Part shown: positions 1-51,080 of the stretch, one piece after another
Position numbering within the stretch: the first letter of the stretch is position 1
Layout: every line of letters starts with the position of its first letter
From: Nemertoderma westbladi
Lineage: Eukaryota > Animalia > Xenacoelomorpha
Length of the DNA: 51,080 nt
NCBI GenBank assembly: GCA_032718475.1
Contig: JAUCBJ010003254.1
Coordinates: forward strand, 1-51,080
Direction of reading: 5' to 3'
Made by a program: the position numbers and the translations under genes
Notes under the pieces: model-generated
Databases searched by the model: none
What the model was told of the DNA's origin: nothing
What the model saw: only the letters and a program-made list of their open reading frames with translations

Positions 1-1
1 C

Positions 2-2548
2 AGATAAACGTGTTTCATTATTAATGGAGAAATGTTGAAAATCATGATCTTCACTCCAACGAAAGATTCCCTTAAAACTACTCTCAGAAGTAAAAGCACT
101 TTTACTTAATGCACAATGAAGATAATAATTATCTTTCACCAATGGGAATGGTATACCTCTGCCGTTATTATTTGGTTTACTTATAACGTATATGTTAGAA
201 TCTTCCATATAATCAATACTACGAATAGAGAAGCAACCTGGAATGAGTGCCTCCAGCAGTTTAGCTGCTTGGGTCTCTATTGGTTCATCTTCCAAATCTA
301 ATTCTCTATGAACATCTTCCAATTTCTCACGAAGATTAGTTACATACATTCCCCTTTGCTTTGCTGTACATCCAATAAATACAACATTCTTAAGGTATTT
401 GAGAAATATAGATTGTACAGGAGTCTTATGTTTATCTGCATTAAGAATACTAAGCATGATACGACAATGCATGACTGAATATGATACCATCTGTAAACGA
501 AGTCCATCTGGACATGGTAAATCTGGTTCTATGTTAATTTTCCAAGACTTTCTTCCAATAGGTATAGATGGAAGTATAAGAGGCATTTCATCCTGATAGA
601 TATCCTTGAAAGATAAGTTTTCAGATTCAGTCTCTTCAGTACCCTTGTTTAAAATTCTATCATGAATCTTAAAGCAGTCACTGATTTCCATATAAGTACT
701 ACCGTGTAAACTTTCGCGAATTATAGCATTTTCTGGAAGATCCCAATATTCCAGGAGTCTATCAATATATACCTTAGCAACATGTCGTCGACCATGACGG
801 ACATATTCCAGTACATCGGGACGATACTCCAGAGTGAGTCTATTAGACTCATCCAATGCAAGGTAAGGCTCGCTAACCTGATAATATATAGGGTCAAGAT
901 CGACCCAACAAGACGACAATCCATTATAGTTTCCCATGGCTTTAATAGTGCGAAAACCATGTTGATATGTTCCTTGGCGTGCAGTGCGCAATATATGTGG
1001 AGATATAGTTGCCATTGAAAATATATCTTGATCTGTTACAGGATTGTCAGGGGATGCAGGATTGTTTGGGAGATGGAAAAACTCCTTATTTGTACACTTG
1101 TGTTTCTTGCATATTAGGATGGACAACCCTTTGTCGGGATCGACAACCATACCCCCTGTTGCCTCTTTACCAAGTTCCTTGAACGAATAAGGCCAGTCTA
1201 GTCGAAAAGACTTTACGTGTTCAGGTTTAGCATTGAATATCTTAGGAATAGGAAAGCTATTTGCAAGGAAGTGATTAAAGCTTAATGGTTTACATTCCTC
1301 GATATACTGGGTGCAACCAAGACCACATACAACACTAGGATAGTAGCCCTCATTAAGAAGTTTTACTAACTTTCCAATATCTAGATCATTCATGGTATTT
1401 TTGTACACCATAAGTTCCTGGGTAAAGTCATTCACCACTGTCTTAGAAGGTTGAAGGTGTTGGCTGTTGATAATAAACCTCCAGCTGTCCCTCAATGTCT
1501 CAGGAAGCAAGTCCAGTAAATCGGAAGGTTTACCTAAGAATCCAGGAACTTTATTCATAAGACCACTATATATAAATGATGGCCAGCCACAACTCCAAAG
1601 AATTTGACTCTTTTCCGACCTTTTCAAATATGTGGCACATTCTTTGCAAAGAACATAATCATATTGATGAGATTGCAGGAGATATCCATATTCACGATTA
1701 CAAGTTTTATTTGACAATCGTAGATCAAGTGGATATGAAGATGTTTTGATACGTCGGCAATTTTCACATACATTTTCATTATGAAGGATTACTATGTCAT
1801 TGCCATCAATATCCATTGCTTCCTGATCATCATCATCCTCACTATCTGGCTCATCGTCACTACTATCTGACTCTTCATCAATGATTTCTGGAACCTCAAA
1901 GTTACGCATAGAATCATACTGAAGAGCAGCCTCATCCTCAAAATCACTCCAATCTAAAGCATCATCGCACTCAAGGTTTACTTCTGGTTGCAAAGCAGCT
2001 GGTTCTGCATTTGGAGATGCTGCAGTTGGTTGTTCTGTATTCCTAGATGTTGCAGTCGGATGGAGTGGTATTGGATTTATATTTGATGAACCTTGATCCA
2101 TTGACTGAAAACCATAATAATGTTGATGCTCATGGTGATGAGCAATCAAAACCTCAGGTGTACCAGGCATGCCTACGTGCTGAAAATGGATTCGACCAGA
2201 AATAGATTCTGAAGTAAGAACCACAAATAATCTACGATAGACTAAGCCAAGAGCTTCCAATATAATAGAATTACCAAAAACAGATTGATTAGTCAACTGA
2301 TTGACCAAATCATCATAAGTACGTGGTTCATACTCAGATGGACAATATTTAGGTGAAAATTTATCCTTATTGGAACGAAGAAATGTTTTTGCCCTTATCC
2401 TCATATCCCTTGGACATTCTGCTATTGTAGGATCAGAAATAAGGATTGCATTAAACATACAATTCCCATCACCTCGTACATCTTTAAGGATTAGGCCCTT
2501 AGAATTAGCTACCCTCTCGAATGCAGCACGAACATTTGTCTGTAGAGC
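2..2548 (-). CDS. Exon 13 (open past the left edge, ~849 codons): intact OTU cysteine protease domain, acidic tract, CxxC...CxxC and further Cys-rich region; candidate Helitron-like giant protein
   Basis: Acceptor TTATTATTATAG| with AG at 2550-2549. Manual translation ALQTNVRAAFERVANSKGLILKDVRGDGNCMFNAI...FGNSIILEAL...HQHYYGF (Cys codon 2459-2461, His codon 2120-2122), then EESDSSDDEPDSEDDDD, CENC...CKEC, WSCGWPSFIY, CGLGC. I found no stop down to base 2; the ORF is probably missing from the track because it has no stop inside the window. Confidence 0.9.
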
Positions 2549-3094
2549 CTATAATAATAAATATATAATTATACATTATATATAATAATTATTTATTGCC
2601 ATATAAATCATTTATTGCTATAAAAATTAATATATACAATAATTATTTATTACTGCTTATTATTCAATGCTTCGGTAATTACTTAGATCCAAAGTAATTA
2701 TTTACTGCAGAAACATATATTTATTGTTGCAAAAATAAATATAGCAGCTAAAATAATTATTTACTTGATTAATAATTATTAATTTCTGAAATAATATGTA
2801 TGCTAAATTGATATAATTCCTTATTGCTGCAATATTTAATTAATAGTGCCATGCCATATAGAATAAAAAGATACTGTATTTCTAGAGTAACGTAACATAT
2901 GACATAGTAACATATTATATAATAGTGTATGAACCATGCCAAAAGGTTACATATTAATACAGCTAAACAGCTGTTGTATAAAATTAAACAATATGATGAT
3001 AGTGGAATAAGGAATAATTATTGTTGAATTGTATATCTGTTGAATGTATGCATCTGTCAGGTAAGCTCTTCAAGATATCAGAATCAAATGTGAA

Positions 3095-3202
3095 GTTAGT
3101 TGATCCAGTTGAGTTGTAATAGTTAGTTGATCCAGTTGAGGTGTATTAGTTAGTTGATCCAGTTGAGTTGTATTAGTTAGTTGATCCAGTTGAGTTGTAT
3201 TA
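3095..3202. repeat. 4 x 27-bp tandem repeat
   Basis: Unit GTTAGTTGATCCAGTTGAGTTGTATTA, four near-identical copies. Confidence 0.9.
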
Positions 3203-3323
3203 ATATCAATTATTTATAAAGATGTATAACAGCCTATCTATACTAATTGTAAAATTTACATTATAAATTCATATATAGAAATACATAATGTAATAAATAA
3301 GATATGAATGTAATAAAAGTAGT

Positions 3324-3360
3324 TACTTACCTGGCACAGGGGTTAACCATGATCAATGAA
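3324..3360 (+). pseudogene. U1 snRNA 5' fragment (3'-truncated)
   Basis: TACTTACCTGGCACAGGGGTTAACCATGATCAATGAA matches the metazoan U1 5' end (ATACTTACCTGGC, stem I, GATCA loop I). AT-rich sequence follows, with no further U1 stems or Sm site. Confidence 0.7.
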
Positions 3361-4058
3361 TGTATATAGATTAATGCTGGTCAATGATTAGTTATTATAA
3401 AAAATGCTGTCTAATAAATAATTCCTGTAAAAAAAATACTATTCAAATTACAGGACATGATAAAGTGATGAATTTATTTTAATGATATGCTAATTAATGA
3501 TATGATTATGCTATATGATATGCTAATATTAATGATATGTTCATGAAGATGATATAATGAAATAATTTAATTTGGGGGGTTGTGCTATAGTTGTGATGAG
3601 CTATATAGAGAGTGTCCATTGGGTCTAGTTTCTTAGCATATAGTGTAATATAGGCAAATGACAATGTGTATCATGTGCATGTATGTTAGTATGTTTATAG
3701 TCCTTATGGATTTCAAAAATATTATTTGGAAACCCAACAACTAGAATGAAACATTGTTAGAAAAAATCAAAAAGTAGCTTTTTAAGTAATGGTATAAATT
3801 AATATTAAAGAAATCCATGCCTTAAGTTACTGACATTGGTTATAATTTTCAAAAATAAAGGTTAATTAATTAAAGACGTTTTTAGTGATTAAGCCCATGT
3901 TATACTATATGCTTCACTGACATGTGCCCAGCCAACAACATTAATAATATATATCATCTGATTCCGGGCAGAATTCATTTTGTGAAAATTTATAATAAAC
4001 AAAAAAAATATAAACAGATTTATTTCATTTTTTACATTTATTTTGTGTTTCTTTGAAT

Positions 4059-7000
4059 GTCAGACTGTCTGTCTGTTTGAGTGTATGTCAAGTCTGTCTG
4101 TATGAATATCGATCCAGTCTCTGTCTGACTGTCGGTGCTGTCTGACTGAGTGCTGTCTGCCTGTCTATGGGCTATGTTTGTCTGTCTGTTGGCCATGTCT
4201 GTCTGTCTGTTGGCCATGTCTGTCTGTCTGTCGGTCCTGTCTGTCTCACTGTTGGTCCTGGCTAGTTATACAGAAAGACAGGACCTACAATCAGACACAC
4301 AGGTGCGACAAACAAAAACACAGGTCCGACAAACAGACAGACTAGACATCAGACCGGATCGATATTCAAACAGGACCGACTGTCACAGAGACAGCCACAA
4401 GAGTGATAGTCAGACAGACCGACCGACAGTCAGACAGACGGTCAACAGACAGACAGGACCTACAGTCAGTCAGACAGACAGGACCTACAGTCAGTCAGAC
4501 AGGACCTACAGTCAGACAGCCACAGGAGTGACAGTCACAGACATACCGACAGTCAGACAAGACAGACAATGTCAGACAATATACAGCACCTACAATCAGA
4601 CAGACATGACCACCGGTCATACAGAACCGACAGTCAAACAGCCACATGACTGATAGTCAGACAGACCTAGTCAGACAGACAGACAGACATGATCACCAGT
4701 CATAAAGGACCGACAGTCAAACAGCCACATGACTGATAGTCAGACCCGACAGACAGAACCGACAGTCAGACAACAGACTGGAACTACAGTCAGACAGAAA
4801 CATCATGTCTGTCTGTCTGTCTGACTGTCAGTTACACTCACTATCAGTCCTGTATAAATGTCTGACTGTCAGTCCAGTCTGTCTGTCCGACTATAGGTCC
4901 TGTCTGTCTGTATGACTGGTTTCATGTCTGTCTGACTGTCGATCCTGTCTGTAGTTATAACTGTCTGTATGACTGAGTTCCTGTCTGTATGACTATCGGT
5001 CCTGTCTATATGATCGATCCTGTCTGTCAATCCTGTCTATCTAACTGTATAGGCAATTTACTATTATAATATTCTCGGGTTATGCTAGTTGCTATATGCA
5101 TTGACACATATCTATGTCTGTATAACTGGAGGTCCTGGTGTCTGCATTGTCTGACTGTCAGTCCTGTCTACCTATCTGAATGTCCGTGGGTCTTCTGACT
5201 GTCTGACTGCCGATACTGTGTCTGACTGTAGGTCCTGTCTGTCTGTCGGGTCAATCAGACTCACTTTCGGTCCTGTCTATCTATCTAAATGTAGGTCTTG
5301 AGTGTCTGACTGTCAGTAACACTCACTATCGGTCCTGTATAAATGTCTGACTGTCGGTCCAGTCTGTCTGTCCGACTATAGGTCCTGTCTGTCTGTATGA
5401 CTGGTTTCATGACTGTCTGACTGTCGATCCTGTCTGTAGTTACTAACTGCCTGTATGACTGTAGTTCCTGTGTGTATGACTGTCGGTCGTCTATATGATC
5501 GATCCTGTCTGTCGATACTGTCTATCTGACTGTATATAGGCAATTTACTATTATAATATTCTCGGGTTATGCTAGTTGCTATATGCATTGACACATATCT
5601 ATGTCTGTATAACTGGAGGTCCTGGTGTCTGCATTGTCTGGAATGTCCGTGGGTCTCCTGACTGTCTGACTGCCGATACTGTGTCTGTCTGTAGGTCCTG
5701 TTGGGTCAATCAGACTCACTGTCGGTCCTGTCTATCTGTCTGAATGTAGGTCATGAGTGTCTGACTGTCAGTAACACTCACTATCGGTCCTGTATAAATG
5801 TCTGACTGTCAGTCCAGTCTGTCTGTCCGACTATAGGTCCTGTCTGTCTGTATGACTGGTTTCATGTCTGTCTGACTGTCGATCCTGTCTGTAGTTATAA
5901 CTGTCTGTATGACTGAGTTCCTGTCTGTATGACTGTCGGTCCTGTCTATATGATCGATCATGTCTGTCAATCCTGTCTATCTAACTGTATAGGCAATTTA
6001 CTATTATAATATTCTCGGGTTATGCTAGTTGCTATATGCATTGACACATATCTATGTCTGTATAACTGGAGGTCCTGGTGTCTGCATTGTCTGACTGTCA
6101 GTCCTGTCTACCTATCTGAATGTCCGTGGGTCTCCTGACTGTCTGACTGCCGATACTGTGTCTGACTGTAGGTCCTGTCTGTCTGTCGGGTCAATCAGAC
6201 TCACTTTCAGTCCTGTCTATCTGTCTGAATGTAGGTCTTGAGTGTCTGACTGTCAGTAACACTCACTATCGGTCCTGTATAAATGTCTGACTGTCAGTCC
6301 AGTCTGTCTGTCCGACTATAGGTCCTGTCTGTCTGTATGACTGGTTTCATCTGTCTGACTGTCGATCCTGTCTGTAGTTATTGTCTGTATGACTGAGTTC
6401 CTGTCTGTATGACTGTCGGTCCTGTCTATATGATCGATCCTGTCTGTCAATCCTGTCTATCTAACTGTATAGGCAATTTACTATTATAATATTCTCGGGT
6501 TATGCTAGTTGCTATATGCATTGACACATATCTATGTCTGTATAACTGGAGGTCCTGGTGTCTGCATTGTCTGACTGTCAGTCCTGTCTACCTATCTGAA
6601 TGTCCGTGGGTCTCCTGACTGTCTGACTGCCGATACTGTGTCTGACTGTAGGTCCTGTCTGTCTGTCGGGTCAATCAGACTCACTTTCAGTCCTGTCTAT
6701 CTGTCTGAATGTAGGTCTTGAGTGTCTGACTGTCAGTAACACTCACTATCGGTCCTGTATAAATGTCTGACTGTCAGTCCAGTCTGTCTGTCCGACTATA
6801 GGTCCTGTCTGTCTGTATGACTGGTTACATGTCTGTCTGACTGTCGATCCTGTCTATAGTTACTAACTGTCTGTATGACTGTAGTTCCTGTGTGTATGAC
6901 TGTCGGTCGTCTATATGATCGATCCTGTCCCTGTCTAGGCAATTTACTATTATAATATTCTCGGGTTATGCTAGTTGCAATATGCATTGACACATATATA

Positions 7001-7880
7001 TCTAAGTCGGTATAACTGGAGGTCCTGGTGTCTGCATTGTCTATCAGTCTTGTCTATCTATCTGAATGTCCGTGGGTCTCCTGACTGTCTGACTGCCGAT
7101 ACTGTGTCTGACTTTAGGTCCTGTTTGTCTGTCGGGTCAATCAGACTCACTGTCGGTCCTGTCTATCTGTCTGATTTGAATGTAGGTCCTGACTGTCAAG
7201 TCAGACTCAGTATCGGTCCTATCTATCTGTCTAACTAGCGGTCTGACCGTTTGTCTCAATTGTTTGACTGTCAGTCCTGTCTACTGTCTGACTGTGGGTC
7301 CTGTCTATCTGTCTTAACTGTCTGTCTTTGTCACTATCAACCCTTTCTGTCTGCATTATCTGACTGCCAGACCTGTTGTCCGACTGTCGGCCCTGCATGT
7401 CCGACTGTCGGCCCTGCATGTGTGACTGGCGGCCCTGCATGTGTGACTGGCGGCCCTGTTTGTCTGAATTGTCTGACTGTTAGCCCTGTCTACTGTCCGA
7501 CTGTTGGTATTGTCTGCCTGTACGTCTCAACTTCATGTCGGAATATCTTTTTGTTTGACTTTTTCTTTTTGAGGTCGTTTTGTTTCTGTATGTCTCTCTG
7601 ACTGTCGGTCCTGTCTGTCTGCGTCACTCAGTCCTGTCTCTCTGCCTAACTGTATGACTGTCTGCCCTGTCCGTCCGTCCGACTGTTGATGCAGTGCAAT
7701 TGTCTGAAAATCGTGTAAGGTCAGCATGTCTTACTTTCGTCGATCCTGTCCCTGACTGTTGGTACTGACCATTTCTGTTACTATGTCTGACACGCTCCTG
7801 TCCAATTGTCTGACAGTCGGTCGTGTCCATTTGTCTCACAGTCGGTCCTATCCGTCTGTCTGACAATACTGTATGTCAAT
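4059..7880. repeat. Degenerate (TGTC/GACA)n-derived repeat field with an inverted segment (~4270-4800) and a ~450-490-bp higher-order tandem repeat (~4820-7180)
   Basis: Dense CTGT/TCTG motifs, CAGA orientation at ~4270-4800. Landmark GGCAATTTACTATTATAATATTCTCGGGTTATGC recurs at ~5052, 5539, 5992, 6472 and 6938. Confidence 0.9.
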
Positions 7881-8006
7881 TTACTATTATAATATTCTCG
7901 GAATATGTTTGATCATATATGCATTGATACATATATAATTGTAATGTTTGAAAAAAAAACAAGCAAAACATAAATTGACAAATAATTTAATTTGCATAAA
8001 ACTTAC

Positions 8007-8468
8007 CATTGATGGGACCCCGCCCGATGTTGAAGGCTGCGGAATGGCACTAGAAGGGTGAGTTGGTGCAGCCGGCGGGCGGGGTGTTGGTATCGATGGG
8101 CATGGTGTTCTAGTACGTAAAGTTCTGGGTGACGCACTGGGTGCGTGTCGCGTTGCACAAGGCGCAGTTGGCAACACTCCAGGTACGGAACTTGAAGTGT
8201 TAACAACCGCTGTTCTCGACTTATCGCCGGATGGACAAGGTATCGAGTTAAGTCCAACATCCGGTGTTGGACTTGATATAATATCCCTGCGTGATAAATC
8301 AACGTAAGGAGACAGTCGCCGCGATATAAATCGGGGAGGAGTATCCTTGCCAGACTTAGAATTAAGTCGGCGAATAGAGTCCTCGTCGAACCGAAATATG
8401 GGAGAATCTGTACGAGGACTCATAGTTGGGGTGGAGAAAGGGGTACAGGTTCCTGAACCAGTTGGATC
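8007..8468 (-). CDS. Exon 12 (154 aa, Pro/Ser/Thr/Arg-rich linker)
   Basis: TTTTAG|GAT...ATG|GTAAGT; 462 nt, phase 0-0; DPTGSGTCTPFSTPTMSPRTDSP...GGVPSM; GC-rich island; overlaps track ORF 7887..8423. Confidence 0.8.
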
Positions 8469-8529
8469 CTAAAATAAAGATACAATTTCAAAGACTTAGT
8501 ACTTAGAAAATAAACAATTACTCGTCTTG

Positions 8530-11500
8530 ATGTGAAACGCAACTTACTCCTTAGTTGACTTAGTTGGATGGGCAACTTAGTTGACTTAGATGGATGTGCA
8601 ACCTAGTTGACTTAGATGGATGTGCAACCTAGTTGACTTAGATGGATGTGCAACCTAGTTGACTTAGATGGATGTGCAACCTAGTTGACTTAGATGGATG
8701 TGCAACCTAGTTGACTTAGATGGATGTGCAACCTAGTTGACTTAGATGGATGTGCAACCTAGTTGACTTAGATGGATGTGCAACCTAGTTGACTTAGATG
8801 GATGTGCAACCTAGTTGACTTAGATGGATGTGCAACCTAGTTGACTTAGATGGATGTGCAACCTAGTTGACTTAGATGGATGTGCAACCTAGTTGACTTA
8901 GATGGATGTGCAACCTAGTTGACTTAGATGGATGTGCAACCTAGTTGACTTAGATGGATGTGCAACCTAGTTGACTTAGATGGATGTGCAACCTAGTTCA
9001 CTTAGATGGATGTGCAACCTAGTTCACTTAGATGGATGTGCAACCTAGTTGACTTAGATGGATGTGCAACCTAGTTGACTTAGATGGATGTGTAACCTAG
9101 TTGACTTAGATGGATGTGCAACCTAGTTGACTTAGATGGATGTGCAACCTAGTTGACTTAGATGGATGTGCAACCTAGTTGACTTAGATGGATGTGCAAC
9201 CTAGTTGACTTTGGATGTGCAACTTAGTTGACTTAATGTGCAAGTTGGATGTGCAACTTAGTTGACTTAGTTGGATGTGCAACTTAATTGACTTAGTTGG
9301 ATGTGCAACTTAATTGACTTAGTTGGATGTGCAACTTAATTGACTTAGTTGGATGTGCAACTTAGTTGACTTAGTTGGATGTGCAACTTAGTTGACTTAG
9401 TTGGATGTGCAACTTAATTGACTTAGTTGGATGTGCAACTTAATTGACTTAGTTGGATGTGCAACTTAATTGACTTAGTTGGATGTGCAACTTAGTTGAC
9501 TTAGTTGGATGTGCAACTTAGTTACTTAGTTGGATGTGCAACTTAGTTACTTAGTTGGATGTGCAACTTAGTTACTTAGTTGGATGTGCAACTTAGTTAC
9601 TTAGTTGGATGTGCAACTTAGTTACTTAGTTGGATGTGCAACTTAGTTGACTTAGTTGGATGTGCAACTTAATTGACTTAGTTGGATGTGCAACTTAGTT
9701 GACTTAGTTGGATGTGCAACTTAGTTGACTTAGTTGGATGTGCAACTTAGTTGACTTAGTTGGATGTGCAACTTAGTTGACTTAGTTGGATGTGCAACTT
9801 AGTTGACTTAGTTGGACGAGCAACTTAGTTGAATGTGCAACTTAGTTGACTTAGTTGAATGTGCAACTTAGTTGACTTAGTTGAATGTGCAACTTAGTTG
9901 ACTTAGTTGAATGTGCAACTTAGTTGACTTAGTTGAATGTGCAACTTAGTTGGATGTGCAACTAAGTTGGATGTGCAACTTAGTTGGATGTGCAACTTAG
10001 TTGGATGTGCAACTAAGTTGGATGTGCAACTAAGTTGGATGTGCAACTTAGTTGGATGTGCAACTTAGTTGGAAGTGCAACTTAGCTGGATGTGCAACTT
10101 AGTTGGATGTGCAACTTAGTTGCGATGTGCAACTTAGTTGACTTAGTTGGATGTGCAACTTAGTTGACTTAGTTGGATGCGCAACTTAGTTGGATGTGCA
10201 ACTTAGTTGACTTAGTTGGATGTGCAACTTAGTTGACTTAGTTGGATGTGCAACTTAGTTGCCTTAGCTGGATGTGCAACTTAGTTGACTTAGTTGGATG
10301 TGCAACTTAGTTGACTTAGTTGGATGTGCAACTTAGTTGACTTAGTTGGATGTGCATCTTAGTTGACTTAGTTGGATGTGCAACTTAGTTGACTTAGTTG
10401 GATGTGCATCTTAGTTGACTTAGTTGGATGTGCAACTTAGTTGAATGTGCAACTTAGTTGACTTAGTTGAATGTGCAACTTAGTTGACTTAGTTGAATGT
10501 GCAACTTAGTTGACTTAGTTGAATGTGCAACTAAGTTGGATGATGTGCAACTAAGTTGGATGTGCAACTTCGTTGGATGTGCAACTTCGTTGGATGTGCA
10601 ACTTCGTTGGATGTGCAACTTCGTTGGATGTGCAACTTCGTTGGATGTGCAACTTCGTTGAATGTGCAACTTCGTTGGATGTGCAACTTCGTTGGATGTG
10701 CAACTTCGTTGGATGTGCAACTTCGTTGAATGTGCAACTTCGTTGAATGTGCAACTTCGTTGGATGTGCAACTTCGTTGAATGTGCAACTTAGTTGGATG
10801 TGCAACTTCGTTGAATGTGCAACTTAGTTGGATGTGCAACTTCGTTGAATGTGCAACTTAGTTGGATGTGCAACTTAGATGGATGTACAACTTAGTTGGA
10901 TGTGCAACTTAGATGGATGTGCAACTTAGTTGGACTTAGTTGGATGTGCAACTTGCTAGACTTGGATGTGCAACTTGCTAGACTTGGATGTGCAACTTGC
11001 TAGACTTGGATGTGCAACTTGCTAGACTTGGATGTGCAACTTGCTAGACTTGGATGTGCAACTTGCTAGACTTGGATGTGCAACTTGCTAGACTTGGATG
11101 TGCAACTTGCTAGACTTGGATGTGCAACTTGCTAGACTTGGATGCGCAACTTGCTAGACTTGGATGCGCAACTTGCTAGACTTGGATGCGCAACTTGCTA
11201 GACTTGGATGTGCAACTTGCTAGACTTGGATGTGCAACTTGCTAGACTTGGATGTGCAACTTGCTAGAATTGGATGTGCAACTTGCTAGACTTGGATGTG
11301 CAACTTGCTAGACTTGGATGTGCAACTTGCTAGACTTGGATGTGCAACTTGCTAGACTTGGATGTGCAACATACTTGACTTGGATGTGCAACATACTTGA
11401 CTTGGATGTGCAACATACTTGACTTGGATGTGCAACTTACTTGACTTGGATGTGCAACTTGCTTGACTTGGATGTGCAACTTACTTGCTTGACTTGGATG

Positions 11501-14500
11501 TGCAACTTACTTGCTTGACTTGGATGTGCAACTTACTTGCTTGACTTGGATGTGCAACTTACTTGCTTGACTTGGATGTGCAACTTACTTGCTTGACTTG
11601 GATGTGCAACTTACTTACTTGACTTGGATGTGCAACTTACTTGACTTGGATGTGCAACTTACTTGACTTGGATGTGCAACTTACTTGACTTGGATGTGCA
11701 ACTTACTTGACTTGGATGTGCAACTTACTTGACTTGGATGTGCAACTTACTTGACTTGGATGTGCAACTTACTTGACTTGGATGTGCAACTTACTTGACT
11801 TGGATGTGCAACTTACTTGACTTGGATGTGCAACTTACTTGACTTGGATGTGCAACTTACTTGACTTGGATGTGCAACTTACTTGACTTGGATGTGCAAC
11901 TTACTTGACTTGGATGTGCAACTTACTTGACTTGGATGTGCAACTTACTTGACTTGGATGTGCAACTTACTTGACTTGGATGTGCAACTTACTTGACTTG
12001 GATGTGCAACTTACTTGACTTGGATGTGCAACTTACTTGACTTGGATGTGCAACTTACTTGACTTGGATGTGCAACTTACTTGACTTGGATGTGCAACTT
12101 ACTTGACTTGGATGTGCAACATACTTGACTTGATGTGCAACATACTTGACTTGATGTGCAACATACTTGACTTGATGTGCAACATACTGGACTTGATGTG
12201 CAACTTACTGGACTTGATGTGCAACTTACTTGACTTGCATACTTGACTTGCAACTTACTTGACTTGCAACTTACTTGACTTGTATGTGCAACTTAATTGA
12301 CTTGTATGTGCAACTTACTTGACTTGTATGTGCAACTTACTTGACTTGTATGTGCAACTTACTTGACTTGGATGTGCAACTTACTTGACTTGGATGTGCA
12401 ACTTACTTGACTTGGATGTGCAACTTACTTGACTTGGATGTGCAACTTACTTGACTTGGATGTGCAACTTACTTGACTTGGATGTGCAACTTACTTGACT
12501 TGGATGTGCAACTTACTTGACTTGGATGTGCAACTTACTTGACTTGGATGTGCAACTTACTTGACTTGGATGTGCATGTGCAACATTCTTGACTTGATGT
12601 GCAACAGTGCAACATACTTGACTTGATGTGCAACTTACTTGACTTGGATGTGCAACTTACTTGACTTGGATGTGCAACTTACTTGACTTGGATGTGCAAC
12701 TTACTTGACTTGGATGTGCATGTGCAACATTCTTGACTTGATGTGCAACAGTGCAACATACTTGACTTGATGTGCAACAGTGCAACATACTTGACTTGAT
12801 GTGCAACATACTTGACTTGATGTGCAACATACTTGACTTGATGTGCAACATACTTGAGTTGATGTGCAACATACTTGACTTGATGTGCAACATACTTGAC
12901 TTGATGTGCAACATACTTGACTTGATGTGCAACATACTTGACTTGATGTGCAACATACTTGACTTGATGTGCAACATACTTGACTTGATGTGCAACATAC
13001 TTGACTTGATGTGCAACATACTTGACTTGATGTGCAACATACTTGACTTGATGTGCAACATACTTGACTTGATGTGCAACATACTTGACTTGATGTGCAA
13101 CATACTTGACTTGATGTGCAACATACTTGACTTGATGTGCAACATACTTGACTTGATGTGCAACATACTTGACTTGATGTGCAACATACTTGACTTGATG
13201 TGCAACATACTTGACTTGATGTGCAACATACTTGACTTGATGTGCAACATACTTGACTTGATGTTCAACATACTTGACTTGATGTGCAACATACTTGACT
13301 TGATGTGCAACATACTTGACTTGATGTGCAACATACTTGACTTGATGTGCAACTTACTTGACTTGATGTGCAACTTACTTGACTCGATGTGCAACTTACT
13401 TGACTCGATGTGCAACTTACTTGACTCGATGTGCAACTTACTTGACTCGATGTGCAACTTACTTGACTCGATGTGCAACTTACTTGACTCGATGTGCAAC
13501 TTACTTGACTCGATGTGCAACTTACTTGACTCGATGTGCAACTTACTTGACTCGATGTGCAACTTACTTGACTCGATGTGCAACTTACTTGACTCGATGT
13601 GCAACTTACTTGACTTGATGTGCAACTTACTTGACTTGATGTGCAACTTACCTGACTTGATGTGCAACTTACCTGACTTGATGTGCAACTTACTTGACCC
13701 TTAACTTGATGTGCAACTTACTTGACCCTTAACTTGATGTGCAACTCACATAACTTGATGTGCAACTCGCGACTTGACTTGATGTGCAACTTACTTGACT
13801 TGATGTGCAACTTACTTGACTTGATGTGCAACTTACTTGACTTGATGTGCAACTTACTTGACTTGATGTGCAACTTACTTGACTTGATGTGCAACTTACC
13901 TGACTTGATGTGCAACTTACCTGACTTGATGTGCAACTTACTTGACTTGATGTGCAACTTACTTGACTTGATGTGCAACTTACTTGACTTGATGTGCAAC
14001 TTACTTGACTTGATGTGCAACTTACTTGACTTGATGTGCAACTTACTTGACTTGATGTGCAACTTACTTGACTTGATGTGCAACTTACTTGACTTGATGT
14101 GCAACTTACTTGACTTGATGTGCAACTTACTTGACTTGATGTGCAACTTACTTGACTTGATGTGCAACTTTCTTGACTTGATGTGCAACTTACTTGACTT
14201 GATGTGCAACTTACTTGACTTGATGTGCAACTTACTTGACTTGATGTGCAACTTACTTGACTTGATGTGCAACTTTCTTGACTTGATGTGCAACTTTCTT
14301 GACTTGATGTGCAACTTACTTGACTTGATGTGCAACTTACTTGACTTGATGTGCAACTTACTTGACTTGATGTGCAACTTACTTGACTTGATGTGCAACT
14401 TACTTGACTTGATGTGCAACTTACTTGACTTGATGTGCAACTTACTTGACTTGATGTGCAACTTACTTGACTTGATGTGCAACTTACTTGACTTGATGTG

Positions 14501-15375
14501 CAACTTACTTGACTTGATGTGCAACTTACTTGACTTGATGTGCAACTTACTTGACTTGATGTGCAACTTACTTGACTTGATGTGCAACTTACTTGACTTG
14601 ATGTGCAACTTACTTGACTTGATGTGCAACTTACTTGACTTGATGTGCAACTTACTTGACTTGATGTGCAACTTACTTGACTTGATGTGCAACTTACTTG
14701 ACTTGATGTGCAACTTACTTGACTTGATGTGCAACTTACTTGACACTTGATGTGCAACTTACTTGACACTTGATGTGCAACTTACTTGACACTTGATGTG
14801 CAACTTACTTGACACTTGATGTGCAACTTACTTGACACTTGATGTGCAACTTACTTGACACTTGATGTGCAACTTACTTGACACTTGATGTGCAACTTAC
14901 GTGACACTTGATGTGCAACTTGATGTGCAACTTACTTGAGACTTGATGTGCAACTTACTTGAGACTTGATGTGCAACTTACTTGACACTTGATGTGCAAC
15001 TTACTTGACACTTGATGTGCAACTTACTTGACACTTGATGTGCAACTTACTTGACACTTGATGTGCAACTTACTTGACACTTGATGTGCAACTTACTTGA
15101 GACTTGATGTGCAACTTACTTGAGACTTGATGTGCAACTTACTTGACTTGAAGTGCAACTTACTTGACTTGATGTGCAGCTTACTTGACTTGATGTGCAG
15201 CTTACTTGACTTGATGTGCAACTTACTTGACTTGATGTGCAACTTACTTGACTTGATGTGCAACTTACTTGACTTGATGTGCAACTTACTTGACTTGATG
15301 TGCAACTTACTTGACTTGATGTGCAACTTACTTGACCTGATGTGCAAATTACTTGACTTGATGTGCAAGACTTGA
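8530..15375. repeat. Intronic satellite with GATGTGCAAC core; homogeneous blocks of 26-, 25-, 17-, 22-, 21- and 23-bp units
   Basis: Units read directly: GATGGATGTGCAACCTAGTTGACTTA (26), GTTGGATGTGCAACTTC (17), TTGGATGTGCAACTTGCTAGAC (22), TTGATGTGCAACTTACTTGAC (21), CTTGATGTGCAACTTACTTGACA (23). Confidence 0.97.
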
Positions 15376-15401
15376 TAGTTTACTGACTTTGTATAATATA
15401 C

Positions 15402-15775
15402 TAGGTGACTGGTGACTTCGTATATTACACTAGGTGACTTGGTATATTACACTAGGTGACTTGGTATATTACACTAGGTCACTTGGTATATTACACTAGG
15501 TGACTTGGTATATTACACTAGGTGACTTGGTATATTACACTAGGTGACTTGGTATATTATACTAGGTGACTTGGTATATTACACTAGGTGACTTGGTATA
15601 TTACACTAGGTGACTTGGTATATTATACTAGGTGACTTGGTATATTACACTAGGTGACTTGGTATATTACACTAGGTGACATGGTATAGTATACTAGCCG
15701 ACTTGGTATAGTTTACTGGGTGATTTGGTATAGTTTACTAGGTGACTATACTTGATATATTATACTAGGTAAGTT
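15402..15775. repeat. 22-bp minisatellite
   Basis: Unit GGTATATTACACTAGGTGACTT, about a dozen good copies plus degenerate flanks. Confidence 0.92.
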
Positions 15776-15816
15776 GGTATTGTATATAAGAGTAATATAC
15801 ATTAAACTCAACTCAC

Positions 15817-16152
15817 CCCAATTACACGACCCCCTCGCTCCCGTCGTGGACGAACGATAATCGGTTTTGGACGACGGGATCGAGTGCGAGGGGGGGTCTC
15901 CATCGCGGACATCTGTGAGAATGGTGCTACGATGTCGGGCGTCGATTGGTTTGTCTCAGAATAAACGCCAGGAGAAACACCCACGACAGGGGAGAAGGTG
16001 GGTGTAGATCCCGCTAGTGGTGAGAAGATGGGACTTCCCGCTCGAGGGGAGATCGAAGGTATCACCAAAGGTGAGAGCCTAGGGAGCATGGAGCCTCCCA
16101 AAATGATACGAGATCGCAACGCATCTAAAGGGATAGGCGAAGCGGTGCTATC
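15817..16152 (-). CDS. Exon 11 (112 aa, SP/TP-rich with basic C-terminal end)
   Basis: TTTTTAG|GAT...GGG|GTGAGT; 336 nt, phase 0-0; DSTASPIPLDALRSR...RPRRERGGRVIG. Confidence 0.8.
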
Positions 16153-16648
16153 CTAAAAACAAATAAATAGATAATGTTAATATAATAATTTAAAATATCA
16201 ATATGTTAATAAAAATTTTGGCTAAAAATATATAAAGTTATAAATATAAAAACATATCTACAACGAAATATAATTATATATTTATAAATTTAAATTTACA
16301 CATCAAGACATGTGATGTGTTTCCATACACTTTGTGGGATGTACATAGACAAACATGCATCGTTACTATAGAAATAAAAATATCAATAAATCCGGATAGA
16401 AAGTAGGGAAGGAGAGGATATACTAATAACTAACTTATAAAACTTGATTTTTACGCAGTTTGAACTGCTTTCTATCAAATATTGTTCATTTGGTCGAAAC
16501 ACTTTAAATAACATTGTTAAAAATAGGGCAAAATACAATAATACAACATTAAAGATTTTTACCACATAAATTCTTCATTAAAATATATAAATTATATTAA
16601 AATTACTATGATTAAGTTGGGGCAAGGCAAATATAATAATAAACTAAC

Positions 16649-16762
16649 AATGGAAGGTGTTGATTCTCCATGGCCGAACTCTATAAGCGGTGTAATACAG
16701 ACCTCCGATACAGCCGGGGTCATATCAATATCCTCTGTCTGCTCCCTAGACTCTTGCAGGAC
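16649..16762 (-). CDS. Exon 10 (38 aa, diverged class-C exon)
   Basis: GTTTAG|GTC...ATT|GTTAGT; 114 nt; VLQESREQTEDIDMTPAVSEVCITPLIEFGHGESTPSI; start and acceptor context resemble exon 7. Confidence 0.7.
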
Positions 16763-16899
16763 CTAAACAGCAATATTATATAATTCATAAATGAGAAAGT
16801 CATTTTTGGTACATTGAAGTGGTACATAGTAATTAAATTGTGGTATAACTAACTAGCGAAAAATACCAGGCGACCACATTAAGAGCTGGAACGCAGAAC

Positions 16900-17900
16900 C
16901 TGGTTTCAAACTTCCTGTTGCATGTGGGTGCAACGGGAGGGAATAACATGTGGGTGGAAAGGGGGGGAATTTCATGTGGGTGTAACGGGATGGACTGGAT
17001 AGTGTGCAAAGGGAAGTTAAACATTGGTGGATCAGGATTGAGTTGCAGGTGGGGTATGGGAGGGAGTTACAGATAATTGGAACGGGAAGGAGTTGCAAGT
17101 GAGTGAAACGTTTTTAGTTACAGTTGGAATGGGATGGAGTTACAGGGGGTGATACGGGATAGAGTTACATGTGGAGTAGATGGAACGGGATAGAGTCAGA
17201 GGTGGGTGGAACGGGTGCGAGTTACAATTGTTTCGAACAGGAGAGAGTTTTACAGGTGATTGGAATGGGAGGGAGTTACAAGTGTGTAACGAGACGGAGG
17301 GGAGGGGGGGAGTTACAAGTGGGTAGAAAGAAAACGAGAGACAGGTGGATGGAAGGGGAGAGTGGGGGAGTTACAGGACAGTGGAACGGGAGGGAGTTAC
17401 ATGTGAAAAGAAAGGGAACGAGTTTCCGTTGGGTAGAAGGTGGGGGGGGGGGGGGGGGGGGGGGCTACAGGATGATGGAATGGCATGGTGTTTAGGTGGG
17501 TGAAACAGAGGAGGGGAATTGCAGGATGGTGTAAGTTACAGGTGGGTAGAAAGGGAACGAGTTACAGACAGATGGGTGGAAAGTCAATGAGTTACAGGTG
17601 GATGGAAAGGGGACGGTTTACAGGTGGGAGAAACGGGAGGGAGTTACAGGTGGGAGAAACGAGAGGGAGTTACGGTGGGGGGGGGGGGGGGAAATTTACC
17701 AATGAGTTGAATAAGGTAAAGTTGAATAGGAATGAATTTAAACATGTGGAGTGAAACAGGAGTGAGTTGAATCAGGTTGAGTGGAACCGGAGTGAGTTCA
17801 ATCAGGTGAGTAACAGGATGGGAAGAGGAGTGATTTAAATCACGTCTATTGGAACAGGACAGGAGTGAGTTGAATCATGTGGAGTGGAAAAGGAGTGAGT
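16900..17900. repeat. Degenerate G-rich repeat (~25-bp unit, then ~30-bp unit) with poly-G tracts
   Basis: Recurring GAGTTACAGGTGGGTGGAACGG-like units, long G runs near 17442-17464 and 17677-17691, then GAGTGAGTTGAATCA...GTGGAAC units. Confidence 0.8.
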
Positions 17901-17925
17901 TTGTAATACAATTAAGTAAACTAAC

Positions 17926-18171
17926 CATAGATTCTGGTTCGTTCTGGCGGCCGGACTCGGCTACGCTACTCTCGGCGGCCTCGATATCGAACATCTCGAC
18001 ATCTTGTGGATCTTCCATAAGTTCCGCCTCATCCATGTTGTCCCGGTATATACCGTAACGCTCGTGGAAGATTCTCATCGGGCAGGTGCCCCGGTTATGG
18101 TTCCTCTTGCCGCATCGGCCCTTGCAGTAAGAACATGCTGAGCGCCCCTTACGTTTAGCGGGTTTAGATAA
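17926..18171 (-). CDS. Exon 9 (82 aa, zinc knuckle 3 plus acidic segment)
   Basis: TTTCAG|TTA...ATG|GTTAGT; 246 nt; LSKPAKRKGRSACSYCKGRCGKRNHNRGTCPMR...SGRQNEPESM. Confidence 0.85.
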
Positions 18172-18442
18172 CTGAAATTAAAATAATCATTTAATGAATT
18201 TTAATTAATTATTATATTAGTTATTATTATGTCCCTATATACAGTAGATAGTACTGGTAGTGAAAAAATTTATATTGTTATGGTAATGACAAACAATGAC
18301 AGTAATTCTCTTTGTTTTACCGGCACTAAATTCTACAGTAATTTCAATTACATAATAAAAGAAGATATAGTAAATGTAACTTAGGAACCATTTTTCGCAA
18401 ACAAATAATTCTGAATAACACTAATTATATATATTTACTAAC

Positions 18443-18616
18443 AATCTTGGGGCGGCAATACGGACGGCCGGACTGGATTGGATCCGCTGCTCTACTTCGC
18501 ATAGAATCCACGGATCCAAGACTACAAACATCCGAACCTTCGGACATCGAATCTCCTATCATCGCTATGGCGTCGTCTAGAACTGATATGAGTTGTTTCC
18601 TCCTGCAGGACGTTTC
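18443..18616 (-). CDS. Exon 8 (58 aa, class D, copy 2)
   Basis: TTCCACAG|GAA...ATT|GTTAGT; 174 nt; ETSCRRKQLISVLDDAIAMIGDSMSEGSDVCSLGSVDSMRSRAADPIQSGRPYCRPKI. Confidence 0.75.
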
Positions 18617-18849
18617 CTGTGGAAAATGGTAATAAAGAAATAAATAAAACCGGACCGGTACGGGTGAATATATATCTTATTAAATTACAATTACAAACTA
18701 TAAAGGAATAAAATAATATACAGATATTTAGATTAATCTTAGAGACCGGGTATTAAATACTATTGAGTCTAACTATTCTGGAACCGAGAATTCCTTTATG
18801 AACGGCCCCACATTATTTATACAAATATTATATTATTAAATAAACTTAC

Positions 18850-18975
18850 AAGAGGCGGCTGAAGAGCCGAACGGCCGGACACAGTGGGGAGAACGACAGG
18901 CAGAGATACGGCGGTGAAAACTTCCGTAGCTACCGAAATCTGATCCTCCTCTCTTACTAAAGCTTCCTGCAGGAC
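18850..18975 (-). CDS. Exon 7 (42 aa, class C, copy 2; an alternative in-frame acceptor would start it at 18966)
   Basis: GTTTAG|GTC CTG CAG|GAA...CTT|GTAAGT; VLQEALVREEDQISVATEVFTAVSLPVVLPTVSGRSALQPPL. Confidence 0.75.
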
Positions 18976-19405
18976 CTAAACAATAATAAAATAACGTTTG
19001 GAACTATACTAAGGTGGGTTAATAAATACAATAAAGGTAAAATAAAAGTTCCATTACTGAAATATAACTAGAGAGAATTATTAAAATAAATTATACATAG
19101 CAAAATATATAAATTGAGATAAGTCGTCAAGTAATTGGGTAGTCAGAGCGGTAAATAAGTCACTCGGAATTAACCCATTTGTTTTGTCATCAGTTTATAT
19201 ATTAATTAGCAACCGCATATAGACGAACGCAATATTTATATATATGATAGAAATATATTTAGTGTTCAAATTGAATAAGATGTGATTTCTATGATCGGGA
19301 CTGGGATTATAATTTCCGGCGTGGTCCCAGTTATTCGGAACTACCGGATAGGAATCCCGTTGTAGCACTAATATATTATAGATCAATATAATTAAATAAA
19401 CTCAC

Positions 19406-19744
19406 CATCCGCTCTGGGTCATTCTGGCGGCCGTGCTGGGCAGCACTGCTGCCGATTCCTACGTCAACGTCTACCATTTCGACGTCCTCTCTGACGATTC
19501 CCGCGTCAACGTTTACCATTTCGACGTCAACGTCTACCATTTCGACGTCCTCTCTTAGAAATCCCTCTCTCTCTCTCTCTCTTTCTATGAGAAGACCTTC
19601 GTCCATGGTCTGAGCTGTAATGTCTATGAGAACATGGTATTTTCTCATGACGCAGGTTGTTCTGGGGTGGTATTTCTTCTTGCCGCAACGCCCCTGACAG
19701 TAGGAACAAATAGGGCATCCCTTACGTTTGCGGGCTTTCTTGAA
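19406..19744 (-). CDS. Exon 6 (113 aa, zinc knuckle 2 plus acidic repeats)
   Basis: TTTCAG|TTC...ATG|GTGAGT; 339 nt; FKKARKRKGCPICSYCQGRCGKKKYHPRTTCVMR...HGRQNDPERM. Confidence 0.85.
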
Positions 19745-19930
19745 CTGAAATAAAAATATATAATTTAATTAATTTAGTTTTATTTTGTCCCAATATTAAT
19801 ATTGTAGTTATGAAAAACAACGACAGTAATTTTATTTGTTTTACCGGCACTAAATTCTATAGTAATTTATGTTACAAGAAAAACAAATTATATTAATTTA
19901 ATTAAAAGGTAAATATATAATATATCTTAC

Positions 19931-20104
19931 AATCTGGGGGCGGCAATACGGACGGCCGGACTGGATTGGATCCGCTGCTCTACTTCGCATAGAATCCACG
20001 GATCCAAGACTACAAACATCCGAACCTTCGGACATCGATTCTCCTATCATCGCTATGGCGTCGTCTAGAATCGATAGGGGTTGTTTCCTCCTGCAGGACG
20101 TATC
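19931..20104 (-). CDS. Exon 5 (58 aa, class D, copy 1)
   Basis: TTCCACAG|GAT...ATT|GTAAGA; 174 nt; DTSCRRKQPLSILDDAIAMIGESMSEG...SGRPYCRPQI. Confidence 0.75.
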
Positions 20105-20342
20105 CTGTGGAAAACGGTAATAAAGAAATAAATAATACCGGACCGGTACGAGTGAAAATATATCTTATTAAATTACAATTACAAACTATAAAGGAATAAA
20201 ATAATATACAGATATTTAGATTAATCTTAGAGACCGGGTATTAAATACTATTGAGTCTCTATAAGCTATACTGGAACCGAGAATCGCTTTATGAACGGCC
20301 CAACATTATTTATACAAATATTATATTATTAAATAAACTTAC

Positions 20343-20462
20343 AAGAGGCGGCTGAAGAGCCGAACGGCCGGACACAGTGGGGAGGACGACAGGCAGAGAT
20401 ACGGCGGTGAAAACTTCCGTAGCTACCGAAATCTGTTCCTCCTCTGTTGCAGCAATAGCTTC
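20343..20462 (-). CDS. Exon 4 (40 aa, class C, copy 1)
   Basis: GTCCTACAG|GAA...CTT|GTAAGT; 120 nt; EAIAATEEEQISVATEVFTAVSLPVVLPTVSGRSALQPPL. Confidence 0.75.
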
Positions 20463-20789
20463 CTGTAGGACATAAACAATAATAAAACAACAGTAGATAT
20501 TTACAACAGATAAAATAAACAAGCAACTCCTTAGTAATATGATATCAGCCCTAATATAAATACGGCAATTACGTTTCCATAAAATTAATATATATAATAT
20601 CTTAAGATTGTATGAGACCTCAAGGTAAATAAGTTAAAATTAAATTATTAAATGGTGACAATCAAAATAACATTTTATAAAATAAACAGATATAAATCAT
20701 ACAGTACGGTCATCCGTTATACACACTGTTATACAATGGAGTCCCAAATACAGTGAAGTGATATTGTATATGGGATAGAGTTAACTAAC

Positions 20790-21269
20790 CATCGGTTCCG
20801 ACTCTGTAAGGCGGCCGGACTTGGTCGACATCGACCTCGGAATGAACGCGACGTATCTGTCACCGTCCAATCCGATATGGATGGCCCCACCTCGTCTCCT
20901 TGGGGGGGCGCAGTAACAACTGGGCGCGTTTCGTTGCTGCGCCCGATGGACCGTAATCTCAATCTCCTCCATGTCTCTTATGGCCTCCAGGTTGATGTCG
21001 TTAACCTGGCAATCATCCGCTGCTAGTGAAAGTAAGTAGGCGGCGAACGATTGCGGCCCTCCCGTACGGAAGAGCCACTGCCGGGAATACTTGGCCGTTC
21101 TCAGCGACATGAAGTCGGCCACGTGTTGTTTCAGATAGGAGGCTGATATCCCCCAGCCCGCAGCCGTTGAAACCGCAGATAACTGCGCTAGTGGATGGTT
21201 GGGTATGTCGACCACATCCAGGTTGAGATCGTCCGCGACCTGGCGGAACCAACTCGTTGAATTGGCGAC
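20790..21269 (-). CDS. Exon 3 (160 aa): degenerate, probably inactive OTU-fold domain
   Basis: TATTTAG|GTC...ATG|GTTAGT; 480 nt. Aligns by eye to the exon 13 OTU: FRQVADDLNLDVVDIPNHPLAQLSAV vs FERVANSKGLILKDVRGDGNCMFNAI; NDINLEAI vs NSIILEAL; IHIGLDGDRYVAF vs VLIAHHHEHQHYYGF. Confidence 0.8.
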
Positions 21270-21349
21270 CTAAATAATTTAAAAATAATAGATAGAAGAG
21301 AAAAAATAGAAGACAAATGTAACTAATATGTAAGATTCAATGAATTAAT

Positions 21350-23413
21350 GGGGGAGGGGCCGGGGTGAAGAGTCAGGAGAGACCCTGGCTGGAGTGCTGG
21401 GAGGGTGGTCGGGGTGAAGAGTCAGGAGAGACCCTGGCTGGAGTGCTGGGAGGGTGGTCAGGGTGAAGAGTCAGGAGAGACCCTGGCTGGAGTGCTGGGA
21501 GGGTGGTCGGGGTGAAGAGTCAGGAGAGACCCTGGCTGGAGTGCTGGGAGGGTGGTCGGGGTGAAGAGTCAGGAGAGACCCTGGCTGGAGTGCTGGGAGG
21601 GTGGTCGGGGTGAAGAGTCAGGAGAGACCCTGGCTGGAGTGCTGGGAGGGTGGTCGGGGTGAAGAGTCAGGAGAGACCCTGGCTGGAGTGCTGGGAGGGT
21701 GGTCAGGGTGAAGAGTCAGGAGAGACCCTGGCTGGAGTGCTGGGAGGGTGGTCGGGGTGAAGAGTATGGAGAGACCCTGGCTGGAGTGCTGGGAGGGTGG
21801 TCGGGGTGAAGAGTCTGGAGAGACCCTGGCTGGAGTGCTGGGAGGGTGGTCGGGGTGAAGAGTCTGGAGAGACCCTGGCTGGAGTGCTGGGAGGGTGGTC
21901 GGGGTGAAGAGTCTGGAGAGACCCTGGCTGGAGTGCTGGGAGGGTGGTCGGGGTGAAGAGTCAGGAGAGACCCTGGCTGGAGTGCTGGGAGGGTGGTCGG
22001 GGTGAAGAGTCAGGAGAGACCCTGGCTGGAGTGCTGGGAGGGTGGTCGGGGTGAACAGTCAGGAGAGACCCTGGCTGGAGTGCTGGGAGGGTGGTCGGGG
22101 TGAAGAGTCAGGAGAGACCCTGGCTGGAGTGCTGGGAGGGTGGTCGGGGTGAAGAGTCAGGATAGACCCTGGCTGGAGTGCTGGGAGGGAGGTCGGGGTG
22201 AAGAGTCAGGATAGACCCTGGCTGGAGTGCTGGGAGGGTGGTCGGGGTGAAGAGTCAGGAGAGACCCTGGCTGGAGTGCTGGGAGGGTGGTCGGGGTGAA
22301 GAGTCAGGAGAGACCCTGGCTGGAGTGCTGGGAGGGTGGTCGGGGTGAAGAGTCAGGAGAGACCCTGGCTGGAGTGCTGGGAGGGTGGTCGGGGTGAAGA
22401 GTCAGGAGAGACCCTGGCTGGAGTGCTGGGAGGGTGGTCGGGGTGAAGAGTCAGGATAGACCCTGGCTGGAGTGCTGGGAGGGAGGTCGGGGTGAAGAGT
22501 CAGGATAGACCCTGGCTGGAGTGCTGGGAGGGTGGTCGGGGTGAAGAGTCAGGAGAGACCCTGGCTGGAGTGCTGGGAGGGTGGTCGGGGTGAAGAGTCT
22601 GGAGAGACCCTGGCTGGAGTGCTGGGAGGGTGGTCGGGGTGAAGAGTCAGGAGAGACCCTGGCTGGAGTGCTGGGAGGGTGGTCGGGGTGAAGAGTCAGG
22701 AGAGACCCTGGCTGGAGTGCTGGGAGGGTGGTCGGGGTGAAGAGTCAGGAGAGACCCTGGCTGGAGTGCTGGGAGGGTGGTCGGGGTGAAGAGTCAGGAG
22801 AGACCCTGGCTGGAGTGCTGGGAGGGTGGTCGGGGTGAAGAGTCAGGAGAGACCCTGGCTGGAGTGCTGGGAGGGTGGTCGGGGTGAAGAGTCAGGAGAG
22901 ACCCTGGCTGGAGTGCTGGGAGGGTGGTCGGGGTGAAGAGTCAGGATAGACCCTGGCTGGAGTGCTGGGAGGGAGGTCGGGGTGAAGAGTCTGGAGAGAT
23001 CCTGGCTGGAGTGCTGGGAGGGTGGTCGGGGTGAAGAGTCTGGAGAGACCCTGGCTGGAGTGCTGGGAGGGTGGTCGGGGTGAAGAGTCAGGAGAGACCC
23101 TGGCTGGAGTGCTGGGAGGGTGGTCGGGGTGAAGAGTCAGGATAGACCCTGGCTGGAGTGCTGGGAGGGAGGTCGGGGTGAAGAGTCTGGAGAGATCCTG
23201 GCTGGAGTGCTGGGAGGGTGGTCGGGGTGAAGAGTCTGGAGAGACCCTGGCTGGAGTGCTGGGAGGGTGGTCGGGGTGAAGAGTCTGGAGAGATCCTGGC
23301 TGGAGTGCTGGGAGGGTGGTCGGGGTGAAGAGTCTGGAGAGACCCTGGCTGGAGTGCTGGGAGGGTGGTCGGGGTGAAGAGTCAGGAGAGACCCTGGGTA
23401 GAGTGATGGGAGG
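21350..23413. repeat. 49-bp G-rich minisatellite, ~42 copies, in intron 2
   Basis: Unit GGGGTGAAGAGTCAGGAGAGACCCTGGCTGGAGTGCTGGGAGGGTGGTC; period 49 (21362, 21411...). Confidence 0.97.
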
Positions 23414-23531
23414 TATATACTGTATATATTGGTTCACCTAATCGTTTTATGCAGTAATTGTATTAGAAAACCACCGGAACAAAATATAAAATGACAAAGT
23501 AGGTCCACATAATTATATATGATAAACTAAC

Positions 23532-23690
23532 CGGGGTTGGTGGTGTTGGCGGACGGGTAGTACGTCGCCGTGGAGGCGATCTCAACGCGTCGGCGTAGGA
23601 TGGAGATGTGGGGGGACTCTGGCGTCCCACCGTGACGTCGGGCGTCTCGCGTCCTACCGCTACCTCCGGAGTCTCGCGACCCAACTCCAC
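23532..23690 (-). CDS. Exon 2 (53 aa, xGRETP repeats, Pro/Arg-rich)
   Basis: TTTCTAG|GTG...CCG|GTTAGT; 159 nt; VELGRETPEVAVGRETPDVTVGRQSPPTSPSYADALRSPPRRRTTRPPTPPTP. Confidence 0.8.
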
Positions 23691-24269
23691 CTAGAAAGTA
23701 GCAATTTAAAATAATGACACGGAGAGATATATACTTATACTGACTTCAAACAACAAAAAGAGATAGGTTAGGATAGGATACAATAACACATTATAACGAA
23801 ACGATACTAAAGAAATGACCGCACTTCACAGCAACAATAAGGGGTACGTAGGATTTATAGTAATTTAATTAGTATATTAGCACAACATAATACTACAACA
23901 GTAAACAATTTATTATGTTACATTGGATCGAAGTCGTTCTCCTTAAAGCACCGCCCACAGCACATACTTATAGTTATACATTTATAATGGAGCTTTACCA
24001 AAGAAGGTGGAAGGTAAACAGGGAGGTAGACAATGGCTGGTAAAAAGACAATATTGAGTTACAATGGTGGGTTAACAAGATTAAAAGTCAAACTAAGATT
24101 GGTTATCAAGGAGGGTAACTCACGATGGCAGATCTCCTGGTAGATAAGTGGGTTAAATAGTGTGCAGATAATGGTGTGTTTACCAGGTACAGTATGCAGG
24201 CCGGACAAACAGTGTATTAAGCATGCCTCTGTTTAGAATAATACTTAATATAATGTAAATAAAACTTAC

Positions 24270-24518
24270 ACTGGATTCCACCGCGTGTAAACGGCCGGTC
24301 TGATGGACATCGGCGCTTCCCGGAATCTCTACATGAATACCAATGGGTTGGAGACCTGCGCCACCTAGCTCCAACTCTCCACCGGCATCCATGTTCGCGG
24401 CATCTATCCCTTTCCGCAGATGTTCGATGCGCATAGGGCAGGTTGCCATGTTGTGTCGCTTTTTGCCACAGCGACCTTGGCAGTAAGAACAAACACATTG
24501 TTGTTTGCGTTTTGGCAT
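24270..24518 (-). CDS. First coding exon (83 aa, NLS-like PKRK plus zinc knuckle 1)
   Basis: TTTTTTATAG|ATAACGTC-ATG (acceptor 8 nt before the ATG, implying an upstream non-coding exon); MPKRKQQCVCSYCQGRCGKKRHNMATCPMR...TGRLHAVESS|GTAAGT. Confidence 0.8.
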
Positions 24519-24835
24519 GACGTTATCTATAAAAAATAATAAATTAAGGAAATAATTTAACAAAATACAACCGATCTAGAGAATAGCAAACGCATTCATG
24601 TCTATTTATGACCCTATATATTTAATTATGTGCAATGAACAGGCAAAGCCAAACAGAAATAAAAATGAAATAACGGTACTGCTACATACAAAACAGAAAA
24701 CACAACCAAAATTACGATTAGGGCTAGCTAAACATTAATTCGAGCATTACAATGACACAAATATATATACCGGTATATATAAATATATACATACCTGTAC
24801 GAATACGAAGAAATAATACGCTACCAGTACCAGTA

Positions 24836-25470
24836 CAGGTGTAGCAGAAAATTATCACCCTCTAAACAGTTCAAAATTCACCCCCCATTTAATATTCACA
24901 AGGTCTAGCTGTCTTTTTCAGTTTTCACCCCCGGTTAGAATTCACTAGGGTATTTAACGGGGGATGAAAATACTCTGGGTGATTTTTTAGTGAAATGTAA
25001 CCCCCCCTCAGCTTATTCCTACCCCATTACAGCATTATATATATTTTAAATGTCAATATAATTTAAATTCGATATAATTCTAACCCTACAGTTAAATGAA
25101 TAGATGACCGCAGTATCCTATAGGGTGCTGTAGTAGACAGACAAACACACGCTGTCGATTTGTATATAGTAAAGTACTGTAGAGGGTGTATGCGTATGGC
25201 ATATGGTGATTAGGGCGTTCATATTTTAAATTGAATTTTTTTTTGATATATTAATAATCCATAAATTAATAGCGGTAGACCTTAGGGAATTTAACTGGGG
25301 ATGGATCTGCTTAATACGAAAATATATAAATGCAGGGTTGAGTTTTCACTTGAGGGGGATTAAATACACTAGAGAAAATACCCCATGGGAATGAGAATAC
25401 ACTACAGCACAAGGGAAGTTTAAAAATGAAATGATTTTACATAGGGAGTGAAAATTCTCTGATACACCGG
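24836..25470. mobile_element. MITE-like element, TA-flanked, imperfect TIRs (Tc1/mariner-like ends), copy 1
   Basis: Left TA|CAGGTGTAGCAGAAAATTATCACCCTCTA; right end reverse-complemented TA|CCGGTGTATCAGAGAATTTTCACTCCCTA; further internal inverted similarity; no coding capacity. Confidence 0.65.
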
Positions 25471-25598
25471 TACGGGTACCGGTACGTAGAACAGTAGAAT
25501 ACCGTACCTATTAATAAATTTGGTATAAAATATAAGTACCGGACCGGTTCGTACCGGTACCTGCTGACCTGTAGCCCTATCGGCAGCCAGTACCAGTA

Positions 25599-26232
25599 CA
25601 GGTGTAGCAGAAAATTATCACCCTCTAAACAGTTCAAAATTCACCCCCCATTTAATATTCACAAGGTCTAGCTGTCTTTTTCAGTTTTCACCCCCGGTTT
25701 GAATTCACTAGGGTATTTAACGGGGGATGAAAATACTCTGGGTGATTTTTTAGTGAAATGTAACCCCCCTCAGCTTATTCCTACCCCATTACAGCATTAT
25801 ATATATTTTAAATGTCAATATAATTTAAATTCGATATAATTCTAACCCTACAGTTAAATGAATAGATGACCGCAGTATCCTATAGGGTGCTGTAGTAGAC
25901 AGACAAACACACGCTGTCGATTTGTATATAGTAAAGTACTGTAGAGGGTGTATGCGTATGGCATATGGTGATTAGGGCGTTCATATTTTAAATTGAATTT
26001 TTTTTTGATATATTAATAATCCATAAATTAATAGCGGTAGACCTTAGGGATTTTAACTGGGGATGGATCTGCTTAATACGAAAATATATAAATGCAGGGT
26101 TGAGTTTTCACTTGAGGGGGATTAAATACACTACAGAAAATACCCCATGGGAATGAGAATACACTACAGCACAAGGGAAGTTTAAAAATGAAATGATTTT
26201 ACATAGGGAGTGAAAATTCTCTGATACACCGG
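25599..26232. mobile_element. MITE-like element, copy 2 (made by the tandem duplication)
   Basis: Same ends as 24836-25470, offset by 763/762 bp. Confidence 0.65.
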
Positions 26233-27944
26233 TACGGGTACCGGTACGTAGAACTGTAGAATACCGTACCTATTAATAAATTTGGTATAAAATATAAGTA
26301 CCGGACCGGTTCGTACCGGTACCTGCTGACCTGTAGCCCTATCGGCAGATCTGTAGGCCTACTCGTAATAATTTGGCCGTTCAGCCGCTAGACCGCTTGC
26401 TAGGGTGCCACAGTGCTAGGTAGGCAGGACTGGCAGGTAACAGTTCAGTTCTAACACAACAAAATAGTAGGCGTAATGTAAAATAGATGGAAGTTATCTT
26501 ATTGCCTATAGGAATGAGTAAAAATAGTACAGTAGTAGGCAAGACAAGACAAGGCAGTGCAACAGTGGTCGGCCTACCTACTTAACCTGTAATGGCAGAA
26601 TGGAGCATGTTACAGTGTTACAAAAGAATAAACAAAAAAAATAACAATCCAGGCACCAGACCAGGCCTATCTGCCTACAGATATAAAAAATAAAAATAAG
26701 AATTGTTTTTCTGCTTTGGCTGCTTCGTGTGAGAGATTACTGTGATTTTATTACCTAGGGATATTTAAACTGAATTGCAGAATTGCACGATACCGGCAGA
26801 CCGTTACATTTTATTACGGCTAGGCCTATTTAAACTGAATTGCAGTATTGCACAATACCGGCAGACCGTTACATGCTCTGCGTCCGTCAGTCCGTATGTG
26901 TAAAACTTTGTAACGGGAAAGTCAGACTAGGCCTGTACGGTACCCCTATCAGCCTATTGAAAAGTTTTAGGCCTACCTGCCTGCCTGTACGCCTTATGTT
27001 TGGCGCAGCATTTCTACTTGCGGCGGGAGCTGGTGCAGATATGTGCTACGCCGGACAAGGTGCCAAAAGGTCCGCTCAGCACAAGCTTTGCATCTACCCG
27101 GCAAAGGATTTTATTCACTTAAAATAACACAGCGTTTGGCGCAGAAAATAAAACCTTTCAACAGGGGAAAACTAGTACAGTAGGCAGTAGGTATGGCCTA
27201 TATCCGTACATCGGCATGTTTTTGCTTTTGCTTACTGTGGTTTCCGGTAGATCAGTAATTGCTTTGCTTAGTACTGTACTAGCCTACCAGTTCTACGTCT
27301 ACACAGACAGAAACACAAGCATTGACCTTTTCACTCAAAAACATATGGCTGTATGTATAATGCAGTAATGTAAGCCTACCAGTACTGCAGTAGGTATCAG
27401 AACAGTCCAGCACGCAAGCAGGTTTATCTGAATCTGCAAGTGCAAACCACCTTGGCTAACATTAAACTTACCTTAGAAGTGTTAAAATTAAAACAGAGCC
27501 AAAAATACGGGGAAAGAATACGCAAATAATTATGTATAATTTGCCAAATATTTGCGAGATAACAAATTCAATAATGAATGAAGTATGGCAACTGAATATT
27601 AAATTATATAGCTGAAGGCTGAAGCTATATCCAATTACAGCCAGCAAGCCAATCACAACCCGCCAACAAAATTGCCAGAGGAATATCACTGTATCCTACA
27701 GTTAGAAATACTCAATGTAACGACCAATGAATAGGCTTCGTGATGCACCCAAGGGAATTATTACCATATATGGTATTATTGGATTGGAAGGTAGGCCGTA
27801 ATAAAAGCCTTAGAGAAACAACTGCCTCACTGCATAGCAGCACATTTACAAACCAATATCAATTACTAATTATCACATGTACACCGTAACCATACCCACG
27901 CTGAATTAACAACTGTCTCCACATCAATATGGTTTACAATTTTC

Positions 27945-27952
27945 TATATAAA
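27945..27952 (+). promoter_or_regulatory. Candidate TATA box of the SGNH ORF
   Basis: TATATAAA about 80 nt before the ATG, retained in the diverged paralogous region (43789-43796). Confidence 0.3.
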
Positions 27953-28026
27953 CGGAACGCTGTATCATATTAAATCATCACTTTACCCATTTCTCTCTAC
28001 TTATTTGCTCTATTCTAGTCGATATT

Positions 28027-28644
28027 ATGCCACTACCGGTCCAAGCTATTTGCACTGTAAATCATGTACATGATATTATAATCGTTGGGTCTTCACACCC
28101 AGACCACCTCTTTCGGTACCTTGGCCACAACAACCGCGGCCACAATCGTAACTTTGGTATCTGTCCCACAGTTGCCAAAGTTACCTTTCAGCTGCGGTCA
28201 GGGAGAATATTTGACACCCATAACGCACAGGAGGTAATGGCCAATTGGGACAATAAACCTTGTTTCATTGTTCTTCTATTTGGAAGCAACGATCTGTGTG
28301 TGAGAGACACAGATTACGTTGTCTCCAAATTAAAGACAATGATTCAGGAATATTCTTCCAATGGTGCTTCCTGTGTGTTATGGACACAAATGTTCCCCCG
28401 GTTAATGCGCCCTAAAGGTGTGTCTGTGGACCCCGATTATGATTCACGTCGTGTCGCCACAAATATGCGGATGGCGGCGTGGTTCAACCACGCCCAGAAC
28501 GGCGTTCTAATTAAAATGCAAGGTGCATTACGCCATCGGGTGCAGGGAGGAACCTTGCTGCACTCCGATGGTATACACCTGAGTGACCTTGGCCATGCCA
28601 AACTCTATAGCATTATCCGCCATGCTCTACTTGCTGTGGTGTAG
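28027..28644 (+). CDS. SGNH/GDSL-family hydrolase (esterase), single coding exon, 205 aa
   Basis: Block I IIVGSSH (GDS-like, nucleophile Ser retained), block II LRSG, block III LLFGSNDL, block V SDGIHL, with normal spacing. Confidence 0.88.
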   Translation: MPLPVQAICTVNHVHDIIIVGSSHPDHLFRYLGHNNRGHNRNFGICPTVAKVTFQLRSGRIFDTHNAQEVMANWDNKPCFIVLLFGSNDLCVRDTDYVVSKLKTMIQEYSSNGASCVLWTQMFPRLMRPKGVSVDPDYDSRRVATNMRMAAWFNHAQNGVLIKMQGALRHRVQGGTLLHSDGIHLSDLGHAKLYSIIRHALLAVV

Positions 28645-28812
28645 CGCCCACAGTAAGTCCTAATTTATGAGTGGCTCTTTTAATTAAGGGTCCCACAATC
28701 ACATAATGTAAATAACAGAAATCAGTGCGTCGGAGTGCGGATGTTGGGGGTGGCGGTGGGGTGGGGTTGGATGGGGTGGGGTGGAAGTGGGAGTGGGGTG
28801 GAGTGGGGTGGA

Positions 28813-30073
28813 AGTTACTTGACTTGATGTGCAACTTACTTGACTTGATGTGCAACTTACTTGACTTGATGTGCAACTTACTTGACTTGATGTGCAACTT
28901 ACTAGACTTGATGTGCAACTTACTCGAATTGATGTGCAACTTACTCGACTTGATGTGCAACTTACTCGACTTGTTGTGCAACTTACTGGACTTGATGTGC
29001 AACTTACTAGACTTGTTGTTCAACTTACTCGACTTGATGTGCAACTTACTCGACTTGATGTGCAACTTACTCGATTTGATGTGCAACTTACTCGACTTGA
29101 TGTGCAACTTACTTGACTTGATGTGCAACTTACTTGACTTGATGTGCAACTTACTTGATATGATGTGCAACTTACTTGACTTGATTTACTTGACTGGATG
29201 TGCAACTTACTTGACTTGATGTGTAACTTACTTGACTTGATGTGCAACTTACTTGACTTGATGTGCAACTTACTTGACTTGATGTGCAACTTACTTGAGT
29301 TGATGTGCAACTTACTTGACTTGATGTGAAACTTACTTGAGTTGATGTGCAACTTACTTGACTTGATGTGCAACTTACTTGACTTGATGTGCAGCTTACT
29401 TGACTTGATGTGCAACTTACTTGACTTGATGTGCAACTTACTTGACTTGATGTGCAACTTACTTGACTTGATGTGTAAGTTACTTGACTTGATGTGCAAC
29501 TTACTTGACTTGATGTGCAACTTACTTGACTTGATGTGCAACTTACTTGACTTGATGTGCAACTTACTCGACTTGATGTGCAACTTACTCGACTTGATGT
29601 GCAACTTACTTGATTTGATGTGCAACTTACTCGACTTGATGTGCAACTTACTCGACTTGATGTGCAACTTACTCGACTTGATGTGCAACTTACTCGACTT
29701 GGTGTGCAACTTACTCGATGTGATGTGCAACTTACTCGACTTGATGTGCAACTTACTGGACTTGATGTGTGCAACTTACTTACTTGACCTGATGTGCAAC
29801 TTACTTGACTTGATTTACTTGACTGGATGTGCAACTTACTTACTTGAGTTGATGTGCAACTTACTTGACTTAATGTGCAACTTACTTGACTTGATATGCA
29901 ACTTACTTGACTTGATGTGCAACTTACTTGACTTGATGTGCAACTTACTTGACTTGATTTACTTGATTGGATGTGCAACTTACTTGACTTGATGTGCAAC
30001 TTACTTGACTTGATGTGCAACTTACTTGACTTGATGTGCAACTTATTTGACTTGATGTGCAACTTACTTGACA
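28813..30073. repeat. 21-bp GATGTGCAAC satellite, array 2
   Basis: Unit TTGATGTGCAACTTACTTGAC with CTCGAC variants; preceded by a GGGGT-rich tract at ~28746-28812. Confidence 0.97.
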
Positions 30074-32478
30074 AGTTGGCGAGTTGGTCCGTTCAGGGTC
30101 TGGAGTCGGTGAGTCTGTTCCTTCGGTGTCTGGAGACGGTGAGTCGGTCGCTTCAGTGTCTGGAGTCGGTGAGTCAGTCCCTTCAGTGTCTGGAGCCGCT
30201 GACTCGGTCCCTTCAGTGTCTGGAGTCGTTGAGTCGGTCCCTTCAGTGTCTGGAGTCGGGGAGTCGGTTCCTTCAGTGACTGGAGTTGGTGACTCGGCTC
30301 CTCAAGTGTCTAGGGTCGGTGAGTCGGTCCCTTCAGTGTCTGGAGCCGCTGACTCGGTCCCTTCGTGTCTGGTGTCGTTGAGTCGGTCCCTTCAGTGTCT
30401 GTAGTCGGGGAGTCGGTTCCTTCAGTGCCTGGGGTTGGTGAGTCGGCTTCTTAAGTGTCTAGGGTTGGTGAGTCAGTCCCTTCAGTTTCTGGAGTCGGTG
30501 AGTCGGTCCCTTCCGTGTCTGGAGCCGTTGACTCGGTCCCTTCAGTGTCTGGAGTCGTTGAGTCGGTCCCTACAGTGTCTGGAGTCGGGGAGTCGGTTCC
30601 TTCAGTGACTGGGGTTGGTGAGTCGGCTCCTAAAGTGTGTGATGTTGGCGAGTCGGTCTGTTCAGGGTCTGGAGTCGGTGAGTTTGTTCCTTCGGTGTCT
30701 GGAGACGGTGAGTCGGTCCCTTCAATGTCTGGAGTCGGTGGGTCAGTACCTTCAGTGTCTGGAGCCGCTGACTCGGTCCCTTCAGTGTCTGGAGTCGTTG
30801 AGTCGGTCCCTTCAGTGTCTGGAGTCGGGGAGTCGGTTCCTTCAGTGACTGGGGTTGGTGAGTCGGCTCCTAAAGTGTCTGTTGTTGGCGATTCGGTCCG
30901 TTCAGGGTCTGGAGTCGGTGAGTTTGTTCCTTCGGTGTCTGGAGACGGTGAGTCGGTCCCTTCAGTGTCTGGAGTCGGTGGGTCAGTACCTTCAGTGTCT
31001 GGAGCCGCTGACTCGGTCCCTTCAGTGTCTGGAGTCGTTGAGTCGGTCCCTTCAGTGTCTGGAGCCGCTGACTCGGTCCCTTCGTGTCTGGAGTCGTTGA
31101 GTCGGTCCCTTCAGTGTCTGTAGTCGGGGAGTCGGTTCCTTCAGTGACTGGGGTTGGTGAGTCGGCTCCTTAAGTGTCTAGGGTTGGTGAGTCAGTCCCT
31201 TCAGTTTCTGGAGTCGGTGAGTGAGTCCCTTCCGTGTCTGGAGCCGCTGACTCGGTCCCTTCAGTGTCTGGAGTCGTTGAGTCGGTCCCTACAGTGTCAG
31301 GAGTCGGTTCCTTCAGTGACTGGGGTTGGTGAGTCGGCTCCTAAAGTGTCTGTTGTTGGCGAGTCGGTCCGTTCAGGGTCTGGAGTCGGTGAGTTTGTTC
31401 CTTCGGTGTCTGGAGACGGTGAGTCGGTCCCTTCAGTGTCTGGAGTCGGTGGGTCAGTACCTTCAGTGTCTGGAGCCGCTGACTCGGTCCCTTCAGTGTC
31501 TGGAGTCGTTGAGTCGGTCCCTTCAGTGTCTGGAGTCGGGGAGTCGGTTCCTTCAGTGACTGGGGTTGGTGAGTGGGCTCCTCAAGTGTCTGTGGTTGGC
31601 GAGTCGGTCCCTTCAGTGTCTGGAGTCGGGGAGTCGGTTCCTTCAGTGACTGGTGTTGGTGAGTTGGCTCCAAGTGTCTAGGGTCGGTGAGTCGGTCCCT
31701 TCAGTGTCTGGAGCCGATGACTCGGTCCCTTCAGTGTCTGGAGTCGTTGAGTCGGTCCCTTCAGTGTCTGGAGTCGGGGAGTCGGTTCCTTCAGTGACTG
31801 GGGTTGGTGAGTCGGCTCCTCAAGTGTCTGTGGTTGGCGAGTCGGTCCATTCAGGGTCTGGAATCGGTGAGACTGTTCCTTCGGTGTCTGGAGACGGTGA
31901 GTCGGTCCCATCAGTGTCTGGAGTCGGTGAGTCAGTACCTTCAGTGTCTGGAGCCGCTGACTCGGTCCCTTCAGTGTCTGGAGTCGATGAGTGGGTCCAT
32001 TCAGTGTCTGGAGTCGGGGAGTCGGTCCCTTCAGTGTCTGGAGTCGGTGAGTCAGTACCTTCAGTGTCTGGAGCCGCTGACTCAGTCCCTTCAGTGTCTG
32101 GAGTCGGTGAGTCGGTCCATTCAGTGTCTGGAGTCGGGGAGTCGGTTCCTTCAGTGACTGGAGTTGGTGAGTCGGCTCCTCAAGTGTCTAGGGTCGGTAA
32201 GTCGGTTCCTTCAGTGTCTGGAGCCGGTGACTCGGTCCCTTCAGTGTCTGGAGTCGGTCCCTTCAGTGTCTGGAGTCGGTGAGTCGGTTCCTTCAGTGGC
32301 TGGGGTTGGTGAGTCGGCTCCTCAAGTTTCTGGGGTTGGTGAGTCGGTCCCTTCAGTGTCTGGAGCCGGTGACTCGGTCCCTTCAGTGTCTGGAGCCGGT
32401 GACTCGATCCCTTCAGTGTCTGGAGTCGGTGAGTCGGTCCCTTCAATGTCTGAGTCGGTGAGTCGGTTCATTCGGTGC
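30074..32478. repeat. 30-bp satellite, block 1
   Basis: Consensus CCTTCAGTGTCTGGAGTCGGTGAGTCGGTC; variant monomers recur with a 240-bp period. Confidence 0.97.
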
Positions 32479-33010
32479 CTGATTTTAGGATTAATCAAAT
32501 ATTGATAGAGATATGATTAGATTTCATTAAAATAAATATCTTAAATCTTTAAATGTAAAATAACAAACACCCACAATGTTTAGAAGCTTTTTTTGGCACT
32601 AAATAAGTACCCATTATACAGGTTGGGACCAAGAAAGTACCCTTTATACAGGACTAATAGTCCGTATAGTTAGACACTCATTGCTGAGTGTGATTGTACA
32701 AACTCAATGATGAGTTTATTGTACATTTTTATACTCCAAGGAGTTTTATCTGTAATATAGCTCTAAGTTATATAGGGTGTTATCCGATATATTTTTTATA
32801 ACAAAACATATAATTATTTAAAATTCATACTCTTATCATACCTTAAGCAATAAATGAATAAATAATTTATTTTTGTGTGTAGTTGTATGTGGGGCTGATC
32901 AAGTCAGTGTAAGTAACTGTATGTTATATGCAGTGTGTGTTTTATTCATTCTGCATTATATTCTCAGTATATGTTCTACTCTATAAGGAAACTAACTAAT
33001 TGTTGTACTA

Positions 33011-33166
33011 TATTCAGTGTGCACTGAATAAATATGGCCTCCATCCGCCCCTATAGCCATACCAATCTCCACCTTTATTATAGTATGATATTCAGTGTGC
33101 ACTGAAAAAATATGGCCTCCATCCGCCCCTTTAGCCATACCAATCTCCACCTTTATTATTCAGTGT
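33011..33166. repeat. 2 x 78-bp tandem duplication with TTCAGTG-TG-CACTGAA hairpin, joined to the satellite
   Basis: TATTCAGTGT starts at 33011, 33089 and 33157; the third instance continues as the 30-bp satellite. Confidence 0.85.
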
Positions 33167-36100
33167 CTGGAGACGGTGACTCGGTCCCTTCAGTGTCTGG
33201 AGTCGGTGAGTCGGTCCCTTCAGTGTCTGGAGTCGGTTCCTTCAGTAGCTCGGGTTGGTGAGTCGGCTTCTCAAGTTTCTGGGGTTGGTGAGTCGGTCCC
33301 TTCAGTTTCTGGAGTCGGTGACTCAGTCCCTTCAGGGTCTGGAGCCGCTGACTCGGTCCCTTCAGTGTCTGGAGTCGTTGAGTCGGTCCCTTCAGTGTCT
33401 GGAGTCGGGGAGTCGGTTCCTTCAATGACTGGGGTTGGTGAGTCGGCTCCTCAAGTGTCTGTGGTTGGCGAGTCGGTCCGTTCAGGGTCTGGAGTCGGTG
33501 AGTCTGTTCCTTCGGTGTCTGGAGACGGTGAGTCGGTCCCTTCAGTGGCTGGAGTCGGTGAGTCAGTTCCTTCAGTGTCTGGAGCCGCTGACTCGGTCCC
33601 TTCAGTGTCTGGAGTCGTTGAGTCGGTCCCTTCAGTGTCTGGAGTCGGGGAGTCGGTTCCTTCAGTGACTGGGGTTGGTGAGTCGGCTCCTCAAGTGTCT
33701 GTGGTTGGCGAGTCGGTCCGTTCAGGGTCTGGAGTCGGTGAGTATGTTCCTTCGGTGTCTGGAGACGGTGAGTCGGTCGCTTCAGTGTCTGGAGTCGGTG
33801 AGTCAGTCCCTTCAGTGTCTGGTGCCGCTAACTCGGTCCCTTCAGTGTCTGGAGTCGGGGAGTCGGTCCCTTCAGTGTCTGGTGTCGGGGAGTCGGTTCC
33901 TTCAGTGACTGGTGTTGGTGAGTCGGCTCTTCAAGTGTCTAGGGTCGGTGAGTGGGTCCCTTCAGTGTCTGGAGCCGCTGACTCGGTCCCTTCAGTGTCT
34001 GGAGTCGTTGAGTCGGTCCCTTCAGTGTCTGGAGTCGGGGAGTCGGTTCCTTAAGTGACTGGGGTTGTTGAGTCGGTTCCTTAAGTGTCTAGGGTCGGTG
34101 AGTCGGTCCCTTCAGTGTCTGGAGCCGGTGACTCGGTCCCTTCAGTGTCTGGAGTCTGTGAGTCGGTCCCTTCAGTGTCTGGAGTCGGTTCCTTCAGTAG
34201 CTGGGGTTGGTGAGTCGGCTTCTCAAGTTTCTGGGGTTGGTGAGTCGGTCCCTTCAGTTTCTGGAATCGGTGAGTCAGTCCCTTCAGTGTTTGGAGTCGG
34301 GGAGTCGGTTCCTTCAGTGACTGGAGTTGGTGAGTCGGCTCCTCAAGTGTCTAGGGTCGGTGAGTCGGTCCCTTCAGTGTCTGGAGCCGCTGACTCGGTC
34401 CCTTCAGTGTCTGGAGTCGGTCCATTCAGTGTCTGGAGTCGGGGAGTCGGTCCCTTCAGTGTTTGGAGTCGGTGAGTCAGTACCTTCAGTGTCTGGAGCC
34501 GCTGACTCGGTCCCTTCAGTGTCTGGAATCGGTGAGTCGGTCCATTCAGTGTCTGGAGTCGGGGAGTCGGTTCCTTCAGTGACTGGAGTTGGTGAGTCGG
34601 CTCCTCAAGTGTCTAGGGTCGGTGAGTGGGTCCCTTCAGTGTCTGGAGCCGCAGACTCGGTCCCTTCAGTGTCTGGAGTCGTTGAGTCGGTCCCTTCAGT
34701 GTCTGGAGTCGGTTCCTTAAGTGACTGGGGTTGGTGAGTCGGCTCCTTAAGTGTCTAGGGTCGGTGAGTCGGTCCCTTTAGTGTCTGGAGCCGGTCACTC
34801 GGTCCCTTCAGTGTCTGGAGTCGGTGAGTCGGTCCCTTCAGTGTCTAGAGTCGGTTCCTTCAGTAGCTCGGGTTGGTGAGTCGGCTTCTCAAGTTTCTGG
34901 GGTTGGTGAGTCGGTCCCTTCAGTTTCTGGAGTCGTTGAGTCAGTTCCTTCAGTGTCTGGAGTCGGTTCCTTCAGTGACTGGAGTTGGTGAGTCGGCTCC
35001 TCAAGTGTCTAGGGTCGATGAGTCGGTCCCTTCAGTGTCTGGAGCCGCTGACTCGGTCCCTTCAGTGTCTGGAGTCGTTGAGTCGGTCCCTTCAGTGTCT
35101 GGAGTCGGGGAGCCGGTTCCTTCAGTGACTGGGGTTGGTGAGTCGTCTCCGTAAGTGTCTAGGGTCGGAGAGTCGGTCCCTTCAGTGTCTGGAGCCGGTG
35201 ACTCGGTCCCTTCAGTGTCTGGAGTCGGTGAATCGGTCCCTTCAGTGTCTGGAGTCGGTTAGTCGGTTCCTTCAGTAGCTGGGGTTGGTGAGTCGGCTTC
35301 TCAAGTTTCTGGGGTTGGAGAGTCGGTCCCTTCAGTGTCTGGAGCCGGTGACTCGGTCCCTTCAGTGTCTGGAGTCGGTGAGTCGGTCCCTTCAGTGTCT
35401 GGAGTCGGTGAGTCCGTTCCTTCAGTAGCTGGGGTTGGTGAGTCGGCTTCTCAAGTTTCTGGGGTTGGTGAGTCGGTCCCTTTAGTTTCTGGAGGCGGTT
35501 AGTCAGTCCCTTCATTGTCTGGAGCCGCTGACTCGGTCCCTTCAGTGTCTGGAGTCGTTGAGTCGGTCCTTTCAGTGTCTGGAGTCGGGGAGTCGGTTCC
35601 TTCAGTGACTGGGGTTGGTGAGTCGGCTCCTCAAGTGTCTGTGGTTGGCGAGTCGGTCCGTTCAGGGTCTGGAGTCGGTGAGTCTGTTCCTTCCGTGTCT
35701 GGAGACGGTGAGTCGGTCCCTTCAGTGTCTGGAGTCGGTGAGTCAGTACCTTCAGTGTCTGGAGCAGCTGACTCGGTCCCTTCAGTGTCTGGAGTCGGTG
35801 AGTCGGTCCATTCAGTGTCTGGAGTCGGGGAGTCGGTCCCTTCAGTGTCTGGAGTCGGTGAGTCAGTACCTTCAGTGTCTGGAGCCGCTGACTCGGTCCC
35901 TTCAGTGTCTGGAGTCGGTGAGTCGGTCCATTCAGTGTCTGGAGTCGGGGAGTCGGTTCCTTCAGTGACTGGAGTTGGTGAGTCGGCTCCTCAAGTGTCT
36001 AGGGTCGGTGAGTGGGTCCCTTCAGTGTCTGGAGCCGCAGTCTCGGTCCCTTCAGTGTCTGGAGTCGTTGAGTCGGTCCCTTCAGTGTCTGGAGTCGGGG

Positions 36101-39100
36101 AGACGGTTCCTTAAGTGACTGGGGTTGGTGAGTCGGCTCCTTAAGTGTCTAGGGTCGGTGAGTCGGTCCCTTTAGTGTCTGGAGCCGGTGACTCGGTCCC
36201 TTCAGTGTCTGGAGTCGGTGAGTCGGTCCCTTCAGTGTCTGGAGTCGGTTCCTTCAGTAGCTCGGGTTGGTGAGTCGGCTTCTCAAGTTTCTGGGGTTGG
36301 TGAGTCGGTCCCTTCAGTTTCTGGAGTCGGTGACTCAGTCCCTTCAGTGTCTGGAGCCGCTGACTCGGTCCCTTCAGTGTCTGGAGTCGTTGAGTCGGTC
36401 CCTTCAGTGTCTGGAGTCGGGGAGTCGGTTCCTTCAATGACTGGGGTTGGTGAGTCGGCTCCTCAAGTGTCTGTGGTTGGCGAGTTGGTCCGTTCAGGGT
36501 CTGGAGTCGGTGAGTCTGTTCCTTCGGTGTCTGGAGACGGTGAGTCGGTCCCTTCAGTGGCTGGAGTCGGTGAGTCAGTTCCTTCAGTGTCTGGAGCCGC
36601 TGACTCGGTCCCTTCAGTGTCTGGAGTCGTTGAGTCGGTCCCTTCAGTGTCTGGAGTCGGGGAGTCGGTTCCTTCAGTGACTGGGGTTGGTGAGTCGGCT
36701 CCTCAAGTGTCTGTGGTTGGCGAGTCGGTCCGTTCAGGGTCTGGAGTCGGTGAGTATGTTCCTTCGGTGTCTGGAGACGGTGAGTCGGTCGCTTCAGTGT
36801 CTGGAGTCGGTGAGTCAGTCCCTTCAGTGTCTGGAGCCGCTAACTCGGTCCCTTCAGTGTCTGGAGTCGGGGAGTCGGTCCCTTCAGTGTCTGGTGTCGG
36901 GGAGTCGGTTCCTTCAGTGACTGGAGTTGGTGAGTCGGCTCTTCAAGTGTCTAGGGTCGGTGAGTGGGTCCCTTCAGTGTCTGGAGCCGCTGACTCGGTC
37001 CCTTCAGTGTCTGGAGTCGTTGAGTCGGTCCCTTCAGTGTCTGGAGTCGGGGAGTCGGTTCCTTAAGTGACTGGGGTTGTTGAGTCGGTTCCTTAAGTGT
37101 CTAGGGTCGGTGAGTCGGTCCCTTCAGTGTCTGGAGCCGGTGACTCGGTCCCTTCAGTGTCTGGAGTCGGTGAGTCGGTCCCTTCAGTGTCTGGAGTCGG
37201 TTCCTTCAGTAGCTGGGGTGGGTGAGTCGGCTTCTCAAGTTTCTGGGGTTGGTGAGTCGGTCCCTTCAGTTTCTGGAATCGGTGAGTCAGTCCCTTCAGT
37301 GTCTGGAGTCGGGGAGTCGGTTCCTTCAGTGACTGGAGTTGGTGAGTCGGCTCCTCAAGTGTCTAGGGTCGGTGAGTCGGTCCCTTCAGTGTCTGGAGCC
37401 GCTGACTCGGTCCCTTCAGTGTCTGGAGTCGGTCCATTCAGTGTCTGGAGTCGGTCCCTTCAGTGTTTGGAGTCGGTGAGTCAGTACCTTCAGTGTCTGG
37501 AGCCGCTGACTCGGTCCCTTCAGTGTCTGGAGTCGGTGAGTCGGCTCCTCAAGTGTCTAGGGTCGGTGAGTGGGTCCCTTCAGTGTCTGGAGCCGCAGAC
37601 TCGGTCCCTTCAGTGTCTGGAGTCGTTGAGTCGGTCCCTTCAGTGTCTGGAGTCGGTTCCTTAAGTGACTGGGGTTGGTGAGTCGGCTCCTTAAGTGTCT
37701 AGGGTCGGTGAGTCGGTCCCTTTAGTGTCTGGAGCCGGTCACTCGGTCCCTTCAGTGTCTGGAGTCGGTGAGTCGGTCCCTTCAGTGTCTAGAGTCGGTT
37801 CCTTCAGTAGCTCGGGTTGGTGAGTCGGCTTCTCAAGTTTCTGGGGTTGGTGAGTCGGTCCCTTCAGTTTCTGGAGTCGGTGAGTCAGTTCCTTCAGTGT
37901 CTGGAGTCGGTTCCTTCAGTGACTGGAGTTGGTGAGTCGGCTCCTCAAGTGTCTAGGGTCGATGAGTCGGTCCCTTCAGTGTCTGGAGCCGCTGACTCGG
38001 TCCCTTCAGTGTCTGGAGTCGTTGAGTCGGTCCCTTCAGTGTCTGGAGTCGGGGAGCCGGTTCCTTCAGTGACTGGGGTTGGTGAGTCGTCTCCGTAAGT
38101 GTCTAGGGTCGGAGAGTCGGTCCCTTCAGTGTCTGGAGCCGGTGACTCGGTCCCTTCAGTGTCTGGAGTCGGTGAATCGGTCCCTTCAGTGTCTGGAGTC
38201 GGTTAGTCGGTTCCTTCAGTAGCTGGGGTTGGTGAGTCGGCTTCTCAAGTTTCTGGGGTTGGAGAGTCGGTCCCTTCAGTGTCTGGAGCCGGTGACTCGG
38301 TCCCTTCAGTGTCTGGAGTCGGTGAGTCGGTCCCTTCAGTGTCTGGAGTCGGTGAGTCCGTTCCTTCAGTAGCTGGGGTTGGTGAGTCGGCTTCTCAAGT
38401 TTCTGGGGTTGGTGAGTCGGTCCCTTTAGTTTCTGGAGGCGGTTAGTCAGTCCCTTCATTGTCTGGAGCCGCTGACTCGGTCCCTTCAGTGTCTGGAGTC
38501 GTTGAGTCGGTCCTTTCAGTGTCTGGAGTCGGGGAGTCGGTTCCTTCAGTGACTGGGGTTGGTGAGTCGGCTCCTCAAGTGTCTGTGGTTGGCGAGTCGG
38601 TCCGTTCAGGGTCTGGAGTCGGTGAGTCTGTTCCTTCCGTGTCTGGAGACGGTGAGTCGGTCCCTTCAGTGTCTGGAGTCGGTGAGTCAGTACCTTCAGT
38701 GTCTGGAGCAGCTGACTCGGTCCCTTCAGTGTCTGGAGTCGGTGAGTCGGTCCATTCAGTGTCTGGAGTCGGGGAGTCGGTCCCTTCAGTGTCTGGAGTC
38801 GGTGAGTCAGTACCTTCAGTGTCTGGAGCCGCTGACTCGGTCCCTTCAGTGTCTGGAGTCGGTGAGTCGGTCCATTCAGTGTCTGGAGTCGGGGAGTCGG
38901 TTCCTTCAGTGACTGGAGTTGGTGAGTCGGCTCCTCAAGTGTCTAGGGTCGGTGAGTGGGTCCCTTCAGTGTCTGGAGCCGCAGTCTCGGTCCCTTCAGT
39001 GTCTGGAGTCGTTGAGTCGGTCCCTTCAGTGTCTGGAGTCGGGGAGACGGTTCCTTAAGTGACTGGGGTTGGTGAGTCGGCTCCTTAAGTGTCTAGGGTC

Positions 39101-42100
39101 GGTGAGTCGGTCCCTTTAGTGTCTGGAGCCGGTGACTCGGTCCCTTCAGTGTCTGGAGTCGGTGAGTCGGTCCCTTCAGTGTCTGGAGTCGGTTCCTTCA
39201 GTAGCTCGGGTTGGTGAGTCGGCTTCTCAAGTTTCTGGGGTTGGTGAGTCGGTCCCTTCAGTTTCTGGAGTCGGTGACTCAGTCCCTTCAGTGTCTGGAG
39301 CCGCTGACTCGGTCCCTTCAGTGTCTGGAGTCGTTGAGTCGGTCCCTTCAGTGTCTGGAGTCGGGGAGTCGGTTCCTTCAATGACTGGGGTTGGTGAGTC
39401 GGCTCCTCAAGTGTCTGTGGTTGGCGAGTCGGTCCGTTCAGGGTCTGGAGTCGGTGAGTCTGTTCCTTCGGTGTCTGGAGACGGTGAGTCGGTCCCTTCA
39501 GTGGCTGGAGTCGGTGAGTCAGTTCCTTCAGTGTCTGGAGCCGCTGACTCGGTCCCTTCAGTGTCTGGAGTCGTTGAGTCGGTCCCTTCAGTGTCTGGAG
39601 TCGGGGAGTCGGTTCCTTCAGTGACTGGGGTTGGTGAGTCGGCTCCTCAAGTGTCTGTGGTTGGCGAGTCGGTCCGTTCAGGGTCTGGAGTCGGTGAGTA
39701 TGTTCCTTCGGTGTCTGGAGACGGTGAGTCGGTCGCTTCAGTGTCTGGAGTCGGTGAGTCAGTCCCTTCAGTGTCTGGAGCCGCTAACTCGGTCCCTTCA
39801 GTGTCTGGAGTCGGGGAGTCGGTCCCTTCAGTGTCTGGTGTCGGGGAGTCGGTTCCTTCAGTGACTGGAGTTGGTGAGTCGGCTCTTCAAGTGTCTAGGG
39901 TCGGTGAGTGGGTCCCTTCAGTGTCTGGAGCCGCTGACTCGGTCCCTTCAGTGTCTGGAGTCGTTGAGTCGGTCCCTTCAGTGTCTGGAGTCGGGGAGTC
40001 GGTTCCTTAAGTGACTGGGGTTGTTGAGTCGGTTCCTTAAGTGTCTAGGGTCGGTGAGTCGGTCCCTTCAGTGTCTGGAGCCGGTGACTCGGTCCCTTCA
40101 GTGTCTGGAGTCGGTGAGTCGGTCCCTTCAGTGTCTGGAGTCGGTTCCTTCAGTAGCTGGGGTGGGTGAGTCGGCTTCTCAAGTTTCTGGGGTTGGTGAG
40201 TCGGTCCCTTCAGTTTCTGGAATCGGTGAGTCAGTCCCTTCAGTGTCTGGAGTCGGGGAGTCGGTTCCTTCAGTGACTGGAGTTGGTGAGTCGGCTCCTC
40301 AAGTGTCTAGGGTCGGTGAGTCGGTCCCTTCAGTGTCTGGAGCCGCTGACTCGGTCCCTTCAGTGTCTGGAGTCGGTCCATTCAGTGTCTGGAGTCGGGG
40401 AGTCGGTCCCTTCAGTGTTTGGAGTCGGTGAGTCAGTACCTTCAGTGTCTGGAGCCGCTGACTCGGTCCCTTCAGTGTCTGGAGTCGGTGAGTCGGTCCA
40501 TTCAGTGTCTGGAGTCGGGGAGTTGGTTCCTTCAGTGACTGGAGTTGGTGAGTCGGCTCCTCAAGTGTCTGAAGTCGGTGAGTCAGTACCTTCAGTGTCT
40601 GGAGCAGCTGACTCGGTCCCTTCAGTGTCTGGAGTCGGTCCATTCAGTGTCTGGAGTCGGGGAGTCGGTCCCTTCAGTGTCTGGAGTCGGTGAGTCAGTA
40701 CCTTCAGTGTCTGGAGCCGCTGACTCGGTCCCTTCAGTGTCTGGAATCGGTGAGTCGGTCCATTCAGTGTCTGGAGTCGGGGAGTCGGTTCCTTCAGTGA
40801 CTGGAGTTGGTGAGTCGGCTCCTCAAGTGTCTAGGGTCGGTGAGTGGGTCCCTTCAGTGTCTGGAGCCGCAGACTCGGTCCCTTCAGTGTCTGGAGTCGT
40901 TGAGTCGGTCCCTTCAGTGTCTGGAGTCGGTTCCTTAAGTGACTGGGGTTGGTGAGTCGGCTCCTTAAGTGTCTAGGGTCGGTGAGTCGGTCCCTTTAGT
41001 GTCTGGAGCCGGTCACTCGGTCCCTTCAGTGTCTGGAGTCGGTGAGTCGGTCCCTTCAGTGTCTAGAGTCGGTTCCTTCAGTAGCTCGGGTTGGTGAGTC
41101 GGCTTCTCAAGTTTCTGGGGTTGGTGAGTCGGTCCCTTCAGTTTCTGGAGTCGGTGAGTCAGTTCCTTCAGTGTCTGGAGTCGGTTCCTTCAGTGACTGG
41201 AGTTGGTGAGTCGGCTCCTCAAGTGTCTAGGGTCGGTGAGTCGGTCCCTTCAGTGTCTGGAGCCGCTGACTCGGTCCCTTCAGTGTCTGGAGTCGTTGAG
41301 TCGGTCCCTTCAGTGTCTGGAGTCGGGGAGCCGGTTCCTTCAGTGACTGGGGTTGGTGAGTCGTCTCCGTAAGTGTCTAGGGTCGGAGAGTCGGTCCCTT
41401 CAGTGTCTGGAGCCGGTGACTCGGTCCCTTCAGTGTCTGGAGTCGGTGAATCGGTCCCTTCAGTGTCTGGAGTCGGTGAGTCGGTTCCTTCAGTAGCTGG
41501 GGTTGGTGAGTCGGCTTCTCAAGTTTCTGGGGTTGGAGAGTCGGTCCCTTCAGTGTCTGGAGCCGGTGACTCGGTCCCTTCAGTGTCTGGAGTCGGTGAG
41601 TCGGTCCCTTCAGTGTCTGGAGTCGGTGAGTCGGTTCCTTCAGTAGCTGGGGTTGGTGAGTCGGCTTCTCAAGTTTCTGGGGTTGGTGAGTCGGTCCCTT
41701 TAGTTTCTGGAGGCGGTTAGTCAGTCCCTTCATTGTCTGGAGCCGCTGACTCGGTCCCTTCAGTGTCTGGAGTCGTTGAGTCGGTCCTTTCAGTGTCTGG
41801 AGTCGGGGAGTCGGTTCCTTCAGTGACTGGGGTTGGTGAGTCGGCTCCTCAAGTGTCTGTGGTTGGCGAGTCGGTCCGTTCAGGGTCTGGAGTCGGTGAG
41901 TCTGTTCCTTCCGTGTCTGGAGACGGTGAGTCGGTCCCTTCAGTGTCTGGAGTCGGTGAGTCAGTACCTTCAGTGTCTGGAGCAGCTGACTCGGTCCCTT
42001 CAGTGTCTGGAGTCGGTGAGTCGGTCCATTCAGTGTCTGGAGTCGGGGAGTCGGTCCCTTCAGTGTCTGGAGTCGGTGAGTCAGTACCTTCAGTGTCTGG

Positions 42101-43188
42101 AGCCGCTGACTCGGTCCCTTCAGTGTCTGGAGTCGGTGAGTCGGTCCATTCAGTGTCTGGAGTCGGGGAGTCGGTTCCTTCAGTGACTGGAGTTGGTGAG
42201 TCGGCTCCTCAAGTGTCTAGGGTCGGTGAGTGGGTCCCTTCAGTGTCTGGAGCCGCAGTCTCGGTCCCTTCAGTGTCTGGAGTCGTTGAGTCGGTCCCTT
42301 CAGTGTCTGGAGTCGGGGAGTCGGTTCCTTAAGTGACTGGGGTTGGTGAGTCGGCTCCTTAAGTGTCTAGGGTCGGTGAGTCGGTCCCTTTAGTGTCTGG
42401 AGCCGGTGACTCGGTCCCTTCAGTGTCTGGAGTCGGTGAGTCGGTCCCTTCAGTGTCTGGAGTCGGTTCCTTCAGTAGCTCGGGTTGGTGAGTCGGCTTC
42501 TCAAGTTTCTGGGGTTGGTGAGTCGGTCCCTTCAGTTTCTGGAGTCGGTGACTCAGTCCCTTCAGTGTCTGGAGCCGCTGACTCGGTCCCTTCAGTGTCT
42601 GGAGTCGTTGAGTCGGTCCCTTCAGTGTCTGGAGTCGGGGAGTCGGTTCCTTCAATGACTGGGGTTGGTGAGTCGGCTCCTCAAGTGTCTGTGGTTGGCG
42701 AGTCGGTCCGTTCAGGGTCTGGAGTCGGTGAGTCTGTTCCTTCGGTGTCTGGAGACGGTGAGTCGGTCCCTTCAGTGGCTGGAGTCGGTGAGTCAGTTCC
42801 TTCAGTGTCTGGAGCCGCTGACTCGGTCCCTTCAGTGTCTGGAGTCGTTGAGTCGGTCCCTTCAGTGTCTGGAGTCGGGGAGTCGGTTCCTTCAGTGACT
42901 GGGGTTGGTGAGTCGGCTCCTCAAGTGTCTGTGGTTGGCGAGTCGGTCCGTTCAGGGTCTGGAGTCGGTGAGTATGTTCCTTCGGTGTCTGGAGACGGTG
43001 AGTCGGTCGCTTCAGTGTCTGGAGTCGGTGAGTCAGTCCTTCAGTGTCTGGAGCCGCTAACTCGGTCCCTTCAGTGTCTGGAGTCGGGGAGTCGGTCCCT
43101 TCAGTGTCTGGTGTCGGGGAGTCGGTTCCTTCAGTGACTGGAGTTGGTGAGTCGGCTCTTCAAGTGTCTAGGGTCGGTGAGTGGGTCC
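33157..43188. repeat. 30-bp satellite, block 2, with 240-bp and ~3-kb higher-order repeats
   Basis: Equivalent variant landmarks at 33435, 36447, 39391 and 42665 (periods 3012, 2944, 3274) and 240-bp pairs such as 33435/33675. Confidence 0.97.
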
Positions 43189-43912
43189 AATATTTAATTA
43201 TATAACTGAAGGCTGAAGCTATATCCAATTACAGCCAGCAAGCCAATCACAACCCGCCAACAAAATTGCCAGAGGAATATCACTGTATCCTACAGTTAGA
43301 ATTACTCAATGTAACGACCAATGAATAGGCTTCGTGATGCACCCAAGGGAATTATTTCCATATATACACTGGTACAGCCGGCTGATTAATACTGTCACCT
43401 AATATTAGCTACCAACATACTGGATAGCAGTTGGTTTGTATCTCATATGAACAAGATGAATCATTCAATAAGCCAATGAGAATTCGAAACAGAAAGATGA
43501 TTGGGCAATATTGCCACCAACTACAACTGGTTCATTCAGTTGAAGGTCAAGTATATACTCTCTGCTCCTCATATTAATTGTAAAATCATCAAGCTTACCT
43601 ACCGTATGCAGTAACAAACCCATTACCAACAAATATCTATAATTAATTATCACCTTTACTCCGTGACAACATACCGTTAATCTTCAAGAAACAACTACAT
43701 TGCAGCACATTTACAAACCAATATCAATTACTTATCACACCTATGCCGTTAATAAATGTCTACACCATCAATGTCGTTTAACATTTTCTATATAAAAGGG
43801 AACGCTGTATCATATTTATTCAACTCAGTTTATATTATACCTCTACCGGTCCGACCTATTTGTACTGTTAACCACGCACATATTAGGATCGTTGGGTCCT
43901 CACACCCGGACA
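43189..43912 (+). pseudogene. Paralogous copy of the SGNH upstream region and first ~26 codons (truncated; ATG changed to ATA)
   Basis: 43189-43364 is near-identical to 27595-27770; ~43687-43912 is a diverged match to ~27814-28105; IPLPVRPICTVNHAH-IRIVGSSHPD vs MPLPVQAICTVNHVHDIIIVGSSHPD. Confidence 0.85.
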
Positions 43913-44077
43913 ATTTTTTTTGTTTGGGGTTATTTTTTATGATTTGGTTTGTGATTTGGTGTGTGATTTGGTTTGTGATTTTGATGTTTGGTGTGATTTG
44001 TTGTGCTTAATAGTATAATTAATTCTGTAATTGCTATTACTGTAATCCTAATACTAATCTTATACCTGGCTCAAATC

Positions 44078-44299
44078 AATTTGGTGCACAACACTTGACT
44101 GCCCGATTTTTTTTGGTTATAGAGCATAGAGTGACTACTAACTGTCTGACCATATGGGTTCACTCAAATGTAAAAGTGATCGTTTATTGTTTTGGTAAGA
44201 AAAGCCCGCCTCTGTAACCTGCTCCTTTTCCTCCAAATGCGCAATTTAAAAAAAATTCGCTATTTAAAAAAAACAAACGCAAGTGGTGTGCACCAAATT
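44078..44299. mobile_element. 222-bp segment bounded by 20-bp inverted repeats (MITE-like)
   Basis: AATTTGGTGCACAACACTTG at 44078-44097; the reverse complement of 44280-44299 is AATTTGGTGCACACCACTTG (19/20). No clear target-site duplication. Confidence 0.55.
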
Positions 44300-44324
44300 A
44301 ATTATTAAGCATACCTAGACCATC

Positions 44325-44690
44325 ATGGACAGAATAAATATAAATTGTCCAAATGCAACAATCAATATTATGGACGGAAGACAAGGTCGTGGGCGACGGT
44401 GGGGGGGTCGAGGCCGAGGACGGGGCCGAGGACGAGACCGAGGCCCAAGATTCCAACCATATCATATCGTTCCCGCAACTTGTAAAGATGGTGCCGCAGG
44501 AGGCAGAGGAGAAGGACCACGGACGGGCGACGGAGATGCGAAGTCAAACGCACAGCCAGATGCACAGCCGGATGTACCGGTACCTGGAACACAAGAACCG
44601 GGCAGGCCACGGACGGGCGACGGAGATGCGAACTCAAAAGCACAGCCGGATGCACAGCCGGATGTACCGGTACCTAATGAGAACTCATAG
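44325..44690 (+). CDS. Small RG-rich basic/disordered protein (121 aa) with a 90-bp internal duplication
   Basis: ATCATGG start context; GRGRRWGGRGRGRGRGRDRGPRFQPY; 2 x PRTGDGDAxSxAQPDAQPDVPVP (44517 and 44607); GC-rich island in AT-rich DNA; ATTAAA at 44821. Confidence 0.5.
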   Translation: MDRININCPNATINIMDGRQGRGRRWGGRGRGRGRGRDRGPRFQPYHIVPATCKDGAAGGRGEGPRTGDGDAKSNAQPDAQPDVPVPGTQEPGRPRTGDGDANSKAQPDAQPDVPVPNENS

Positions 44691-45622
44691 TGCCTCGCGG
44701 GTAGGTGGGACCATGCGCGAACTCGGGTAGGTGGGACCGGTGGGACCAAACGCGAACTCAACTTATACGTAGGTTCCTGTTTAATTCTCATCCTGTGCTG
44801 GTTTATGATAATTTATTGTTATTAAATTTTGCGACAAATATTTCTTGTTTCTTTATTTTCTCTCAAAACTTATTTGACTAAAAAGACTAAAGCTTAGTTA
44901 AGTGTAAAACTTTTCCAAAATGCCAAAAAAGTAATCTGCCGTTTTGCCATTTTTAATTCTCAAATATCCCGACATATAATTACTCTCTTTAAAGGAAGAC
45001 ATAACATAGCTCATTAAGATAAACAATACATAGCTCATTAACACCATTTGCGAATAAAATAATTTGAAGGGCGTGGAGTATAATTTAAATAATAACCGAA
45101 ACAATATTACAGATTATCAGAATAAAACAGATTAAACTGTAGTAATGGGTGTGGCGGTCACGACGTAATAATGCACTGACGACGTAGTAATGCAGTTAGA
45201 CTGACGACGTAGTAATGCACGTTATGCGCGAAGACCCCACGAACGTTTATGCATGATGCACTGGATATATACAATAGAACGATGGGTGTACAATTGCTTC
45301 ATAAAGAAATCAAAATCAATCCACTTTGAATATGAGGTATATACACTTATTCATAGTAAATGATAGTTAACACGTGTAACTAGAGTATGCAGTTCATAGT
45401 GCAAATTTATAAACAAGACCAATGAGGAGATGACAATAGTTAGTTATTTTAACCAAAATAATAAACGAGAAATAACAGCGAAAGAAACAGTTTGATAATA
45501 CAATTTCTAGGCTGAGGTTTAATATGGTTTAGGCTGAGACTTGAGTCTATAAACTACTAAAGATATAAGCGTTACTAAAGATATACAGAGTTAATTTATA
45601 ACTTATTTATAAAAAGTTAGCG

Positions 45623-47395
45623 ATGTGCAACTTACTCGACTTGATGTGCAACTTACTGGACTTGATGTGCAACTTACTCGACTTGATGTGCAACTTACTC
45701 GACTTGTTGTTCAACTTACTCGACTTGATGTGCAACTTATTGACTTGATGTGCAACTTACTTGACTTGATGTGCAACTTACTTGACTTGATGTGCAACTT
45801 ACTTGACTTGCTGTGCAACTTACTTGACTTGATGTGCAACTTACTTGAGTTGATGTGCAACTTACTTGACTAGATGTGCAACTTACTTGACTTGATGTTC
45901 AACTTACTTGACTTGATGTGCAACTTACTTGACTTGATGTGCAAGTTACTTGACTTGATGTGCAACTTACTTGACTTGATGTGCAAGTTACTTGACTTGA
46001 TGTGCAACTTACTCGACTTGATGTGCAACTTACTCGACTTGATGTGCAACTTACTCGATTTGATGTGCAACTTACTCGACTTGTTGTTCAACTTACTCGA
46101 CTTGTTGTTCAACTTACTCGACTTGTTGTTCAACTTACTCGACTTGATGTGCAAATTACTTGACTTGATGTGCAACTTACTTGACATGATTTACTTGAAT
46201 GGATGTGCAACTTACTTGACTTGATGTGCAACTTACTTGTCTTGATGTGCAACTTACTTGTCTTGATGTGCAACTTACTTGACTTGATGTGCAGCTTACT
46301 TGACTTGATGTGCAGCTTACTTGACTGGATGTGCAACTTACTTGACTTGATGTGCAACTTACTTGACTTGATGTGCAAGTTACTTGACTTGATGTGCAAC
46401 TTACTTGACTTGATGTGCAACTTACTTGACTTGATGTGCAACTTACTTGACTTGATGTGCAATTTACTCGACTTGATGTGCAACTTACTCGACTTGATGT
46501 GCAACTTACTCGACTTGATGTGCAACTTACTCGACTTGATGTGCAACTTACTGGACTTGATGTGCAACTTACTAGACTTATTGTTCAACTTACTCGACTT
46601 GATGTGCAACTTACTCGACTTGATGTGCAACTTACTCGACTTGATGTGCAACTTACTCGACTTGATGTGCAACTTACTTGACTTGATGTGCAACTTACTT
46701 GACTTGATGTGCAACTTACTTGACATGATGTGCAACTTACTTGACTTGATTTACTTGACTGGATGTGCAACTTACTTGACTTGATGTGTAACTTACTTGA
46801 CTTGATGTGCAACTTACTTGACTTGATGTGCAACTTACTTGACTTGATGTGCAACTTACTTGAGTTGATGTGCAACTTACTTGACTTGATGTGCAACTTA
46901 CTTGACTTGATGTGCAGCTTACTTGACTTGATGTGCAGCTTACTTGACTAGATGTGCAACTTACTTGACTTGATGTGCAACTTACTTGACTTGATGTGCA
47001 ACTTACTTGACTTGATGTGTAAGTTACTTGACTTGATGTGCAACTTACTTGACTTGATGCGCAACTTACTTGACTTGATGTGCAACTTACTTGACTTGAT
47101 GTGCAACTTACTCGACTTGATGTGCAACTTACTCGACTTGATGTGCAACTTACTTGATTTGATGTGCAACTTACTCGACTTGATGTGCAACTTACTCGAC
47201 TTGATGTGCAACTTACTCGACTTGATGTGCAACTTACTCGACTTGGTGTGCAACTTACTCGATGTGATGTGCAACTTACTCGACTTGATGTGCAACTTAC
47301 TGGACTTGATGTGTGCAACTTACTTGACCTGATGTGCAACTTACTTACTTGACCTGATGTGCAACTTACTTGACTTGATTTACTTGACTGGATGT
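45623..47395. repeat. 21-bp GATGTGCAAC satellite, array 3
   Basis: Same unit; from ~46376 the order of variants parallels array 2. Confidence 0.97.
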
Positions 47396-47424
47396 GATGA
47401 TGACTGGACTGGATGATGACTGGA

Positions 47425-50400
47425 CAAGTTGTCGAGTTGGTCCGTTCAGGGTCTGGAGTCGGTGAGTCTGTTCCTTCGGTGTCTGGAGACGGTGAGTCGG
47501 TCGCTTCAGTGTCTGGAGTCGGTGAGTCAGTCCCTTCAGTGTCTGGAGCCGCTGACTCGGTCCCTTCAGTGTCTGGAGTCGTTGAGTCGGTCCCTTCAGT
47601 GTCTGGAGTCGGGGAGTCGGTTCCTTCAGTGACTGGAGTTGGTGAGTCGCCTCCTCAAGTGTCTAGGGTCGGTGAGTCGGTCCCTTCAGTGTCTGGAGCC
47701 GCTGACTCGGTCCCTTCGTGTCTGGAGTCGTTGAGTCGGTCCCTTCAGTGTCTGTAGTCGGGGAGTCGGGTCCTTCAGTGACTGGGGTTGGTGAGTCGGC
47801 TCCTTAAGTGTCTAGGGTCGGTGAGTCGGTCCCTTTAGTGTCTGGAGCCGGTGACTCGGTCCCTTCAGTGTCTGGAGTCGGTGAGTCGGTCCTTCAGTGT
47901 CTGGAGTCGGTTCCTTCAGTAGCTCGGGTTGGTGAGTCGGCTTCTCAAGTTTCTGGGATTGGTGAGTCGGTCCCTTCAGTTTCTGGAGTCGGTGAGTCAG
48001 TCCCTTCAGTGTCTGGAGTCGGTTCCTTCAGTGACTGGAGTTGGTGAGTCGGCTCCTCAAGTGTCTAGGGTCGGTGAGTCGGTCCCTTCAGTGTCTGGAG
48101 CCGCTGACTCGGTCCCTTCAGTGTCTGGAGTCGTTGAGTCGGTCCCTTCAGTGTCTGGAGTCGGGGAGCCGGTTCCTTCAGTGACTGGGGTTGGTGAGTC
48201 GTCTCCGTAAGTGTCCAGGGTCGGAGAGTCGGTCCCTTCATTGTCTGGAGCCGCTGACTCGGTCCCTTCAGTGTCTGGAGTCGTTGAGTCGGTCCCTTCA
48301 GTGTCTGGAGTCGGGGAGTCGGTTCCTTCAGTGACTGGGGTTGGTGAGTCGGCTCCTCAAGTGTCTGTGGTTGGCGAGTCGGTCCGTTCAGGGTCTGGAG
48401 TCGGTGAGTCTGTTCCTTCTGTGTCTGGAGACGGTGAGTCGGTCCCTTCAGTGTCTGGAGTCGGTGAGTCAGTACCTTCAGTGTCTGGAGCAGCTGACTC
48501 GGTCCCTTCAGTGTCTGGAGTCGGTGAGTCGGTCCATTCAGTGTCTGGAGTCGGGGAGTCGGTCCCTTCAGTGTCTGGAGTCGGTGAGTCAGTACCTTCA
48601 GTGTCTGGAGCCGCTGACTCGGTCCCTTCAGTGTCTGGAGTCGGTGAGTCGGTCCGTTCAGTGTCTGGAGTCGGGGAGTCGGTTCCTTCAGTGACTGGAG
48701 TTGGTGAGTCGGCTCCTCAAGTGTCTAGGGTCGGTGAGTGGATCCCTTCAGTGTCTGGAGCCGCAGTCTCGGTCCCTTCAGTGTCTGGAGTCGTTGAGTC
48801 GGTCCCTTCAGTGTCTGGAGTCGGGGAGTCGGTTCCTTAAGTGACTGGGGTTGGTGAGTCGGCTCCTTAAGTGTCTAGGGTCTGTGAGTCGGTCCCTTTA
48901 GTGTCTGGAGCCGGTGACTCGGTCCCTTCAGTGTCTGGAGTCGGTGAGTCGGTCCCTTCAGTGTCTGGAGTCGGTTCCTTCAGTAGCTCGGGTTGGTGAG
49001 TCGGCTTCTCAAGTTTCTGGGGTTGGTGAGTCGGTCCCTTCAGTTTCTGGAGTCGGTGAGTCAGTCCCTTCAGTGTCTGGAGTCGGTTCCTTCAGTGACT
49101 GGAGTTGGTGAGTCGGCTCCTCAAGTGTCTAGGGTCGGTGAGTCGGTCCCTTCAGTGTCTGGAGCCGCTGACTCGGTCCCTTCAGTGTCTGGAGTCGTTG
49201 AGTCGGTCCCTTCAGTGTCTGGAGTCGGGGAGCCGGTTCCTTCAGTGACTGGGGTTGGTGAGTCGTCTCCGTAAGTGTCCAGGGTCGGAGAGTCGGTCCC
49301 TTCAGTGTCTGGAGCCGGTGAATCGGTCCCTTCAGTGTCTGGAGTCGGTGAGTCGGTCCCTTCAGTGTCTGGAGTCGGTGAGTCGGTTCCTTCAGTAGCT
49401 GGGGTTGGTGAGTCGGCTTCTCAAGTTTCTGGGGTTGGAGAGTCGGTCCCTTCAGTGTCTGGAGCCGGTGACTCGATCCCTTCAGTGTCTGGAGTCGGTG
49501 AGTCGGTCCCTTCAGTGTCTGGAGTCGGTGAGTCGGTTCCTTCAGTAGCTGGGGTTGGTGAGTCGGCTTCTCAAGTTTCTGGGGTTGGTGAGTCGGTCCC
49601 TTTAGTTTCTGGAGGCGGTTAGTCAGTCCCTTCATTGTCTGGAGCCGCTGACTCGGTCCCTTCAGTGTCTGGAGTCGTTGAGTCGGTCCCTTCAGTGTCT
49701 GGAGTCGGGGAGTCGGTTCCTTCAGTGACTGGGGTTGGTGAGTCGGCTCCTCAAGTGTCTGTGGTTGGCGAGTCGGTCCGTTCAGGGTCTGGAGTCGGTG
49801 AGTCTGTTCCTTCCGTGTCTGGAGACGGTGAGTCGGTCCCTTCAGTGTCTGGAGTCGGGGAGTCGTCCCTTCAGTGTCTGGAGTCGGTGAGTCGGTACCT
49901 TCAGTGTCTGGAGTCGGTGAGTCGGTCCCTTCAGTGTCTGGAGTCGGTGAGTCGGTCCGTTCAGTGTCTGGAGTCGGGGAGTCGGTTCCTTCAGTGACTG
50001 GAGTTGGTGAGTCGGCTCCTCAAGTGTCTAGGGTCGGTGAGTCGGTCCCTTCAGTGTCTGGAGCCGCTGACTCGGTCCCTTCAGTGTCTGGAGTCGGTGA
50101 GTCGGTCCCTTCAGTGTCTGGAGTCGGGGAGTCGGCTTCCTTAAGTGACTGGGGTTGGTGAGTCGGCTCCCTTAAGTGTCTGAGGGTCGGTTAGTCGGTC
50201 CCTTCAGTGTCTGGAGCCGCTGACTCGGTCCCTTCAGTGTCTGGAGTCGTTGAGTCGGTCCCTTCAGTGTCTGGAGTCGGGGAGTCGGTTCCTTCAGTGA
50301 CTGGAGTTGGTGAGTCGGCTCCTCAAGTGTCTAGGGTCGGTGAGTCGGTCCCTTCAGTGTCTGGAGCCGCTGACTCGGTCCCTTCAGTGTCTGGAGTCGT

Positions 50401-51080
50401 TGAGTCGGTCCCTTCAGTGTCTGGAGTCGGGGAGTCGGTTCCTTCAGTGCTGGGGTTGGTGAGTCGGCTCTCTCGTAAGTCGTCCCTAGGGTCGGAGAGT
50501 CGGTCCCTTCAGTGTCTGGAGCCGCTGACTCGGTCCCTTCAGTGTCTGGAGTCGTTGAGTCGGTCCCTTCAGTGTCTGGAGTCGGGGAGTCGGTTCCTTC
50601 AGTGACTGGGGTTGGTGAGTCGGCTCCTCAAGTGTCTGGGGTTGGCGAGTCGGTCCCTTCAGTGTCTGGAGCCGGTGACTCTGTCCCTTCAGTGTCTGGA
50701 GTCGGTGAGTCGGTCCCTTCAGTGTCTGGAGTCGGTTCCTTCAGTAGCTCGGGTTGGTGAGTCGGCTTCTCAAGTTTCTGGGGTTGGTGAGTCGGTCCCT
50801 TCAGTTTCTGGAGTCGGTGAGTCAGTCCCTTCAGTGTCTGGAGCCGCTGACTCGGTCCCTTCAGTGTCTGGAGTCGGTGAGTCGGCTCCCTTCAGTGTCT
50901 AGGAGTCGGGGAGTCGGTCCCTTCAGTGTCTGGAGCCGCTGACTCGGTCCCTTCAGTGTCTGGAGTCGTTGAGTCGGTCCCTTCAGTGTCTGGAGTCGGG
51001 GAGCTCGGTTCCTTCAGTGACTGGGGTTGGTGAGTCGTCTCCGTAAGTGTCTAGGGTCGGAGAGTCGGTCCCTTCAGTGT
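47425..51080. repeat. 30-bp satellite, block 3 (runs off the right edge)
   Basis: Begins ACAAGTTGTCGAGTTGGTCCGTTCAGGGTCTGG, matching the junction at ~30071. Confidence 0.97.

Follow-up and report, generated by a model that had tools for sequence, protein, structure and literature searches.

Thirteen exons on the minus strand of a Nemertoderma westbladi contig (JAUCBJ010003254.1; the whole stretch of DNA analysed, 51,080 nt, is referred to as the window) are probably spliced together to encode the N-terminal half of a giant (predicted ~3,550 aa), deep-branching Helitron-like rolling-circle transposase, with Rep, PIF1 and GIY-YIG domains expected within ~5.2 kb left of base 1. No part of that core is contained in the window; in this copy it would be located past the window edge.

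Exon chain and N-terminal modules

When rebuilt, the 13 exons formed one stop-free frame of 1842 codons that was still open at base 2, and the original prediction of GT-AG exons in a single open frame was reproduced with identical codon counts. The exons and the domains of exon 13 are as follows:

24270..24518, minus: exon 1, 83 codons; ATG, basic stretch, CCHC zinc knuckle 1 (CSYC-x-GRCG...H-x4-C)
23532..23690, minus: exon 2, 53 codons; Pro/Arg/Thr-rich linker
20790..21269, minus: exon 3, 160 codons; OTU-like domain without catalytic Cys and His (pseudo-OTU)
20343..20462, minus: exon 4, 40 codons; recent duplicate of exon 7
19931..20104, minus: exon 5, 58 codons; recent duplicate of exon 8
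19406..19744, minus: exon 6, 113 codons; basic stretch, CCHC knuckle 2, acidic repeat
18850..18975, minus: exon 7, 42 codons
18443..18616, minus: exon 8, 58 codons
17926..18171, minus: exon 9, 82 codons; basic stretch and CCHC knuckle 3
16649..16762, minus: exon 10, 38 codons; may be an old paralog of exons 4/7
15817..16152, minus: exon 11, 112 codons; Ser/Pro/Arg-rich linker
8007..8468, minus: exon 12, 154 codons; Ser/Pro/Thr-rich linker
2..2548, minus: exon 13, at least 849 codons, leaving the window; OTU, acidic linker, family N-terminal domain, start of pre-Rep region
2099..2509, minus: OTU cysteine-protease domain of exon 13, with Cys30 (GDGNC) and His143 (HY) present (Pfam PF02338, E 7e-5, above cut-off)
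620..1795, minus: Cys-rich N-terminal domain of the RepHel-GIY-YIG family, ~390 aa, exon-13 residues 252-643

All twelve introns ran from GT to AG in phase 0, with pyrimidine- or AT-rich acceptors, and GC content was 49-67% in exons 1-12 compared to 10-35% in their 60-nt flanks. With tandem arrays left out, positions 1-24600 contain 16 GT(A/G/T)AGT sites on the minus strand, 11 of which are donors of the chain (the twelfth donor is GTAAGA), compared to 9 such sites in the plus-strand control. Like all splice junctions of the chain, the donors are predictions from the DNA. The chosen frame was the sole open frame on its strand in 8 of the 12 upstream exons, a second frame being open in the other four. 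Exon 13 needs an upstream exon, because its first Met is at residue 31, past the OTU catalytic Cys30. At the other end of the chain, an AG acceptor 8 nt ahead of the first ATG, with a possible donor near 24793, suggests one more exon upstream of exon 1, probably non-coding. A small coding exon ending at a donor at 3330 was ruled out, the candidate stretch being AT-rich with in-frame stops.

Judged by sequence, exons 1-12 look like duplicated N-terminal modules, a head that is new here and comprises three basic CCHC knuckles and a second, catalytically dead OTU. The Styela relative P0015 starts with a basic stretch and CSYC...HN.RTC, followed by an OTU and then the family N-terminal domain, as in exon 13, and the knuckle match to this N-terminus scored 7.7 bits (best reversed control 3.7; domain E 0.039, individually weak). 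The OTU-like region of exon 3 scored 10.8 bits versus at most 5.9 in 3,000 shuffles, and ESM Atlas (0.92) gave OTU domains in 26 of 30 matches, with residues other than Cys and His aligned to the catalytic positions; hhalign of exon 3 against the family profile returned a probability of only 3.5% (E 0.012), and Pfam gave nothing significant in exons 1, 3, 6, 9, 11 and 12. The original prediction, which had read the whole chain as a Helitron-type N-terminal half, had overlooked the dead second OTU in exon 3. The knuckle exons 1/6/9 displayed pN/pS of 0.38-0.44 with pS saturated, and the recent duplicates 4/7 and 5/8 displayed no purifying signal (pN 0.054 and 0.045 versus pS 0.045 and 0.024, respectively, with few changes). 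The short knuckle-OTU head of the family was likely enlarged here via tandem duplication of symmetric phase-0 exons.

The RepHel-GIY-YIG family and the predicted core

Exon 13 had 244 homologues at E ≤ 1e-3, the best being P0002 (E 3e-49 across residues 13-722), with only 23-34% identity to its relatives, and word-indexed protein searches returned one match in one case and none in another. It is collinear with P0002 residues ~250-1110, that is, with the segment N-terminal to Rep. The motifs that had been quoted for this protein were all located in exon 13 (CxxC...CxxC at 261/301, WPSFI at 322, LPETLRDSW at 348 and CGLGC at 408), and the family hallmarks CxxC..CxxC, WP, CPxGC and HxPxxP were present together with invariant columns common to the relatives. 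In a FastTree phylogeny, computed from a trimmed alignment in which some rows included residues past the Cys-rich domain, the window copy was nested in the family next to P0015/P0002 (support 0.81); before the Cys-rich domain it carries the knuckle/OTU head that is optional in this family. The exon-13 OTU, whose structure model gave weak matches to OTUD5/OTUD3/Otu2, retains the catalytic Cys and His of OTU deubiquitinases and is predicted to be active. The Cys-rich domain was modelled confidently and without a fold match: Foldseek gave no match at E ≤ 0.001 in PDB or BFVD, and ESM Atlas no usable match for exon-13 residues 245-849. An HNH fold for this domain was not accepted, with scattered matches at E 2-5 only, which are probably due to the CxxC..CxxC zinc site.

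Full-length relatives display the order OTU, Cys-rich domain, HUH-Y2 Rep, PIF1 helicase and SLX1-like GIY-YIG. Among the 19 scanned relatives of at least 1,900 aa, Pfam detected PIF1 in 18, Helitron_like_N in 16 (weakly, at about 17-35 bits) and GIY-YIG in 10, so that the likeness to long N-termini of PIF1-like helicases, raised in the original prediction, held up. Of 78 proteins with the N-terminal domain that were examined, 71 were at least 1,500 aa long; a Walker A was present in 63 of these, and the remaining eight all end at most 1,062 aa from the N-terminal domain. An HUH pattern matched 55 of the 71, and variant HUH motifs were observed in 9 of 12 re-examined proteins. A GIY-YIG profile, built partly from the same proteins in which it was counted, matched 50 of 57 proteins of at least 2,150 aa (seven were without a match), and its top PDB matches were SLX1. 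Named records of the family include tunicate and hagfish, and a contig search with a narrower family alignment returned a single 1.7-kb contig. No description of the family was found in the literature searched, GIY-YIG being mentioned solely in other contexts in the available portions of PMC12910113 and PMC3627910. The original assignment to a Helitron-type element is thus supported by Rep and PIF1 in the relatives but needs qualification, since these are neither canonical Helitrons nor Helentrons but deeply diverged proteins with a C-terminal SLX1-like GIY-YIG.

Distances from CPxGC were conserved among the relatives, with HUH at 890-961 aa (10 of 11), Walker A at 1530-1615 aa and the protein end at 2119-2261 aa (11 of 11). 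From this spacing, the positions predicted to the left of base 1 are ~1.4 kb (1.35-1.55 kb) for Rep, ~3.4 kb for Walker A and ~5.2 kb for the stop, and the predicted protein is ~3,550 aa long. By analogy with Helitrons (see also the available parts of PMC6431247 and PMC13085455), Rep would nick the element end and bind it via tyrosine, the helicase would peel off one strand, and the resulting circle would integrate at a new site, while GIY-YIG, in the position that an AP endonuclease has in Helentrons, would act by nicking the target site or by resolving branched intermediates. For the active OTU, the role would be to remove ubiquitin from the transposase or from chromatin, or else to process the polyprotein; the three basic CCHC knuckles likely serve nucleic-acid binding and nuclear import, the dead OTU is possibly a ubiquitin-binding module, and the linkers are presumably disordered.

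Satellites, copies and alternative readings

The introns contain about 14 kb of satellite in total, and further repeats and one open reading frame (ORF) lie upstream of the gene:

21361..23413, no strand: 49-bp tandem array, 42 copies, intron 2
16921..17894, no strand: degenerate short repeats, purine/pyrimidine-skewed, intron 9
8550..15747, no strand: intron 11, filled with tandem arrays of 26, 21 and 22 bp
4121..7865, no strand: repeats rich in GACA/TGTC that show higher-order organisation (480-bp unit) and inversions within the array, intron 12
24824..26348, no strand: 763-bp tandem duplication (99%) directly upstream of exon 1, likely promoter/5' UTR region
28027..28644, plus: intronless 205-aa SGNH/GDSL hydrolase ORF, divergent from the gene, candidate member of the element
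27597..51080, plus: two units in head-to-tail order, the first at 27597-43190 and the second from 43191 to the window end, possibly in or beside the element

The 21-mer family of intron 11 recurs upstream on the same strand, and each head-to-tail unit comprises a common 175-bp segment, an SGNH gene or remnant, a 21-bp array and a 30-bp array. The introns tolerate this ~14 kb of satellite, which would bring the element to more than 30 kb. The repeat units of the 21-, 30- and 49-bp arrays are free of stops, and the long open frames that they produce were not accepted as genes; Pfam gave nothing significant in the ORFs at 44.3-44.8 kb. No convincing terminus was detected in 24500-28800 or 43150-45650, the other end lying beyond the window, and candidate terminal hairpins at 27597 and 43191 had no folding advantage over shuffled sequence (z 0.12 and -0.80, respectively). 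No telomeric repeat run was present in the window, and Rfam and tRNA searches gave no match.

Full-length relatives recur as near-identical copies across many contigs, in clusters of 5-16 intact and broken members; the six members of P0069, ~99% alike, are on large contigs. For the window copy, comparison with sequencing runs of the same organism covered positions 1-2550 only. Diverged coding paralogs were observed in runs X1-X4, on contigs too short for flanks, and in X1 43 contigs matched, 16 of them less than 95% alike. In the best-supported 40 of 189 rows of paralog differences, 19 were synonymous (48% versus 21% expected, P = 1.6e-4, with transition bias outside the model). Among nine hand-translated loose ends, seven gave in-frame homologous peptides (e.g. 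LLRECLSGAT versus IIRESLHGST), one carried a stop precisely in register, and another was open yet dissimilar; some contigs of other copies carried 1-2 nt indels.

These observations bear on four other readings. Twelve introns, a span of 24.5 kb and purifying selection are what one typically sees in host genes, inactive DUB domains of helitron origin are described for insect genes in the available part of PMC9741609, and the two intervals searched yielded no termini. All of this would suit an immobile gene of the host, domesticated from this transposase (whole or N-terminal part), that gained introns and host-like exons and acts as a nucleic-acid-binding deubiquitinase or DNA-repair factor. We consider this unlikely in view of the diverged paralogs in the same organism, the multicopy behaviour of the relatives and the surroundings, which within the window consist of satellites and the SGNH ORF without an ordinary host gene; satellite filling is, moreover, also known in active Paramecium Helitrons (PMC13085455, available part). 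Somewhat less probable again is a non-autonomous or truncated derivative with an intact N-terminal half, whose Rep/helicase core past base 1 was lost or broken and which moves, or moved, in trans. The many fragments in clusters of relatives, the indels in other copies and a massive satellite growth suggestive of relaxed length constraint point that way, but 1842 codons are open over 13 exons, and exon 13 is collinear with its relatives to the window edge.

It is a little less probable still that some or all of exons 1-12 belong to a separate transcript or are otherwise spliced, and that exon 13 starts from one or two nearby exons, as in relatives of ~2,800 aa. Introns 11 and 12 are long (7.3 and 5.5 kb), the strong donor at 3330 is left unused, and the N-terminal extension is twice the longest among 54 relatives (CPxGC at residue 1401, compared to a median of 300 and a maximum of 719). 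Against this, exons 1-12 are all stop-free and in phase 0, exon 13 has no start of its own, the knuckle and OTU modules echo the P0015 head, and most relatives look like single-ORF gene calls, which would be blind to spliced 5' exons. Highly improbable is an origin outside the rolling-circle elements, in a large DNA virus that became endogenous or in a transposon of another class (Polinton, Teratorn-like, Penelope/Terminon): OTU, GIY-YIG and GDSL/SGNH domains are common to viruses and giant retroelements (PMC6431247, available part), but every informative long relative is Rep-PIF1, IMG/VR contained no relative of the family alignment, P0002 or the SGNH ORF, BFVD gave no fold match at E ≤ 0.001, and the window contains no capsid, polymerase, integrase or reverse transcriptase ORF.

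The spliced N-terminal half of a Helitron-like transposase thus remains our preferred reading. A bolder version, which we regard as possible but doubtful, would be an active rolling-circle transposon of 30 to >55 kb, representing a further major Helitron-like lineage with its own N-terminal fold and SLX1-type nuclease, a host-like 13-exon gene, growth by shuffling of its phase-0 exons (a triple zinc knuckle, and an OTU pair, one active and one dead, directed at ubiquitin signalling of the host), and a cargo of >30 kb of satellite plus an SGNH hydrolase gene, which would serve as a satellite-spreading vehicle in an animal genome. If it moves as a unit, the element would rival the largest eukaryotic DNA transposons (the largest Helitrons and Polintons reach 39-40 kb according to the available part of PMC6431247) and would provide a direct connection between autonomous rolling-circle elements and the spread of satellites. 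The pair of active and dead OTU domains bears directly on a question posed in PMC9741609 (available part), namely whether the OTU domains of transposons have deubiquitinase activity. The window copy further exemplifies a form likely to escape ORF-based annotation, a putative transposase gene that resembles a host gene, with 12 introns and satellite filling.

Comparison with known Helitron-like elements

The HUH motif of the relatives, EFQ-x(3-6)-GNxPHxH, lacks the RG that canonical elements carry. Helitron-like elements have defined termini with a hairpin and make no target-site duplication; the ends are 5'-TC and hairpin-CTRR-3' in HLE1, while Helentrons have short subterminal inverted repeats and insert at T-T. 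With canonical Helitrons (HLE1; Helraiser, PDB 7LCC) the relatives share an HUH-Y2 Rep followed by a PIF1 helicase, but P0002 matches Helraiser in the helicase only (E 3e-4, worse than cellular PIF1), the family profile gives Helraiser 92 bits compared to 102 for yeast PIF1, and the protein predicted here is more than twice as long as Helraiser. Helentrons (HLE2) comprise RepHel and a C-terminal AP endonuclease, often with an upstream OTU (available parts of PMC11417382, PMC4067079 and PMC8788227), and resemble the present family in the OTU before Rep-PIF1, the internal tandem repeats and a third nuclease at the C-terminus; the relatives, however, have an SLX1-like GIY-YIG in place of the AP endonuclease, and the window copy has 12 introns and a modular head of ~1,000 aa. 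Pfam scans detected neither DUF6570, the HLE2 marker in HELIANO, in exon 13 and 49 distinct relatives, nor Exo_endo_phos (AP endonuclease) in those 49. HelenSM92 of Sphagnum magellanicum, a 16-19-kb Helitron-like element, also has a GIY-YIG domain but is classed as HLE2, the domain being described as a capture in one family (PMC11417382, compared by text description alone).

The third-clade Helitrons of Paramecium, outside HLE1/HLE2, have transposases of 3,052-3,592 aa and satellites amounting to 50-75% of the element (PMC13085455, available part), and are thus similar in giant transposase size and satellite filling. In contrast to the relatives, Hel01Copy001 (one copy, inspected by eye) keeps EFQERGxxHxH in its HUH motif, and its ORF stops ~85 codons past the last helicase motif without GIY-YIG; a codon-word search of the Paramecium supplement for the HUH motif returned nothing. 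The Paramecium ORFs are, furthermore, free of introns and sit in telomeric repeats, of which the window has no run. Fish texim SGNH hydrolase genes travel on Helitrons (PMC4021074, available part) and likewise adjoin the Helitron coding region, while the SGNH ORF of the window lacks introns, is oriented divergently and lies at a distance of 3.5 kb on the upstream side of exon 1. Helitron classification so far comprises HLE1, HLE2 and the 2026 Paramecium clade. Set apart by domain content and matches, the relatives are, on sequence grounds, deeply diverged from HLE1/HLE2, and the RepHel-GIY-YIG family appears to be a further widespread lineage, distinguished by its accessory nuclease and by a 390-aa domain that matched no fold in PDB or BFVD at E ≤ 0.001.

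Gene structure and relatives of exon 13

The original prediction of a 13-exon gene with defined codon counts was borne out at the DNA level: the minus-strand exons, rebuilt from 24518 to base 2, gave 1842 codons with 0 stops and 12 introns, all GT-AG and in phase 0, although the junctions themselves are sequence predictions. GC content was 49-67% in exons 1-12 versus 10-35% in their 60-nt flanks, and the predicted donors made up 11 of the 16 GT(A/G/T)AGT sites on the gene's strand (arrays excluded). Coding sequence accounted for 5,526 of the 24,517 bp spanned, and tandem array for ~14 of the 19 kb of total intron. At 3331-3424 (-), an AT-rich segment containing stops lies between an unused strong donor at 3330 and an acceptor ~94 nt upstream, possibly representing a poison exon or chance.

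A full HMMER search returned 244 relatives of exon 13 at E ≤ 0.001, headed by P0002 (3e-49), with residues ~250-1110 of which exon 13 is collinear as far as the window edge. Pfam analysis of the 19 relatives ≥1,900 aa detected PIF1 in 18, Helitron_like_N in 16 and GIY-YIG in 10, with none of the three in P0029, and most long relatives displayed HUH, YxxKY and Walker A motifs. The proposal that this is the N-terminal half of a Helitron-type protein was thereby supported and sharpened, and the OTU cysteine protease expected in that half was found in exon 13, scoring above the Pfam cut-off with Cys30 and His143 present. The Cys-rich N-terminal domain following the OTU occurred in 71 of 78 proteins ≥1,500 aa, and Walker A in 63 of those 71 (the remaining 8 stop early), counts that are not independent because they include near-identical cluster members and proteins retrieved via the C-terminal half of P0002. 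A GIY-YIG profile, made from part of the same set, matched 50 of 57 proteins ≥2,150 aa, and SLX1 nucleases were the top PDB matches of the relatives' GIY-YIG region. In P0043 and P0155, the OTU domain is C-terminal, beyond GIY-YIG, so this module shifts position within the family. Named chordate members, P0019 and P0153 (Myxine glutinosa) and P0015 (Styela clava), are annotated only as uncharacterized proteins.

The modular head and the surrounding repeats

Exons 1, 6 and 9 each encode a CSYC-x-GRCG...H-x4-C knuckle together with a run of basic residues; pairwise pN of 0.31-0.38 versus pS of 0.80-0.88 indicates a constrained peptide. Exons 4-6 and 7-9 are two copies of one block, with ~95-97% identity for exons 4/7, exons 5/8 and intron 4/7; the pN/pS comparison gave no selective signal for exon pairs 4/7 and 5/8. 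Exon 3 is OTU-like without the catalytic Cys and His, reaching 10.8 bits against a profile built from ten OTU domains of the family (≤5.9 in 3,000 shuffles); an independent ESM Atlas test gave 0.92, with OTU in 26 of 30 matches, and hhalign a weak match (3.5%, E 0.012). The N-terminus of P0015 (XP_039257388.1), placed close to the window protein by the tree (support 0.81), carries a basic CSYC...HN.RTC knuckle followed by an OTU, and P0027 and P0033 bear similar knuckles whose weak scores nevertheless exceed reversed controls. From these sequence comparisons we infer that the 993-aa head arose within the family, through duplication of symmetric exons that multiplied its own knuckle-OTU module, rather than from an unrelated host gene. 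It is ~2x as long as the longest among 54 relatives, most of which resemble single-ORF calls that would skip spliced exons, and intron-rich members may therefore be commoner than they appear.

Repeats and open reading frames around the gene
4121-7865: GACA/TGTC-rich repeats in intron 12, 480-bp unit, internal inversion
24824-26348: 763-bp tandem duplication (99.3%) upstream of the gene, with ACCGGT-rich palindromes
27597-27771 and 43191-43365: 175-bp segment, two copies 97.7% identical, heading each upstream unit
28027-28644 (+): intact, intronless SGNH/GDSL hydrolase ORF, divergent from the gene, 205 aa, with GSS, GSND and DGIH blocks
30074-43188 and 47434-51080: 30-bp satellite in ~3 kb higher-order repeats, with long stop-free SVPSVSGVGE-like frames
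43694-43920: SGNH 5' remnant, 66% identical to the 28027-28644 ORF
44319-44727 (+): GC-rich island, RG-rich ATG-initiated frame of ~120 codons, 90-bp internal duplication

The repeats in intron 12 resemble Helentron derivatives of the DINE-1/HINE type and could represent a nested insertion. A word like the palindromes of the 763-bp duplication, ACCGGTCCGG, also precedes exons 5 and 8. Further upstream lie two head-to-tail units, each comprising the 175-bp segment, an SGNH gene or remnant, a 21-bp array and a 30-bp array. The word CCAAT occurs three times in the 175-bp segment, which also has a GC box; its first copy starts with an 8-bp inverted repeat, and the adjoining DNA is just 66-91% alike between units. 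The segment may be a promoter, a terminus or a small inserted element. The 21-mer filling intron 11 is also present in both units on the same strand, which hints that they belong to the gene's element or compartment. The stop-free frames of the 30-bp satellite are probably non-coding. The 44319-44727 frame had no Pfam match; a 24-bp inverted repeat (44074-44097/44280-44303) lies upstream of this island.

Competing readings and a proposed mechanism

The 13 exons probably constitute the N-terminal half of a giant spliced Helitron-like transposase whose core lies left of base 1. No part of the Rep/helicase/GIY-YIG core falls within the 51,080-nt window, which starts at base 1; distances from the CPxGC motif are tightly conserved in 11 relatives, and this spacing predicts, to the left of base 1, an HUH motif at 1.35-1.55 kb, a Walker A at 3.3-3.5 kb and a stop codon at 5.0-5.5 kb, so that the protein would total about 3,520-3,660 aa. 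Against this prediction stands a truncated derivative, which we regard as improbable. Somewhat less improbable, but still unlikely, is a domesticated host gene derived from a transposase. Six ~99% identical copies of a 2,455-aa relative were found on large contigs, and relatives group into clusters of 5-16, some members intact and others broken, a pattern of transposon-like behavior. Nemertoderma westbladi contigs (four DNA runs, three studies) matched to 1-2550 occupied all identity bands, down to <90%; among the 40 best-supported of 189 differences, 25 were at third positions and 19 were synonymous versus 21% expected (P = 1.6e-4), and nine loose contig ends, translated by hand, gave seven in-frame homologous peptides, one open but dissimilar and one with a stop. 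Together, these results indicate that the same organism has at least one diverged coding paralog. A search for element termini upstream of the gene within the window found none.

That exons 1-12 form a separate upstream transcript is slightly less probable than truncation; exon 13 has no Met ahead of its catalytic Cys and hence requires an upstream exon. Origin from a virus or another transposon class seems very remote. The Cys-rich N-terminal domain, exon-13 residues 252-643, was modelled confidently (pLDDT 86.7, pTM 0.83, 80 sequences), and the model had 0 Foldseek matches at E ≤ 0.001 in PDB or BFVD.

For the preferred spliced transposase, the mRNA would yield one large protein whose Rep would nick and bind the element end and whose PIF1 helicase would drive strand displacement, with integration via a circular intermediate, by analogy with the Helitron scheme in the available parts of PMC6431247 and PMC13085455 (section 14). 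The SLX1-like domain might act by nicking the target or by resolving branched DNA, in place of the Helentrons' AP endonuclease, the CCHC knuckles might bind nucleic acid, and the OTU might shield the protein against ubiquitin-driven degradation or act on chromatin; in the accessible text of PMC9741609, helitron VTD domains are active deubiquitinases and the activity of transposon OTUs is left as a question.

Comparison with known systems

In the literature searched, mostly without subscription papers and Repbase reports, no description was found of the RepHel-GIY-YIG family or an intron-rich member. SGNH genes adjoining Helitrons are already known in fish (PMC4021074, as far as available). By its N-terminal domain sequence, the 13-exon gene is assigned to the unnamed RepHel-GIY-YIG family, which would place it outside both HLE1 and HLE2. 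The HLE2/Helentron markers, DUF6570 and AP endonuclease according to the available portion of PMC11417382, were both absent from the 49 relatives scanned, and, with respect to HLE1, the relatives resemble Helraiser no more than they resemble cellular PIF1. HelenSM92, compared by its description in that same portion, was the only printed Helitron with GIY-YIG found. The third-clade Helitrons of Paramecium (accessible part of PMC13085455) share giant size and satellite filling; a single copy, read by eye, retains the RG of the canonical HUH motif and has no GIY-YIG at its end. By analogy, the encoded protein would work in the manner of a Helitron.

Follow-up and report, generated by a model that had tools for sequence, protein, structure and literature searches.

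Helitron-like elements (HLEs) are recognized by a Rep (HUH) domain and a PIF1 helicase encoded in one open reading frame (ORF), and by their termini, which are either TC...hairpin-CTRR inserted between A and T (HLE1) or sub-terminal repeats inserted between T and T (HLE2). The published accounts drawn on here place an OTU domain upstream of RepHel in HLE1 and HLE2 and report GIY-YIG in HelenSM92 (PMC11417382; PMC6431247). According to the Helraiser report, HelibatN3 acted as an exon trap, a Helitron carrying an exon end and a splice donor, and Helraiser forms head-to-tail junctions and captures sequence by read-through when its terminator is bypassed (PMC4778049). Exon modules are also shuffled in the Ectocarpus ROCO/NB-ARC genes, described as arrays in which one repeat corresponds to one exon (PMC3341825).

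We analyzed 51,080 nt of Nemertoderma westbladi DNA (contig JAUCBJ010003254.1, assembly GCA_032718475.1; this whole stretch is hereafter the window), in which a minus-strand exon array likely represents the 5' arm of a Helitron-like (rolling-circle) transposase gene, as judged from its sequence. The gene resembles HLE1 and HLE2 in having an OTU before a region shared with Rep-PIF1-GIY-YIG proteins, zinc knuckles in the arms of some relatives, and many diverged copies. In contrast to them, it has a spliced arm of 12 phase-0 exons (993 codons), a second, dead OTU, and a core sequence common to exon ends; a Rep, a helicase, and termini of its own were either not found or are located beyond the window. 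Our literature searches returned no description of such a spliced HLE arm with a dead OTU and an exon-end core. Compared with HelibatN3 and Helraiser, the donor-bearing unit is here repeated in the element's own gene and lacks the CTAG-TC junction and the 19-bp hairpin. The in-frame module array reshaped by recombination recalls the Ectocarpus genes; however, in that account host genes carry exons that each copy a single folded repeat, whereas the present exons have unlike or disordered bodies, share no more than a 10-nt core, and belong to a gene that is probably part of a transposon. The locus bears on how Helitrons acquire domains such as OTU and retain frame, and it displays one route, in which a dead OTU body is joined to a pre-existing exon end and donor in a duplicating phase-0 array.

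Gene model and probable Helitron-like identity

The exon model and phase-0 array proposed in the preliminary description were upheld (Table 1), with 9 of 12 donors backed by spliced-looking contigs; run X3, labelled "DNA?", was taken as spliced RNA on the strength of its joints. In three of four runs, summed depth along the stretch peaked at E3. E12 is probably spliced to the OTU-RepHel exon, E13. The many near-identical introns expected of introners were not found: among 12 introns, only the pairs I4/I7 and I5/I8 align, long introns being compared by their 250-nt ends.

The E13 OTU, which stands upstream of the RepHel-type region as an accessory trait of HLEs, matched PF02338 with 23.7 bits (cut-off 23.3; residues 25-129) and retains GDGNC and the C-terminal His; by this catalytic Cys and His it is predicted to be an active OTU protease. 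In exon 3, described earlier as a pseudo-OTU, PNHPL indeed stands where GDGNC is expected, and E3 therefore fails as an active OTU. The E13 ORF leaves the window at 849 aa, and its region is shared with Rep-PIF1-GIY-YIG proteins of 2,200-2,800 aa. Among 12 scanned relatives, taken from 150 matches as long or top-scoring, PIF1 was present in nine, Helitron_like_N in eight, and GIY-YIG in seven. One to four zinc knuckles were found in 4 of 36 N-terminal arms of relatives. Between 57 and 543 contigs per run matched a 5.6-kb stretch, in all identity bands from 99+ to <90%, pointing to the multiple copies expected of an HLE, here counted rather than mapped.

Further searches were less informative. 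No candidate element terminus was present among the upstream repeats; protein searches with E13 residues 250-849 among longer proteins, with E3, and with the knuckle alignment returned nothing, and an Atlas search with the knuckle exon gave leads below 0.9 only. The aligned loci of 20 relatives showed no usable pattern, a metagenome scan yielded one unrelated OTU gene (1/45 stretches), and viral contigs gave 0/50 relevant loci and no match to the motif-plus-donor pattern. A single-sequence fold of E3 (pLDDT 39) was too low in confidence for fold-search use.

Table 1. Exons of the array and neighboring features in the window.
Feature	Position	Strand	Description
E1, coding part	24270..24518	-	Start codon, zinc knuckle (K type), acidic linker; core 24292-24301; donor unseen in spliced contigs
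E2	23532..23690	-	Rich in Pro/Arg; GR repeat of 27 nt present three times; core absent; E2-E3 junction taken from a run X3 loose end
Intron 2 satellite array	21361-23413		49-bp unit
E3	20790..21269	-	Pseudo-OTU body fused to K-type exon end; core 20812-20821
E3 inverted repeat	20823-20836	-	6-bp arms
E4	20343..20462	-	C-type linker exon; core 20365-20374
E5	19931..20104	-	D-type linker exon, body kin to C; core 19953-19962
E6	19406..19744	-	K-type exon; core 19428-19437; inverted repeat 19439-19453
E7	18850..18975	-	C-type exon; core 18872-18881
E8	18443..18616	-	D-type exon; core 18465-18474; own donor unseen in spliced contigs
E9	17926..18171	-	K-type exon; core 17948-17957
E10	16649..16762	-	C-related exon; degenerate core 16671-16680
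E11	15817..16152	-	Ser/Pro/Arg-rich, no core; both junctions in run X3
Satellite arrays filling intron 11	8550..15747	.	26-, 17-, 21-, and 22-bp units
E12	8007..8468	-	Ser/Pro/Thr-rich, no core at -28; acceptor in run X3, donor predicted
Intron 12 satellite array	4818-7174		480-bp unit
E13	1..2548	-	Intact-looking OTU plus the region conserved at the N-terminus of Helitron-like RepHel proteins; frame still open at window edge; phase-0 acceptor
SGNH/GDSL hydrolase ORF	27952..28644	+	Divergent from exon array

Kinship and exchange among the exons

The preliminary description had placed CGGCCG at -28 to -23 from the donors, with a 5/6 match in exon 10, and all its coordinates proved correct. The exact hexamer occurs eight times in the whole window, each time (8/8) at -28 to -23 of a minus-strand GT donor, and exon 10 reads CGGCCA there. 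The common core is wider than CGGCCG, comprising ten bases (AGTCCGGCCG, -32 to -23) in 9 of 12 exons, and exons 2, 11, and 12 lack the motif, as first noted. With a weight matrix trained on seven of the nine sites scored, these sites reached 12.1-16.1, against a maximum of 10.3 anywhere else on the two strands. Codon shuffles of E1-E12 produced a mean of 1.2 CGGCCG, or 4e-4 per site. The intron start GTnAGTTTAyTTAAT, reported as shared, follows E4, E6, E7, and E9 (4/12 introns). An Rfam search of 7.5-28.8 kb gave no matches.

The claim that four unrelated exon classes share the motif did not hold. The bodies of E1 and E9 (z 6.1), E7 and E8 (z 4.1, 0/300 shuffles), and E7 and E10 (z 3.5, 2/300 shuffles) align without the last 33 nt, and E6 matches E9 by blastn (E 9e-16). 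The ends of E3 and E9 are 76% identical over 46 nt, and in a contig of run X2 an E9-like body is joined, in exact register, to the last 9 nt and intron start of E3. Since C, D, and exon 10 thus align outside the motif, body sequence is common to the knuckle exons, and the end of the pseudo-OTU exon is of the knuckle type, exon duplication explains most of the motif sharing. Between K and C/D bodies, 0/7 DNA pairs were significant, no profile matched, and the best protein p was 0.073; single ancestry of all exon ends is for this reason putative, and the K and C/D ends would descend from one ancestor while their bodies no longer align. A tree of the last 36 nt only (no support values) places E4, E5, and E10 together and E3, E6, and E9 together, in agreement with the grouping of the bodies.

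Gene conversion is evident in the array: a tract 95-100% identical between the E4-I4-E5 and E7-I7-E8 units opens some 25 nt into E4 and closes at the E5 donor. No other recent event could be mapped, and since this one ends away from the core, the proposed breakpoints at the motif were not found. The points at which other contigs depart from the window sequence are likewise scattered (-41, -39, -22, and -15); the breakpoint result refers to the recent tract and these departures, older exchange events being beyond mapping. Nor is the site invariant, as had been claimed, because the palindrome is broken in E10 and in two other copies. The latter, both genomic variants, have AGACTGGCCT and AGTCTGGCGG at the corresponding position (cores 7/10 and 8/10). 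The copy comparison covered the best-supported 40 of 538 letter rows, among which no variation at the core was seen, and 24 of 302 loose ends.

Constraint on the core and its possible meaning

We simulated shared ancestry for seven of the nine exons (E7 and E8 excluded as near copies), and the observed best hexamer (41/42) was reached in 0/2000 uniform-rate and 11/2000 gamma-rate simulations; column permutation gave P 0.00025, and the probability of a neutral site fixed across those seven exons is about 0.02. The fixed codon use reported before was confirmed (Gly GGC in 9/9, Arg CGY in 8/8 motif exons). GGC encodes Gly in 8/8 cases at -27 and in only 1/8 other GR pairs of the same exons, which favors, as originally argued, nucleic-acid-level constraint or shared ancestry over a protein site. 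In the codon before Gly the residue varies (Ser, Thr, His, or Phe), whereas the third-position C is present in 9/9. The preliminary description would have been overturned by whole-exon descent with a motif no better kept than its flanks; common descent does apply to most exons, but judged by the simulations, conservation is higher in the core than in its flanks. Descent therefore leaves a residue unexplained, because the core exceeds its flanks, silent positions are fixed while residues change, and kinship between K and C/D was not detected.

The reading we prefer, with a probability of roughly 0.42, is that the nine motif exons arose by repeated duplication of exon plus donor in the 5' arm of what is probably a Helitron-like transposase gene, the core at -32 to -23 being selected on RNA as a positional, splicing-related element. 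Exons would have been duplicated together with their donors inside the arm of a spliced gene, and the linkers would drift under little protein constraint. Beside donors with a poor exonic consensus and kilobase introns filled with satellites, the core may aid exon definition or exon-junction-complex (EJC) loading. All nine sites share one orientation and one distance to the donor, which suggests a role at the transcript level. The core just reaches the canonical EJC site (-20 to -24) and resembles the positional effects reported for EJC loading, in which a hexamer rich in C/G also keeps a set distance upstream of the junction in genes whose introns are many and long; in contrast, the EJC-enhancing hexamers of flies include CUG, have their effect at -16 to -18, and represent a statistical trend instead of a fixed motif, and thus differ from it in sequence and place (10.1101/459354). 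No hairpin was found at the RNA level in the last 36 nt of the nine exons (z -0.8 to +1.6), which counts against such an element. The core is not required for splicing here, because E2, E11, and one X3 contig that exits a D-type exon 79 nt in use coreless donors. Should the core prove to be a splicing signal, it would be an unusually clean, naturally replicated positional element, testable by a few silent changes.

It is unlikely, though worth weighing, that the core is a DNA junction for the element's own rolling-circle machinery, adding modules head to tail. Copying would start at TC (-30), pass through the donor, intron, and next exon body, and halt once past a small hairpin that precedes AG (-31); the core would persist since only units bearing it are copied. 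AG at -32/-31 (7/9 exons) and TC at -30 (6/9) resemble the Helraiser circle junction CTAG-TC, but CTAG occurs in no exon, and the Helraiser hairpin is 19 bp long and 11 nt from the end (PMC4778049). A 30-nt micro-exon created by the AG at -31 was rejected, having no supporting joint among 15 of 42 and TG in that place in E4 and E7. Perfect inverted repeats stop just short of the AG, with arms of 6 in E3, 7 in E6, and 4 in E1 and E5 (sum 28 vs. 17 expected, P 0.004, top of 62 offsets), but this window was picked after E3 and E6 were seen, and E9 and E10 have arms of 2. The likeness of E3 to K ends, which begins near -35, and the Rep, helicase, and GIY-YIG of relatives fit such a junction; against it stand the recent tract, which holds two cores and has boundaries off the core, the scattered contig departures, the agreement of exon ends with their own bodies in the tree (E3 excepted), and the finding of no further core as a true terminus in the window.

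We give somewhat less credence to a peptide, x-Ser-Gly-Arg, kept because the E13 OTU cleaves it or because it is modified, the constancy of its codons being due to descent and GC bias. Gly is present in 9/9 window ends and 2/2 variant ends with letters seen, the E13 OTU retains GDGNC and a His, and GR is repeated three times in E2. However, the residues flanking Gly vary (His or Phe before; His, Gly, or Leu after) while the silent Cs are constant in the nine window ends, a fixed distance to an intron would be meaningless for a protein site, linker changes are mostly non-silent (E5 vs. E8: six non-silent and one silent codon differences), and [ST]GR is not enriched in the 36 arms of relatives (3 seen, 4.6 expected). 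In addition, OTU folds would require small residues at P1 and P2. Both this protease reading and a cassette origin are weakened because other copies break the palindrome and the datable homogenized tract ends off the motif.

Plain descent, with the core a functionless chance survivor of one ancestral exon end, perhaps with short gene-conversion tracts, appears about as improbable as the peptide. The kinship of most exons, the degenerate cores of E10 and two other copies, the few independent lineages, and the evident gene conversion favor it, but the simulations reproduced the observed clustering in 0/2000 uniform-rate and at most 15/2000 gamma-rate runs, and the 22 nt beside the core are near random between groups (mostly 4-10/22). 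The locus would then be an ordinary, though large, intron-rich Helitron-like gene.

More doubtful again is the full scheme in which exon cassettes are assembled by a Helitron into the N-terminal arm of the transposase it encodes, with hairpin-AG and TCCGGCCG within exons serving its Rep as stop and start of mini rolling circles. Each circle would hold 30 nt of exon end, donor, intron, and a new exon body, and captured bodies such as the pseudo-OTU would join in frame and already spliceable. A Rep junction at the core would mean that a eukaryotic transposon directs an exon-cassette system of its own. An integron-like, site-specific cassette array was not supported, given the recent tract ending off the core, departures from -41 to -15, and a variable recognition site; the fusion in E3 lies near -35.

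The SGNH/GDSL ORF is possibly cargo of the same element; its putative linkage to a Helitron-like gene recalls texim, which the cited account presents as an SGNH hydrolase borne by a Helitron (PMC4021074).

Exon array and exon-end core

The exon-end feature is genuine and mostly a matter of duplication, with a conserved core left unexplained. All eight exact CGGCCG copies in the window lie on the minus strand at 28-23 nt before a donor GT, at the coordinates given in the preliminary description, and exon 10 of this minus-strand gene (exons E1-E13) carries the degenerate CGGCCA at the same position. Exons E1-E12 each measure a multiple of three and join into 993 stop-free codons, for which codon shuffles give 1.2 expected CGGCCG in the whole set. 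Among seven representative exon ends (E1, E3, E4, E5, E6, E9, and E10; E7 and E8 were omitted as near copies), the conserved block extends from -32 to -23 (AGTCCGGCCG), with G-31 and CGGCC fixed in 7/7; a matrix of this core, scanned over the window, found no other site scoring as high. Genomic copies, functional or not, in sequencing runs X2 (AGACTGGCCT, Thr-Gly-Leu) and X4 (AGTCTGGCGG, Ser-Gly-Gly) deviate in the same register, which does not support an invariant site; both variant ends close with Glu-Pro-Met, as in E3. A contig of a third run, X3, has the complete core followed by a different 22-nt end of equal length.

Four runs contain the stretch. We read X3, labelled 'DNA?', as spliced RNA rather than processed DNA copies, because its contigs skip introns and its cover is absent in 6/30 bins, every one intronic. 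Its joints and loose ends (E2-E3, E3-C, E4-E5, D-K, E6-C, E7-D, E9-E10, E10-E11, and E11-E12, where K denotes the zinc-knuckle exons E1, E6, and E9, C denotes E4 and E7, and D denotes E5 and E8) back the donors of E2-E7 and E9-E11 (9/12) and the exon model; their source is related copies that differ by a few per cent, and the donors of E1, E8, and E12 are absent among the joints (15 of 42) and loose ends (24 of 302) shown. Exons without the core are also spliced, and one contig exits a D-type exon at 79 nt, at a donor lacking the core. E4, E7, E10, and E13 start with a similar 9-nt unit at the acceptor (Val/Ala-Leu-Gln), closed by a second in-frame CAG in E4, E7, and E13; in E4 the first acceptor is gone and splicing occurs at the second.

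The downstream ORF remains open to the window edge (849 aa) and begins with an OTU domain whose first Met lies after the catalytic Cys; an upstream exon is therefore needed, and we infer from the in-frame fit that E12 joins E13. At E values of 0.001 or lower, 244 relatives match this ORF, the best at 26% over residues 13-722; judged from the relatives, the host would be a eukaryote and probably an invertebrate animal. The 12 long or top hits scanned, one of them a Styela clava protein, contain PIF1 (9/12), Helitron_like_N (8/12), GIY-YIG (7/12), and OTU (5/12). Zinc knuckles, one to four each, occur in 4/36 relatives with an N-terminal arm of at least 150 aa, which would fit E1, E6, and E9 being part of the same protein as E13. 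OTU upstream of RepHel, the order predicted here, is already published for Helitron-like elements (HLEs), as is one GIY-YIG-bearing HLE2 family (PMC11417382, accessible part).

Kinship of the exon classes

The four classes had been described as unrelated. At the DNA level, however, C bodies can be aligned with D bodies once the terminal 33 nt are taken off (E7/E8, z 4.1; 16 pairs tested). E10 likewise aligns with C (z 3.5) and weakly with D (z 2.3, 10 of 300); both starts in this comparison share GTCCTGCAGGA, and protein-level links are weak (p 0.032, 0.069, and 0.27). E1, E6, and E9 form a single knuckle family. E3 scores 13.3 bits against a profile built from 12 OTU slices (at most 5.3 for its reversed sequence and 500 shuffles) and 86% in hhalign, with PNHPL in place of GDGNC, which bears out its reading as a pseudo-OTU. 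E9 matches the final 35 nt of E3 and the beginning of its intron (76% over 46 nt), and in one X2 contig an E9-like body runs in exact register into the last 9 nt of E3 and its intron; E3 therefore combines an OTU body with a knuckle-type end and occupies the K place in a K-C-D repeat. By these comparisons, the four classes reduce to two lineages and one chimera; kinship between K and C/D bodies was undetectable (0/7 DNA pairs; no profile hit). Intron comparison rejected the introns as copies of one element; Helitron-derived introners make up about 1% of classified examples (PMC12130899, accessible part).

Constraint on the core and competing readings

The 22 nt from core to donor show 13-16 matches within E3, E6, and E9 and 4-10 for the remaining pairs of the seven, and column permutation gave P 0.00025 for core conservation. 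Descent by itself is insufficient, because simulations on a tree of the ends reached the observed hexamer (41 of 42 matches) in 0/2000 uniform-rate and 11/2000 gamma-rate runs for 36 nt, and in 0/2000 and 7/2000 for 45 nt. For a neutral site, the chance of remaining fixed in all seven ends is about 2%, as estimated roughly on a 22-nt tree whose bootstrap values are 27-61. Fixed codon use had been taken to favour a nucleic-acid-level constraint or shared ancestry, and the constraint does look nucleotide-level, since Ser, Thr, His, or Phe may precede Gly but the codon always ends in C, and GGC occurs in 8/8 Gly-Arg pairs at the motif versus 1/8 elsewhere in the same exons. Of the 16 non-Met knuckle codons common to E1 and E9, we counted 7 that differ. 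The linkers look free at the protein level, because E5 and E8 differ by six non-silent codons and one silent.

As the most likely mechanism (probability about 0.42), the arm would have grown by tandem duplication of exon-intron units, with one fusion of an OTU body onto a knuckle-type end, linkers drifting in frame, and the 10-nt core remaining under selection. The sole mappable recent event, a 95-100% tract common to E4-I4-E5 and E7-I7-E8 (I, intron after the same-numbered exon), starts some 25 nt inside E4 and extends to the E5 donor, neither at a core, contrary to the proposed capture with breakpoints at the motif. The core's single orientation and single donor distance point to a role in the transcript. 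Its place touches the exon junction complex site (-20 to -24), whereas fly hexamers for that complex differ from it in sequence and place (10.1101/459354, accessible part); the last 36 nt of the exons fold no better than shuffles.

Less probably, the core is a DNA junction of the element's rolling-circle machinery. Perfect inverted repeats stop directly before the AG at -32 (arm 6 in E3, 7 in E6, 4 in E1/E5) and sum to 28 versus 17 over seven exons (P 0.004, highest of 62 offsets), but that window was picked after E3 and E6 were seen, and E9 and E10 lack such repeats. The hairpin-AG-TC order recalls CTAG|TC, the junction in circles of Helraiser, an element that needs its left end and often bypasses its terminator (PMC4778049, accessible part); the match is loose, however, as CTAG is absent, the hairpins are short and at the wrong distance, and TC occurs in 6/9. 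That such a junction built exon cassettes seems improbable.

A conserved peptide is unlikelier again, because [ST]GR is not enriched in the relatives' arms (3 seen, 4.6 expected) and the residue before Gly varies while the final C of its codon does not. Plain descent, with the core merely inherited, is comparably improbable: shared ancestry, raised earlier with a core no better kept than its flanks, stands for most exons, but the core is better conserved than its flanks.

In the literature searched (subscription papers and Repbase outside its scope), no paper was found describing a Helitron with such a motif or exon array, and the core appears not previously described there; the comparison papers, each accessible in part, were PMC11417382, PMC6431247, PMC3341825, PMC12273014, 10.1101/459354, PMC4778049, PMC12130899, and PMC4021074.

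Other features of the window

Coordinates of features in and around the exon array
Feature	Position	Strand	Observation
E13, OTU-RepHel exon	1-2548	minus	phase-0 acceptor at 2548; 37.5% GC, CpG observed/expected 0.51
Intron 12 segment	3331-3424	minus	94 nt, AG/GT-bounded, stops in all three frames
E12 end	8007-8036	minus	Ser-Gly-Gly-Val-Pro-Ser-Met
E1-E12	24518 to 8007	minus	54.5% GC, CpG observed/expected 1.08
21-bp satellite	10943-15368 (intron 11), 28808-30072, 45622-47379		single orientation
30-bp satellite	30074-43188, 47434-end		follows the second and third 21-bp tracts
Pseudo-OTU exon and upstream flank	20790-21350		far deeper in contigs than other exons
E2 repeat	23614-23683		27 nt, Gly-Arg plus 7 residues, codons GGA/GGT
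Donor of probable untranslated exon	about 24794		near the 762-bp duplication
Tandem duplication	24824-26063		762 bp, upstream of E1
177-nt segment	27595-27771, 43189-43365 (approximate)		97.7% repeat, then 66% similar stretch
SGNH/GDSL hydrolase ORF	27952-28644	plus	divergent from exon array
Arg/Gly-rich ORF	44325-44693		122 codons

The depth over the pseudo-OTU exon suggests that exons of this kind form a larger family, although summed depth is not a copy number. The E2 repeat equals the Gly-to-donor length of the motif exons. The E12 end resembles the X4 variant minus three codons and is possibly a tenth, shifted copy. The intron 12 segment is a possible non-coding or poison exon. The 177-nt repeats and the stretches behind them mark a duplicated upstream unit, with one copy ahead of the SGNH ORF and the other ahead of the Arg/Gly-rich ORF, and SGNH hydrolase has precedent as Helitron cargo (PMC4021074, accessible part).
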